Program-made: the position numbers and the translations under genes | From: Geosiphon pyriformis uo1 | Lineage: Eukaryota; Fungi; Glomeromycota | Direction: 5' to 3' | Assembly (NCBI GenBank): GCA_016748015.1 | Contig: JAAOMT010000657.1 | Span: 496,001 to 560,000 of the forward strand | DNA length: 64,000 nt | Notes under the pieces: generated by a model | What the model was told of the DNA's origin: nothing | The model's input: the letters and a program-made list of their open reading frames with translations, nothing else | The model's database searches: none | Shown here: one piece after another, positions 1-64,000 of the stretch | Position numbering within the stretch: position 1 is the first letter of the stretch | Layout of the letters: every line of letters begins with the position of its first letter

Positions 1-3000
1 TTCTCCTGGCTCGCGGATTTGAATAAAAGCAACTCCAGATCGATGAATATATTGTGAATACTTGTAAGGTGTCTTGAAATAAGAATATTCTACTTTCACA
101 TCATCGGGAAAACGATCATCAGCCTCCACATCAAGAATGAACTTGAATCGTTTCACCAGCTGTATTTCAAAATAGAGATAAGGATTGATGGCAGGATGCA
201 GCTTTTTTCCAATAGCATCGAGCGATGGAGGCTGAGCCGCTAATTTTACAATGGTCGGTGACTGAAAAGGATTATTATCAGTAAGGCTTATAGCTTGTTC
301 CACCGGAGCTTCTACCAATTTCAAGCCGTATTTCGAAGCGGTCCGACTCCAACCTTGCAACATATCTTCAATCAAACGTGCAGTACAGCCAAGCCAATTT
401 AACTGAAAGTGATAACAGTTATCAGGGTTATGAAGGACATCATAATGCAATATTGCGGTCTCTTTTCGGTCGCTTTTTTTGTTAGGATCAATGTCAATCT
501 GGATCGCCCTACTCAGTTCGACATGAGTGCTTTTAAGTGAAGTTTGAATCGTCTCTTGTGGCTTCATCGTGGGAGACTCAATTTTTTCGGAATCTTTAGT
601 AATCTTAGAGTTACCGAACCAACTTTTCGAGCTTTTCTGAGGTGCATATTCTTTTTTGAGCTGATAATAGTAATAGCCATCCATGAATTTATGTCTTTTT
701 GTACAATGATCAAAAAGATCTCTTCTTTGTAATTCATTACCAAACTCAATGGCCGATTCACGTGAATCTATATCGGAAAAGTGTTTAATCAACCAATCGA
801 CAAGTTCATTACCAACAATCGCGTTTTCATATTGTCGCAAATGCCATCGGCGTTCTCGAACTATTCCAGTTACTGGGTGTAACAAAGCTTGAGCAATTGT
901 GCTCAATTTGCTATCTTTATTAAGACGTTCATCAGCATGATGTATTGACCCACGTCGTGAGGTAATAGCGTCTGGGGTCTTTACGTATACAGACGGGTCA
1001 AGGGTTGTGAGAATTAATTTGGGCTTTGAAAACTTTTTCTTTTGAGCTGATTCTCTCATTTCATTAGGTGAAATCCAAACTGCTTTCTGAAATATCTCGA
1101 GAAAATTGTATATTCCGTTAACACGAACTTCCTCCTCATCGAGATTCTCATTAGTTGATATTAATGTAGCATTATTGGGAAAATTCTCCATTGGAATCAA
1201 AATGAATCTAGTACGCCAGAATTTCAGTGTTTCCAGCAAAACATCTTGGTAACCAGCGACCAATTGATCAACGTAATTCCACTTATAATCAGAATGGGGA
1301 TAATTAAATAACACGTTACGTGTTTCATAATTATCTTGATATTTTGGCCAAACAACACAGCTGTAAGGAATAGGATTAGAAGAATACTGCGTCTTCCTTA
1401 AGTACCTCTTCACCTCCACATTCTGGCCTGAAGGATCAAAAGTTAAGATATGAACTTGATGTCCCATACTCAGATAACAGGGTATGGACGCTGAAAACAG
1501 ATTGGGCATAGGTTGTTGTTCTTTCCAGGTAGTGGACTTTCCAGCTTCAATAATGGACTTTGAGATATCAATGTGATTATTTTCGCTACCTTTAGAAGGT
1601 TTCGAATTCGGAATAGAGGCAGAGGAGGGTATGATTAACTGATATCCTTGAGCCAATCTCTGCGAAATCATTTCTTTCAATAACATTTCCGTTTTACGTT
1701 CTTCCGAAGTATTATCATCTTGTTGAATGGTGAATCCTTCAGGATCAACGGAAATTGTATAAGTATACTCGTGATAAGCACCTTGTTCATTGATAGGCGG
1801 GAAAAAATCTGTTGTTAAAGGAAGGCAGGCTGGTGTGCATAAAGAAGTCCATTTGATAGTATTCTTCAATAAACGCTTAGGAAATATATGTTCCCATCTT
1901 CGCAAATGGCTTGCCAATATTGGTCGATTGTAAATTCCTTTGGCTGGATTACAAGGGTTTACCAACGTCTGTTTATGTGGCTGCTTTGAGGCCAAGAGCT
2001 TTCCTGGTGATTGCCTCAAAAAGTAGCGGCCTTTCTCACTAGAGTAAGATGATTTGAAATTGTCAACAAAACTGTTTTTGGGTGAGGGTGATGACTCTCG
2101 ATGAAAATTGCGGATTGTCCGTTGCTTGGGTGATTTTATTGAAATTGGCTTCACAGTACTTGATGTAAGTACAGTACCATCGTCATCCTCACTACTGATT
2201 GGACCCATATAAGCACTCTTAGGACCATGACTATCAGAGTGATAGAATATATCGTGTAGCTGGCTGTCATTTTTTGAAATGTGACCGGTAGTCACATTTG
2301 GCATGTTATAAATTTTTAGGCGGTCCTCTTCCAGTGAATTTGATTGCCTTTCAGAGGGCATCCCAGAGCCATGGACCCCGGGAGAGGAGGTAACTTTTTT
2401 AATTTGGTTAGGATGTATGGTGGACATCGTGAGAGCAGCTGTAACCGTTAAGCGTCCACTTATCGGGACCGATAGGTAGTTTTCATGACTCGGATGGGAA
2501 TTAGATAATCCTAGGGTACGATCTTTTCCTTCAATAGAATCACCTGAAGGTCGTGATTTCGTAGAAATAGGTCTGATGAAATCATTAGAAAAAATTTCTT
2601 CATCATATGTATCATAGTAATTTGGTGTCATAGGTACAGGTGGGTAATTTTTATCAAGAAAAGGAACCAGAATTGATGATATCTCATGCTCCATTATTCC
2701 CATCATTTGGATTTCATACATTTTGCATCTCGGAACAAATTTATCTGGCTTGAATGGTTTATCTTGATCTCTCGAATAAAAATTACAATCGATCCAGTCT
2801 GGAGTTTTATAATAAATAACAGTCGCATCTTCACTAGCCTCATCATAATCTAAAGGGTCGCGATTCTCAGGTTTCATATCTTTGGTCTGGGACTTGGAGC
2901 TACTACTTCCTCCTGTTCTTGATTTCCACCAATCAGGTAATGGTGCTTTTGATGGGTCTTGGGATTTAAATTGAAATAGGGGTACAGTGTGAAGAGGGAT

Positions 3001-4173
3001 TTTCGAGAGACATACAAGATCAAGCCCTATGCCATTATCAATCATGCGTTCTGTTGTTATTCTTAGCAACTTTTTATCAACTTCAAATCTCCCGGTACCA
3101 GGAGTTACGATGATGATCGCCAAACCAGTACGTAAAAGATCTCTGTCGACATAATGTTTATCAAAAGGGTTCAATGCCAGATTGATTGCCTCTAAAATAT
3201 TGCCTTCAAAAGCACAAGAATTTTGGCCAGACAAAACCTCGTAATCTCCTTTTTTTCGTAGCAAAATATCTTGTGGATAGTTTAAAAGCTCCTTTTTAAG
3301 TGGAACAATTGCTGCCATCCAGTCAGAATGTGCTTCCCAATCAACAATTACTTTATAAAAATCCTTGTACCATCTTTCTTGGTGGTCATGTTTAACGATA
3401 CCTTCCTTTACTAAATTTTCATCATATTCGTAAAAAATACGTGAGAATAAGACTACAGAAACTACATGATTAGTGCCCATCTCTTTCCAACGATGAAATA
3501 AATCGGGCAAAAATCCATCAATCGCTTTTTCAAAAAAGAGTTCGCCATCCTCGTCAAACTCCCACATTTCTCGGCTCATTTGTACAAATATAAAATATTT
3601 TGCTGATTCGGAGCGAAAGATAGCCTTGGTCTCTGCGGTTATATATCCACCGGAAACTAATTCCCCTTTGACACATATCCTTTTGACTTGTGCCCGGATA
3701 CACTCGGTAAACTCGATTTTTCTTCCAACATAAACACAGATATTTGTGAGGCTAGTACTAAGACGCCACATATCACTTCTTCCAATGTACTGGTCTCTAA
3801 AAGTGAGCTCTATGAATTCAGCAGCAACCGAATTGACGTCTACCGCACGAGCTATCACCTCTTTTCGTCCTAAAACTCCAAAAAAGCCAAAGTGATTTGC
3901 GATTTCTTTGCTGACAGAGACTTGTAAAGCGGGCTGTTGTTTAATAAAGTCTTTTTCTAATTGAACAACTTGCACCACAAGGTGCTTCGTTCGATCGGCT
4001 GCAGCACTGGGGTGATAAAGTTCTAAGAGCTGTCCATATTTAATCCCTGGAAGGCAATCAGGATTCAATATCACGTCCGGTTTTGGATCTTGTTTAGAAA
4101 TGGGTGCCTCATGAACCCACAAGTTAAGCTTTTTGGTATACACTTCTTCTGTAGACTGCGATGTGGGGTCCAT
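1..4173 (-). CDS. IML1: Iml1/Sea1/DEPDC5, GATOR1/SEACIT subunit (3' end runs off the window)
   Basis: Missing from the ORF track, consistent with no stop inside the window. ATG at 4173 reads MDPTSQSTEEVYTKKLNLWVHE. It contains TKAIFRSESAKYFIFVQMSREMWEFDEDGE (~3540-3630), DEP-domain ERRWHLRQYENAIVGNELVDWLIKHF (~780-860) and YSQYIHRSGVAFIQI at the edge, in frame with the start. Confidence 0.95.
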   Translation of the reverse strand, partial: MDPTSQSTEEVYTKKLNLWVHEAPISKQDPKPDVILNPDCLPGIKYGQLLELYHPSAAADRTKHLVVQVVQLEKDFIKQQPALQVSVSKEIANHFGFFGVLGRKEVIARAVDVNSVAAEFIELTFRDQYIGRSDMWRLSTSLTNICVYVGRKIEFTECIRAQVKRICVKGELVSGGYITAETKAIFRSESAKYFIFVQMSREMWEFDEDGELFFEKAIDGFLPDLFHRWKEMGTNHVVSVVLFSRIFYEYDENLVKEGIVKHDHQERWYKDFYKVIVDWEAHSDWMAAIVPLKKELLNYPQDILLRKKGDYEVLSGQNSCAFEGNILEAINLALNPFDKHYVDRDLLRTGLAIIIVTPGTGRFEVDKKLLRITTERMIDNGIGLDLVCLSKIPLHTVPLFQFKSQDPSKAPLPDWWKSRTGGSSSSKSQTKDMKPENRDPLDYDEASEDATVIYYKTPDWIDCNFYSRDQDKPFKPDKFVPRCKMYEIQMMGIMEHEISSILVPFLDKNYPPVPMTPNYYDTYDEEIFSNDFIRPISTKSRPSGDSIEGKDRTLGLSNSHPSHENYLSVPISGRLTVTAALTMSTIHPNQIKKVTSSPGVHGSGMPSERQSNSLEEDRLKIYNMPNVTTGHISKNDSQLHDIFYHSDSHGPKSAYMGPISSEDDDGTVLTSSTVKPISIKSPKQRTIRNFHRESSPSPKNSFVDNFKSSYSSEKGRYFLRQSPGKLLASKQPHKQTLVNPCNPAKGIYNRPILASHLRRWEHIFPKRLLKNTIKWTSLCTPACLPLTTDFFPPINEQGAYHEYTYTISVDPEGFTIQQDDNTSEERKTEMLLKEMISQRLAQGYQLIIPSSASIPNSKPSKGSENNHIDISKSIIEAGKSTTWKEQQPMPNLFSASIPCYLSMGHQVHILTFDPSGQNVEVKRYLRKTQYSSNPIPYSCVVWPKYQDNYETRNVLFNYPHSDYKWNYVDQLVAGYQDVLLETLKFWRTRFILIPMENFPNNATLISTNENLDEEEVRVNGIYNFLEIFQKAVWISPNEMRESAQKKKFSKPKLILTTLDPSVYVKTPDAITSRRGSIHHADERLNKDSKLSTIAQALLHPVTGIVRERRWHLRQYENAIVGNELVDWLIKHFSDIDSRESAIEFGNELQRRDLFDHCTKRHKFMDGYYYYQLKKEYAPQKSSKSWFGNSKITKDSEKIESPTMKPQETIQTSLKSTHVELSRAIQIDIDPNKKSDRKETAILHYDVLHNPDNCYHFQLNWLGCTARLIEDMLQGWSRTASKYGLKLVEAPVEQAISLTDNNPFQSPTIVKLAAQPPSLDAIGKKLHPAINPYLYFEIQLVKRFKFILDVEADDRFPDDVKVEYSYFKTPYKYSQYIHRSGVAFIQIREPGE

Positions 4174-5261
4174 GTAGAGAAATCACTCACACCAGTGTAA
4201 CCGACAACAGCAAAATTTTACCAGAGTCCGGCCTCATGAAGAATTTGATAAGTTTGAGAAAGAAACTTTTTAGGATTATCAGTAAAGATGGGAAGTGATT
4301 TTTTTTGGGGGGTTTTTTTTTGAAAAGTTATTAATCTTATTTATCGATCTGATTGTTTATCCTATTTTATATACAAAATGATTAAATTTTGTATTGAGCA
4401 AATAATTATTGTTTTTTAAATATGAAAAATATATTTTATTAACACATTTTATAATGCAATAGATATTTAAAAATAGAAAATGACATTTATACATTATGTT
4501 TTATTTAAAAATATTTTGATATTAAAATAAATATTATATAAAATAAAAAATAAGATAAAAATTTTTAATTTAAAAATAAAGATACAGTAATATTTTTTAT
4601 TTTTAAAAATAAAAAATTTTTAAAAAAAACTTTATTTTCAAGTTTTTTTTTTTTTCTTTTTTAAAATATATTTCATAATATGACCAAAAAGAAAAAAGTA
4701 TCTTGGATAAGATCTTGGTCATTCAAATGAAAATTGTTTGTTTATGTCTTTTTCATTTTTATCAAAAATAAATTTTTTTTTTTCCAATAAAAGATTATTT
4801 GGTTGATTTTCTGGTGAAATCAAATGCAAAAGAAATTGCAAAAAAAGTTAAACGTTTTTTGAAAGGTTTGTTTACCATCCTCAAATTTTATCCTTTGAGA
4901 GAGAGAGTCTTTTAACGTGTAACCAGATACTGATAGTATCCTATAAACAAAAAAAAAAATCTCGGAGAAATTCGTAAATGAAAAATTGCACGGTTTTTGC
5001 GACCAATTTTTAATAGTCCGAGGCTTTTTTTTTTCTTATTAAAACGAATTTGATGATGATAAACTCAACTAATTATTTACATAACAAAAGGAATAAAAAT
5101 ACTTTTCTTTTAAATACTGTCTATGATCATAGGTTCCCGAGATTAAATATAAATGGAAAGAATATGTAGAAAATTTAAAAACTAAAACAGAAATTGGCTT
5201 AAAATTATTTCAAAAAAAAAAATTTCCCTCAATTAATAAAATCATTACGTGTACGCTCAAT

Positions 5262-5755
5262 ATGTCAAATTTAAATCGAAACCGAAAAAAGTTCAAACCT
5301 TCAAGTTCGGAATACCTTAAAACCACAAACATTTTCTTGGAATTTTCTCATCATTTTTTAAAAATCTTGGTCATTCTAATTTTTTTGCAAACTACAACAT
5401 TAAGCACTGCAACTCCGATACTCCATCGTCGTCAATATATTAACAATGTATTAAACGGAATAGACCAAGAACAGGGACAGGAACAAGAACAAGAACTGTA
5501 TGGCAACGGTTATCCAGAAAATTCAATTGATCCAAATTCCGATATAACCTCTAACGGAAATATCTACCCAACGCCAAACCCAAATTATATTAATAATTTG
5601 GGTGTTGGGGGAAATAATATTCCTAACAATCCTTATTCTCAAAATCCTTATTCTAACAATCCTTATTCTAATAATGATGATGAAACACCGGCTTCTCCAA
5701 CCAAAGAGGAAAATGCAGTACTTTTAGCTGAATTTTACAGTCAAACCGGATACTC

Positions 5756-5797
<42 letters not shown>

Positions 5798-6254
5798 AAC
5801 ATCGGTTCCTTCAACCAAAGAGGAAAATGCAGCACTTTTAACGGAATTTTACGGTCAAACTGGTTACGATCCAACTATTGGAGGATCATACACCTCGGAG
5901 CAAAGTAATATCTCAAATATTAGTGAAAATTCTGATACCCTTGATACAAATTACCCAAATAATCAATCAGAACAACAACAACAACAACAACAACAAGAAA
6001 CTGCTCCGGTAGATACCCAACCAAAGGTTCAGGGGGATATCGACTCGGGAAGGGCTGAAGATGGTGATAGTTCAAACTATTCAGATGATGATCAAGAGCA
6101 AGATCTAACAAGTGAAAAGATTAATGACGAAACTAATCAAATAAATGCTTCTGTTACCAAAACACCAATTACGGAAAATGCTTTTATAAAACAACTAAAA
6201 ACTTATAAAAGTCCAATTGTATCAATGGTCCCGAAAATTCTTGCTAGAAAATAA
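5262..6254 (+). CDS. Secreted low-complexity N/Q/D/S-rich protein (330 aa); probable truncated paralog of the neighbouring lipase-like genes
   Basis: Intact ORF with a basic leader, hydrophobic signal (FLKILVILIFLQTTTLSTA) and Kex2-like RR. It has a duplicated 24-aa motif ETxxxxTKEENAxLLxEFYxQTGY plus poly-N and poly-Q tracts. Confidence 0.75.
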
Positions 6255-6890
6255 TTTCAAAATCATGATACCAGAATTCAAGAATTAGTTAATTTAAAAA
6301 ACCTTTTTTTTTTAAAAGTATCTTTGTATTATTCTTGAAATTGAAATTGAAATTGAAAATCAAAAAATATTATCGGGAAACTAATAAACCTTGAAGTTTC
6401 TGATTGCTACTTGTTATCTAAAGGGTTTTTTGATACTATGAAAAAACACGTACTTGTGAGCCATGTCAGATTATTGCGAGTTCTAAAAGTTTTACGAATT
6501 TTTTGAAGACTTTGGAACTATCAAATATTCTTTTTAAAATGATAGCAGATTGAAAAGGATGGCCTTTAAAAAAATTAATGGAATTTTTAAATTCATTTTT
6601 TCATAAGATTCCCATAAAATTCCCATAAAACAATTCATTTAGACAAGTTTAGAAATTAGTTTTTAAAATTTATTGTGAAGTTTTCTTTTCAAAATTTCAT
6701 TATTAACTTGTTGAGATTACTAACTTGTAAATCAAAAACTAACAAGTTTAATATGAATAAAAGCTCAAATGATAAATATATTAGTCAGATATCAATGCAA
6801 TCCAATTATGAATTTTAAGTGCTGCTAACACCATCACCACCACCACCACCACCACCACCATCACTACTAATACCACCATTACTATCACTA

Positions 6891-9800
6891 TTAATTACCC
6901 TGTGATTGTGATGTCGGGCACTCTCCAAAAACCACACCAAAATAGGGTCCATTGTGCGCTGCCGCAGATGATTGGCCGGCTTGAGTGAACCGTGCATTAC
7001 ATTTCTAAAAAGGTTTTTTAGCGTTTATTAATTTATTTATTGATTAATCGAGTCCGAATTCAATTTCTTTAAGTCCGTTAATAAAAAAATTCTTGAACAT
7101 ACCTGATTTTCCGCTCCTTCGAATGGACTGCATTCAATCAGTCTCTGGGTTTGTGAAGTGACAATTTGCCAGTATTCGGTTGTATGATGTTGATAACCGT
7201 CGGCTGTAGAAGGAAGGTTAGAGTTGGGATCGTTATTATTGGTGATACGGAAGACCGAACCGGAGAAGCTATTATCAACGTATCCGGCAAACGCGGGATT
7301 TCCGAGACGCGATTCACCATACGTGTATACTTTAATATCACGATTATTTAAAGCTCGTTTCAATGCAAGAGCCGTAAATATTGCGTGACCTAAGTAAAAA
7401 ATAAAATATTCAACTTTTAACATTGATCGAATAAGATTTAACAGTGAAATCATCATTCAGTAGGATTTTGATAAAAATGATAAAAATACCTGCACCGGTA
7501 TCAAATCCAGCCACTATAATTGGTAGATTAGCGTTTTCTCCACCCAATACGGGAGTAAGCTGTTTAATCAAGTTTTCCTCGTCATTAATGTATTGGGAGA
7601 AAATTTCAGAGTTAACTGTGGCACCTTGGGCATTTTCATACGCTTTACCATTCTTATCGACATATGGGACCAAAGTTTTGGCTGGTGGAGAAAAATTTGT
7701 AGTACGACCTTTAAACGATATGACAATTTTGTTCGTAGATTTGCTCTCAAATGCGAATCCTATAAATCAGAAATGAGACAAAGTGATAAATAATTTTAAA
7801 TTTTATAGTACAAAGTAACTTAATTGATGGGAAATGGTGGATCCAGTTTCTACCTGTAACACCAGCATCACTACCCAACTTGACGATATTTTCTTGTGGT
7901 AGAGGTGGACAATAATTAGCGTTGACTAAATTGGCATAGGTAGTAAAGTCCGAGTTAAGGTCTTGATTCGTGGTCACCTCCTTTAACCCACTACCAAGAT
8001 CCTTGGATTCGGTAGGAGTAGTAGGAGTTGCAGGGTTAATCGGGGTGGAACTAGAGTCCGGACTCGTGGAACTAACACTTGTACCAACTGGGAGAGAAAC
8101 CTTCTGACTAGCAGCAGCAGCTAATTGCGCTTTATTCCTATCGTTCAGAACACCTTGATTAAAGTTGTTTTGGTTTATTTGAGCCTGAAGTTTCGCGTCT
8201 AGTAACTTTTTTTGATAATCTAATAGATCTGCGTTTTTTTGTTTTTCAATACCCGCTGCCTCCCTGAGTTGTGCAATTTGTGCACTTTTTGGACTTGGTA
8301 CAAGCCACTGAAATAAAGGTGGTATAACTTTCTGCGCTAGAACAGCAAGCGTGGTGGTATATATACTATCTGTGTGTGGTTGTGTTAATCGTTGGTTTTG
8401 TACTTGAATTACATTCCTTTGCTGTTCAATCCCATCTTCTATTTCTTTCGGAGTATATTGTTGTGCAACCGTTCTTGAATTGCCTGTAATGCCACTTATA
8501 GTGGATGGGGTATTGTCATCATTAAAAGCTACTTTATTATCTGTTGATAAGTTAATTGGCGTATTAAATGCAGAAGGGTCACCAAGTGGTTTGTCGCTTG
8601 CCACCTTCAAGTCGGAATTAATTACACCTTTAAAATCAGTTGAACCGTTTGATGATTCAGAGACCGGAGTTTGGGAATTGGTTGATGATTCAGAGGGTGT
8701 TGATAAAGCAATTGGTGCATTAAATGCAGAAGAGTCACCAACTGATTTTTCGTTTGGGACGGTAAAGTCGAAATTATTTGAACTTTTAAAATTCGATGAG
8801 TCGGTTGGCAGAAAAGCTAGTGTTTCGGGAGTTTTTGATGTTGAATCAGGTAGCTGAGCAAACAGTGAGCCAGAATTATTTGGAGAGGTGGTTTCAGCTG
8901 TTGAATCAGGAGTAGTTGGTAGCTGAGCAACTGTTGAACCAAAAGTAGTTGAATCAGGAGTAGTTGAATCAGGAGTAGTTGGTAACTGAGCAACTGTTGA
9001 ACCAAAAGTAGTTGAACCAAAAGTAGTTGAATCAGGAGTAGTTGGTAGCTGAGCAACTGTTGAATCAGAATTTTTCGATGTTTCAGGAGGAGTGGTGGTT
9101 CCAGCTGTTGAATCAGGAGTAGTTGGTAGCTGAGCAACTGTTGAATCAGAATTTTTCGATGTTTCAGGAGGAGTGGTGGTTCCAGCTGTTGAATCAGGAG
9201 TAGTTGGTAGCTGAGCAACTGTTGAATCAGAATTTTTCGATGTTTCAGGAGGAGTGGTGGTTCCAGCTGTTGAATCAGGAGTAGTTGGTAGCTGAGCAAC
9301 TGTTGAATCAGAATTTTTCGATGTTTCAGGAGGAGTGGTGGTTCCAGCTGTTGAATCAGGAGTAGTTGGTAGCTGAGCAACTGTTGAATCAGAATTTTTC
9401 GATGTTTCAGGAGGAGTGGTGGTTCCAGCTGTTGAATCAGGAGTAGTTGGTAGCTGAGCAACTGTTGAATCAGAATTTTTCGATGTTTCAGGAGGAGTGG
9501 TGGTTCCAGCTGTTGAATCAGGAGTAGTTGGTAGCTGAGCAACTGTTGAATCAGAATTTTTCGGTGTTTCAGGAGGAATGATGGTTCCGGCTGTTGAATC
9601 AGGAGTAGTTGGTAGCTGAGCAACCGTTGAATCAAGAGTAGTTGTTAGCTGAGCAGCCGTTGAATCAGGAGTAGTTGTTAGCTGAGCAGCCGTTGAATCA
9701 GGAGTAGTTGTTAGCTGAGCAGCGGTTAGATCAGGAGTAGTTGTTTCGGGAATAGTTGGTAGCTCAGCAACTGTTGCAGTCGTTGATTCAGGTTCGGGAG

Positions 9801-10155
9801 TCGATAACGGCTCAGCGTTAAAAGATTCAGACCCGAAATAAGGTTGAGAATCGGAACCCGAAATTTCACCAAGCGAAGTGGAACCAAAGCTATTGCCAGT
9901 ATCACCAATATCAGCGGAAGCAACAAAAACTGAATCTCCAATACCCCCACCACCCCCAACACTAAAACCCCCATCACCACCGCCACCGCCACCATCATCC
10001 TGTCTTTTTTGAAATTTAATAAATGGCGCAGCCGAGACTAATAAATTTGAGATTAACAAAAGCGACAGGAAAATTATGAAGAAAATGTTTAACCGTGGTT
10101 GAAATTTTTTCGTTGTCACAAGTAGTGACCTTGTGTTAAGATTTAATGGTAACAT
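6891..10155 (-). CDS. Secreted mucin-stalk Lipase_3-fold protein A (~990 aa), nucleophile motif GFDTG
   Basis: Hand-built exons 10155-7854, 7759-7490, 7389-7103 and 7004-6891 have GT-AG introns with consistent phases. Motifs: signal peptide + KR, YANLVNANYC, IVISFKG, VAGFDTGAGHA, YTYGESRLGNPAFA, RITNNNDP, YQHHTTEYW, AHNGPYFG. Confidence 0.9.
8895..9780 (-). repeat. Coding tandem repeats in lipase A: 81-bp unit x7 (STVAQLPTTPDSTAGTTTPPETSKNSD) flanked by 33-bp units (STxAQLxTTPD)
   Basis: 81-bp period (e.g. 9061, 9142, 9223); six identical copies and one variant. Confidence 0.97.
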
Positions 10156-10869
10156 TTTTAGAAGAAGTGAAAGAAAAAGATTTGTGAAATTGATGATGAG
10201 GAGTACTCTAGGAAAAAAAAGAAAATTTTTTGATGGTTCCTTCTTTGTATCGATTAAATATTTATTGAATATTTATGAAACAGAAGAGATGAAAATTTGA
10301 TTCAGATTTAAAGAATATAATAAATCTTATTGTTTTCAGTAAAAAAAAGGGTGAATTGAAAAGAAAATTTGAAAAGCTCACTCAATAGAGAGCTCTGGTA
10401 ATGAAAAAGAATGTAAAAAAAAAAAAAAGAGAAAAGAAAAAACTTTTGTTCGATGGGTTACAAGTAAATATCGGTGGGCATTTTATATAATACACATTTA
10501 TTAAGAAAATTTAACTTTCCTTTAAGTTTACGGATTACCTTTTGTCACGTTTATGCCATTTGAAAGTTCCGTTAATAATTTGATAAAGTTTTTTCGGATT
10601 TTCTATTTTTGTTATACAAAGATTTTTTGTTTAATGTAAAAAGTAAAAGCAATTTTTTTTTTAAAAAAAAAATATATATATATTTTACTTATTATTTATT
10701 TATTTATTTATTTATACCTTTATTTATGCCTTCAAGAAACGAGTATTGGGAATTGGCTAATAAGTTGATAGTTGATACGTTTTACAGTCTCAAGAAGTTG
10801 AAAAGAATTAAAATTTTGGAAATTATTTTTTTTAAAGATAATTATTATCATGATATTTAGCGAACATAC

Positions 10870-11169
10870 ATATAAATGAATGAATGAATGAATGAATGAA
10901 TCAATAATCAATAAAATATACATATATATTAAGTTCGGGGAAATAGTTGAATATGCATGAAAAAAAAGAAATATTTAGTCCACAATCATAATGGAATTAA
11001 GTTTTGACTTTTGTATTACATTTAACTTTAAACCTTTCCTTTAGTTAGCTTAAATTATATTCAGTAAAGAAAAAGAAAAAGAAAAAGAAAAAACCAGAGT
11101 GGAGAATAGAGAGAAAATTTTCATTTCACTTGAAAATTTTTAATAAGCTTATCAATTTTATTATTATTA

Positions 11170-11208
<39 letters not shown>

Positions 11209-11235
11209 CGATTTAATTGATAGGAGAAACTGAGA

Positions 11236-11273
<38 letters not shown>

Positions 11274-11372
11274 ACGTTCTTTTTTGATCTTTCTTAGCTT
11301 TTTCCGTGATCGTTAAAATAAAAATAAAAATGCTCGGGAATCTTTATTGTCTGTCTGTCTGTCTGTCTGTCT
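10870..11372. repeat. Microsatellite cluster (TGAA)n, (AAAAAG)n, two (TTA)n, (GTCT)n in the divergent intergenic region
   Basis: Visible at ~10875, ~11065, 11160, 11237 and 11349. Confidence 0.9.
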
Positions 11373-12074
11373 GAATTCAATTAGCAAAGAATTTAAATAG
11401 TCCTTTTAATTTAGTTACTACTAACATCAAACAAAAAATATCATGAAAAAAAAATAAATAATAATAATTCCTTGTAGAACAATATACTTTCGGAATATTA
11501 TCTAAAAATTTTTTTAAAAGGTAATAATGTCCCCCCCATGAAATCATTTATAATTATCTTTTGAAAGCAATATAAAGAAAGCCCGAAATGATTTACATTT
11601 AAATTTAGGTATCTAGCCTTTTTTTGCCAAAAAATTTTTTATCTATTATAAAACTTTTCTCTCTTCGGATAAATGTTCTTCAAAGTTTACAAAATTTGTC
11701 ACTTTTGTAAAAATCTCACTTTTAAAACTCCAGCTTTTTTTGAAATTTTTAATAATCAATAGAAAAAGTAAACACATGTCGTTTCAAATTATATTGAGTC
11801 ACAATAATTTTTGATTATTAAATTAGTATTCTCAAAATATCACAATCTAAATAATAAAAAACTTCATCCCCCATTTTATATATTATTATGAAATCAAAAA
11901 AAAAATTATACTTTTTCGATTTTTATAAATCAATTTCTTTCATGATTACTTGTGAATCTTTTAAGGTAACATATTTGTTTTTCCATAATCTGTTAACTTT
12001 TCATATAAATACAAAAAAAAAATCCTTCATCACCACCTAGAAAACAAAATTTATCTTATTTTATCTATCTTAAA

Positions 12075-14760
12075 ATGGTGAATTCACACAATAATTTTAT
12101 TTCACTTTGGTCTTTATTTAACTTTAAGCTACGCAACAAAAATAAACGACTTCACGAAGAAAGAAACATTTTCTTTATAATTTTATTTTCTCTTTCCATA
12201 CTAACTCATACCCTGGTGGTTGTAGAATCTGTACCATTAATCAGTAACAAATTTGATTCAATTGCTCAGTTTGAAAATCCGAGTATTAATAATAATGAGC
12301 TTGCCTTTGTAAATGATCCTTTAAACCTCTCTGAACCAATAGGGTCTAGCATAATTCCTGAATCAGAAAATACACCACTTAATGGGGAATTTAATATGGC
12401 TAATAATTTTGATTCTCCATCATCTACTACTATAGCATCAACATTTATTGATGGTGGAGAATTTCCAAATACTAATTCAGCACAAGACCAAATCGCTAGC
12501 AACCCATTTTTAACTCAAGACCAAATCCCTAGCGACTCATTTTCAACCCAAGGTCAAATTCCTAGTGACTCATTTTCAACTCAAGGTCAAATTTCTAGCG
12601 GCTTATTTTCAACTCAAGGCCAAATCGCTAGCAACACATTATCAACTCAAGATCAAGTTCCTAGCGACTCATTTTCAACTCAAGACCAAATTCCTAGCGA
12701 CACATTAACAACTCAAGACCAAATCCCTAGCGACACATCATCAACTGAAAATCAAGTCGCTAGCGACACGTCATCAACTCAAGACCAAATCCCTAGCGAC
12801 ACATCATCAACTGAAAATCAAGTCGCTAGCGACACGTCATCAACTCAAGACCAAATCGCTAGCGACACATCATCAATACAAGGCAATACCGCTAATCTAA
12901 TTGAAACACAAGATTCTCTTTCTAATCAGGAGTCTAATCAATTTTCAACGCAAACCATTAATGAAGGAGTTTTTCAAGCTCCTAAAACTTCCAACCCTCC
13001 ATCTGTCGCTTTTTTAAATAACGAAGCTTCTGACAATCAATCGAACTCTTTCGAAGTAGCAACGGCTTCCACTGATGATTTTCTTCAAGATACTGGGTTA
13101 GTTAAAAATAAGCCAGGATCAGCCCAAAATTCATTAAGTGCTAAACCAAGTGAATCTGAAATTTCGATCCCAGTCAAATCCCCAGTGCCTTTGTCACCAG
13201 AAAATGGGGGCAATAGTGATCCTACAACATCCACTGAAACTCAACCTAATGATAACTCATCAACGGCCCCTGAACCTACAAATACGTTACCAAGCTCTAA
13301 TAGTAGTAAAGATAATGGAGAATCCTTTGCGCATCGATTGATGTCAGAATGGGAAACTAACCAGAAACCACCAAGTATTTATACTCAAAATATTATCAAA
13401 AGTTGGAATAGAAATTCAGGAGAATCCATTAGTAGTGGTAGCAATCGTGAATCAACCCAAAACCCACCAAATTCGGAGCAACAATCTATTCAGGTGCAAG
13501 TTCCCCCACAAGAGTCATCGCAGCAACAAGTTCCCCCACAAGAGTCGTCGCAGCAACAAGTTCCCCCACAAGAGTCATCGCAGCAACAAGTTCCCCCACA
13601 AGAGTCATCGCAGCAACAAGTTCCCCCACAAGAGTCGTCGCAGCAACAAGTTCCCCCACAAGAGTCGTCGCAGCAGCAAGTTCCCACACAAACCGATCAA
13701 ACCACCTCTGGCAATATGCGGCCACTCACTGGCGACGTATTGAAGGGATTTAAAACATATGCATCTCTTGCAAACCTTGCCTATTGTACAGATCTACCGT
13801 TGGAGAAAGGAATGATGAAATTTGGGGACGGTGATGGTGTTTCAGGTATCTTAAATTCCTTCAAAAATCTTGTTAATTTTCAGCAAATTAAAAATTTTAA
13901 TCATCCAAATGTTTTATATTTGCTTAGGATTCGTGTATGTCAATCAAAAGGCTCATAATGTCATTTTTGGTTTCAAAGGGCCCACTTCACCTAATGATGA
14001 AAAACTTATCGATAAAAGCTCATTGGAACCTTATAAAGATGGTGGCCAAGTTCATGCTGGATGGTATAATACATACTCCAGCGCGGAACCTGGTCTTATT
14101 CCAAAAATGGTAGAATTTATAAACCCATTTTTGCAAACTTCCCTACCGTTCAAACTTTTTTTTACTGGCCACGATTCCGGTGGTGGTATGTGATTACTGA
14201 TCATAATCAAAGATGAGACAGTTGACTTGATTTTTTTGATCAGGATATTTTGATATTTATTTTCCTCTCATATCTTTCGTAACAATAATATCAGCCTACG
14301 CAGTATTCACAGCACTCGCTTTGCAAAAAAAATTTAGCCTCAAAAAAGTGTCCGTTCTTACCTTTGGTCAACCACGTCTTGGTGACGCCCAATTTGCTCA
14401 ACTCGTAAACTCTAGGCTTGTTGTATACAGAATCACTGTGGGCAATGACATTGTTTCGAATACACCATCGCGAGATAATGGTTACATCCATTTCCAAAAT
14501 GAAGTTTGGTATAACAAAGGCTCCGCTTATGTTTGTCGTGCTCCTAATGGACAAGAAAATCAGGTTCGTTTTCAGATCTTTATTTTGGCAATTTCTTTAT
14601 TTCAAAAATAACCCTATTTTTCTTTCAGAGCTGCAATCAAGGCCAGAAGCCGTTAAGTTCCGAGCTACACGATGGTCGTTACTTTGAAGTCATGATGAAT
14701 CATTGCCCTAGACCACGTGTCAATAGTATTCCTGGTTTTTCGAGGGCCCAAGTCGCATAA
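12075..14760 (+). CDS. Secreted mucin-stalk Lipase_3-fold protein B (~809 aa), nucleophile motif GHDSG
   Basis: Exons 12075-13845, 13928-14185, 14295-14563 and 14629-14760, with the same three intron positions and phases as lipase A. Motifs: YASLANLAYC, VIFGFKG, QVHAGWY, FTGHDSGGAYA, TFGQPRLGDAQFA, RITVGNDIVSNTP, YIHFQNEVW, LHDGRYF. Confidence 0.92.
12481..12876 (+). repeat. Coding 33-bp repeat x12 (TQDQIPSDxxS) in lipase B
   Basis: 11-aa periodicity in the translation and 33-bp periodicity in the DNA. Confidence 0.95.
13498..13686 (+). repeat. Coding 30-bp repeat x6 (QVPPQESSQQ) in lipase B
   Basis: ttcccccacaagagtc at 13501, 13531, 13561, 13591, 13621 and 13651. Confidence 0.97.
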
Positions 14761-15163
14761 TTTTGTAAAATACTCGGTATTTATCTCACTATTACCATTA
14801 AAACTTAAATTCAAGATTTCGGTGTTAGATTTATGACTAGAAAATTTATCAAATCTATTGTTAAAATAGGCATTATTCCAATGTTTGATAGGAATCTTTT
14901 TACGATTGACTGAACCTTGTATTCTGCAACTACTTGGATTACCAGATCGTGAAGAATACTGCGAAAAAGTATAATATATGATATGGGGCGTGCTGCAACA
15001 AAATCAGACAAAGTGAACATTAAGGATGACGCTATCCTGCTGGAATTATTCACATAGGTGATAATTTGCTTGATTTTCACTCTCCCTACTTATTTTAACT
15101 CCCTGAGGTTCTTTCAAATTTTTATTGGGTACATAATAAAATATAAAATAAAAATGAATAAAC

Positions 15164-15703
15164 ATGAATAATAATTGCGATTCTCTCTATTCACTAATCA
15201 AACAAAAATCCCAAGAAAAAGGTCGTCCGTAAAAAATAATTTGTGATTGAGATGATTGTTTACAAGCAACGAAACCAAGAGTGGTTTTTGAGAATACTCG
15301 ACCTCGTATTCCCTTTGAAAAAATTTTGGGAGTTTGATTTCCATAACTATTGGCAATTCAGAAACTGAAAAAGCCTGAAAAAGATTTTTTAATGAAAGAA
15401 GGAGTATTAGTGAAAAAGTAGAGTATCTTAAAGGAGATAAACCCAATGATGACTTGTATAATTATTTAAAAGAAGTTTTCAACCCAGTTTTTATAAAAGA
15501 ACCCTTTTATTTCCACTTTTGATGACTTATTGTTAGCATTAAATGAATACTTATTTATCATTTCCACTATTTATACGCCTTTAGCTCTAGAAATCGACAA
15601 AGAATTGATAAATAGAATAAAAAGGTCTAATGAAAAGAAGCAGGATACAATATTCAAAATTGCTTCTAATTATCAAAAACCACTGCTGATGCCGCTAGGA
15701 TAA
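15164..15703 (+). pseudogene. Decayed intronless HAD-like gene with UGA at Trp-like positions; probable Mollicutes-related endobacterium (MRE) origin
   Basis: MNNNCDSLYSLIKQKSQEKGRP*KIICD[TGA]DDCLQATKPRV gives HAD motif I (hhhDxD) if TGA=Trp. Later frames read ETEKA[TGA]KRFFNE and PFISTFDDLLLALNEYLFIIST. One TAA and several frameshifts are present. Confidence 0.55.
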
Positions 15704-15959
15704 AAAAGAACCCAGAGGGTAACTTCTTTTCTCATCCCTAAGAAGTAATTAAATAATCTTTTTGACTTGTCCAACTCTTCTTTTTCTTTAAAGTCTACTT
15801 TAAATTTTGTAAACCAAATTTCTAACATTAATGAAAAGATTTTAGTGTTAATTAAATATTTATCTAATAGAAAAGTAACTGGTCTTAATATTTACCATAT
15901 CAAAGTTAGCACAAGTTATTTAAAATATCAAGATTTGTCTTAAATGAAAATAAACAGTT

Positions 15960-16704
15960 AAAGAAAGAATTATAAACTATTAAAAATAAAACTTCGAAGA
16001 AAATTTACAACCAAATTATACTAAAAAAATTAAATTCAAAAATGTAAACAAAGTTTATAAATAAAACTATTTAAAAACAAATCACAAAAAAAAATTGCGT
16101 AATTTTCAATATAAATTATAAATAATGTTTAATTTATTTAAAAAAAACATTAATTTTTTTTTACTATATTTACAAAAATAATTAACACAATTTATTATAA
16201 TCTTGTAATAAAATTTTTTATTTAATTTAAAATTATTATTATATTTAAATTTAATATAATCTAATATTTTTATAATAATTACAGATTACTAAATATAAAT
16301 AAAACTATTTTGTTTTTTGTATTATTACAAATGATTTAAATAATTTTTTTTTTATTTGGTTTTTTAATTTTATTAAATATTAAATTAAACATATTAATTA
16401 ACAAGTTTTTTGTTTTTTTGTTAATTTAATATTTTTGTTTTTTTGTTAATTTGGTATTTTTATTATAATAACCTTTTTTTAACTTGGTTTTGATTAATTA
16501 ATTTTGAAATTTTTAATAAGTCTTAATCTTTTTTTTGGTTACAGTTTTAAATTAAAAATTATTTTTCAAATATTAATATGTATTATATAAATTAAGTTTA
16601 AAAATTTATAATTTGTAAAAAATGTTATATTTTAAAACATGTAAATTTGTTAAAAAGTTATAATAAACAAACTTAGAATTTATTTTTACTAATAAAAAAA
16701 TTTC

Positions 16705-16743
<39 letters not shown>

Positions 16744-16920
16744 TTTTAAAAGAATTATTATTTTAGTTTTTATTTAAACATTTTGGTATTATTATAAAAC
16801 TGTAAAAAAAAAACAAATAAATTTTCTTAATTTAAAATATTTCAATATTTATTTAATAATTTTTGCTTTTTAATAAATTATATAAGTTATTTTTTATTTG
16901 AATATTTCTTAATACTTAGA
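15960..16920. other. Extreme A/T-rich block (probable terminally mutated repeat DNA)
   Basis: Almost no C or G and no ORFs; preceded by a LINE RT-like scrap LIKYLSNRKVTGL at ~15845-15890. Confidence 0.7.
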
Positions 16921-16999
16921 CACAAGACACATTAAATTTTAAAAAGTGAGAATAAATCTAATAAAACAAGAGTTTGATAAGCAACAAAAAATCACAAAA

Positions 17000-19085
17000 T
17001 TGTACACAATGCTAAAACACAAACATCTTAAGTGTCTTGTCATTTGGAAAAAGCCATTCTCAAACTAGGCACCTCATTTTTGCCCAGTTTTATACATGAC
17101 ATAATATATTTCTATAAAAAAATTTTTTTAGATTCAATTACGAACAGAGAATAAATTCCTCAGACAAAGGAAAGAAATATTATCTTGACCATGAGAAGGA
17201 GTTTGACAATATTAACAATATTGGAAAAGGAAACATATTTAAAAGGATAATTTATTTTCAACATCTTTTCGACCACGAATGTTCCTGGCGCTGCCAAATT
17301 TATCCGAAAAAGCTCACCTAAAATATTTTGCACACAATTTCTTGAAGTTTTTAATAATATTACTGTGATATTTGGAATGTCGCATCTTGGCAGGTGGACT
17401 GAGGTTTTTGAAAATAAAGAATTCCTACTCAGTGCAATCATAATTAAATAGAATACCATCAGCCTTGCATGCTGAACCAATACTACTGGAGACCAATTTG
17501 CAACATCATTTTGACGAAAGAACATCATTCTCATTCCTATTCAAATAAAGATTGTTAGACGAGTTCTGGCATTTCTATTAATTGCAACTACCATCGACTC
17601 ATAAAAAGTGAAGCATATCTTTAAATTTTCAAAATCAGGTGCCATGACTGTTAAAGTATGTGTTCTTGTCCATGGAATCATCAAGCTTTTCCCTATGACC
17701 TGCTTGTCGAGCATGTGCTTCAACAAATTGAACTCCTGTGTGCCAAAACCCTCAATTCCTTTGGTTGCTTGTAGGTAGTGTTTATTTCTCACTAAAAATA
17801 TTCTAATTATAACAGGACAATAAATCAAAGAAATTTGAAGAGAACAGAAGCATCTCTTATCATAACATTATCTATTATCCATTTTTTAAACCATCAAGAT
17901 TAATTCAAGGCATAGGCGTGGATTAAGCTGTCGTTTTTAATTTCTTAAAAAAGTACTGATTCACTAAAAGATTTTTTAACAATTTGAGCTTCAGTCGATC
18001 TATGCAATAAGTAATTACACATGAATAAGACTATATTGTAATCAATTAAATGTTTATAAGAACTCATTATGGTATCTTTTTTCGAATTCTTCATCAGTAA
18101 TAGAATCCATCTCTTCTGCTTTTAAAACCTCATTGTCTTCAGCTCTTTAAGATTTGAATAGAATATTAGAACTTGAACACACAAAATATTTCAAGCTATG
18201 GCCCTTAGTAAAGATAATTACAAAGATATTGTCCCTGCGCATCCTCTAAAATATAGAGATGTAGAGTAAATGGATGGTTTAACATGAAAATATGATGAAA
18301 TTAAAATGTTGAGCAACCTTTTCAAAAGCCTTCCTTCGACACTTGGGAGCTTTCATTGTCATGGATTAAAAAAGGTTGTCATCGACATCCCTGTAATTCT
18401 CAGAGTTATCATCATCTCGTTGCTGGACCAATGAAAAATATTAATGTTGTTTCACAGAGACAATCCAACCAAACGGATTAACTGACTTACTCTTTTATGA
18501 CCCAGGACAATTCCTTTTGCACGATTTTCTGTGACTTCGTCATCAAGGTTTCTATATGCCTAGACAATTTCTGTTGCACGTTTAACCATAGTCAAAATGG
18601 CCGAATTCTTCCAGAGGCTTGACTGATTTGATATCCTCCTTGGCAATAATAAGAATACATAAGTGATACAATTTAAACTATAGGAACGACGAAACACAAA
18701 ATAGCATATTGGCAGTATGTGGATGGAAGGTCTCCGCTTGCCCACCATCCCTGGCGCGTAGTCAGAAAAGCATAGCAAGTGACCTGCAGATCACCTGTCC
18801 CAGCGTGTAGTTGAGGCAGGTCCCCGATTCGGCTAATTTGCTGAGACATACTCAATAAGAGGTGCAAAACGATCCTCCATCCACCTAAATTAGAACTAAG
18901 CACTGACCTTCTTCGCATTCACAAGACGACGAGCGTTTTTGACTTCGTTTTCAGTTGATGTGTCTTGTAAGAGCACGGTATTTAAATAATTGTAGAAAGT
19001 TTCATGGCTCTTTAATTTGAGGGCTGGCCAGGAACCAAAGCTGGGAAATCCGTGAAATATTTTTTATAATTTTCGACAGACTAAT
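17000..19085 (-). pseudogene. Decayed multi-exon gene, possibly a PD-(D/E)xK-nuclease/Crinkler-type multicopy family member
   Basis: Exon-like pieces HETFYNYLNTVLLQDTSTENEVKNARRLVNAKK|gt, RATEIV*AYRNLDDEVTENRAKGIVLGHKR|gtaag, cag|QRDDDNSENY and SIGSACKADG, with in-frame stops and frameshifts. The family call is weak. Confidence 0.4.
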
Positions 19086-19215
19086 TGGACGCGTTAAAAA
19101 ACAAGATTCGAGACCAACAGAACATATCCCGGTGACGTCACATCTTATGAGATCACAAAGTAGCAGTGACGTTTTATTAAAAATTTGAGGCAATCGAGTC
19201 CATTCAACCCCCAAA

Positions 19216-21190
19216 ATGTTTGATCTGAATGTGTACGGTTACGAACACGAACGCGTTATAAAAGCCTTGAATGGGATTGGAATTCGAACTGGTCTAAATA
19301 AAGATTTCTATTGTCTTCCTTTTCTTGATAAACTGTAATATAACCTTTACGTTCAAACAGAAACCGATTTATTATTCGTGACAGACGAGATTGTCCTTTC
19401 TCAAGTCAAGTTCTATCCACCGGTATTTTGTATTATAAACTCGCTCTTTATAAAATACGTTTCCTAAAGTAGACCTTCACTAGTTATTTGGCACTTTGGA
19501 TAAAACAGAGAGCTCAACTGGAAGCCTTTCGTGCTCAAGTGGTTAGAAGGTTGAGAGCTGTACCAAAAACTGGTCTCAATATATTAAATGAAAAAGAAAA
19601 TTGTCAGCCATTGTCGACGGGATGTTTTGCGTAATTTTTTCTGGGTCTTAGTTACAATTTTTAATACCGATGCACACTGTTGAATCTGATGTGGGTATTT
19701 TGCTATCCATTGAAAGTATCGATAAGTTATTTTCTGGTGGGATGTATCCTGGGGAAGTCTCCGAAATAAGTGGTCCTACTGCAACTGGAAAGACTCAGGT
19801 ATAAAATTGCTTCAGTTTTTTGCCTTGTCATAAATCCTCACTCAATTTTAAATAAATCGAATGAGAACTAATTTCATGTAGTTAGCGTTCTTTGCTGCAA
19901 TCACGACGATTACTTCTTCACCCGATAACAATGTGTTGTTCATTGATACTTCGAATTGCTTTTCGGCCCAACGTGTCAGCTCCCTTTTTCTTAACAGTGA
20001 TAGATTTGTCAATGCACGAGATTCCGGGATGGCATGATAGATTCACAATTATTTTTGTTTTATGATTAAGGCTTAAAATCACTAAAAATACCTACTTTAC
20101 CGAAATATTAGGATGAAGTTGACTTAATGGAAAAATTAAGGGTGTCACATTGTTTTGACATATATGCAGTTATGGATGCGATTCAGGCTGTGGCAGACAG
20201 TATTGCGCAAGAGGTATTGAAGCTGTTCCCGTATGATGCACATTTCTGTTTAAGTCTAAATTAATATTGACTTTGATTTTTCAAAAAAGCGTGAAGTTTT
20301 TTATTCCAATCTTCGTTTGATTATTATCGATTCAATCACAGCAATTTTATCTTCCCTTTTAACCATTTCTACCAGTCAAGGTATTAAATTTTGATTCAAA
20401 TATTGTTAGATATGTAAATAATTGGAGTCACTAATGCTCTTGACTCTTTAGGACATTCACTCATGCTAGGCTTGTCACGAATGCTTCATACTGTTGCCAA
20501 AAAGCACCAAATTGCCGTTTTGGTAGAAGTGTCTTATAGATTTTAAAATTTAAAATATTATATCTAAAGCTAAAAGAATAAAATTCTCATTTAGGTGATA
20601 AATTCGGCAGTACGTGCACATCCAAATAATTCAATGTCAGCTTTTTCATCAACAATGACCAAACCTGCCCTTGGCTTAACCTGGACTTATCTTCCAAAAG
20701 TCCAACTCCACATCACACACTGTCCACACGAGTTCTCAGAATTCGAAGCTGATGAGGGACCAAAGTTGCAAGAATATATTTACACAAATCGTGATGGTGA
20801 AGAGTTCGTAGTTACAGCAAAGATTGTTGAGGTTTTGAGATCTAGGAATGAGGTTTGAGATTATCTAGATATTTGAACTAGCACCCAGTTGTAGAGATTT
20901 TTATCTGTTTGACCATCCAAGTATTAGCTCAATGAGCGTAGTACTAAGCCAGACTTTTGAAAATCGTCCTTCGGCGGCATATCTGCCTTCAGATGCAATT
21001 ATATATTTGAGTATAATTTGGAAAACTGATTATTATTATTTTTTTACGGTGGTCGAAAGCAAATGGGCAGATGGTGCTTCATATATATTGTAAGTTAGAC
21101 TCCTGCTTTTTGAAACGCAGCAATTGAAATTGGTCTTCATTTATAATGGGGCTTTTATCAAAGGGAGGCTCGGAAATTTTTACGCCATGA
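19216..21190 (+). CDS. RAD51D: RAD51 paralog, RAD51D-like (about 11 exons)
   Basis: Spliced pieces LSTGCF/IDKLFSGGMYPGEVSEISGPTATGKTQ (Walker A), VLFIDTSNCFSAQR, LRLIIIDS (Walker B), GHSLMLGLSRMLHTVAKKHQIAVLVINSAV and KPALGLTW; ends GGSEIFTP*. Confidence 0.88.
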
Positions 21191-22224
21191 ACAGAGATTT
21201 CAGTACATCTTATTAAAATATCCGAATTCTGAAGGTATGAAACATATGATAATTGTTTTTCTATATTCTTGACTATTCAAATTGTGATTATTAGCATGTT
21301 GTCTAAAAAAAATTGATATGTAATAAAAGATCTTTGGAAATTGAACTTTGAAAAATATATTTAATATAACAAATTACTTTTAAATTCCCAATTCTTTATT
21401 ACATAAACGCGACTAAATTTGAAATGAGATTTTTTCCTTTTTTTCAGAAATTTGATGCTTACCAATTAAATCCTCCCCGCTAAAAATCGAAAAGTGAACA
21501 AGTTTTCCGGATCCCGTTAATCAAAAATTTTTTCCTTCCACAAACAGTAGAGTAAAAGAATTAATTTTAGGATATTATATGAAAAAAAGAGATCGATTCC
21601 ATTGAGTTGGAAAGGTTTTTCTTAAACAATATACCTGTATATTCTTTTGACTGAACTCACCCTTTTTTTATTATCATAATAAAAATTTATTTGCTTCTGC
21701 TAAAAACATTTTTTGGTGAGCAGGATTTCCATCATTCCAAGATATAACCATTTGGTAACGTGCTAGGGGTTGGAGTTGTTTGGTTACCTGTGTCTCTGTA
21801 TCCTATTTCAGAGTAGCGCAGAGGGATTTTGGTAAAAGAACAAGTGTACTTGTTTCATAAAAATGTTTTCCTTTTTAAATGATTTTTCGTTAATACAGTT
21901 TCCTGAATTAATAATTTTAATGAAAATCCTTTCTTTGATCAATTTAGGTTTCTTTTCGCGAAAATGAGAAGTGTATATTTTTCAAATCTCGAAAAAACAT
22001 GATTTGACACTTTTAATTTTAATATATTTCTTTACTCCTTTTAATTTTGCAACTAGTTCAATTAAACCACTGGCACATTGAATTTTGTTGCTACCAAATA
22101 ATACATTTTTTCTATCTAGCAACAAAATTAACTTGAAAAAGTTCTGGATCGAATTTTAAAAGATAGATAAAAATTATTGACTCAAGAGTTTCAAACAATG
22201 GATATTACAAAGTCAGAGCAGCCA

Positions 22225-22908
22225 TTAACGTAAGAACCTGTTTACTTTTTGCCTCCTAAATTCTCTGATTAAAGGTCTAGGGATTTCCCCAAACTTTCTA
22301 AAACCCTTTAATGACGATCGAATCTCAAAATGAAAATCTTTCAGCACTCGATCTCCATCACAATTGAAACGATATTCACCACGATACAAAGCATAAGGGA
22401 ACCCCCATTCAGCAGCTTTCGCATACCAATAATTAGTAATTAATCTGTCAGAAGTGTAGGTAGCTAATTGAATAGCTCCTTGTGGGTGTCCTCGTTTAGC
22501 AGACTTTTCATAAAACTCCAACATTTTCTTTCGATCAATCTCAATGGTGGCTCCAATACGATAAAACATTCCTATTTGTGTCAATGCAAATCCATCTCCT
22601 TTTTCACCGGCGATCGTGTACCATTTGAATGCTTCCTCATTATTTAAGGGTGTACCGATTGAGTAATTATAAAAAAATCCAAGTAAACTATTGCATTGTG
22701 CGGAATGTTTTTGATGCATTAAGAGGTTAAATGCGTATTCCAGGGACTTGTTTTGTTCAAGAGTAATCCAAATTCTAAGACCATCAACAACTTCATTGTC
22801 CCACCCAATATTTGTCATTTCATTGTATTCCTTTATAAGTTTAGAAATGAACAATAAGTCTTCTTCCAAAAGTTCTTGGGTTTCACCTTGATTCTTTATC
22901 GATTCCAT
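22225..22908 (-). CDS. Sel1-like repeat (HCP-like) protein, intronless
   Basis: From ATG 22908 (MESIKNQ): LLGFFYNYSIGTPLNNEEAFKWYTIAGEKGDGFALTQIGMFYRIG...FYEKSAKRGHPQG...WYAKAAEWG. Confidence 0.88.
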   Translation of the reverse strand: MESIKNQGETQELLEEDLLFISKLIKEYNEMTNIGWDNEVVDGLRIWITLEQNKSLEYAFNLLMHQKHSAQCNSLLGFFYNYSIGTPLNNEEAFKWYTIAGEKGDGFALTQIGMFYRIGATIEIDRKKMLEFYEKSAKRGHPQGAIQLATYTSDRLITNYWYAKAAEWGFPYALYRGEYRFNCDGDRVLKDFHFEIRSSLKGFRKFGEIPRPLIREFRRQKVNRFLR

Positions 22909-23179
22909 TTCTAATTTTCTATTTCGCAAAAATGATATTATGAATAATAATAATCTCTTATAAAACTTTTCGAAGGCCAAATTTTGCGAACCAAAAAATA
23001 ATGAAAAAGTTAGACTTAAAGAAATAAGGGATAAAGAATCATTCCTGCTGTAATAACTAGGTCTCGCATTATTTAATTCCCAGAATCTCGTGTAATGTCA
23101 TGGGGGTTTTAGTAATGAATGTAATAGACCCGGGTCTATAATACTGATTGGATGATGTAATTATCATGTGGTTTAAAAA

Positions 23180-24269
23180 GAAAAATTCTGAATAACTTTG
23201 TTATATTAATACAATTCAATTGATATTATTTTATTACAAACATATATCCATTATAACTGATTTTAAATTTTTATTAACTATTGAGCTTTAAAAATATGTA
23301 TAATTGTTATTAATTAATAAAAATCAAAACAGAAAATTGTTTTTATTTAATTCTTTTAATTTTTATAATTAATAAACTTATTTTTATGATAGTTGTTTTT
23401 ATTTTTTTATTTATTTTTTTTGTTATTTTTGTTATTTATATTCACAATTCTGTAATTTTTATCAATTTCAACAAATTTGTTGTTATAATTTAATTCTGTT
23501 TTACTATTATTATTATTATTTTTATTGGTATTAAATATATAATTTTTATTTATATATTAAACCTTATTTTTTATTTTGTTATAATTAAATATTAAATTAT
23601 TTTTTAAGATATTTTGTAAATTAAAAATACTATAACATTTAAAAAATCTGCAAATAAGTCCAAAATTAATATTATTTCATGTATTTTTAATTTATTTAAT
23701 AATAATATTATAAGTAAAATATTAAATTTGTTTAATAAATATTGATTTTTTGATTTTTTTGGTTATTATTATTATTATTATTTTATTTGTTTTTATAAAA
23801 TGTAATTTAATTATTATTTATTATAATAGAGCTGCTATATATTTTAAAATAAATATAATTTACATATTTTTTATATGTAATTAATTATTTAAGTTAATTA
23901 AAACTATATTATACTTTTATAAAATTTATAAAATTTTTAACAATATTTAACCAATTTATTAAATTTAATAATTTAAATATGTAAATAATAGTGTAATTAA
24001 AAGTATTAGATTAAATTTTATAAGTTAAAAATTTGCTAATTTATATTTATATTTAATAAAGATTTTTTATAAAAATTGTTAATAATAATTAAAAAATAGT
24101 ATAATCAAAAATATTTAAGCAAAAAATATATTAAATATAAAGAAAAAAAATCTTAAATTATGTTTTTATTTATATTTTAGATATAATTAAAAAAATTAAA
24201 ATTTTTTTAATAAACTATATATTTGAATAAATTATTTTATTCAAGTTTTAATTATTAATTTATTGGTAT
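23180..24269. other. Extreme A/T-rich block
   Basis: Near-absence of C and G; abuts a LINE relic. Confidence 0.7.
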
Positions 24270-25350
24270 TTTTATTTATTTATTTAACAAATAAGACCTA
24301 AATGCTACTTACTACAATATATCAAATTAAGTAATTTAAACTAAGTGCAAATCATGTTTTTTCTATACACAACTAGCTATTTGGGCCAATTAAAACAACA
24401 CTATAAATCTATCTTAATAGTGACTGTACTATTTGTATCAGAAAAAAAATAACAGAATCTACAAAAACCAAAGCTTATATCATGTGTTCCTATAATTCTA
24501 AGCAATCTCACCATATTATCAGAAAATAGAGATAAAGAATTATAAACCTCTGGAAACACAAACTCATTACTAGTAATCATATCCCTTTTTCTTCATAAAC
24601 ACTTTATACTTAGCTCTTATTAACCATATCTTAATTTGATGACTTATATCCAAATCTTGCACCAAATTAACAATTTTTTTACAAGCTAACTTAGCATAAT
24701 TAAAAACAAAAACAGCTTTTAAATACCAATTTTTAAACACAAAACTCTTGCATAAAACAGTATACATAGTATTATTAAAAAAATACAAAAAAAGAAATTA
24801 TAGAATATATAATAATAATAAGCTCAAGTCTAATCTAGAATTCCACCAAGCTGAATACAAATCAAGCAGTTCTTTGTAGGTAACAAAGTTCATTAAACAA
24901 ACAAAAAAGTAATTAAGAAGTTTCACTTTTCTACAGAACAGACACAATATATTAGGGTATTTTTTATTATACAAATGCTTTTTAATAGCAACAAACAACT
25001 GGTAATACAAAGCTTTTATGAAATATGAATACAGACCCATGGTAAATTCACTTGTAAACCCAAATATCATATGCAAGTTAGAATGTCAAATCAAAGATGT
25101 TTAAGACCAATTTATATCTTTAATTATATCTTTACCAATAATATTAAAACCAAACCCAATTTTTCATTAAGTATGTTAAACTGTCCTAAAAACATTATGA
25201 ATAAAATAGCAAATATTTTCAGATACCAGTATTCCATTAATCTTAATGAACTTTTCCCTAATAAAAACAAAAAATCTTAAATTGAAATGTGAAGTCAAGT
25301 CAGCCAACATATTAGTCTAGTCATTATCTAAGATATTCAAATAGCTTTTA
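24270..25350 (-). mobile_element. Heavily mutated 3' fragment of a LINE (ORF2 C-terminus, 3' UTR, (TAAA)n tail)
   Basis: YFIKALYYQLFVAIKKHLYNKKYPNILCLFC matches the ORF2 zinc-binding end of the 26.5-33.4 kb LINE; the 3' UTR aligns with 26490-26610 and 48015-48140. Confidence 0.88.
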
Positions 25351-25636
25351 ATTTAGTATTTTAAAAATTACATATTATTAAAAATAATAATAATATATAT
25401 ATAACTATTGTTAAAAGTTTTGTTTTTAAGAATTAAAATAATAAAATATTATAATTATTTTTAAATATAAAAAAAAATTTTAAAATTTTAGATTTAAATA
25501 ATTTTTTAATTATTTATAATTTAAAAAAAAATTAATTAAATAAATTTGTTATAAGCTTTTTTATTGTTTTTAAATATAAAATTAAAATTAAATTGGTTTT
25601 AAATTAGCATATATAGTTTTTTATTATGTATTATTT

Positions 25637-25870
25637 ACTAAATTAAACAAAATTTTAACTAAATATTAAGTATTTTTTAATATTATTATATTATATGTCT
25701 TAATAAATATTATATTAATATATATTAATAAGTATATACTAAATTAATAACCAAATTAAACAAAATTTTAACTAAATATTAAGTATTTTTTAATATTATT
25801 ATATTATATATCTTAATAAATATTATATTAATATATATTAATAAGTATATACTAAATTAATAGCCAAATT
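25637..25870. repeat. 113-bp direct tandem duplication inside an A/T block
   Basis: aattaaacaaaattttaactaaatattaag at 25641 and 25754. Confidence 0.9.
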
Positions 25871-26608
25871 AACCAAAATATTAACAGTTTTATTTTTAAT
25901 TACTTTTAAATATTTTTTGATTTTTTTTTAATAATATTATAATTAATTATATATAAAAAATACATAAATTAGATTTAATTTAGAATTTTAAATAATTGTA
26001 TTATATTAAATAATAATTGAATTTTACTTGTAAAAAAAATATTTGTAATATGTTTTTTTTAATCTAATATTTATTAAAATTTAATAATTTTAAAACTGCT
26101 TAATTGTCTAAAAAAATTTTAAAATTATTAAAAAAATGTATTTTAAAGCCAAAACAATAATATAAAACTTAGTTATAATAAATAATAAAAGATTAATAAT
26201 ATTGATTTTTAAACTTAATCTAAATTTAAAAAAAAGTCACAGCTTTATAAATTATATTTAAAAACCCAAATACTTATTTATATAAATTAAAATTACTAAT
26301 AAACAAAAATTTTATAAACTAAAAACTGTTTAAAAAAACAAAAAAATACTTTATATATTAGTTTTTTTAATATACTTAGCAAAAATTTATTATTAGTTTT
26401 ATTATTAATATTTTTATTTAAAAATTATAATATTAAAGTAAATTAAATCAAAATTAGTTTTTTAAAATCTAAATTTTTTTTTTTTAATTAATTTAACAAG
26501 TAAGGTCCAAATGCGACCTAGCACTATACATCATACAAATAATCTAAACTAGGTGCAAATTATGTGCTTTCTACACGTGACCAGCCACTCGGGCCAGTCA
26601 GGACTACA

Positions 26609-29600
26609 CTATATACCTATATGCACAAAAACCAAATCTCCAATACCTGAAAAAAATGGACAAAACTTATGAAACCTGAAACCAACTCCAAAAGCCTCAG
26701 CCATCCCCAGCAATCTAACCACACCAGCCGAAAGCACCATAGACAAACCAAAAACTGAAGCAGAAGTGGAGCCATCATGTGGAATCAAACTGTGCTTTTC
26801 AATAAACACCTGGTGTCTAGCATGAACCAACCAAATATTATTCCGAAATGCAAGACAAAACTCACACACAAAGCCCATAATCCTTTTAGTACCCTTCTTA
26901 GAATCTTTAAAAACCAAGACAGACTCATGAAACCAATCATCAAAAACAAAGCCCTTACACAGAGCAACACCAACTCCAACTTCAGAAACACAAGAAGCCA
27001 AAGTCTATAAGACACATGAAGAAGAGCAAGATAGACCAGAAAGAGCCTCCCAAGCTGAAACATGAGCGCCCAACAAATGAGCATGGTCAACGGCATCTTG
27101 AGGACACAAAAAGATATGATCCGAGGTCTCAACATCACCACAGAACAGACAGACCACACTGGGGTATCTCCTATCATATAAACGCTTGTGCACAGCAACA
27201 GAAAACCAATGATGGAGAGCCTTTATAAAGTAAGTATGACAGCCTGCCGTGCACATGCTGGTAAAACCAAATGCCAAGTGAGAATCAGTGTACCACACCA
27301 TAAAAGACTTAGACCAATTGATATCAGCACGCAAACTATCATCCACAACACGAGAACTCACTCCAACCTCCCAACGAGCTCGATGAACTGACTGGAAAAC
27401 ATCACGAACAAAATGTCTAGAATTACCAGAAACCGCCATATCACCAGCACATAGGAAACGTTCACTGACTAAATGAGATAGGCGCCAAGCAGAGAAAACA
27501 GCATCTTTGGCAAGCGCATCAGCATGCTTATTGTCCGAGACATCTAAATGACCTTTCACCTTAATCCAATTCACATCCAAATTTTTTTAATGAATGATGG
27601 TAGCAATGTAACAACGCTCAATCCAACAGTGGTTCCTGAAATCCAGACAAACCAGTAAAAACTTCGACCTACATGCATCCAAAGCAGCTTGGCTATCCAA
27701 GAACAAGTCAATCAAATGAGAAAAAAGAACACACTCAAGGACCAAAGCTATGGCTTGCAGCTCCATTAGAGTAGAAAAAACCAAACCAGACACCCCAACA
27801 CCCAAACCCAAGTTAATGTCCTCAAAAAAAATGGCAGCACCTGCTCTTACATCAACAGTGCCCAGACCAGAAAGAGATCCATCCATATACACAGAAAGAC
27901 AGGGAGCATCAACAGTCGGCAAGGTGTCATGAACCACACCAAAATTATAAGAAAGACAAATATTAAACACAGCATGACCATTCACCAAAAAAAAACTTGA
28001 GAAGAGAGGCACAACACCACCAAGAAAGCGAATGGAAAGATCAAACCAGAAAGGGACTGGGCTGCGAGGGTCTAGCCTCTTCCAATGCTTGAAGGTCCCC
28101 CAACTGAAAACATTACCATTACGGTCACGAAGCTGTTCCACGAAAGCAATTCCATAATGCCTGAGCAAAGAGATACACTTGAAAAAACAGGATTCACAAG
28201 AACCAAAGACATAGGAGTACTGCACCGATGACAAAAAGTACAAGCCAGAGGGCCTCTTAAAGACAAATCACACCCAGAAAAGATGCAGACCACACCTGCC
28301 AAAAAATTATTTGAGGGACTGATACCAACACGAGCCAGAAACAGCAAGGGATGACGAAAACACCAGCTGAGAACCTGGAGGTCATGAGACCTATGTGAAA
28401 ACAAGTAACTCAAGACACCAGTAGAATTTGCAAAAGCAATAACAGAGGCCAATTTATTCTTAGTCTGGATCTGTTCGAAAGTTTTTAAATTGTACAAAGA
28501 GGGGTAATGAAGTGCATTGCTGGGGAAATCACGTGGCAATCCAGACTTGGACTTTAAAATCTTGCATACCAAAGCATCCCATTTACTACAAACACCAATA
28601 GAAACAAAACTGAACTGAGTTCTGTAGCTGATGATAGGGAAAAGAACTGCAGACACCAAATATGTACACTGTTTGTCCGAAATTGCCTTTCTTAAAACAA
28701 GATTCACAAAAAACCGTACATTAGCCTGAGCTTTAGCCAAGCTAAGCTTCGAAAAACTCTCAGAAGACAAAAAAACACCCAAATAGCGATGAGATTCCCC
28801 TTTTTTGGCAATGGAAATAGGCGCGCCACTGATAATTAAATGAGAGTCCATTATCCGACAGTTGATAGGGATGGCCACTGTCTTGTCATTATTCACAGAA
28901 ATGTCATTGAACCTGAAAAATTCACTAGCAACATCAAGAATGTGTTGTGTAACAGCCTGGCTGCTACCAACCCAAACAGTATCATCGACGAAAGCACCAG
29001 CAGTAAAAAATGAAGTCAATCTAGCTCAAGGATCTACTCGGCCTGTTTTGGAAATAAAATGAGAATTCAATCTATAGTCACACATACTCTCCTGTCTCTT
29101 GACTTTGCACAAAAGTGAATCATAAAAAATATGCCAGAGAAGAGACGAAAAAACTTCTCCCTGATCCAGCCCATCATGGACACAATACCCATCAGTCAAG
29201 CCAAAGTCAGTTATTACCCTATTAATGCGACTATTGTAAATACTGCCAAAAAATCTAATAAACCTGCCACACATTTTGATCCTGACCAGACTTCTCCTGA
29301 GATGTTCTCAACCAACTGAGTCATAAGCCTTACGCATGTCCTGTAAAACCAGCCAAAGTTCACGGTTCTTCTTCAAGGCATCCTCAACCACAGAACCGAT
29401 AGCAAAAATGGGAGATTGCATTATCATGCCTTTCAAAACCAAAAAATTGTTCCCACAAAGAACATCAAAAGTGCTGCAAGCTGAAGAGATTCTATCTGAA
29501 AGGATTTTGGAGAGAATCTTGTGAGCTGTTTCAATTAAAGCTATAGGACAGATGTTTGTGAGAACTCTTTTCCATTCATATGGTTTAGGAATCATTGAAA

Positions 29601-31296
29601 CCCAAGCTTCCCTCCAAGGTCCAGGAACTGACTTACCAACCAAACAGAAATTCAAGAGTACCAAAAGCATATCCAAAACAGATTTGTCACAATGTTTCTA
29701 TAATTCGTTAGAGATACCAGAAAGACCAGCTGCTTTTTCATCAGGAAGATCCTTAACAACAGTTGACAACTCATCAAAACTGATTGAACACATGACATCA
29801 AAGAAAGCACTATCGAACACGTAATCCAGAGGCCGATATTGGCAAGCCCAATTCTCAGATAAGTCAGACATCACCTCACGTTTTCTGGTCCATCCCTCCA
29901 TAATTTTGTCCACCTTAGACTTAACCAAATCAGGCTCCAAAATCAATTCATCTTCTACAACCAGATGATCTAGGACCACCTTGTGAAAAAGACACTCCAA
30001 AACACTTCTAATGGTGTGACTCTTGTTTAGCTCAAAACTCTCCATTCTCTTACCAATAGCCTGCTTGATCAAGGATTCCTCAGCGCACTTGGATTTCAAT
30101 AATTTGAAAGAGCAGTACAATTTCCTTGCTTTGGCCAGCACTGAACGAATAAGATTAAAATTAGAATCTGAAAGAAACAGAGACTTAACCACCGACGCAC
30201 CAGAGGAGTTGAGTCTGTGCCATACCTCCAACAAAGAAGCAAAACTGTTACTAGAAGCCAAATGCGAAGCCTTAACCAACTTAGAAACCAGCAGTTCCAG
30301 CTTGTAAAACCTAGAAGAAGTCTTGGTAAACACACCATCAAAACCTTTGAACCACTTTTTCTTAAATGTACTATCTGCTGAAAGAACCATAATCTTGCAA
30401 ACAATGTCCCACATAATGTCCACATCTGAAAATCTCACTGCCACACCAAAAACATCCAAGAACATAGAAACATTAGCAGCTAAAGCAATCTTGAACTCCA
30501 ACCACTTAGCTTCATTGGCACTTTTGATGTCAAACTTCCAACAATTTCTATTTGCTTGCATGCAAAGAGAATTCAAATACGTATCCAAGAGTCCACCCAA
30601 ACCCAAATCTACTGAAACAGCTTGATGGTCTGTGTCAAAATGCCCACCAACATTCAAAACTTCACAACGCACTATTGCATTGACAAGACTTGACAAGACA
30701 AACATGTAATCAATTGTTTTTTTAACACCTCTAGAATTTTCCTAAGTGGGCATTTTCGCAGCTGGGCTGCTGGCTAAAGAATTGACCAGACCCAAATCAA
30801 AGCATCTTTTGAAACTTGCACCTTTATAAGAACCGTCTTTATTAAAATCACCTCCAAGAACGATGAAAAAAGATTCATTAACAGCCCTTGCAATAAAAAA
30901 GTTAATCTCATCAGTCTGAGAAAGCTGCGCCACTGAAGAAGCACCAGTATAGAGCCCCAGAATTGACACTGAAAGCTTATTCTTGAAAAGTAATCGAACA
31001 GACAGAAGCCAGCCAGGCACTTCAGAAACCTTGCATATATGCCTTGCCAAAGAAGAGTCCATGACAACCACCACACAAGCATCCAGATATCCAGAATCCA
31101 AACCAGAGGTAAACACCCAAACACCATCAAACTTGTTGATGATCCAGGGACAAACCTTATCCTTCAACTTTGTTTCAGTAAAAATAGAAACCAAATTGCT
31201 CTTGTCTTTGTGCCAACGAACTATATCTTCCTGTTTTGCAGGAACGTTCATGTCCCAAACATTACACATAGCAACTTTCCAAATCAAACTGGTCAT
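26609..31296 (-). pseudogene. LINE ORF2 (endonuclease, reverse transcriptase, RNase H), disrupted
   Basis: Consecutive ORF-track fragments from 30742-31335 to 26609-27001 form one polyprotein broken by stops and frameshifts. Confidence 0.92.
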
Positions 31297-33249
31297 TGAG
31301 AAGACGAGAGAACCAAAGAACCCAAACCAGAACACAACATATTCAATCTTGCCAAAACTGAGCTGACTGATGCATCCAAAGCCATCAACTTTGACTTCAA
31401 ACCACCAATCTTGGCAGTCAGAACCTTTGAACTACTGGAACCAAAATCAGGATTAGCATTATCAACAGTTGGGCAAAGAAAAGAGGATGTTGCCAACAGA
31501 ACATCCAGTGCCATATCCAAATCCATGCATGAGGCCTGAGAAGCAGACACAACAGGAGAAGGGGTGAGAGAAGAAGACACCAAAGATACCACTTTAACAC
31601 AGCTCAGTTTTTTTGCAATGGCAGAAACTTGGTCTGTCAAAAGCTCCAAAAAGTGTTCCAAAGACGCCACCCAATTACACAAACCAGAGATATCAGAAGG
31701 GGAGAATTCTACTAAGGTGGATTTCACACCAAAATTTGCACCAACACCAGAAAGACCCGAAGGAACCACACAAGAGGGAGAGCCACTAGCAACTTGGGCC
31801 TATGTCTTACCACCAAAGAAAACTGGGTAAGCGATAGGAGCCTGCTTTCTCTTATATACGTTAGCCAGACGAACCCAATTCTGAGAAGTTATCACTCACT
31901 TACTGCGAGTACCAGAATTCCCATCCATAGAACAAACATCAGAAACATGACTGAATTGTTTACACACTACACAACAGACCAAAGAGAGGCCAGCCCAATG
32001 CAAATCTACACCCTTGAAGACCGGAACCAAACCAACAGCAGCCAGCTTGGATGTCTCGCTTTCAAAACAAATTACAGCACACTGGTCACAAACATAAGAA
32101 GTTGGATTGCGGCCAATAAAACAAGTTTTCCTGCCATAAGCTTCCACCAATTCAGACAAATCATGGGTGGTGGTGCCAACTGGAATAGTGTAAAGCAACA
32201 CCTGATGCCGATTCTTAGATACCCATGTTTGTTTATCAATACTTGCCTTTGCCATGCGAACAGAATTTTTTCCCATGAGCACAGACCATCTAGCTGCGAC
32301 CAAATCAGCTATCTCAGATGATTCATATTCTACTAGGGCCTTTTGCCAAAGACCAATAAGCTGCACTTTGATTGAAGTGATCTTGCCAAACCTGGAGAAC
32401 ACTGCCTCAATTGCCAATTTGGGAAGATCCACTGGGATTTCCTTAATGATTACTTCCCGATCTGAATGGCTGTTTATTTTTCTTAGATCATTATTTACCA
32501 AAATATTTTTACTGATTGCCATTTCTCTTGTCTTAATCAAATTTTTCTCAGATGTAAATGATGATCTTATTATACCTGGATATTTTGAGAGAGTTGAAGC
32601 TCCCCCAAATCCATCAATTTGATAAAAGATTTTTTTTACAACCATTAATTTGTCAACATTTGTCTTTCCAGGCACTGCCAAAATCTCAATATCCAAGGCG
32701 AATAATTTAACTGGTTCAAAATCTCTTTTTTCCACAACACATAACTCAACTGCTGGCAAGCACTTGGAACCAGAGAATTTTGGTGACGAAAGTGCCAAGA
32801 CATCCTCATCATTACTCATTTTGTCAAAAGCAGGAGGTTTCGGTGGTTGGCTCAGCATGTAAGTCACAGTCCTTGTCATCTTTGGAGTGGCATTGTTTGC
32901 CATATCATCAGTGTTCGAGGCATTCAAATTCACATAACTCGTTTCCTCTGCAACCATGTTCTTTAAGTTTTTCATATCCAAGATCTCGCTGACACTATTA
33001 CCATTGCTTTCCACATCACTGCTCCAAGACTTTTTGTGTTCCACTCCATTAGCACCCAAAATGCTTATAGAGAGGACCAGCCAATGAATCCACCATCCTC
33101 CCAGCAGCTTCGAGTTTTCTTGGCTTCTTGTATGACACACTGCGAGAGTAGACACTCTCAACATGCTTCTTGTTTCTAACACCAGACCAGGTCCCCAACC
33201 CAGTCGAACTAGACCCAGAACCACCAGCAGAAAAGCTTGCCAGTTCCAT
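31293..33249 (-). pseudogene. LINE ORF1 (RRM-like + zinc knuckle + coiled coil), disrupted
   Basis: VIIKEIPVDLPKLAIEAVFSRFGKITSIKVQ (RRM-like), CVVCKQFSHVSDVC knuckle and LEHFLELLTDQV coil; frameshift near the 5' end and internal stops. Confidence 0.85.
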
Positions 33250-34029
33250 AGCAACAAACAAAGGGGTATCAAAAGAAATAACAAAAAAAAACTAAAAGGG
33301 AAAAGGGAAAAGGGAAACATATTTCTCTGGCTATTCAATGCTCTCATTGTAAGACAGTATGCAAAAACAGAAAAAACTTCTTTCAAAATTTGACTCTTTC
33401 AGGAATTTGGAATGAAGAAGAGAAAGAAGTTAATCTTTAATATTTTAGCAAACTCCTAAATTTTTTTATTAATAAAAAATAATTTAAGTAAAAAATTTTA
33501 TATTTTTATTAATTATTATACTAAAACATTTTAAATATTTAATTACAGAAAAATATAGTATTATTATAAATAATTTAAAATATAATTAATAAAATTTAAA
33601 ATTGTTTTTTTATTCTTTTAATAAATTAATAATTTTTATTATATTTTTTATTAAGCTAATATATTGTTAAATTATTTTTTTATGATAGATAAATTATTAA
33701 TTATATTTACTTTTTTAATTGTTTTTAGATTAATTAAATACTTAATAAATAAAAAAAAATAAAAAATTTAATATTTGTTATTATTAAGTAAAATTTGAAT
33801 TCTTAATTAACATAAAATTATTTTAATAATTTTAATATATTATATATTATATAGCCAAAATATTAAATATTATTATTAATATATAAATTAATTTATATAA
33901 TACATAAATATAATAAATAATATAATATTCTAAACAAAATTTTTTTCTTTTTTATATTTAAAATCCACTAAAAAGTATATTTTTTGTAAAAAAATTTTTA
34001 ATCATTCAATATAATAAATTCAACTTTTT

Positions 34030-35189
34030 TTTGTTTAATTATGAAACTATTGTTGGTTTCAGTATAATTATTATAAAGAAATTTGTTAAGAACTCTGGTT
34101 TTGGTAATAACAACAAATAAATTCTTTCTAGAAAAAAAAAAGTGGTATTTTGAAAAACAGTATTAATAGTAAGGTAGTTTTTACTAAAGTTTTAACTAAT
34201 TATTTTTAAAGCTTTAAAACTGGTAATACTGCTAAATCTAATAGTGTTAATATGGAAAAAAAATGTCTAATAGAAAAGAGCAATATTAATTATAGTAAAA
34301 AGAACTGTTCTAATAGAAAAAATTTTAATTAAACACTAAAAAATCCATAAATAAAAATCAAAATAACATTAAGTATACTTCTAAAAAAAATCAATTTTTT
34401 AAGTGATAATAATAATAATAATATCTTGTTAGATGCTTTATCAACTTTTCTCCTTCCTCTAAAAAATCTGGTTTTTGTTTCTGTTAAGAAGTTTTTTGTT
34501 TTAAATATTGGATTAAATAATATTATTAAGAAGTTTTCTTAGAAAAAACTTTTAGTAATAAAAAAATTGTTTTTAAAAATCAATAGGTTTGGAAAAGCTT
34601 CTTTCTTCTCAAAATTTGCTGAAATTATTAAAGCTATGTTTATTTTTGAATTTAGCTTAATACAAATAACTAGTATAGCAAAAACTAAAAATATTATTGT
34701 AAACACTAATCTTAAAAAATCATTTGTGCATTTAAATTAGACTGTAATAATAATAAAAATCCTAATTGAAATATTGGCTAAGGCTGTATATGCTGTACTA
34801 TCCGAATTTAATGAGATTAAGTTAATTAAGATACAATTAATAGAGCTATAACAAAAAGCTGTAATTGTATTTGGTTAATTAAATTATGCTAATCTAGTTA
34901 CAACAAAGTGGTTTGTTTTAATCAAAGAGAATACAATATATATAACTAAAACTAATATAGACAAAAAATTATGAGATATAAGGAATTAATATAGAATACT
35001 GTTTTATACATTACTAGTGAGAACAAATGTTCACAATATTTGGGATTTTATTGGTTCTGTAAATAAAAAAACATGTGTTATAGATTGTTATCCAGTCATG
35101 TACATTCAGACTAGATGTGCAGTTATCTGTTTTAATTCTTTTGAATCATTAAAAACTGTTATAAAAACCATACTAATGCTAAAAGATGC
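34030..35189 (+). mobile_element. Heavily mutated LINE ORF1 relic, cut off by the solo LTR
   Basis: SKFAEIIKAMF..IIVNTNLKK..RILFYTLLVRTNVHNIWDFIGSVNKKTCVIDCYPVMYIQTRCAVICF is homologous to ORF1 at 32000-32600. Confidence 0.85.
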
Positions 35190-35981
35190 TGTTATCCGAG
35201 TAGAAAAACCGATCTGAAGTTATGAAAAAACGTGACCAAAATGTAACATAACACAGAATAACGTGCAATAATGTTGAATAACACGTTATAATATAAGATA
35301 ACGTGTTATAACACAGAATAACACAGAATAGCACGCAATAACATAAGATAATGTGTTATAATGCAGGATAACACAGAATAACATGTAATAACATCAAATA
35401 ACTATTATAACATAGAATAACTAGTGATAACGTAGAAAAATAAAACAATAACAGAAACAACAAAGCAATAGCTAGCGATAGCAAGACAATTGAAAGCAAT
35501 CCTGTAAAACCAAAAGAATGTATAAAAGCAAGTAGTTGTAAAAGTGAGAAAAAACAGACAGATAGATACAAATCTCTAGACCAGAATTAAAATATCTATA
35601 TCCCTTCATCCTTTATTATCTTTCCTATTTCATTTCCTGAAATAAACCAATTATTAAAAAAATCAGAATCATGAATTCATGTTCTCAAACTTCGTGGAAT
35701 TTACGTAAATTAACCCTTGTTTCATACCTCTATTCTAAAACAGATGCTCTTAGTATAACCATCTCGAACCTATTAACAATTTGGACCAATTGCTCTTGAT
35801 CATGGCAATTAACAATACTAATTTATTTTTTCTCTCTTTTCTTTTCTTTTCTTTTTCTTTTTCTTTCTTTTTCTGTTTTATTTTTGTGGAGCAGCAACAT
35901 AGTAAAATCGACTGTTTGGGAATAGACTTCATGATAGTCTGGTAAAAGAGGGAAGCTTCCCCTAAATTTTGGATATTAACA
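35190..35981. mobile_element. Solo LTR-like element (792 bp) with internal 10-bp tandem array
   Basis: TGTTA...TAACA termini; ~19 units of ATAACACAGA-like 10-mers at 35248-35437; sharp junctions with LINE coding sequence on both sides. Confidence 0.7.
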
Positions 35982-38514
35982 TACTTTAATCTAATTTATT
36001 ATGTATCCTATTGTTATTTAAAAGACCAAAATCAATTATTATTCTATTAATCTTATCTTTATATATACTGTTAAAAAATTTTATAAACCAATTGCACATC
36101 TTAATCTGCTGCAAACTAGCTCTTAAGTAATGTTATCCAACTGAGTCATATGCTTTGTACATATTTTGTAGGACTAATTACAGTTTTCTATTTTTTTTTA
36201 AAGCATTTTTTACTATAAACCCAATAGTAAACACAAAAAACTGAATTAAAGTGTTTTTTAATATTAAAAAATTGTTATCCCAGAAAACACCAAACTTACT
36301 ATATACAAATAAAATCCAATTTGAAAGAACTTTAAAAAGAATTTTTTTGGCTGTTTTAATTAATACAATAGATTAAGTATTTGTTAAAACTTTGTCTCAA
36401 TTAAAGGCTTAGAGATTATCAAGATCTCTGTCTTTTTCCATAAAACAAGAACATTACTCAGAAATAAATATAGATTTAAAAGTTTCAAAAAACACTTTAC
36501 TATAGTATTACTGCTATGTTTTCAAAGTTTATTAAAGATATTAGATAGTTTAACAGCTTTGCTATTAAGCAGACCATTAATAACTACAATCAATTTTTCT
36601 ATACTAATTTTTTTTATTACTTTAGAAAAAACATTATTATTTATATAGTTTAATAATACATATTAACAAGTCCAAAAATCAGACATTCCTGTAGGCATAA
36701 CTTATTTTTTTGTCTAGTTTTCTATAATTTTGTTAACACTAAGCTTAATTTCTTCTAACTTCAAAACCAATTTACTTTCTACTACCAAGTAATTCAGAAC
36801 TACTTTGCAAAAAAACTAATCCAAAATACTACTTATTATATTTTCTTTATTAAAACAAAAACTTTCCATAAGTTTCTCAATTATCTTCTTGATTAATGTT
36901 TTTTTAGTTATTTTTGACTTATTAAGCTTGAACTTTCTGTACTTTTTTCAAACTGTTAACAATTATTTAAAAATATATATTAACTTATTACTATTTTGAA
37001 TTATATTCATGATCTTAACAGTTTCTTTGTTATGCAGAGACAACTATTTCTTAACAAAATAATCAAATTCAAACATGTTATTTGAGCTCAATTTCTTAAC
37101 AATTTTGGCAATTAGCATTTCAAATCCAAAATTTTTTGAAAACTGCCTATTTTTTGAACATTAAAATTTATTGAACCAAAGTTAAGAGAATATTTTATCA
37201 GCTAATTCTATTATTATTTTTCTTAATAACTCTTATATAACATCCAAATTTCTACAAACTTTAGCTTCTGAAAACTTATTTACTATTAATGAAAATTTAA
37301 CAAAAGAACACCCCTTAAATTATATCTATTTGGCATTATTTGCATTCTTGATTTTAAATTTCCAGTAATTTTTGTTAGTTTGCTTGTACATATTATTTAA
37401 ATGGATATTTAAAAGACCACTCAGATTAATTAAAACCAAAACTGTCTTGTAATTAGTATTAAAAAGTCAAAAATAAGGCCAATCTCATAATTAATTACTG
37501 TTAATAACAAATTTTTACTTACAAAAATATAATTTAAAGTCTTTTTAACACTTTTTGAATTGTTTTAAGTAAAAACTTTGACCAATAGATGCTTATCAAA
37601 TGAATTGACTAATTCTAAATCCAAATAAAACTTAAAACTTGCATTTTTCTTAAGTTTATTTTTATTGAAATTTCCATTTAAGACCACAAAAATGCTGAAG
37701 TTAACTGTCTTAGCAATGCAAAAATTAATTTCTGTAGTCTAACCAAATTTAATTTCAGCAGAAGCACCAGTATATAAACCCAAAATTATAACTGAAAGCT
37801 TGTTTTTAAGTAAAACTGTACTAAAATAATCTGATCAAAAACTTCTTTTATTTTAGAAACATGTTAAACCAGAAAATTGTTCATAATAATAGTCATACTA
37901 GTATCAAAAAAACTTCTATTCAAACCAGATGTGAAAATTTGCACTCCATTAAACTTATTCATAATTTATGATCTAACACTAAATCTTAACTTTATTTCTA
38001 TAACAATAGAAATCATATTACCTAAACTTTTATATCAATAAACAACTTTTTTTTGTTTTATAAAGACATTAATACTCCAAAAATTACACATAGTAAACTT
38101 CTACACTAAATCAGTTATTAAGACAATAAAAATATTAAAAAGTCTAAGCTAAAGCACAATTGATCCAACTTTATCAAAACTAAACTAACTAAAACTTTAA
38201 AAGCCACCATTTTTGATTCCAAGCCACTTATTTTAGTGATCAGAATTTTTGATCTACTTAAACTTAAATCTGACACCTTTTATTTACAACTAAAAAAAGA
38301 AAAACAAATAACACAAGTGAGTTATCCAAAACCATATTTAAATCCAAATTCAAATTCAATAATACAGACATAATAGAGGAAAAGAATTGAAAAATAAATA
38401 TTAAGGGTACCAGATTTACAAAGCTTAGTCTTAACACAATACTTGACACTTAATCTGCTAAAAGCTCTAAAGAATACTTTAAAAATACCAAGTAAGCACT
38501 AATGAATAAAATAT
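35982..38514 (-). mobile_element. Heavily mutated LINE relic (end of ORF1, APE and start of RT), left of the Gypsy insertion
   Basis: KAYDSVG*HYLRASLQQIKMCNWFIKFF (~36070-36160), LSVIILGLYTGASA (~37760-37800) and YSLELLAD*V (~38450-38480). Confidence 0.88.
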
Positions 38515-39150
38515 TGTTATGGGTTGGAGTAACAAGCTAACAGCAAGAGAGAACAGGATTGTAGGGTAATGGAAATAATCAAAGAAAATTCAACTTCAAA
38601 GAGCAAATTGAATAAGTATGGATTCAATGTGTGAGATCAGTCTCATGAAATATCTCAGTCACTATTCTTTTCAAAAGGTAACTGGAGAATCTGAAGGTAG
38701 AGAGATAGTCCGTACTGTCAACAAATGATCACACTTGGTATAATTCTATGCCTCATATTAGCACTCTTAAAATTCAATATCAAGTATCAGATGTGCTCTT
38801 CAGTCATGTTTTATTCAATAATTTTCAAATGTTATACTTATACATTTTAGGAAAAGGGTAAAAATTAACCAACAAGTAATCTTTTATTCCAAGATGTTCA
38901 GATACTTGAAGGTAAGAAAAGGGAAATTAGCAATAAGAAAATGATTGAAATGAAAGTTGTTATTTTATTTATTCTTGATTATTTTGAACATGCTTTTCTA
39001 TAGCTAAGAGATTTATTGCTTATATAGCTGTCAAAAGTGGTCAATAATCAGATTAATAATCACTATCTAAAAATAGTATAGCTAATTTATATGACATCAA
39101 TGGCTAATACATGTGATAATTAATAAGAAGTATAAGTTTCAACTGTAATA
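38515..39150 (-). repeat. Gypsy 3' LTR (636 bp)
   Basis: Direct repeat of 45547-46292; polypurine tract GGAGAGGATAA (minus strand) adjoins at 39151-39161. Confidence 0.95.
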
Positions 39151-39776
39151 TTATCCTCTCCAAAAAGATTGAGCTCTGGCAAAATCAAGCTATTTATGGG
39201 GTAATCTATTTGAAGAGTTTTATCTAACTCAAAGCTAACTAGTTTGTTGAAGTTTTTTGTAGATAAAGTATATAACACTTGAGGCAAAATGAGTTTTGTA
39301 TCCAAAAGACCAAATCTTTGTATTAGAGTTTTAGCTCTTTTAGCAATAGTTAAAACTTTTGAGACATCTAACTGTATAATGTCCAAAATTTCTGTCTGTA
39401 TCTCTGAAGTTGTTTTCTTCATAAGTTTCATATTCTTTATAATTTCACCAAGACAACTATAGAGTTTTAATTGTTTTCTATATGACAAGTTTTTGTCTAT
39501 GGATAAGATTTCTTGGAGTGTTTTTTCAATTGTGTTGGAAGGTGGAAGTATAGCTGCTGTTATACTTTCTAACAGATATTTATCCATTTTACTACCAATT
39601 TTTTCTCTTCTAGTAGTAGTTTTCTTTGGTCTAATAACAATATGTGTTCCACTGTTATTAGTTATGGTGGTTTGTTTTCCAATAGTCAGAGTAGCATTTG
39701 GATAGTTTTTGATCCAATACTCATAAAGAGTATAAAAGACATTTTGAATGTTTTGATCCAGAAAATAATTGTTCAT
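39120..39776 (-). CDS. Extra intact ORF (218 aa from ATG) between integrase and 3' LTR; unknown function
   Basis: Uninterrupted frame (open from 39872) crossing the PPT and stopping ~30 nt inside the LTR; no signal peptide or TM segment. Confidence 0.6.
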   Translation of the reverse strand: MNNYFLDQNIQNVFYTLYEYWIKNYPNATLTIGKQTTITNNSGTHIVIRPKKTTTRREKIGSKMDKYLLESITAAILPPSNTIEKTLQEILSIDKNLSYRKQLKLYSCLGEIIKNMKLMKKTTSEIQTEILDIIQLDVSKVLTIAKRAKTLIQRFGLLDTKLILPQVLYTLSTKNFNKLVSFELDKTLQIDYPINSLILPELNLFGEDNITVETYTSY

Positions 39777-39849
39777 GTCAATTGAAGATATCTCTGTTTT
39801 GGGAATGGTACATTTATTTATACTTGATTTTTGCTGATCATTTGAGTTG

Positions 39850-42800
39850 GTATTACCACAACAGACAGCCAATCAAGTCGTTTATGATATTTTTTGAGTC
39901 ATATACTGTAAACAGAATGATTATTAAAAATTGTTCTGGATTAATCTTGAAGAATATAAGAACCATTGTTCAAAACTTTGTTAACTATAAAGGATTCTTT
40001 CCACTGGCTAGAAAATTTATTACCATAGACATTGTCTCTGTTTGAATGATATTCTAATACCAAGTTACCAACACTTAAAGAAAGTGTTTTATAGGTTTTC
40101 TTTTTCTTAAGCTTTTCTTAAAACTGTTTTATTTTTTCAAAAGCAATTATTTGTGCTTCTAACAAGAAGTCAAGAATAATACCAAGTCTTTTTTGCAAAA
40201 TGTCTTTGTAATTTCTTATTGTGATCTTTTCAAAGGGTATTGTTTCAATGTCAGTTTCTATTGGTAGTGTTGTCATGCGTCCATAGAACAGATAAAAAGG
40301 TTCATAACTTGTTATGTCATGATTCACAATTCTATAAGCAAACAAAGCTGAAAGCAGTACTTTGTCTCATAAGTTTGTTTCTTTACTGGTTTTGGCTAGG
40401 TTTTCACATAGTGTTCTAATAAAACGTTCTACTAGGCCATTTTTTTGGGAGTGATAAGGGGAAAAAAGTTTATAACATATTCACATTTTTCTACAAAGTT
40501 TTTCAACCAGTATACTGAGAAAAGCTCTTCCTCTATTAGATAAAAGTTCTTTGGGGCAGCCATGACAGCAGATGATATTTTCATAAATAAAATTGGTTAT
40601 TGAGACTGCTGTTTGGTCTGGAGTGGCTTTTGCTTCTACCCACTTTGTAAGATAGTCAGTAGCTATAATAATGTATTTATTGCCATTAAAAGTTATTGTT
40701 AAAGGTCCAACAACATTTATACCAATTCTGTCAAATGGTTGATCAACAGAGATTGAATGAATATCTTCTTTGCAATTGGGTTTGCTTTTTCTTTGGCAGA
40801 TGTTACAGGTTTTAATGTATTCAGCAATGTTTTTTCTCAAGATAGACTAATAATAGTGAGCTAAAGTTTTCTGAATTGTCTTTGTTTTTCCAAAGTATTC
40901 AGTTAATGGGTCAGTATGCATGTTATATATTACAATTTCTTTTTCTTCAAATCTAATAACTCTTTGGGAGTAGTCAGGATCTTTTTTGTTTCTTTTGTAT
41001 AATTGGTTCTGATAGATCAAATAGAAATTTAATTGTTTATACAAATGTTCTCTTTGCTGTCAAGTGTATTTTGATAGGTATTGTCTTTTACCCAAAAATT
41101 TTATTAAGGCAAAGTAGTTGTTCAAGTCTATTATCGTGTTTGTTTGTGAAAAAGTTACTAATAATTAAGTTGGTTTGGTTTGAGAGATTGTACTATTACT
41201 GGATGGTAAGTTTAGAAAGAGTGTTAGCATTTTGATGATTTGCTCTTTTGTAGTATTGAATATCATAGTCAAATTCATCCAAGTGAAATATTCAATGAGT
41301 TATTTATTTGTGTTCCAGCTTTTTTTTATTGCACAGCCAAACCAAGGCTTGATGATTTATTACTACTAAGAATTTTGCACCAAGAAAATATTGATCCCAG
41401 TAGCTAGTAGCCCAAACTACTGCTAAATATTCTTGTTCAATAACTGAATAGTTTTTTTCTGCTGGTGTGAAAGATCTACTGGCATATACTATGGCATGTT
41501 TTCTGACATTTTCATCTTTCTGTGAAAGAACAGCACCAAATCCATAGCCAGATATATTAGTGTGGAGAATAAAAGATTGATCCAGATCTGGTTGCTTGAG
41601 AATTGGTTTAGTAACAAGTTTTTTTTTCAGAATTTCAAAAGCTTTTTGTTAATAAGTGCCTCAGTAATAATTCACATTTTTCTTGAGTAGTTAATTAAGA
41701 GAAAAGACAATTTTAAAGAAATTCTTGATAAATTTGCAATAGTAAGAAATCAAACCAAGGAAAAAGCATAGTTCAAGAACATTCATTGGTTGTTTAATGT
41801 TTTAAACTTTTTCAACTTTAGCTGGGTCAGAGAAGATTCCATCTTTTGTAATAAGATGACCAAGGAATTGGGTGAATTGGCATCCAAAGAAAAATTTGAT
41901 TGGGTTGATCTTAAGGCCAGCATTTCTGAGCAGATCAAAAACCTTCTGTAAATGTTCAAGGTGTTCATCTCAGGTTTTTGAATATACTATTATGTCATCC
42001 AAGTAAACCAGAACAAAGTTTTTTTTTACTGATTCAAACACTTTATCTATTAGATGTTGAAAGGTGGAAGGAGTATTAGTAAGACCAAAAAACATGACTG
42101 TGAATTCATAGGTGCCATACTTGGTGATGAAAGCAGTTTTCTTTCTGCTTTCTGAATCCATCTCTACTTGCCAGAATTCAGCAGTTAAGTTAATGGTTAA
42201 GAAGAAAGCAGCACTATTGAATTTATCTAGCATTGTATTAATTTTGGGGAGTGGGTACATGTCTCTTATAATAATGACATTTAGATGACAGTAGTCAACA
42301 CAAAAGTGTAGGGTTCTATCTTTCTTGAATACCACTACAACTGGAAAAGCCCATTCACTCTTGGTTTTTTGTATGAATCCAAAATCTTTTATCCAGTTTA
42401 TCTCTTTCTTGATAAACTTATTATTGCATCAATTGGATTGATAAGGCTTCAAATAGATGAGGCAAGTTTCTTTTGTGGTAATGGTGTGTTGTATTACATG
42501 AGTTCATGCAGGAGTATCATCTTCTTTTGAAATAACTGGGCTATTTTTAGCCAACAGATTTTCAATGTCCACTTTTTTTTCTTTAGGAGAAGGTTTTCTT
42601 TGTTCTACAACTAATGATTGGATTTCAGGTGGTTCATTCTCAAAGGACTTTTGTACTTCTTTAAGTTCTTCTTAAGGTATCAAGCTAATTGGTTCTCAAT
42701 TTTTGTAATAGATCAGACAGGATTTGCATTCATCACTTGGTAAATACAAAAGTTTATTACATCAGCACCATGCACAAGAGTCATACCACCAATAACTGTA

Positions 42801-45480
42801 TTTGGCTTTTTTGCCAGGCTTTCTGTCAAAGGTTTTTCTGAAGATATCATAGTAGAGCCAGCAGATTAGCTTGCCATTCACCATGATTCTTTCTTTGTCA
42901 GCTTTAACATTGTCTAGAGACTTGTCATTGCTAGTAAAAATGGTATAGGCAAGTTCAGCAGTTTCTTTTTGTTCTTCTTGATTTTCATCATCATTGCTCT
43001 CATTATCATTTAATTTATTTGATTGTTCTTCTTCTTGGTTCTGTCGGGTTACTGAAAAAGTTGTCCAATGACAGCACTTAACCACAATAGGTTTCTCACT
43101 ATATCTGATGGTTAGTTCACAGAGTTCATAATCAAGCAAGGCTTTTGCTTTCTTAAATTACTTATTACTAACAATAATAGTATACTCTTTTGCTTTAGAT
43201 ACTTCCATGTTAGTTTCAATGCTAATGCTATTGATTCAAACAGAAACAGCTTTAGTTATGTCCAGATTTTTCTTTTTGTCACCATGTATATTGGTCATTG
43301 GTCTTGTAGACAGTTCATCAATTTTTCTGCCAATTGCTTCTAAAAAGTGTTTGGCAATAACACTAACAAATGATCTACTGTCCAGGATCAAATCAATAAA
43401 GTAGCCAGCCACTTGGGCTTTGCAAATCAAAGAAGTGACATTGCTGTTGTCAGCAAGTCCAGCTTAATAAGAGTGTTTATTGGTTTTTGGTGTCTTTTTC
43501 TTTGATATTAATGATTTGCAAAGGTTTTTTCTGAATTGGGAATGGGTCATTAACTGGCCAAAGATAATGTAAGCAGGAGTTTTCATGAGATCTTTAACAA
43601 CAGAATATGGTCCAGATTTTTGTACAATTTTTGGAGGCTTCAACTTTGGAGAATTTTTAAAAACTTTAGCTTTTGGTAGCTCATTGTTATCAACAGTTAA
43701 TATGGAGACTTTTTTTAGATCTATAATGAAATCAATCTTGGCTTTCTTCTTCTTTCTTGTTGGTTTAGAAGTGTTGATTGCTAATTCATCCATGTTATAG
43801 TCATCATTAGTTAGGTTAAAAGCATAAAAAAGGTTTTCTTCTGGTTGGCTTGCACTTTTACCCTTTGGAGATGTGCCTACCAGTTTAAAGGCTGATAAAC
43901 AGTGGCTTCTATTAGGGGATCCTCTCCAAAGAAATTGATGTTAGCATGATTGAGTCTTTAATTGAGAACATTATTATTGTTGGGTCTGTTATTCTGAATG
44001 TTATTATTTCTAGGAGCTGGAGGTGACAATGGAGGATTGTTACAGTCTCTTAAGAAGTATCTAGTTAGTTCAAAGTGATAACACACAAATGAGCCACGAT
44101 TTTGCTGTCTTTAATATAGTGGTTGTTGGGGCTAATTGAAGCGGGGTTCAAATCTGGGTCTTTGGAGTTGTTGATTTTCTCTAACTGCTTGGGCCAAAGA
44201 TTCCAGTAGCCAGGCAAGATTAGCTGTGAGTCTATCTATTAACTGTTCATTTGGGTCTTAAGTTTGGACAGCAAAAGAGGCAGTAGCCATTTGTGGAGCT
44301 AGAACTATGGCAGAAACAGGAGCAAAAACTGGAAGTGTGGATCTCAAATGCATCCTTTGGTTATCTTCAATTTTTTGTGCCAGTTCAATAGCCATGTCTA
44401 TTGTTGAGTTATCTTTTAAAGCCAAAAGAGGCCAAAAAGCATACAATAAATTAGTTTTTAATCTTTTTGTAAAAGAATGGATCTTTTGCTCTTTTGTTCA
44501 GTTTCTCCCAAAGTTTACACATTTGATTATCTTTCTAATAGCTTTGGCATATTTAGTCACTACTTCTCCAAGGCCTTGGGTTCTTCTTTTTAATTCCATG
44601 TGCCATTTGGATATTAATATTGGGGTTCTAAACTTGGTCTCAAACCAGGTAGTAAAAAAGGTATTTTCTTCTCTAGTATTGGTTAGTATCCATCTGATTA
44701 TTCGGTGTTGAGCATTGGCATCTGTTTCTTGTAAGAACCAGGTAGCAAAAAAGCCTTGGAAATAGCCACCAATGATTTGGAACTTGTATTTTTCATTATA
44801 CTGGTTGGCTGTGGCAGCTCTCTCAAAATCATCCAACTATTCAATTAGATTTTGTGCATTACCTCTAAATAGTGGTAGTGGGGTATTGTTTCTTCTTTCT
44901 AAAGCAGTTTGTATATCTTAGAGAATGGCCAGAATGTTTGCTTGTATGGGATCATTAGCCATTGGTTTAGGGATAACTGTTTGTGTAGATGAGTTTGATT
45001 TGCTTAATAAAAGATCAAAAACAGAGACAGTTTAGTAGCTTTCTTCTTCTGTTTCAAAGGGAGTTTTAGTTGCTTGATGAACAGCAATCCAAATGTGAAT
45101 TTGATGATTCAGATATTCGAAATTAGGGGGCTGTTGCTTGATGAACAGCAATCCAAATGTGAATTTGATAATTCAGATATTCGAAATTAGGGGGCTGTTG
45201 TTTAAAGATTGTAGAATACAAGAGCTGATTGATACTGTTGTTTCTTTCTTCAAAGTTGTCTTCAAAATAAGCTTGGTCAAAGTGATAGATTGTATAAGCT
45301 GTGTAGGTTTCAGCTGAATGCTTGTTCAGGAACCAGTTCCAAAAGTCTTGAAATTGTCTGCTGGATTGTTCTTTAATGGAGAAGCAAATCAAGCAGGAGG
45401 ACAAAAAATTAAGTTCAATAAAGTTTAGATTGTTTTTGTTGTGTGCTTTAAAGTGTTCTTCTGATTGTTATAGCAGGTAT
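39850..45480 (-). pseudogene. Gypsy gag-pol, disrupted
   Basis: Fragments 44498-44836 (capsid), 43236-43430 (protease), 41970-42335 (RT) and 40481-41044 (integrase). Many premature stops; a 64-bp duplication at ~45069-45200 frameshifts the gag N-terminus. Confidence 0.92.
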
Positions 45481-45522
45481 AAATAATTATCTATACAATA
45501 GGAAACAAGATAAAATTTGACA

Positions 45523-45540
45523 ACCTTACAGGAAGCACCA
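45523..45540 (-). promoter_or_regulatory. Primer-binding site TGGTGCTTCCTGTAAGGT (tRNA-Ile-like)
   Basis: Starts with TGG 6 nt after the 5' LTR; the tRNA identity is tentative. Confidence 0.75.
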
Positions 45541-45546
45541 CTTTTA

Positions 45547-46292
45547 TGTTATGAGTTGGAGTAACAAGCTAACAGATAGCAAGGAAGAACAGGATTATAG
45601 GGTAATGGAAATAATCAAAGAGAATTTAACTTTAAAGAGCAAATTGAATAAGTATGGATTCAATGTGCGAGATTAGTTTCATAAAATATCTTAGTCACTA
45701 TTCTTTTCAAAAGGAAACTGGGGAATTTGAAGATAGAAGAATAGTCTGTACTGTCAACAAATGATCACACTTGGTATAATTCTATGCCTCACATCAGCAT
45801 TCTTAAAATTCAATATCAAGTATCAGATGTGCTCTTTAGTCATGTTTTATTCAATAATTTTCAAATACTATACTTATACATTTTAGGAAAAGGGTAAAAA
45901 TTAACCAACAAGTAATCTTTTATCCCAAGATGTTCAGATACTTAAAGGTAGGAAAAAGGAAATTAGCAATAGAGAATGATTGAAATGAAAGTTGTTATTT
46001 TATTTATTCTTGATTATTTTGAACATGCTTTCTACAGCTAAAAGATTTATTGCTTATATAGCTGTCAAAAGTGATCTATAATTAGGTCAACAACTAGGTC
46101 AATGATCAAGTCAATGGTTAGGGCAATGATTAAGTCATTGATCAGGTCAATGATCAGGTCAATAATTAGGTCAATGGTCAGGTTATTGATCAGATCAATG
46201 ATTACTATCTAAAAATAGTGTGGCTAATTTATATGACATCAGTGGTTAATACATGTAATAATTAATAAGAAGTATAAGTTTCAACTTTAACA
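45547..46292 (-). repeat. Gypsy 5' LTR (746 bp) with 11 x 12-bp GGTCAATGATCA array
   Basis: TGTTA...TAACA termini; direct repeat of 38515-39150; array at 46073-46204. Confidence 0.95.
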
Positions 46293-47850
46293 ATATTTTG
46301 AACAACTAAAAAACTTTTTTTAACATGTAAAGCACCAAAAAAAGAGAATTTAGAATCAAAACTAGAGTGAACATCATTAAAAAAGACAGTAAACAAAGCT
46401 ATCTAAACTCAAAATTTGCCATTGAATATAACAAGATAAAAAATAGGAATACTTTTTTTAAAATATAATCTTGCTAATTAAAGACAATTTTTTTTGAAAC
46501 AACTCTTTTATAAATTTTTTTAGAAGACAAAACAAATATGCTTGATGTATCATACTTCAAAACTGAATGTCCAAAATGTCTGTATTTTTTACAATAAACC
46601 AAATCTAACTTAGTCCAAAAGAGTTTTATATTACCAAAAATTGGCTTTGTGTGAAAAGCAGTCTCAAGTTTTTTACTTATTTTAAAACTAATCATAGCAT
46701 AATGAATTTTATTGTCAGTATTAAATGATTAGTTAATAATACAAGTTTTTTACCAGTTTTCTTTAATAAAGCACCAAAATCATAAACTATTGTTTTTATA
46801 GGCAAAATAAACAGAAATACTCTAAACTGATTTCTTAACTTCCAAGTTTTGTGATTTCCTATGGTCTTTGTCATATGTACTAATTTTTTCCAATTAAAAA
46901 TGACCACTTTGTTGTCAATTAATTTGCTTGAACTAATTTGGCAAATTTTACTACAGTCTTTTGTTATAGCCTAATTGGTTGTAATTAGATTAATACTATC
47001 TAATTATACTTGGCTATTGTAGCAATAATTATTTTTTTTGGTATATTTATAAGAATTTTCTTGATTATTACAGTCTAATCTGACTTGATTTTTTGTTTTT
47101 TGACATTATTGTTTATAACAATTCTTTTTTCTTTAGCCAATAATATAGTTTTTTCTATGCTTTTTTCTAAAATAAATATAGATTTAATGATTTCTTTAAA
47201 TTTTAAAGAAATAGTGGTCTTTTCAAAACTATTAATTGATAAAAATAACTTTTTGATTGTTTGTATTTTAGCCATTGCTGATTTGCTCTTCATAGCTAAT
47301 AAATTAATATCCAAAATAAAAATTTTTTTAATGGTTACTTCAATTGTAGTCTTTATTATCTTAGAATTAAACTATTTTTTATTCAAAAAAATGTTGAAAA
47401 GAGGCAAAAAAAAATTAACTTTTTTTTTCATATCAAATTTAAAAAAATCTAGAAGAAATCTATAATTTATACTACTAATTACTTTTTTGGCTTTAAAAAA
47501 GATCTATTATTAATGTCTTTTATAATAATACTGTTTTTATTACTATTAGACTTACTGTTTAAATTTGAGTAAACACTAATAGAACCAAACTTAAACAAAG
47601 ATATATTTTTTTTTATCATCAGAGTGTTTAATATTGTCAAAAACTACTCTTTTTTTTAAGCAAAAAAACCACCAGTAAAACCATAAAAAGCTTTTTTAAG
47701 CACTTTTTTCTTAAATATATTATTATTTGAAACAGTTTTCAAATTCATAACAAAAAAATTATTAAGTTGAGAAATATTAAATAAAAAAAATAAGAGAAAA
47801 CAAAAAACTTTTTTTTTGAAAATATGCTTTTTGAAGAATATAAAATATAG
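46293..47850 (-). mobile_element. 5' part (UTR and ORF1) of the LINE relic interrupted by the Gypsy
   Basis: KTWKLRNQFRVFLFILPIKTIVYDFG, YCKKYRHFGHSVLKY and KKLFLSINSFEKTTISLKFKEIIKS are ORF1-homologous and continue at 38514 across the insertion. Confidence 0.87.
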
Positions 47851-48004
47851 AAGAAAAAAAAGTTTTTATTTTTTATAATTTAATTTATTAAAATTTTAAA
47901 AGCATTATGTTAATTATAAAATAGTTTCTAAAAACTTATTATTTTTATTATTGTTAATTATAATTTATTATTTTATGTTCTATATTTTTTATATTATTTA
48001 GTAT

Positions 48005-49170
48005 TTTTATTTATTTATTTAATAAGTAAGACTCAAATACTATCTAGTACAATAGATCAAACTAAGTAATCTAAACTAGGCACAAATTATGTTTTTTTTA
48101 CATATAACTAGTCACTTGGGCCAATCAAAACAATATTATAAATCTATCTTAATAGTAACTACACTATTTGTACCAGAAAAAAATAACAAAATTTATGAAA
48201 ACCAAAGCTTATATCATGTGTTTCCACAATTTTAAGCAACCTTATCACATTATCAGAAAACAGAAATAAGAAACCATAAATCTTCAAAGACACAGACCTA
48301 TCATTAGTAATCATACCTCTTTTTTCCATAAATGCTCTATGCTTAGCTTTTATTAATCATATCTCAATCTAATAACTCATATCCAAACTTCACACCAAAT
48401 TGACAACTTTTTTACAAACTGATCTAATACAACCAAAAACAGAAACAGCTTCTAAATATTAATTCTTAAACACAAAACTCTTGTACAAAGCAGTATACAT
48501 AGCATTATTGGAAGAATACAGGAAAAAAAATTGCAGAATACATGATAATGACAAGCCTAAGTCTAATCTGGAACTCCACCAAACTGAGTGCAAATTAAGC
48601 AGTTTTTTGCAGATGGTAAAGTTCATTGGACAAATAAATAAGTAATTAGGAAGTTTCACTTCTCTACAAAGCAGACACAATATGCTGAAGTATCTCTTAT
48701 TATACAAATACTTCTTAATGACAACAAACAACTGGTAATACAAAGCCTTTATAAAGTATAAGCACAGACTTATAATAAGCCTACTTATAAACTTGAATGC
48801 CATATACAAGTCAAAATGCCAAACTAAAAATATTTGAGACCAATCTACATTCTTAATTATATCTTTACCAATAATGTTAGAATCAGATCCAACCTCTTAT
48901 TAAGCACACAGAACTGCTTTAAAAACATCATGAGTAAAATAGTGAACATTCTTAAACACTAGTATCCTACTGGCTTTAATAAACTTTTCTTTAATAAGAA
49001 CAAAAAATTTTAAATTAGAATGTAAAGCCAAGTTAGCCAGCATGTTAACTTAGCCATTACTTAAGACATCCAAGTGGTTCTTAACTTTAATTTAGGAGAT
49101 ATTAAGTTTTTTATGCTTAATAAAATTAGCAATATTATGTCTTTCAAGTCAACAGTGATTATGAAGTATT
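48005..49170 (-). mobile_element. Mutated 3' LINE fragment, sister copy of 24270-25350
   Basis: Colinear with the 24.3-25.3 kb copy over ~1 kb; YFIKALYYQLFVVIKKYLYNKRYFSILCLLC. Confidence 0.9.
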
Positions 49171-50377
49171 TTTGTTAATTATTTTATATTATTTTATTGT
49201 TTTAAATTACATATTTTTTGTTTTTTATTCAAATAATACTAATTATTTTTAATTATAATTATTAATAAGATATTAATTTTTTATTTATTTTTTGTTAAAT
49301 TAAAATAATAATAAAATTAATAATAAATATAACATTATAAATAACTTAATAATAAAAAATACATACTATAAATATAAAATTAACTTATTAAAATTAAAAA
49401 GCTTATTAGAAAAATAATTAAATACCAAAATAAATTTGTTAAAAAAAACAAAAAAAAACAAATATTAATATTATAAATTTTAAGTTTTAGGTGTTTAATT
49501 TGTTAATTAGTTTTTATAAAAAATAATAATATTAAAAATTAATTTTATTTTAATTAAAAAAATTATAATTTTTTAAATTATTTTAAGATTAAATTAGTTA
49601 TTTTTTGGTTAAATTGTATTTAAAATTAGTAAATTAGTTTTTTAAATAAATAATTATATTTTGTTTTATTTTTAATTTTTAATTTTTAATTTTTATTTAA
49701 TATTTAAAATATTATTGTTATTTTTAGTTCTTAAAAAAATTTAGATATTATTATAATTAAAATTAATACTTTAAAAAAACCATATTTAATAAAAAACTTT
49801 TAATTATTATTATAATTTTAAATATTAAATTTTAAAATATTTAATATTGTTTTAACATAAATTTAAATAATTAATCATATGTTAAAACCATATAATTTAT
49901 GCTTATAGTTATAATATTTTATTGTAAATAAAATAAATAATAAATGAAATACATATTGTTAAAATATTTGAAAATTTATAATAATTATTATTATTATTAA
50001 GCTTAAAAAAAATCAAAAACAGTTATTTAATAACTTAAATACATAATAAAAAATAAGTTAATTAATTTAAAATACTAATTTTAAAAATTATAGTATTTAA
50101 AATGTTTTAAATTTTAAAAAATATAATTGTATAATTTTTTAATAATAATAAAGCAAATATAAATATAAATCTAATTAATTATATTGTTAATTTTATAGAT
50201 TAATTTGGTCATAAAAATTATTTTTAAAACAATAACTTTTATAAAAAATTTTAATAGTGTGTTTTTTAACAAAAATTGAAAACCAAATTAAAATTTTAAA
50301 ATAAATAGTAAAATATTACAAATTAATAATTTTTATTTTAACAATAATAATTTTACTATTTTATTTTTTTTGACTTA

Positions 50378-50408
<31 letters not shown>

Positions 50409-50700
50409 TAACAATAATTATTATTATTATTTAAAAAAACAAAAATTTTAAGAAAAATGTTTTTACAATGTTTTATTTAACTGTTTTTACTTTAAAAAAA
50501 AATTTGTTTTTTAAATATATTATATAAAATATAAAATTTCCACATTTTTATATTTTTGTTTATCTTTAATTTATTATTTAAATTTAAATTTAAAATTTAA
50601 AATTTATTTTTATTAAATATCATATTATCAATTTTTTTAGTTATAAATACTTATTAATCCAAAATCCAATTATAAAAAGTGTATTGAAACTAAATCTCAA
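49170..50700. other. Extreme A/T-rich block
   Basis: Continuous with the LINE relic; almost no C or G. Confidence 0.7.
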
Positions 50701-52085
50701 TTTTAAATTTGTAAACTTCTCAATACAAAGTTTCAATATAAGAAATCTCAAACCATTAAAAACTTAAAGCATTATTAATAAGCAAGGGTTTGGGTTGGTA
50801 AAGAGGGAATTTTACGTTCGGTGGTCGGGAAAATAAATAAATAAAAAAGGTAAATATAATAAAAGCAAAGAATCAATGATTTAGAGATGGTCTTTATGAT
50901 GATTTTAGGAAAGACAGAAACGCGTGACAAGCTAATCAAGAAAAATCAAGTTATGTGAATTTAAAAAAGTTTAAGGTTCGGGATATCACGTATAATTATT
51001 TTGACCCAAATTAACAAAACACTGATGAAACAACAAGTAATCAAACCTTAAACAGAGTTTTCAATGTCAAGAATGAACCATCATATGAATAGCTTTGAAT
51101 GAGGGATTGTTGATTCATCGAGTTCATTCAATTGAAAGTGAAAATTGATGTTCACAAATAGTTTTCTATTTGGGGTTTTAAATTTTCTCACTTCCCAGCA
51201 AAGCAAAGTATCGTACCGATGAGATGGCGCTGAAACAAGTTTAATGACAAATCGGTCAATTCCTATCGGCAGCTACCATTGATATCGAGACCACCTACAT
51301 TCGAGAAAGATCCATAGTACTTAGCTACGTTAGAAGCCTAAAAAGAGTTACGAAAGCTAATTTTTCTTTTCAATGTTTGTGTTGATCCGCGTTTGAAGTT
51401 CTTTGTGCTCGAAAACCTGCTTTTAACCTACTAGTATGAATCCCCCAGAGCCTGATATTGTTTAATAGGCGTTTTGTTTGAATAATTATCGTTTCGCTAT
51501 TCTGCACTAAGCCAAGAATTCAAATTTTTATATATGTTTGTAAATTAAAATACTTGATGATTGTCAATTTGGCATGTTTGTAAATTCGAGAAAAACTTTT
51601 TACCATTGAAGTCTCGAACACAAATTATCAACAAAGATCTTCAAATATTAACATATGTCAGAGACACGCGCTTCATCAGGAAATATCGTTATTATTGATG
51701 TCAAACAATAGAAAATCAAAACATCAGTAGCACACAATCGTGTACTTGTTCGACCAGTTCAATCATTATTTATTTGTTGTTTTTACTTGATTTCCATTCG
51801 ATTCCCGGAATTTGTACAAAATTATAAGGGGAAAGGTGAGTAGGTTTTTTGATGAAATCATTATTTACTTTTTACTTTTGGAATTATGTTCCGATGGCTA
51901 TTCTACAAGGAAGATCGGATGCAAAAAAAGAAAACGAAAAAACGGGGGAATGACAAGAAAAAAAATGCTACACATGCCAAAAAAAAAGGGGAGTCAACCA
52001 ACACTGCTTGAAAATATACATGCAGCGGGTCAACAAAAAAATTTACAGATTAAGAAAAAAATGGGGAAGACAATTGCGTCTTTGT

Positions 52086-52126
<41 letters not shown>

Positions 52127-52147
52127 ANNNNNNNNNNNNNNNNNNNN
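52086..52147. other. Poly-G run (40 G) next to a 20-N assembly gap
   Basis: G at 52086-52125 and N at 52128-52147. Confidence 0.95.
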
Positions 52148-52354
52148 GGGGGAAGGGAGGAGGGAATGGGGAATCTTACAAAAAGGATAAATCAAAAGGG
52201 AAGTGTATATAGGGAAAATTTGTATCGAACTGGAAGAGTTCGTGAATAAAAAGAAAATGATTTACAAAGATAAACTAAATGCCAATTAAAGACATTTTTT
52301 TTTATTTGAACATGAATTAATTTTATTATCTGGTCAAATCTATTTTATCAATGA

Positions 52355-54257
52355 TCATGATTCTTCAGGTTCATCAAGAACCTGTTTCAAGATCTCACAT
52401 CTCCTTTCCAAAACGCTCAGAATTCCTTCAATTTGCTTTCGGGACATTTTGCCAACCAATGCCTTGAAACGAGAATCATCGAAATCGAAATGAGGTGGCA
52501 TAAATGGAGATCCCGACGAAGCAAATTGTTGTGGATGCTGAGCGCTGGTAGATATAATGGCTAATTGTCCTGGGGAAATTTGGGATTGTCCGACCATAAG
52601 TGGCATGATAGGGCGTTGACCTGGCAAAATAGTTTGAATGGTAAGAGGAATTTGTTGAGGAGAAGTTGGACTTATCGAACCAGAATCCGAAGAAGCTTCT
52701 GATCCTGATAGATCACCGCTACTATTTGGATTATTGCCATTATTGGCACCCCAATCACGGCGACGACGTTGAATTTTCGCTTTTCGCATGGCAACAGGGC
52801 GATCACGATTATGTAATTTTGCATATAAGCCGCAGGCATTACATATTGGTTGACCTTTTTCATTTTTGCGCCACAAAGGTGTCTGGGTTTGAGCACAATT
52901 AACACAACGAATCGGAGTTTCACTTGAGGATGAGACAGATGACTGTGATTCCTGCTGCTGCTGCTGTTGTTGTTGTTGTTGTTGTTGCTGTTGTTGCTGC
53001 TGCTGTTGTTGTTGTTGTTGCTGTTGAGATGGTTGCAATTGCGGCTGCTCTTGTGATGATTGTTCGTTGGTAGTTTCTCCTGAAATATGATTATTCGAAT
53101 TGCTACGGGATAACGTATACGGACCAGTGGCAGCACTAGGCTTATTTCTGATATGTAGGGGGCGATGCGTGTTATATTGTTTGTAATAAAGACCACAAGC
53201 ATTGCACAAAGAATGCATCCGATCAGGAGTTCTACGCCAAAGTGGGGTTTTATTAACACCGCAGTTATAACATTCAAGTTGACGTGGTGGTTTATTGCTC
53301 ATATTCTTCTTTGCATTTGATGAAGATCTTTGTTTTTGTGGGAGCGAAACCTCGATAGTTTGTTCTCCAGAAAGTTGTGCAGAGGGGGGTGGGGTTGAAG
53401 GAACGGAGGAGAACGAACTGGGTGATGAGTGTTCTTCTTTTGCTGGTACATTTGTGGAAGACGTTTCATCGTCTGGAAGAACCGAAATAATTGAATGAAT
53501 TAAGAACATATCATGATAAGAAATTAGTAAAAAGATAAAATGACATAAAAAACTTACTGTTAACTTGAGATATTTGGTTCTCTGCCTGCTCTAATTTAAT
53601 ATACATATCAATGCAATCTTCTTGTTTGATCGATGGTGATTTATCATGAGAAAGGATTGGTTGACAATGCATTTGTGAAGGAGAGACCAATGAAAGTGTG
53701 TTATTATCAGGTAAAGCCGTAAATCCTCCATCAGAACTCATCAAAAAATCCAATGGTGATTGAAGGGATTCGTCCATGAGAAGAGAATCATCAAAATTGT
53801 GACTGACTAAACGAGGACTATCAATACCATTGCTACTACCAAAACTGCTTTCAACTGGAGAATCTAAACCAGTTGGGGATAAACATTTATTCTGGTTTGG
53901 ACTTGGTAACATCACGTCACCGGTATCGGGACCTGTAAAAAGAGAATCACCAACCCAGTTTTCGACGAGGGGTGATTGAAGATGCTGCAAAATTGGAGTA
54001 GTCGCGACACCATTGGCTGTTAACCAGTGTTGAAGATTATATTTTTGATCAGAAATTCCGTTTGAAAGTGCTAATGACATGAAATCACTGTCTGAAATCT
54101 GCGAAACCGAATCCTCAGCCATCATTTCATAAGAAGGTATTTGAATTTGCAACATTTTATTGTCACCTGACCGACCCATGGCGCAAGAAGTAGAAACTTG
54201 TGGGGCGTAAAGGAAAGAAGTACCTTCGACATTCATTATAATGTGATTTGGACCCAT
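52355..54257 (-). CDS. Two-finger GATA transcription factor (~605 aa) with Q25 linker
   Basis: Exons 54257-53558 and 53472-52355 (GTAAGT...CAG, phase 1). Fingers CYNC-x18-CNAC and CVNC-x17-CNAC, both with TPLWR; C-terminal helical segment. Confidence 0.93.
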
Positions 54258-54263
54258 TTCTTT

Positions 54264-54264
<1 letters not shown>

Positions 54265-54308
<44 letters not shown>

Positions 54309-54340
54309 CAGTAGTAGTAGTAGTAGTAGTAGTAGTAGTT
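54265..54340. repeat. (TAG)n/(ACT)n microsatellite just upstream of the GATA start codon
   Basis: About 25 units, ending a few nt before ATG 54257. Confidence 0.95.
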
Positions 54341-56667
54341 AGTTCGAAATAAAAAGGTGTTGAGAGGATAATTTTCGAGGTTCTTAATAAACTGTGAGTG
54401 AACAGTTTGAACAGGTCTCGTTTCTTGTAGAGTTTTGGAAAGACAAACACGTTAAGGAATATTGTTCGCTTGAATTTCTGATTCGTAATAATGATATGGT
54501 AATAGAGTCGTTAAGGTAAATGGTTCACTTTGATGAGTTGAATGGAGATTTTTGAGGTACTCCAGCAGTGAACTATTTATATGGGAGAGAGTGGGGAAAT
54601 AAGAGAATATTTTGAATATTTTGCTTCTGTATTCTTAAAAAATCATTGAGAAAACAAGCAAATATTCCCCTTTTTGAGAAATGATCAAAGAAATATTGAA
54701 TAAATAGCGGAAAAACAGAGAATAAAAATGAATAATGTGATCCCTTAGTCAATCGACACCTCTAAAGACACCCTTTTCATACAAAATAATTCATTGTACA
54801 ATAAAAATATTTATTAATCAAAGAATAAATTGGATTAAAAAATCAAAGAATAAGAAAATTATGAACAATTTTTTTATATTGTGAACTTTTTTACAAATAA
54901 AATAAATTTCTTTTTTAATAAACAAGAAAGTAGTGTTATAAAACGAGAAGTAGGGTTAGAAATTGTCCAAATGAGACAGTGTAGAGAAGTTGACATGTTA
55001 CGACCATTTGCCGGAAAGAGGAAAAACGATTAAAACTCGTTAACAAAAAACCCAAGTGAACTTTTAAGGTTCAAATTCTAATGGACTGAACAAGTTTTTG
55101 AATATGAGAAAATGAAGTTGGGCCTTTCACTTACACTTCGCTGCTGTGCTTGTTAACAAACGTTAAAGCCAATTAATTTCTCGCAAGAACGGCTAAGAGA
55201 CAAGAAAGAAAGAAAGGTGGGTCACTTTTAAATACATGAGATTAAGGGGTGGTCAAAGGAAATTTGGGGTATCTAAACAGAGGTTTACCAGTTTTTGTGT
55301 AATTTAGGGTATAAACACTGCATGAACGCCCAAAGGAGTAGTGTTTAATTGAACCAATGAAAGGTATAGTGAAAAGATTTTATTTTTGAAACCAATTAGA
55401 ATGATTAATATACCTTGTGGAATGAAATGATGCGTAAAAAGAAATTCTTAGTGCCACTGTGTTACTGTCACAAGAGGGTGACGATTTATAAAATTATATT
55501 TATTTAATTCTACTAATAACATAAGTAAATAATAAATAATAATAATAATAATAATAATACCAAATGATTTCAGGAATTTTATGAACTGGTGATTTTTAAA
55601 CTTTTTTTTGATATTTTATTTGAGAATTTTTTTTTCTCCGGAACTTTTGAGTTTTCGCTCCGAAACATGATGCAAGAAGAAAAAAGTTTTGACCATTTAT
55701 AGTCCTTTAGGGGGATTATTTGATGAGAGTGAAACTTTTTAAAGAAGAAAAAAGAAAAAAAAGGGTAAAAAAGATGAAAAAAAAAATTTAGTGTACAAGA
55801 GTTTTTTCTTTTCAATAATTTTTTGCGTATATTTAGAATATTGGGGGAGGGGGACAAAGAAAAATTCAGGTTTTTTTCATTTGTTGGACTCTCATTTTCT
55901 CATATTCAAAGATGTCGTGTTGTCGCGGAGAACGGTTGTGTGTGGGTCAAACGTAGTAATAGTCGCTTTGCTGTTTATGGCACATGATAAAATAAAAATT
56001 TGGAGAAAATTTAACGAAACACAAAAATTTTAACGGCAATATAATTTCACGACATCGCTCATACACACATTCACACCGTTCTACGCAGAGGAATAGAATG
56101 GGATGAGAGCATTTTCGTATTGTTTATACGTCGATTACTAACTTTAATGGTGATTGTCAGTCTTCAGCCAGAACAACAAATAGGTACCTGAATGCGACAC
56201 AGAATGTCGATGTTGTCCCGCCTCTTCAAAATTTTTATGCAATGCGATTTTTTTCGATATACTAATTTTAGTTAAGTTATCCAGTGCTGTCAAGATTAAC
56301 GCTAAGACAATTCGAGAGATTTATGGGTATCTAATTCGTTAAAAAAAATTTTCTCATTAAGGTTGTCCTACACTGCGAGATAAGATAACGGAGCGATTCT
56401 TTCACAACTCTAAAAAATTCAGGTCACACTATTAAACCCAGCTCAAATAATATCAAAAGGGACTTTCGAATTTCCTTGTCGGATAACTTTTTACTATTGT
56501 TTTGAACGATTATGAAATTCATTTTTTGTTATGATTTAAAAATCTTCAAACATTATCAAAACAAAATTATTCTCAAAAGTTAATCGATAGTAAGTGATGA
56601 TTTTTTTTTTAATTTATAAAGTTAATAAAATGAAAATCGAAAATAAATCTTAAGTTTATTTAACATC

Positions 56668-56700
<33 letters not shown>

Positions 56701-58014
56701 CACAAAAAAAAAAAAGATCTTTCAATTATTATTTTATCTTTCATTGATCTTTAGAGCAGACTTTGAAAAATTAAAAAATAACAAAAGGAAAATCCAAGGT
56801 GTTTGAAAGGATAAAATTATATTGTAAAGGTAAGCAAAGAAAGCGGCTTCCTGGTCGGGTCGGTTAGTTGCGGGGGATTTTCAAATTATATCCCTGTTCT
56901 CTTTAAGTATCAGAAAAAAAAACTGGTTTATCAGGTGTCACAATTAATATTAAAAGGAAGGTAGCGGAAGAAACCCTTTTCAAAAAAGGTGCAAGCGGCT
57001 GGACCTTCTAAAAAAATATTAGGGTAATAAATGGAAACGCAAGGGGAAAGAGAACACCAAACACAAAGAATTGCATAAAATTGTCAAGTTGGAATTCTTT
57101 GACTTTATCCGAGGCTAGACAGAAAATCCCATTTTGTAAAAAAATTTACCATTTTCCTTATTCTTTTATTTTAAATAAAATCTAGCTTGAATTTGATGTG
57201 TACAAGCCGAGCCTTCTTTACGGAGCCTCACGATAGTCGGGCTTCATCTTTAATATTTTGGTTAGAAAATGTTTAAAGGCTTACATAAATTTAGAAAACC
57301 CCTTATTGATTTCTTTTTACCTATTTAAAACTTTTATATCTAATATTCACTTGAGCTTTTAATTAAATCCCCCAAGCTTCCCCAGTTTTATTTCGATCCC
57401 AAAAGTTAAAAATTAAATTTATAAAATTATCCGAAGTTGAAATAAAATAAATTTCCCGGTAATTCAACATTACCTCATCACAATGTTTAGAATCATGTGA
57501 TTGCAATATATTTAGGGAAGTTTATCAGTTTCATCTATGCTCCGGAATTTCTAGGTAAGATTTTAAACGTCACCCCTATTGTGATCTTAATCATAACATA
57601 ATGACACAAATTCTTTGTTTATAACAATTTGTGTTTTTTAAATGAAAATTTATCAATTAATTTAAATTGATTTGTTAGTAAAAATATTTCTTTACATATG
57701 TAAACCATATTATTAAATCTTAAGAAATAATTTAATTTTTAAATATTATAAAATTAATTAATTATATTATAAAAACATATAAATTTATATTTTAAAAAAC
57801 ATATATAAACATATTTAAAATTGTATAAATTTTTATTTTAAATATAATAATAAATAATTTTATTTTAATTTTATAATAATTCTTAACTTGAAAATTAATT
57901 TTTTAATATTTTTGGAAATTTAAAAAACATTAAATAATAAAACAAGTTACCAATACTTATATACATATTATAAATATTAATTTACATATTTTACTTAACA
58001 ATGTAAATAAAAAT

Positions 58015-58149
<135 letters not shown>

Positions 58150-58320
58150 TTAAGTTATATTAAAACTAACCTTTTTGATAAAACACTTAAATTATCAACT
58201 TTCAAATAAGTGTTCATTGAAAATCTCTACCTTCGAATAATTTAAACAAAAAAACGTAGTATTCCCTTTGACTTGGTGGCTAGGTTCACGACCAAGAACC
58301 CTGTTGTTCCTTCTAATAGT

Positions 58321-60564
58321 ATGCACCCACGAAATAGATATAAGAATAAACCACCAGACTTTTCCGTTCTTGCTTATAAATACATATCTTTTCACCCTTA
58401 GTAAGTGAAGGAAATTCTTTTTATTGGAGTATACTTCTTCTATTCTTCCTCAATAACTAATTCTCTTTTTTTATGGGGAAAAAAGTGTTCAATATAAGAA
58501 AAATGGCAAAGCTTATATTGATTTTAAAAATCCCAAAGCTCTCCGGTATGTAATTCTCACAAGGTCATAGTTGTTCAAAGTACAAATCAGTGAAGTATGT
58601 TTTATTCTTTTTGTTATTCTCCTGCAAATATTGCTGGATAACAGAGAACTCACGTATTGTTTATTACGAGATGATTTTCATCTTGAGCTTGATATGCCCC
58701 CAGATACCTTATGTCCTATGGTAAGGATTAAACACTTCTGGTTTGCTAAAATATTAAAAAGCGAATTATTTTTTCACTCTTTTTCTTATTTACAGATACC
58801 TAATAGGTGAGATTTATGGTTGAGATTTTGGAAATTTTTGAGTTCGAATTCGAAAACGGTTTTAGTAATTTCGACTGGTAAATTTTTACATAGGCTGAAT
58901 TATATCCATTGGATTGAAGATTTGCTTTCTTGCAGCGATACGCGACTTGATGAAGTTTATGGCATTGATATGTAAGCAAACTTTGGGTCTTTTTTAGAAT
59001 AAATGATTGTTAAATTTCTTTGAATCAAAGAGGTACCGGGGCATCATGTATCTATCCACTTTTGGGTTGCACACTTAACAAAAATTGGAAATTTATTGCT
59101 ACCGGTATTATTTTCTTTTAATTCAATCTGAAAAAATCTTCTCCATTCTTTCAAAATAATAAACATCTATCTTTACTTCTAATCGTATCAAGATATCAAC
59201 AAAAGATTAGTCAAATATGCCGAAGCCAATATCATCAGAAATGATTTACGAGATCGTGTTACTATGGTTCTGAAAACAAAGGAATCGAAACTTCTGTTAG
59301 ACGAACAGTTGGAACAAATCACGTCCAGTAAAAGGTATTTAAATAGTGAATAGCCAATTTTGGAAAACACCTTAGATTTTATTTATCAAAACATTACCTT
59401 CTCCTATTAGGTTTTCTTTTTGTATGTGTAATCCACCATTTTATGAAAGTCAAGAACAATATGAAGAAGCATTGAATAGCAAGGAGGCAGAGCCTTCAGG
59501 GGTCAGTATTTAGGATTCCATTTCTCTGATAACAAATTAATTTCACTTGATTTTTTTATCAGATTTTGACGGCAACCAGAGGAGAAATTATCACAATTGG
59601 TGGAGAATTAAATTTTATCAAAAGAATATTGCAAGAAAGCTTAATCTTGAAGGATAAAATTGGGTTAATTTATTTATTCCATATGTATTTTATTCGGAAA
59701 GAGAAATACAAAATATGCTCATTTTTAAACAATTTATTGCTCTTCACGACATCAGCTGGTATACTTCTATGATGGGCAGAAAGGAAACTGTCAATCTAAT
59801 TGTGGCGGAATTAAAGAAGAACAAAGTATCCATTATGGCATCTTCTTATTATGAACATGTATTCGTGTCTTACTTGGATTTTTTTCCTCTCAAAGATCGA
59901 TAACTTTGCGGTAACTGAATTTTCTCAAGGACAAACCCGCAGGTGGGGGGTTGGTTGGTCATTTAGAGGTTATCGACTGCCTACGGTACGGTCCCCCTGT
60001 ACTGATGTCACCTTATATATCATTCATCATGATTTATTCTCACCTATTTGGACGGCTTTATCTCAATGCACATTATTCATATAGAATATTTCACAACCCT
60101 CTTCCAAAAGACTTCGCAAAGTGGGTCCGCCCATAACAGAGTTTTTTATAGAGTTTTTTGTCGGTTTGCAGAGTGTCATAGAATTCTTGGAATGGCTTTT
60201 CAGTGATTTGAATATCGAAGCAAGATGGAATGAAGAGATAAAAACTTTTATGGGCATTGTGTATTCGAATACATGGTCACGTTCTTCACGAAGGAAACAC
60301 GAAAGAGAAAAAGAAAAAGCCCAACAAGCAACAGCACAACCTTTAAATCAACAAAACGTGACTTCTAAAATCGCTTCGTCATTGAATTCTTTTATCCAAT
60401 CCCTGTTCGAGTTCTCTTGTCATCTCGAAGCTTTGGAGTATACTACAAAAATCACTTTTTCTTGGAAAAAGGGACTTGATAGAAGCTTGTTTGAATCTTT
60501 CTTTCTCCATGTCAAAAATAGATTAGAGCGAAAATTCCGAGACTCTGTGAACGAGGTTTTTTAG
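58321..60564 (+). CDS. METTL16: METTL16/Mtl16-like U6 snRNA m6A methyltransferase (about 12 exons)
   Basis: MHPRNRYKNKPPDFSVLA, LCPM-IPNR-LNYIHWIEDLL, GIDIGTGASCIYPLLG, FCMCNPPFY, GGELNFIKRILQES, WYTSMMGRK, TEFSQGQTRRWGVGWSF. Confidence 0.93.
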
Positions 60565-60595
60565 TGCAAAGTATCTTCTTATATGATAGCTTCTA

Positions 60596-61899
60596 CTAAT
60601 CAAAACCAGCCCATTGCAAGCAAATGTAAACAGCTTCGTTATGTTGGGAATCCCAAGAACACAATATTTGGGATTTTTTGGTGTTCGTTGCCAATCTTCC
60701 AAAAGTTATAATGTCCAATGCAGAGATCGAAAAGTCGATATCAACTATACTGGCAATAAGTTGTCCATGATGCCTTAAAGGGTCACCTAAATGTTGGAAG
60801 AAATTATAATAGAAGCTTACATAAGACAATTAGTTTTGAAAACGGCCTAACTTGCCTTGATACAAAAGATAATCCCCTCCGAACTTGATCCCATTAGTGA
60901 TAAAATAACCACGGTTCCACAAGTCATTAAATATTTTAAAGTGGAGCTTTTCTTTCTCTGTATTGGGCCAAGTCCATAGTCCAGTTTGGTTAGCTTCTTC
61001 AATCGACGTAATGCAATAATCTTTATCATCATACCACGAAAACAAAGACGAAGAGGTATTGATGATCGTAATTGGAGAAAATTTTATGGTCGTTTCTTTG
61101 GTTGGTTTCTTTGAAACTGGGTTTTTCATGGATGATGAGGGTTGTTTGACGTTTTCATTTTTTAGGTTCTCTCGGTCATTTATGTTGACTGAGCTCAAAG
61201 TATCTAGTAATACTTGAGGCACAGAAGCAACTTCACTATTTGTGGATGATTTCATGTTAATCATATTATTTTCTGGGCTTTTTAGATTATTCTGCTTGTC
61301 AATTGAGCTCGATGGCGTGTCATCATTTAACCGACGATCAAATTTTGCTCGTTTCTCCTGATATAAACGTGTATAATTGAGTTCTTGATATTTTTGATGA
61401 TCAAGACGAAGACAATTAAATTCTGATACTTGATCAGAAGTAGGTTGTAAGTGAGTTTTTTTGGAATCTACTAATATAATAATTCCTAAATTAAATTGTT
61501 GATATTAATTAATAAGAGGACGCGTCTTGAACCACAAAATGATCGGCTGGTTGCCTTACCTTTCGATAAGAGCAAGGTAACTTCCTCGGACATCAATGTT
61601 GATGGAAGACCGAAATACTGATTTTGCATTGGTAGTCGTGGCAATGTCCCAATCAGAGATCCAACGATCCGATATTTAGATCGTAATTCGTGAATGACTG
61701 ATAATAGAGAACATAAAATAAGTTATAGCAATTTGTCATCAGTCTAGAACAAAATTAGAAGATTACAAAAAAGCAAACCATCAGAATCCCACACAAATGC
61801 TTTTTTATGTGAAATATGAACCTTGAATGGGGGACTAATTTGTGATTTTTGCGATACGGTAGAGTTTTGGAAATTTTTATCGACAGGTGAATCAGACAT
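60596..61899 (-). CDS. SEN34: tRNA-splicing endonuclease subunit Sen34 (4 exons)
   Basis: ATG 61899; RIVGSLIGTLPRLPMQNQYFGLPSTLMSEEVTLL, FNDLWNRGYFITNGIKFGGDYLLYQ|GDPLRHH, GRLATNTKK, LQWAGF. Confidence 0.93.
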
Positions 61900-62269
61900 A
61901 ATGTAAAATTTTATTGATCAGAGAAATTTTTTGTGAGGCCCAATAGACAAAAGCTCCAAGTTGGTTTTAGGAATTAAACGACCAATAAAATTCCCTATGA
62001 TCGGCCTCAAACAACTAATAGTTAAAAGAGAAATCGACTAATATTCATCAGGGAAAGAACATTATATTATTAACTATCTGTTATCACTCTTATCGATTAA
62101 CCATAATAGAACAACTATCTGCCTAAATAAGGACTAATAAAATTTAACGAATCACTAAGAGTTTTAAAGATGCGTGTTTAACATAAATATGGTTTATTTT
62201 GGTGATGATAATAGAAGGTGATCACATTTTCATTGTTCAAAGTTCCTGGAAATCTAAAAATATAAATGG

Positions 62270-62545
62270 TCAATGAAGGAGGGTTCATGGTTCTGCTGAT
62301 CTGTCGGTCCCTCCTATCAAATTGTGATGAGCAAAAACAGGACCTTTTTTTTTGGAATTTATCAAAACCGAGCCCCAAGTCTTGTTCGCTTTAAAAAGTT
62401 TAACCCTTAAGATTTTACAAAATACCCCGCGTTTCAAAAAAAAACATGTAAACACTGTCGGAAAATTGCTGGTGGGTAACTTCAGTTTAGTCGTCACCGC
62501 CGATCGTTAGAATTTCAGTATTCTAAATTGTCAGGCTTTTTAATT
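62270..62545. ncRNA. Candidate structured non-coding RNA or regulatory element
   Basis: More GC- and CpG-rich than its flanks. AGGAGGG...CCCTCCT stem (62277-62314), GTGATGA at 62324 and TTAGAAT...ATTCTAA hairpin (~62507-62527). No family recognised. Confidence 0.2.
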
Positions 62546-62896
62546 TAGAGTTTGACTGTTAATCAAATTTGATTATTATTGAATGAATAATACTCTAGCC
62601 TTATTAGTATATAATGGACAAAGTACAAAAGTTGACCTTTTTTTAAGGTCTCCAAAGTATAAAACACACTTTTTCGATCGGATACTATTTTACAGATATT
62701 TACAAATAAAAATTCTAGATTTTTAACGAGAATTATAAAGAAGATAATTAAATAAAGAGGTTTCTAGATATGGGAGATTTCTGATAGTCCGAGCAAAGAT
62801 CATCGCTTTTTCCGAATGAGGATATAAAGACCTGTAAATAGTCGATTAAATATCAAATCAAATTAGTCTAATTTGGACTTAACCTGAATCATTATT

Positions 62897-63922
62897 TTAA
62901 TAAAATAAAACGCGTGTCTTAGAATCCTCATCGTCAACAGCTTTCAATCTTTGATTTATCTTTTTCATGCCCAGCAATTGCACCAAATCTTCTGTATACT
63001 CTGGTACATGAAATATCGTTCTTTTCTTCTCATCTCTCCAACTTGTCTCAATGAGAATATGTTTTAATCGAAATAAACGCAATGAATCAGACTCTCTCAA
63101 GAGTTTTAAAGTTCTGTTAAGAGTTCCAACTGCAATATTGAAAGAATTATTTCTCAGAAATCGCTCTAGTCCTTGAAGCTTTAACTTTTTTGAAAACAAT
63201 TTCAAAATGGTTTCATTTTTTATAGCAATGCTTCCCTCGGTCTTAATCACGCGAATTATATTCGTTGCACGCTCTCTTGATAGGGTCAATATTAGCAGTA
63301 GAGGCGCGCCTTGTTGTCCAAATAACGGCGGCTTTAAGAGATTCCAATGGTTTGGTATATATCTCTTGATAAACGCCGTCATGTTATCAAGGGAACGTAG
63401 CTTCAAAAATTGACTAGTATCTATGAAAATGTCTTCAGTCAATTCTCGCTCCCCCAACTCTTCTACAGAGAGCTTTTTTACTAACCGTTGTTTAAGGGAC
63501 CCCAAACAATTGTGAGTGGCAATTTTATTTGCACGAGATATTTTTTTTGCCCTCTTTTTCTGCTTGAGCTTCTTGATTGTAATAAGGGCAATTCCAAGGT
63601 CTTTTCCTTCTTTCTTTTCTTCTGCGTCTTTCACATCAATTGCGGTGCTGTTTTTCGTTGCCCCTTGATTTTCTTCTCCCTCAGAGGAGAGCTCTTCGAA
63701 AAAAATATCCAAAAAATGTCCCCTTGATCCTTGATACGGCTTTTTCTGTATTGAGCTACATTTATTCATATCTTTTTCTTCTCCCTCAGAGGAGAGCTCA
63801 ATATCCAAAAAATGTCTCCTTGATCCTTGATACGGCTTTTTCTGTATTGGGCTACATTTATTCAAATCTTTTTCTTCCACATTATCACTCTCTTCTCTTC
63901 TTTTGGGTGTTTGTAAACTCAT
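62897..63922 (-). CDS. CMS1: CMS1/CMSS1-like 90S pre-ribosome factor, divergent and intronless
   Basis: GAPLLLILTLSRERA, KLFSKKLKL, IAVGTLNR and SWRDEKKRTIFHVPE follow the CMS1 degenerate helicase pattern; ~33-aa duplication at the N-terminus. Confidence 0.8.
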   Translation of the reverse strand: MSLQTPKRREESDNVEEKDLNKCSPIQKKPYQGSRRHFLDIELSSEGEEKDMNKCSSIQKKPYQGSRGHFLDIFFEELSSEGEENQGATKNSTAIDVKDAEEKKEGKDLGIALITIKKLKQKKRAKKISRANKIATHNCLGSLKQRLVKKLSVEELGERELTEDIFIDTSQFLKLRSLDNMTAFIKRYIPNHWNLLKPPLFGQQGAPLLLILTLSRERATNIIRVIKTEGSIAIKNETILKLFSKKLKLQGLERFLRNNSFNIAVGTLNRTLKLLRESDSLRLFRLKHILIETSWRDEKKRTIFHVPEYTEDLVQLLGMKKINQRLKAVDDEDSKTRVLFY

Positions 63923-64000
63923 GAAGTTATGGACTACTTCCAGAAATACAGTGAAACTTAACGATCAATCACGTATAAAACTTTTTAATTTTCTATCCAA

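Follow-up and report, generated by a model that had tools for sequence, protein, structure and literature searches.

Stalk-borne class-3 lipase folds with aspartate at the nucleophile elbow in a divergent gene pair of Geosiphon pyriformis

What does a class-3 lipase domain do when Asp occupies the place of its catalytic Ser? The question is raised by two genes, here called A and B, that lie at 6,891-14,760 in a window of 64,000 nt from Geosiphon pyriformis uo1 (JAAOMT010000657.1, positions 496,001-560,000, forward strand). Each encodes a hydrophobic segment at the N-terminus, then a stalk, and at the C-terminus a class-3 lipase fold. A preliminary description of the window offered two alternatives, an enzyme with an Asp nucleophile or a stalked pseudo-enzyme. 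The coordinates of all features are listed in Table 1.

Table 1. Features of genes A and B, numbered from the first nucleotide of the window
Feature	Position	Strand	Remarks
Gene A, G9A89_015712 (P0002), 990 aa	6891-10155	minus	Exon translation identical to deposited protein
Gene A exons	7854-10155, 7490-7759, 7103-7389, 6891-7004	minus	Stop codon 6891-6893
Gene A introns	7760-7853, 7390-7489, 7005-7102	minus	Each GT..AG
Gene A N-terminal hydrophobic segment, aa 24-42	10030-10086	minus	VSA and a dibasic KR site come next
Gene A stalk tandem repeats	8900-9745	minus	81 nt x 7.5 (99% matches), 63 nt x 2.6, 33 nt x 4.6
Gene A nucleophile-position Asp, GAT	7500-7502	minus	Elbow GFDTGA
Gene A triad acid Asp, GAT	7229-7231	minus	ITNNNDP
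Gene A late His, CAC	6954-6956	minus	AAAHNGPYF
Intergenic region between both start codons, 1.9 kb	10156-12074	shared	AT-rich (~21% GC)
Gene B, G9A89_015713 (P0001), 809 aa	12075-14760	plus	Exon translation identical to deposited protein
Gene B exons	12075-13845, 13928-14185, 14295-14563, 14629-14760	plus	Stop codon 14758-14760
Gene B introns	13846-13927, 14186-14294, 14564-14628	plus	Missing from the X2 and X3 contigs
Gene B 3' UTR intron, 93 nt, GT..AG	14777-14869	plus	Joint 14775>14869 (cut +1) in X2 and X3
Gene B N-terminal hydrophobic segment, aa 32-50	12168-12224	plus	Mean Kyte-Doolittle 2.53; sole such segment
Gene B stalk repeat, 33 nt x 11.9	12483-12876	plus	STQDQIPSD-type units
Gene B stalk repeat, 30 nt x 6.5	13497-13691	plus	QQVPPQESSQ
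Gene B Pro, CCC, at oxyanion-hole Thr83 position of Rhizopus lipase	13981-13983	plus	FKGPT; 1LGY alignment
Gene B nucleophile-position Asp, GAT	14173-14175	plus	Elbow GHDSGG; mRNA contigs and 1LGY alignment
Gene B triad acid Asp, GAC	14447-14449	plus	ITVGNDIV; also by 1LGY alignment
Gene B late His, CAC	14668-14670	plus	SELHDGRYF; also by 1LGY alignment

The two genes are transcribed divergently, and the intergenic region between their start codons is presumed to serve as a bidirectional promoter. The head-to-head orientation and the stalks of the preliminary description were confirmed, the latter by tandem repeats, a Ser+Thr+Pro content of 37-42%, and zero Cys over 500-690 aa. Splicing of gene B was checked against RNA. 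Transcript contigs from two runs (X2 and X3) showed exactly the three predicted introns removed, and because the spliced contigs match these introns, alternative splicing that restores GxSxG in gene B is excluded. According to the gene models, the introns of gene A occupy the same three positions. This sharing had been noted before and was observed here, but it is not peculiar to the pair, as the phase-1 intron directly after the elbow occurs family-wide at ~386 sites; its donor is GGTA in both A and B.

The N-terminal segment of gene A (19-residue window, mean Kyte-Doolittle 2.59) is the only one of its kind in the protein and is a predicted signal peptide or signal anchor. Secretion of both proteins is suggested by this single hydrophobic segment together with four conserved Cys at the lipase disulfide positions. 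The repeats in the gene A stalk encode Thr/Pro/Ser-rich sequence. By sequence, A and B thus carry the attributes of mucin-like or stalked surface proteins, namely an N-terminal signal, S/T/P-rich repeats, and a Cys-free stalk. A C-terminal hydrophobic tail is absent from both, so a GPI anchor is unlikely.

The Pfam profile Lipase_3 (PF01764) matched exon 3 of A and B with 34.5 and 41.6 bits, respectively (cut-off 22), and is also precomputed on the deposited P0002 and P0001. The only other match in the Pfam search of A and B was SPO24 in the gene A stalk, far below its cut-off. AlphaFold models reached a pLDDT of 92.9 (A) and 90.3 (B), and the best Foldseek matches of both were Aspergillus niger feruloyl esterase A and the Rhizomucor/Rhizopus lipases (TM 0.72-0.81, E 1e-14 to 1e-16).

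The GAT codons at the elbow were found exactly where they had been placed, and the elbows read VAG-F-D-T-G-A in A and FTG-H-D-S-G-G in B. In the alignment with Rhizopus lipase 1LGY, the elbow Asp corresponds to Ser145, the Asp of GNDIV corresponds to Asp204, and the late His falls one residue from His257. The triad acid (NNNDP/GNDIV) and the late His (AHNGPYF/LHDGRYF) are retained in sequence, as had been proposed, with the His offset by one in the pairwise alignment. The change of the oxyanion motif FRG[ST] to FKGR in A and FKGP in B was also borne out, and Pro609 of P0001 aligns with Thr83 of 1LGY. Active class-3 lipases and feruloyl esterases have Ser in G-x-S-x-G and an oxyanion Ser/Thr after F-R-G; A and B have neither. 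Active class-3 lipases also carry an amphipathic lid helix with a Trp. In the models, the lid of gene B has a predicted 3-residue deletion followed by a 7-residue hydrophilic helix, DEKLIDK, that lacks the lid Trp, and the lid region of gene A is a predicted Pro-rich coil.

The Asp elbow is not peculiar to the pair. A census of the Geosiphon genome for the elbow with the conserved intron donor gave 308 sites with Gly, 56 with Ser (all in AGY codons), and 22 with Asp, against controls of 2, 2, and 1, respectively; with 22 sites versus 1 in the reversed control, the Asp elbow is a pattern beyond chance. A and B fall inside a Geosiphon-specific serine-less clade with 98% support in a 54-row tree. 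Among 86 Ser-bearing domains, 74 have T/S directly behind FxG, where 101 Ser-less domains have P/K/N/E or others. Among ~35 Ser-less relatives looked up, all were from Geosiphon except one ichthyosporean protein, and the other Glomeromycota looked up keep the elbow Ser. A and B, with their stalks, belong to a small branch of Asp elbows within a serine-less Lipase_3 family of ~400 genes, which has so far been seen only in G. pyriformis. No mention of this family was found in the literature searched. A long mucin-like tandem-repeat stalk was found only in A, B, and a paralogue of A (A') among the Asp-elbow proteins examined.

The codons show how the Asp could have been reached. Elbow Ser is encoded by AGT or AGC (mostly AGT), Gly by GGN, and Asp by GAT, so Ser to Gly to Asp proceeds by single-base steps. 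The preliminary description had stressed that Ser to GAT requires two changes. This is true, but it loses its weight as an argument, since the intermediates of AGT>GGT>GAT and AGT>AAT>GAT occur in living paralogues. Well-supported branches of the 54-row tree require at least two origins of Asp, and parsimony gives up to 7. A single Asp clade of A, A', B, and the GFDSGG genes was not rejected (its lnL exceeds that of the free tree by 8 units; p-AU 0.71), so the Asp shared by A and B may well be inherited. Within the Asp branch, it is retained down to ~30% identity.

Haloalkane dehalogenases and epoxide hydrolases use an aspartyl-ester intermediate, and the D-[ST]-G branch might do the same with an Asp-His-Asp triad on the Lipase_3 scaffold. 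The elbow has the small-x-Asp-x-small form, A, A', and B keep both the His and the acid Asp, as do the remaining Asp-elbow domains in the columns that align, the fold is intact in confident models, and the Asp persists across deep divergence in a clade that may be single. However, we consider such an enzyme very unlikely. In the clade that holds A and B, the same position is mostly Gly (~308 genes), with Asp, Ala, Asn, Arg, Cys, or Phe in a minority, and Asp emerged more than once from such backgrounds. The nearest paralogue remnant of gene B has the elbow GHNSGG. At the first oxyanion position, B has Pro, a residue without a backbone NH, and A has Arg. Neither an HGxP motif nor a dehalogenase or epoxide-hydrolase Pfam match was detected in A and B, a cap domain was not seen, and in structure both come closest to lidded fungal lipases and FaeA. 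Moreover, positive-phi positions are known to favour Asp just as they favour Gly and Asn. A more specific form of this proposal, in which a dead lipase scaffold became an Asp-His-Asp enzyme in the D-[ST]-G branch (A, B, GFDSGG), with A and B displayed on glycosylated stalks at the surface and acting perhaps on a Nostoc envelope or lipid substrate, is highly improbable.

Catalysis could also dispense with the nucleophile, with a family-wide His-Asp dyad acting as general base on substrate or water and the elbow residue only shaping the pocket; cofactor-free alpha/beta-fold dioxygenases are a precedent. The acid Asp is present in 83 of 84 aligned domains of the Gly group and 10 of 10 of the Asp group, and the late His, where aligned, in 69 of 72 and 8 of 8; overall, ~90% or more of the Ser-less domains with an aligned His column keep it. 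On the other hand, nothing points positively to a substrate, both the lid and the oxyanion residue are degraded, and the Asp and His may be retained for loop packing. Fast change outside the core, with pairwise dN/dS ~1, is also met more typically in families for binding or recognition than among enzymes. Catalysis of this type is thus unlikely.

Another reading takes A and B for non-functional remains of a burst of lipase duplication that drift towards pseudogenes. Decay is indeed seen in a second copy of the pair, which lies on contig C653: codon 96 of A' carries a nonsense change, TCG>TAG, and what is left of B' is a frameshifted fragment that lacks exons 3-4. The GFDSGG paralogues show pairwise dN/dS near 1 and change fast outside the conserved core. 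Against decay, the frames of A and B remain open over 990 and 809 codons, long repeats included, gene B is transcribed and correctly spliced, and conservation extends to the core motifs and to each of the four disulfide Cys. The dN/dS of the lipase domain between A and A' is 0.37. Stops are expected under neutral drift; in the GFDSGG paralogues, it predicts one with P of at least 0.96 per lineage, whereas their frames are still open and their invariant columns are clustered. Selection is visible on the lipase look-alikes, and it is very improbable that A and B are relics.

These results suggest that A and B are probably secretory-pathway proteins that display, on a stalk, a non-catalytic binding domain with a class-3 lipase fold, in which Asp is a backbone-compatible elbow residue. 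Of the two original alternatives, the stalked pseudo-enzyme fits the evidence, while the Asp-nucleophile enzyme is weakened by the Gly-dominated clade and by the loss of the oxyanion Ser/Thr. The signal peptide or signal anchor would send the proteins into the secretory pathway, and the Cys-free S/T/P repeat stalk is presumably O-glycosylated and extended, judging from its composition. The C-terminal domain has a complete fungal class-3 lipase fold but would not be a lipase, with the Ser and the oxyanion Ser/Thr gone and, in the models, the lid helix apparently shortened in B and unwound in A. The strained, positive-phi elbow admits few residues, and Asp would be among these, a single base away from Gly (GGT to GAT), the commonest state in the family. 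The domain most likely binds a hydrophobic or lipid-like ligand or a partner surface, and the stalk would hold it off the hypha. Because Gly, Asn, and Asp tolerate the strained positive-phi backbone best, retention of Asp need not mean catalysis, and because A and B form a small branch of a ~400-gene serine-less family, they are more likely to bind than to perform new chemistry. Two observations speak against this reading. The triad Asp is fully or nearly invariant and the His is largely kept, although neither is obviously needed for pure binding. The survival of the elbow Asp over so deep a divergence, together with the unrejected single Asp clade, could reflect function instead of backbone fit.

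G. pyriformis houses Nostoc cyanobacteria and is a sister of the mycorrhizal fungi; we know of no other fungus that takes up cyanobacteria. Its genome paper reportedly describes an inability to synthesize fatty acids that is common to Geosiphon and mycorrhizal fungi. It is plausible that the ~400 predicted-secreted serine-less look-alikes form a repertoire for lipid capture or partner recognition, and a symbiotic role may be envisaged for A and B. The pair adds that the serine-less domain is also deployed at the tip of a long mucin-like stalk, and this placement suggests surface display. The stalk, the RNA support, and the second, decaying copy of the pair are new for the family. The Asp elbow, the sole hint of new chemistry, is more simply explained as the Gly elbow altered in one step to a backbone-compatible residue, and to call the pair the best candidate new system in the window, as the preliminary description did, is an overstatement. 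First localisation and binding work could well start from the stalked members, as gene B is transcribed and the architecture predicts the site of the protein.

A and B share with the fungal class-3 lipases and FaeA (3TGL/4TGL, 1LGY/1TIC, Thermomyces 1DT3, 1USW/2IX9) the fold and PF01764, and in addition the AYC N-terminal helix, an ND motif for the acid, a late His ahead of YF, and Cys placed as in the lipase disulfides. They differ in the Asp that replaces Ser, in Pro (B) or Arg (A) for the oxyanion Thr83/Ser82, in a His one residue further from YF, and in the stalk in front. Dehalogenases and epoxide hydrolases resemble A and B in the form of the elbow and in having His and acid in triad order; in contrast, A and B lack their family profile, have FKG[RP] in place of HGxP, and lack the cap domain with its halide- or epoxide-binding Trp/Tyr. 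The scaffold is that of lidded fungal lipases. The plant proteins EDS1, PAD4, and SAG101 use a class-3 lipase-like fold without lipase catalysis, SAG101 even without the triad. They are weak structural matches to A and B (TM ~0.5) with no close sequence kinship, and the Pfam search found no EP domain of the EDS1/PAD4 type in A and B. The plant proteins are intracellular and heterodimeric, whereas the architecture of A and B is that of the secretory pathway. The pair also resembles the GHG[LIV]GG-type family of Geosiphon itself, with which it shares the phase-1 intron and the motifs FGQPRxG, xTxxxD, and HxGPYF, and in which Ser and the oxyanion Ser/Thr have likewise been lost, but from which it is set apart by Asp in place of Gly, by the stalks, and by being a divergent pair duplicated as a unit.

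The window covers positions 496001-560000 of contig C683 of Geosiphon pyriformis. Genes A and B are divergently transcribed, with approximately 1.9 kb at about 21% GC between them. Each gene has four exons, every intron is of the GT..AG type, and the intron phases (1, 1, 0) are the same in both. Translation of the exons gave the deposited products of gene A, G9A89_015712 (P0002, 990 aa), and gene B, G9A89_015713 (P0001, 809 aa). Homology searches were run exon by exon, and the deposited proteins stood in for the spliced products. Pfam Lipase_3 scored above the cut-off on exon 3 of each gene. The preliminary description had reported a Lipase_3 pair in which Asp replaces Ser at the nucleophile elbow (GxSxG in class-3 lipases). 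Reading of the DNA located both GAT codons where they had been described, and the observation as a whole was confirmed, the elbow being GFDTGA in gene A and GHDSGG in gene B. Just past gene A, on its 3' side, lies an open frame of 330 aa. Its product would have a hydrophobic stretch close to the N-terminus and low-complexity sequence rich in Asn and Gln, including poly-N and poly-Q runs, and may be another secreted low-complexity protein. One stretch beyond gene B has merely 10-11% GC, compared with the usual 21-48% across 5000-17000.

Features of the gene pair and its surroundings (window positions, except the last row)
Feature	Position	Strand	Basis
Head-to-head pair, genes A and B	6891-14760		
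Gene A exon 1	7854-10155	minus	DNA reading
Gene A exon 2	7490-7759	minus	DNA reading
Gene A exon 3	7103-7389	minus	DNA reading
Gene A exon 4	6891-7004	minus	DNA reading
Gene A elbow GAT codon	7500-7502	minus	DNA reading
Gene B exon 1	12075-13845	plus	DNA reading
Gene B exon 2	13928-14185	plus	DNA reading
Gene B exon 3	14295-14563	plus	DNA reading
Gene B exon 4	14629-14760	plus	DNA reading
Gene B elbow GAT codon	14173-14175	plus	DNA reading
Gene B intron 1	13846-13927	plus	X2, X3 contigs
Gene B intron 2	14186-14294	plus	X2, X3 contigs
Gene B intron 3	14564-14628	plus	X2, X3 contigs
Gene B 3' UTR intron	14777-14869	plus	X2, X3 contigs
Region covered by spliced contigs	13700-14900		X2, X3 contigs
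Open frame, 330 aa	5262-6254	plus	
Low-GC stretch	16000-17000		
Duplicate of the pair, contig C653	780200-786700		

Contigs from two sequencing runs of two studies (X2 and X3) cover the 3' part of gene B, and their joints excise exactly the three predicted introns. From both, a fourth intron is also missing: 93 nt long and of the GT..AG type, it lies in the 3' UTR, 17 nt past the stop codon. The contig of X1, a genomic run, was colinear with the gene B region; the types of all three runs were labelled by guess only. A genome search for an intron-less copy of gene B found none, the matches being the window copy and a broken paralogue only. Since the genome has no such copy, assembled transcripts are the best reading of the spliced contigs. 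It follows that gene B is transcribed and that GHDSGG is encoded by a real exon. Alternative splicing that restores GxSxG, raised in the preliminary description, was ruled out for gene B because the contigs drop precisely the predicted introns. For gene A it is unlikely; the elbow lies within exon 2, beside its beta-strand.

Close to the N-terminus, both proteins carry a single strongly hydrophobic segment, at aa 24-42 in A and aa 32-50 in B. A basic stretch of 23-31 residues comes before it, and in A, VSA and a KR site come after it. The hydrophobic segment is predicted to be a signal peptide or signal anchor. The stalks lack Cys and consist largely of tandem repeats: 690 aa with 42% Ser+Thr+Pro in A (81 nt x 7.5, 99% matches) and 505 aa with 37% in B (33 nt x 11.9 and 30 nt x 6.5). 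Pfam gave no significant match on the stalks, the sole match being SPO24 at 14.1 bits against a cut-off of 27. From composition and repeats, "mucin-like stalk" is a fair description, and the stalks are presumed to be glycosylated.

The Lipase_3 expansion in this genome is very large: 150 scored candidates alone accounted for at least 171 exon matches. Elbow residues were tabulated across PF01764 relatives, as the preliminary description had proposed, from 52 sampled loci and, after a profile search of 1.84 billion proteins, from its 150 best representatives. Ser was found in 84 domains, Gly in 73, Asp in 11, Arg in 4, Ala in 3, Asn in 2, and Cys and Phe in one each. A genome census with a DNA pattern of elbow plus conserved intron donor found Gly at 308 sites, Ser at 56 (AGY codons only) and Asp at 22; reversed-pattern controls gave 2, 2 and 1, respectively. 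The sampled loci, the profile-search relatives and the 22 census sites ruled out that Asp is confined to the A/B pair. About 35 relatives without the elbow Ser were looked up, and all were from Geosiphon save one, a protein with three domains from the ichthyosporean Chromosphaera; the relatives looked up from Glomus, Entrophospora, Gigaspora and Racocetra all kept Ser. A further protein search with a 39-sequence profile added little on other taxa (19 matches, 18 from Geosiphon). Full-text literature searches found no mention of this Ser-less Geosiphon family, which seems undescribed in the literature searched.

Among aligned domains, the acid Asp was kept in 83 of 84 with a Gly elbow and in all 10 with an Asp elbow; for the late His the figures were 69 of 72 and 8 of 8. 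The residue after FxG was Thr or Ser in 74 of 86 Ser-bearing domains, and Pro, Lys, Asn, Glu or others in Ser-less ones. Two of the four catalytic elements have thus been lost together, while the other two are retained.

Several other features of the family were observed. A GHGEGG elbow, whose nucleophile position is Gly and whose +1 residue is Glu, recurs at several distinct tree positions (for example P0008, P0012, P0015, P0029, P0047, P0066 and P0075), and GGNGAR codon pairs were numerous in the census. The Chromosphaera perkinsii protein (P0025, EukProt, 1467 aa) has three Lipase_3-like domains with elbows GFSSGA, GYGVGG and GYGLGG, and is an independent instance, outside fungi, of Gly at the nucleophile position. 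Many Geosiphon members are annotated as carrying lipase-like domains in tandem, two to four per protein (P0004, P0005, P0006, P0009, P0010, P0012, P0014, P0023 and P0034); these are either genuine multi-domain proteins or adjacent array genes fused by annotation.

Trees were built with quick PMSF, a site-heterogeneous model, and FastTree. In the 54-row tree, a single clade (98% SH-aLRT) holds all Ser-less domains together with a few Ser-bearing ones, its deep branches being mostly unresolved. Asp arose at least twice on well-supported branches of this tree, and up to seven times by parsimony; GHDLGG, GHDIGG and GFDIGG had separate origins inside Gly clades. A constrained clade of A, B, A' (the C653 paralogue of A) and the GFDSGG genes scored 8 lnL units above the free quick tree and was not rejected (p-AU 0.71), suggesting that the Asp of A and B was probably inherited from a shared ancestor. 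Most elbow Ser codons are AGT or AGC, Gly codons are GGN and nearly all Asp codons are GAT; Asp is thus a single transition from Gly, and likewise from the Asn state observed in the family.

The whole pair is duplicated on contig C653 (loci L032, L054 and L065). A' (P0003, G9A89_011963) is 84-93% identical to A per lipase-domain exon and 90% identical over the aligned domain, where dN/dS, summed over exons one at a time, was 0.37 (17.5 synonymous and 23.5 non-synonymous differences). Codon 96 of A' carries a TCG>TAG nonsense change, which the deposited model bypasses with a 27-nt "intron"; the same model removes, as if it were intronic, the hydrophobic segment that is in frame in the DNA. B', the paralogue of B, survives as a fragment that is frameshifted, contains a stop and lacks exons 3-4; what is left of its elbow reads GHNSGG. 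To judge from its sequence, the C653 pair is decaying, and these lesions leave the window's as the intact copy. Pairwise dN/dS among six GFDSGG/GSDSGG paralogues ranged from 0.70 to 1.34 at a dS near 0.25-0.3, apart from one near-identical pair (L034/L035, dS 0.045). Five of the six are stop-free (P<=0.04 per lineage for an open frame under substitutions alone), and their invariant columns, one run of which is 11 long, cluster in core motifs; none of 2000 shuffles gave such a run. Overall, the core is conserved and the rest changes fast, a pattern that suits recognition and binding families more than it does enzymes or junk. That A and B are themselves decaying, like the C653 pair, is very improbable beside their intact frames and this conserved core.

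AlphaFold models built on family alignments were of high confidence (pLDDT 92.9 and pTM 0.92 for A; 90.3 and 0.90 for B). Aligned with Rhizopus lipase 1LGY, the elbow Asp falls on the nucleophile Ser145, GNDIV on Asp204, and the late His one residue off His257; Pro609 of P0001 falls on the oxyanion Thr83, where gene A has Arg. The lid segment of gene B is hydrophilic (DEKLIDK) and three residues shorter in this alignment, and that of gene A is a Pro-rich coil in the predicted model. The lipase-like domain takes in residues 735-990 of P0002 and 555-809 of P0001; in each protein it holds all four Cys, at lipase disulfide positions. The neighbouring Ser/Thr was rejected as the true nucleophile: position +1 holds T in A, I in A' and S in B, and so differs even between A and A'.

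Of the two alternatives in the preliminary description, the pseudo-enzyme stands, and the Asp-nucleophile enzyme was weakened. Although Asp occupies the nucleophile position, such chemistry in A and B is highly unlikely, given the lost oxyanion Ser/Thr, the degraded lid, the repeated Asp origins and the dominance of Gly at the elbow. The chief argument against a binding module that is purely passive is the retention of the acid Asp and the His. A His-Asp general-base activity common to the whole Ser-less family seems unlikely. A strained, positive-phi elbow is best tolerated by Gly, Asn and Asp, and such a conformation is what Ollis and colleagues reportedly described in 1992 for the nucleophile of alpha/beta-hydrolases. 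This tolerance matches the states that prevail in the family once Ser is unneeded. Together with the oxyanion, lid and origin evidence and the prevalence of Gly, it leads us to favour, with moderate confidence, the reading that A and B are stalked proteins whose lipase-fold domain binds but does not catalyse. The closest structural neighbours of both models were Aspergillus niger feruloyl esterase A and the Rhizomucor, Rhizopus and Thermomyces lipases (TM 0.72-0.81), whereas EDS1/PAD4 reached just about 0.5; what would be new here is a dead lipase-fold domain displayed on a mucin-like stalk.

Follow-up and report, generated by a model that had tools for sequence, protein, structure and literature searches.

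Whether repeats in an early-diverging fungus undergo a transition-biased hypermutation like RIP is the question raised by an island of transposable elements (TEs) at positions 23180–50700 of the window, the 64,000-nucleotide stretch of DNA analysed here. The host is such a fungus, as supposed in the original prediction: it is Geosiphon pyriformis (Glomeromycotina), which is related to the arbuscular mycorrhizal fungi (AMF), and the LINE homologues checked were G. pyriformis proteins in 56 out of 56 and in 10 out of 10 cases. The CpGs nearest to the island are at 23131 on the left and 50815 on the right. As for genes in the window, a search for CMS1 homologues matched only the window's own protein, and the name IML1, given earlier to the gene at 1.2–3.9 kb, is unsupported, with none of the 11 ORF pieces there matching a corresponding Pfam family.

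The left edge of the island is an A/T block (23180–24250; GC 0.10, no CpG), followed by LINE fragment A (24258–25350, minus strand; no CpG), a 5′-truncated 3′ end with an A-rich tail, and by another A/T block (25351–26457; GC 0.08, no CpG); neither block was traced to a source. LINE B (26458–33400, minus strand) is the least decayed copy, with ORF1, an endonuclease-like region, reverse transcriptase (RT) and RNase H, and a CpG observed/expected ratio (o/e) of 0.32; the RT and RNase H Pfam matches are on its homologues P0002 and P0041. It has five in-frame stops at columns with W or Q in other copies, and a sixth that is ambiguous. Based on alignment to LINE B, fragment D (34489–35184, plus strand) is an inverted piece matching ORF1. 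LINE C, on the minus strand, has a left part (35961–38514; GC 0.23, no CpG) colinear with B at 29.1–31.7 kb and a right part (46297–47330; no CpG) that continues B at 31.7–32.7 kb past a Gypsy insertion. Of the regions at 34–38 and 46–49 kb, originally given as heavily mutated LINEs, 34–38 and 46–47 kb belong mainly to a single LINE that the Gypsy element interrupts. LINE fragment E (47993–49085, minus strand; no CpG) is the sister of A, and an A/T block (49086–50700; GC 0.09, no CpG) forms the right edge.

The Gypsy element, also on the minus strand, has a 3′ LTR (38515–39150) with an ATAT target duplication at 38511–38514, an adjoining purine tract and an inner terminal CA that is now TA; an internal region (39151–45546; 10 CpG) with a broken gag-pol and remnants of RT (RVT_1, E 1e-17) and integrase (rve, E 6e-4, under the family cut-off); and a 5′ LTR (45547–46292) with a longer 12-bp array, next to the second ATAT at 46293–46296. 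Its 7.8 kb contain 12 CpG (o/e 0.06), matching the dozen or so predicted.

About 30 substitutions, all but one of them transitions, had been claimed for the first ~420 bp of the two LTRs, and a recount gives 29 transitions and one transversion. The whole LTR pair, with gaps and ends left out, has 41 transitions and 2 transversions (41:3 at full length, 42:4 with alternative trimming), a transition share above 0.75 (p 5e-4), and this divergence of the LTRs from each other postdates insertion. The sister LINE fragments A and E differ by transitions as well, again as predicted, with 229 transitions and 6 transversions (share above 0.75, p 1e-21). A lower A/E Ts/Tv of 1.1–1.7 came from A/T flanks included in the alignment and was rejected in favour of 229:6. 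The broad contexts claimed earlier are seen in both comparisons, where 122 of the 224 differences between A and E, and 20 of the 41 between the LTRs, are at CpC or CpT. Transitions are thus not restricted to ancestral CpG, and since about half are at CpC or CpT, CpG decay cannot account for them.

At the A/E differences the direction is from strong to weak bases: LINE B has a strong base at 125 of 226 of them, which resembles the shared strong sites (88/165) and is unlike the shared weak sites (146/654). Derived residues are seldom shared between copies (mean share 0.17 across 924 pairs). No CpG position of B is kept as CG in A and E (0/40), and 40–51 % of the C:G sites of B read as T:A in the other island LINEs (49 % in LINE C). 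Despite this, the description 'transition-only' fails across LINE subfamilies, with Ts/Tv of 0.85–1.55 between B and A, C, D, and E.

In the decay series originally proposed, the gradient in GC is real (LINE B 0.41, Gypsy 0.32, E 0.28, A 0.25, C 0.23), but the final step to near-pure A/T blocks is unsupported. The blocks (GC 0.08–0.10) show no alignment in purine/pyrimidine space with LINE B or with one another, and could not be traced to LINEs. The CpG o/e is 0–0.06 in decayed TEs vs 0.80–0.96 outside the island; as predicted, genes keep the CpG that the Gypsy element loses, with 0.80–0.89 in the genic flanks. Unique spacers have a GC of 0.277 and a CpG o/e of 0.96, some spacers having a GC of only 0.22–0.24, and LINE C is not more A/T-rich than these. 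Six putative introns have a GC of 0.26, and GC4 is 0.22–0.38.

The genome-wide TE alignment proposed with the original prediction was made from 195 LINE copies over 991 codons, as rates per opportunity. C>T dominates, at 4813/38737 (12.4 %), vs 1.6 % for T>C and 0.4–0.8 % for each class of transversion, and is equal on the two strands (sense 0.122, antisense 0.126). All contexts are affected, bearing out the broad-context, directional C:G>T:A change claimed for repeats: CpA 0.142, CpT 0.111, C before C 0.116 (1281/11042, summed over trinucleotide rows), and CpG 0.18, the last from only 18 surviving sites, biased to resistant ones, and about 1.5 times the others. By trinucleotide, TCA and TCG (both 0.22) and TCC (0.16) are above the rest (about 0.10). 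Among 68,075 read-derived contigs placed on Gypsy, there are 1328 transition sites and 130 transversion sites, with C>T at 0.248 of C and G>A at 0.254 of G. Near-identical copies are scarce, 1 of 154 best-partner pairs having at least 85 % residue identity, vs 31 of 80 for the same LINE clade from other sources. A metagenome scan gave four distant LINE loci (about 28–37 % identity), used only to reach a control family. A directional, strand-symmetric C>T spectrum in all contexts is present in hundreds of copies and in two classes of TE, and CpG loss is confined to the island.

It is somewhat more probable than not (roughly 55 %) that this decay arises in silenced repeats through dense methylation of cytosines in both CG and non-CG contexts, followed by C>T change. 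DNMT1/DNMT5-type enzymes would methylate CG, so that CpG is erased first, and a DIM-2-type enzyme would methylate the remaining cytosines with a mild 5′-T bias (rates at TCA and TCG being about double those elsewhere). These cytosines would then deaminate, either spontaneously or with the help of an enzyme, and, repair being poor, the changes would be fixed gradually in the chromosome without pairing or meiosis, and nonsense and missense changes would inactivate copies, which may drift to about 13 % GC or less. AMF in general are stated to possess DNMT1, DNMT2, DNMT5, DIM-2 and RID, and in Rhizophagus irregularis 32.5–49.5 % of cytosines are given as methylated by LC-MS (both in PMC8298701). 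With a GC of about 27 %, no more than about 14 % of cytosines can lie in CpG, and the larger share of this methylation would then be non-CG. Counting against the methylation reading are the CpG rate on surviving sites, only about 1.5 times the others, the near-restriction of Dim2 in Zymoseptoria to CpA with CpG spared, the GC of LINE C, no lower than that of some spacers, the transition bias in LINEs of Rhizophagus clarus, and a lipase pseudogene that shares the direction and contexts of change.

A genome-wide bias is rather unlikely; weak repair of deaminated C (for example because a glycosylase for uracil or G:T has been lost) would act throughout but show up only in the absence of selection, and the CpG loss in TEs would come on top of it from ordinary CG methylation. 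The nearly flat context and the A/T-rich unique non-coding DNA are in its favour, as is the dead lipase copy, with 15 C:G>T:A changes at 82 strong sites, 4 reverse changes at 146 weak sites (Fisher p 8e-5) and 5 transversions, in contexts as in TEs; synonymous transitions between it and the live copy, which looks intact, are 2:2. Part of the C>T bias may therefore be general. In Rhizophagus clarus, six LINE pairs have 77:11 transition-only vs transversion-only residue changes, so Geosiphon is not alone in the C>T process; of 104 differences, 32 must be transitions outside CpG, and the bias is similar with a lower load. However, the pseudogene ratio of 19:5 is below the 229:6 of A/E (p 0.0014), although it does not differ significantly from that of the LTR pair (p 0.09), and short genic duplicates have 35:19 (p 6e-11 vs A/E), these being coding, so that selection confounds the comparison. 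At equilibrium the TE spectrum would give a GC of 0.13, which is also below that of spacers, introns and fourfold sites, these being at about twice this value. Both composition and the short genic duplicates speak against an effect on the whole genome, although the lipase copy makes this less certain.

RIP proper is unlikely; duplicates would have to pair, and so be recognised, in a premeiotic cell or a fusion cell, where a RID-type enzyme of relaxed context would mutate both copies in bursts. The Ts/Tv of 20–38 seen here lies within the range of RIP, near-identical copies are almost absent, and a duplicated host gene, the lipase, is affected too. RID is also on the list for AMF in PMC8298701. 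Against this, CpA specificity is absent (CpA 0.14 vs CpT 0.11 and C before C 0.12), CpG loss is total and one of the lipase copies looks intact. Strand-coordinated runs are not in excess in A (z −0.86) or E (z −0.75), although repeated rounds would hide them. The composite RIP index is −0.53 for Gypsy and −0.85 for LINE B, vs −0.49 for genes, and −0.07 to 0.07 for A, C and E; CpA-based indices miss the Gypsy decay. RIP-like signatures are confined to ascomycetes according to PMC12543289. It is likewise doubtful that Glomeromycotina have a mutagenic, homology-triggered defence, a context-free RIP via DIM-2/RID-type enzymes that reaches an extreme in Geosiphon and is weaker in Rhizophagus. If so, RIP-type defence would be older than Dikarya and would point to a hidden stage of sex or fusion in reputedly asexual fungi, and CpA-based indices would be blind to this form of it. 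Of the two mechanisms originally offered, methylation followed by C>T fits better than RIP, based on the lack of CpA specificity and of excess strand-coordinated runs and on the complete loss of CpG.

Editing of retroelement cDNA or single-stranded DNA by an AID/APOBEC-type deaminase is very improbable; the 5′-T preference resembles that of TpC deaminases, but cDNA editing gives G>A on one strand, whereas both strands are equal here in LINEs and Gypsy, the LTRs diverged from one another only after insertion, and a non-TE pseudogene is affected, so that cDNA editing is largely refuted. Errors in the assembly or its consensus, or CpG decay by itself, have a negligible likelihood and were rejected: CpG loss is the most complete component and nothing weightier favours them, but read-derived contigs give the same spectrum and are identical to unique DNA over 2455 bp (one DNA run, 18.5–20 kb being without cover), and the CpC and CpT changes cannot originate from CpG; the 195-copy rates count against them as well.

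RIP in Neurospora crassa leaves nonsense codons in TE ORFs, A/T-rich relics and no near-identical copies, and Geosiphon is alike in this. Near-exclusive C:G>T:A change in repeats is also described for RIP in N. crassa and other Pezizomycotina (PMC12543289 and PMC13297926). Unlike RIP, Geosiphon has no CpA specificity, a negative composite index on Gypsy, no excess of strand runs in A or E and total CpG loss. A CG-depleting hypermutation of TEs, said to have been described by Clutterbuck in 2017, reportedly occurs in Basidiomycetes and some lower fungi. Its CpG-free TE islands beside CpG-normal genes are as seen here, whereas half of the Geosiphon changes are at CpC/CpT and Ts/Tv is up to 20–38.

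In Zymoseptoria tritici, Dim2-dependent mitotic C>T change in repeats, as outlined in PMC8016269, is likewise limited to repeats, with C>T making up more than 95 %; it is linked to non-CG methylation and does not need meiosis. Over 98 % of it is at CpA and CpG is spared, whereas in Geosiphon all contexts are changed and CpG is erased. C>T concentrated in TE regions and on both strands is common to this Dim2-type system and Geosiphon. R. irregularis, of the same subphylum, has CG methylation targeted to TEs and very high total 5mC (passages of PMC8647823 and its preprint; PMC8298701), but a mutational consequence of CG methylation is not reported in those passages, which cite RIP signatures as absent in Gigaspora margarita and Mucoromycotina. 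A RIP-like claim outside Dikarya also exists for Zoophthora radicans and other Entomophthorales, based in PMC11105155 on dinucleotide indices with stated caveats, unlike the aligned, polarised substitutions used here, which such indices largely miss.

A literature search, outside which the Geosiphon genome paper lay, returned no report of C>T decay of TEs for Geosiphon or Glomeromycotina, and there is no mention of Geosiphon in the 12 supplementary files covered, out of 19, of PMC12543289. The screens that place RIP-like signatures only in ascomycetes, and not in Gigaspora or Mucoromycotina, are CpA-centred or k-mer-based, and the all-context Geosiphon spectrum escapes the standard index. It is now possible to test the standing question of a mutagenic defence against repeats beyond Dikarya, and of its dependence on sex. 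For Geosiphon itself, the pattern in its TEs is likely the scar of dense repeat methylation and not of classical RIP. Dating its TEs by divergence overestimates their age several-fold, copies both young and intact are scarce, and the annotated 'hypothetical proteins' include hundreds of mutated LINE pieces (195 here).

The transposon island (23.2–50.8 kb) is flanked on both sides by ordinary genes (Sel1, GATA, tRNA endonuclease, CMS1, and lipases). It contains a lightly decayed LINE, B (26458–33400), and a heavily decayed LINE colinear with it, C (35961–38514 and 46297–47330), which is interrupted by a 7.8 kb Gypsy element with the target duplication ATAT (38511–38514 and 46293–46296). There are also an inverted LINE piece, D (34489–35184), two 3′ LINE fragments, A (24258–25350) and E (47993–49085), and three A/T blocks (23180–24250, 25351–26457, and 49086–50700; GC 0.08–0.10). 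All 56 homologues of the LINE RT frame are named Geosiphon pyriformis, as are all 10 checked of 150 further relatives. Since ATAT is also present at the homologous place in B, the insertion gives no direct support for a CpG-centred target; the duplication and the B site could both be decayed. A 12 bp tandem array is expanded in the 5′ LTR (46066–46209) relative to the 3′ LTR. The truncation points of A and E (24258–25350 and 47993–49160) lie within ~80 bp of the same point and their A-rich tails are alike; they may represent a short non-autonomous family or have arisen by local duplication. Elsewhere in the window, a cluster of long secreted-looking ORFs (5133–14760) contains 81, 33, and 30 bp coding repeats, and two of these ORFs continue into oppositely oriented lipase class 3 exons; a multi-exon gene (19700–20860) resembles a RAD51 paralogue, with weak Rad51/KaiC matches on one 30 aa exon.

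The original prediction was of RIP-like, transition-only hypermutation of repeats. Its count for the first 420 bp of the Gypsy LTR pair (38515–39150 and 45547–46292) is exact, with 29 transitions and one transversion; across the whole pair the ratio is 41:2 to 42:4, varying with trimming. The sister pair of LINE fragments, A and E, is likewise transition-dominated (229 transitions and six transversions in 1079 columns), and the predicted breadth of context is borne out, 122 of 224 A/E differences and 20 of 41 LTR differences being in contexts not derivable from CpG. Polarised by B as the outgroup, the positions where A and E differ look like ancestral strong sites: B is strong in 125 of 226, compared with 88 of 165 sites where A and E share a strong base and 146 of 654 where they share a weak one. 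The transition-only pattern does not extend across related LINEs: Ts/Tv is 0.85–1.55 when B is compared with A, C, D, or E, which belong to other subfamilies; C:G sites of B read T:A in them at 40–51 %, the reverse direction being 6–12 %. The A/T blocks, proposed as an end stage of LINE decay, align neither to B nor to one another, even as purine/pyrimidine strings, therefore their descent from LINEs is unsupported. A fourth A/T block (15950–16900, GC 0.10), intergenic and beside a CpG-poor stretch (15.3–15.9 kb), was not found as a high-copy repeat at 85 % likeness.

CpG loss is confined to repeats. The Gypsy retains 12 CpG (o/e 0.06), in agreement with the dozen or so noted originally, and A, C, and E retain none; 23132–26513 and 45669–50814 are without CpG, whereas o/e is 0.80–0.89 in the genic flanks and 0.96 in seven spacers. 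One patch (35197–35910), containing a degenerate 10 bp array, keeps CpG inside an otherwise CpG-free region.

When 195 Geosiphon LINE proteins were aligned to B (1171 of 1631 columns kept as well covered with a clear majority; 991 codons with B in agreement), C>T was seen at 4813 of 38737 sites (12.4 %), T>C at 1.6 %, and transversion classes at 0.4–0.8 %, predicted proteins favouring copies with less damage. Sense and antisense rates are 0.122 and 0.126. By context, C>T is 0.142 at CpA, which may contain CpG already decayed in B, 0.116 before C, 0.111 at CpT, and 0.18 at CpG (18 sites), and 0.22 in each of TCA and TCG. A 56-copy alignment gives the same spectrum. Most derived residues are private, with a mean sharing of 0.17 and values above 0.5 in 2.5 % of 924 pairs. 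In B, five stops replace W or Q, four by a single C>T or G>A step and one, a TGA at a Q column, requiring a CGA intermediate; a sixth is ambiguous. Against the Gypsy (internal region 39151–45546), 68,075 contigs of read-derived run X1, which may come from the window's own sample, show at least 1328 transition and at least 130 transversion places, the fraction of C showing C>T being 0.248 and that of G showing G>A 0.254. The C:G>T:A pattern is real, genome-wide in transposons, and quantitatively RIP-grade. In a second run, X2, a few contigs carry a GC-richer, CpG-bearing version of the Gypsy LTR/3′ region (38521–38755 and 39397–39514), possibly a less mutated copy.

For comparison, this LINE clade was represented by 109 proteins from other sources, 17 of them named Rhizophagus; these pairs mix species and live elements and are not a pure neutral control. 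At 75–85 % identity, the ratio of transition-only to transversion-only residue changes is 0.87 in the control (12 pairs) and 14.7 in Geosiphon (83 pairs), and best-partner pairs reach 85 % identity in 31 of 80 and one of 154 cases, respectively. A milder form of C>T decay probably exists elsewhere in the subphylum: six close, non-independent R. clarus pairs have a ratio of 77:11, and 32 of 104 differences are surely non-CpG transitions. A soil metagenome contig (L001, 1421–6940) has an open 1840 aa LINE frame of this clade, with CpG o/e 0.78 and Rhizophagus relatives.

The evidence on whether non-CpG C>T is confined to repeats is indirect. The transposon spectrum predicts an equilibrium GC of ~13 %, and this is exceeded in spacers (27.7 %), in six putative introns (25.8 %), and at fourfold sites (22–38 %). 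Between short genic duplicates, 35 transitions and 19 transversions were counted. Counting against repeat-only confinement is a dead copy, elsewhere in the genome, of the lipase gene at 13.9–14.1 kb (13912–14139), found in run X1. It has a nonsense codon, a frameshift (1 nt deletion), and, among 24 listed of 29 changes, 15 C:G>T:A, four reverse, and five transversions, with changes in all four contexts; synonymous transitions between dead and live copies are 2:2. The copy may be a duplicate that the same process has hit, or it may reflect the general spectrum. Its contig also matches 21771–21823. In 2455 bp of unique window DNA, run X1 gave no variants with which to compare the spectrum.

In its context the spectrum departs from canonical RIP: the composite RIP indices of the Gypsy (−0.53) and B (−0.85) are like or below those of genes (−0.49). 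No strand-coordinated runs were seen among the LINE differences examined. Editing of cDNA is excluded by the equal strands and LTR-to-LTR divergence, which imply that the change took place in the chromosome once the element had inserted.

The complete loss of CpG together with C>T in all contexts fits a process in which repeat cytosines would be methylated in CG and non-CG contexts and then mutated. Support from the literature is indirect: AMF are reported to possess DNMT1, DNMT2, DNMT5, DIM-2, and RID, and 32.5–49.5 % of cytosine is methylated in R. irregularis (PMC8298701), which would be more than CpG holds at ~27 % GC, the R. clarus figure. R. irregularis transposons have CG methylation (sections of PMC8647823 and a preprint), those of Phycomyces have 5mC in CG and CHH (PMC11258239, in part), and DIM-2 targets mainly non-CG sites (PMC13297926, in part). 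In Z. tritici repeats, mitotic C>T is driven by Dim2 at CpA (PMC8016269, in part), whereas in Geosiphon all contexts are affected.

In the portions available of each source, RIP-like signatures are described only in ascomycetes (PMC12543289; a search of 12 of its 19 supplementary files did not find Geosiphon), absence of a RIP signature is cited for G. margarita and Mucoromycotina (PMC8647823), no RIP is reported for rusts (PMC12210899), and index-based RIP, with caveats, for Zoophthora (PMC11105155). Likewise, the available text of PMC11952901 gives a Geosiphon LTR content of 41.2 % without the word RIP, and that of PMC13443276 has methylation called at CpG only. The literature search, with the Geosiphon genome paper outside it, returned no report of an all-context C>T spectrum for Geosiphon. 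The spectrum would represent a putative, methylation-linked repeat mutagenesis, a new variant in an early-diverging lineage, RIP-grade in extent but non-canonical in context.
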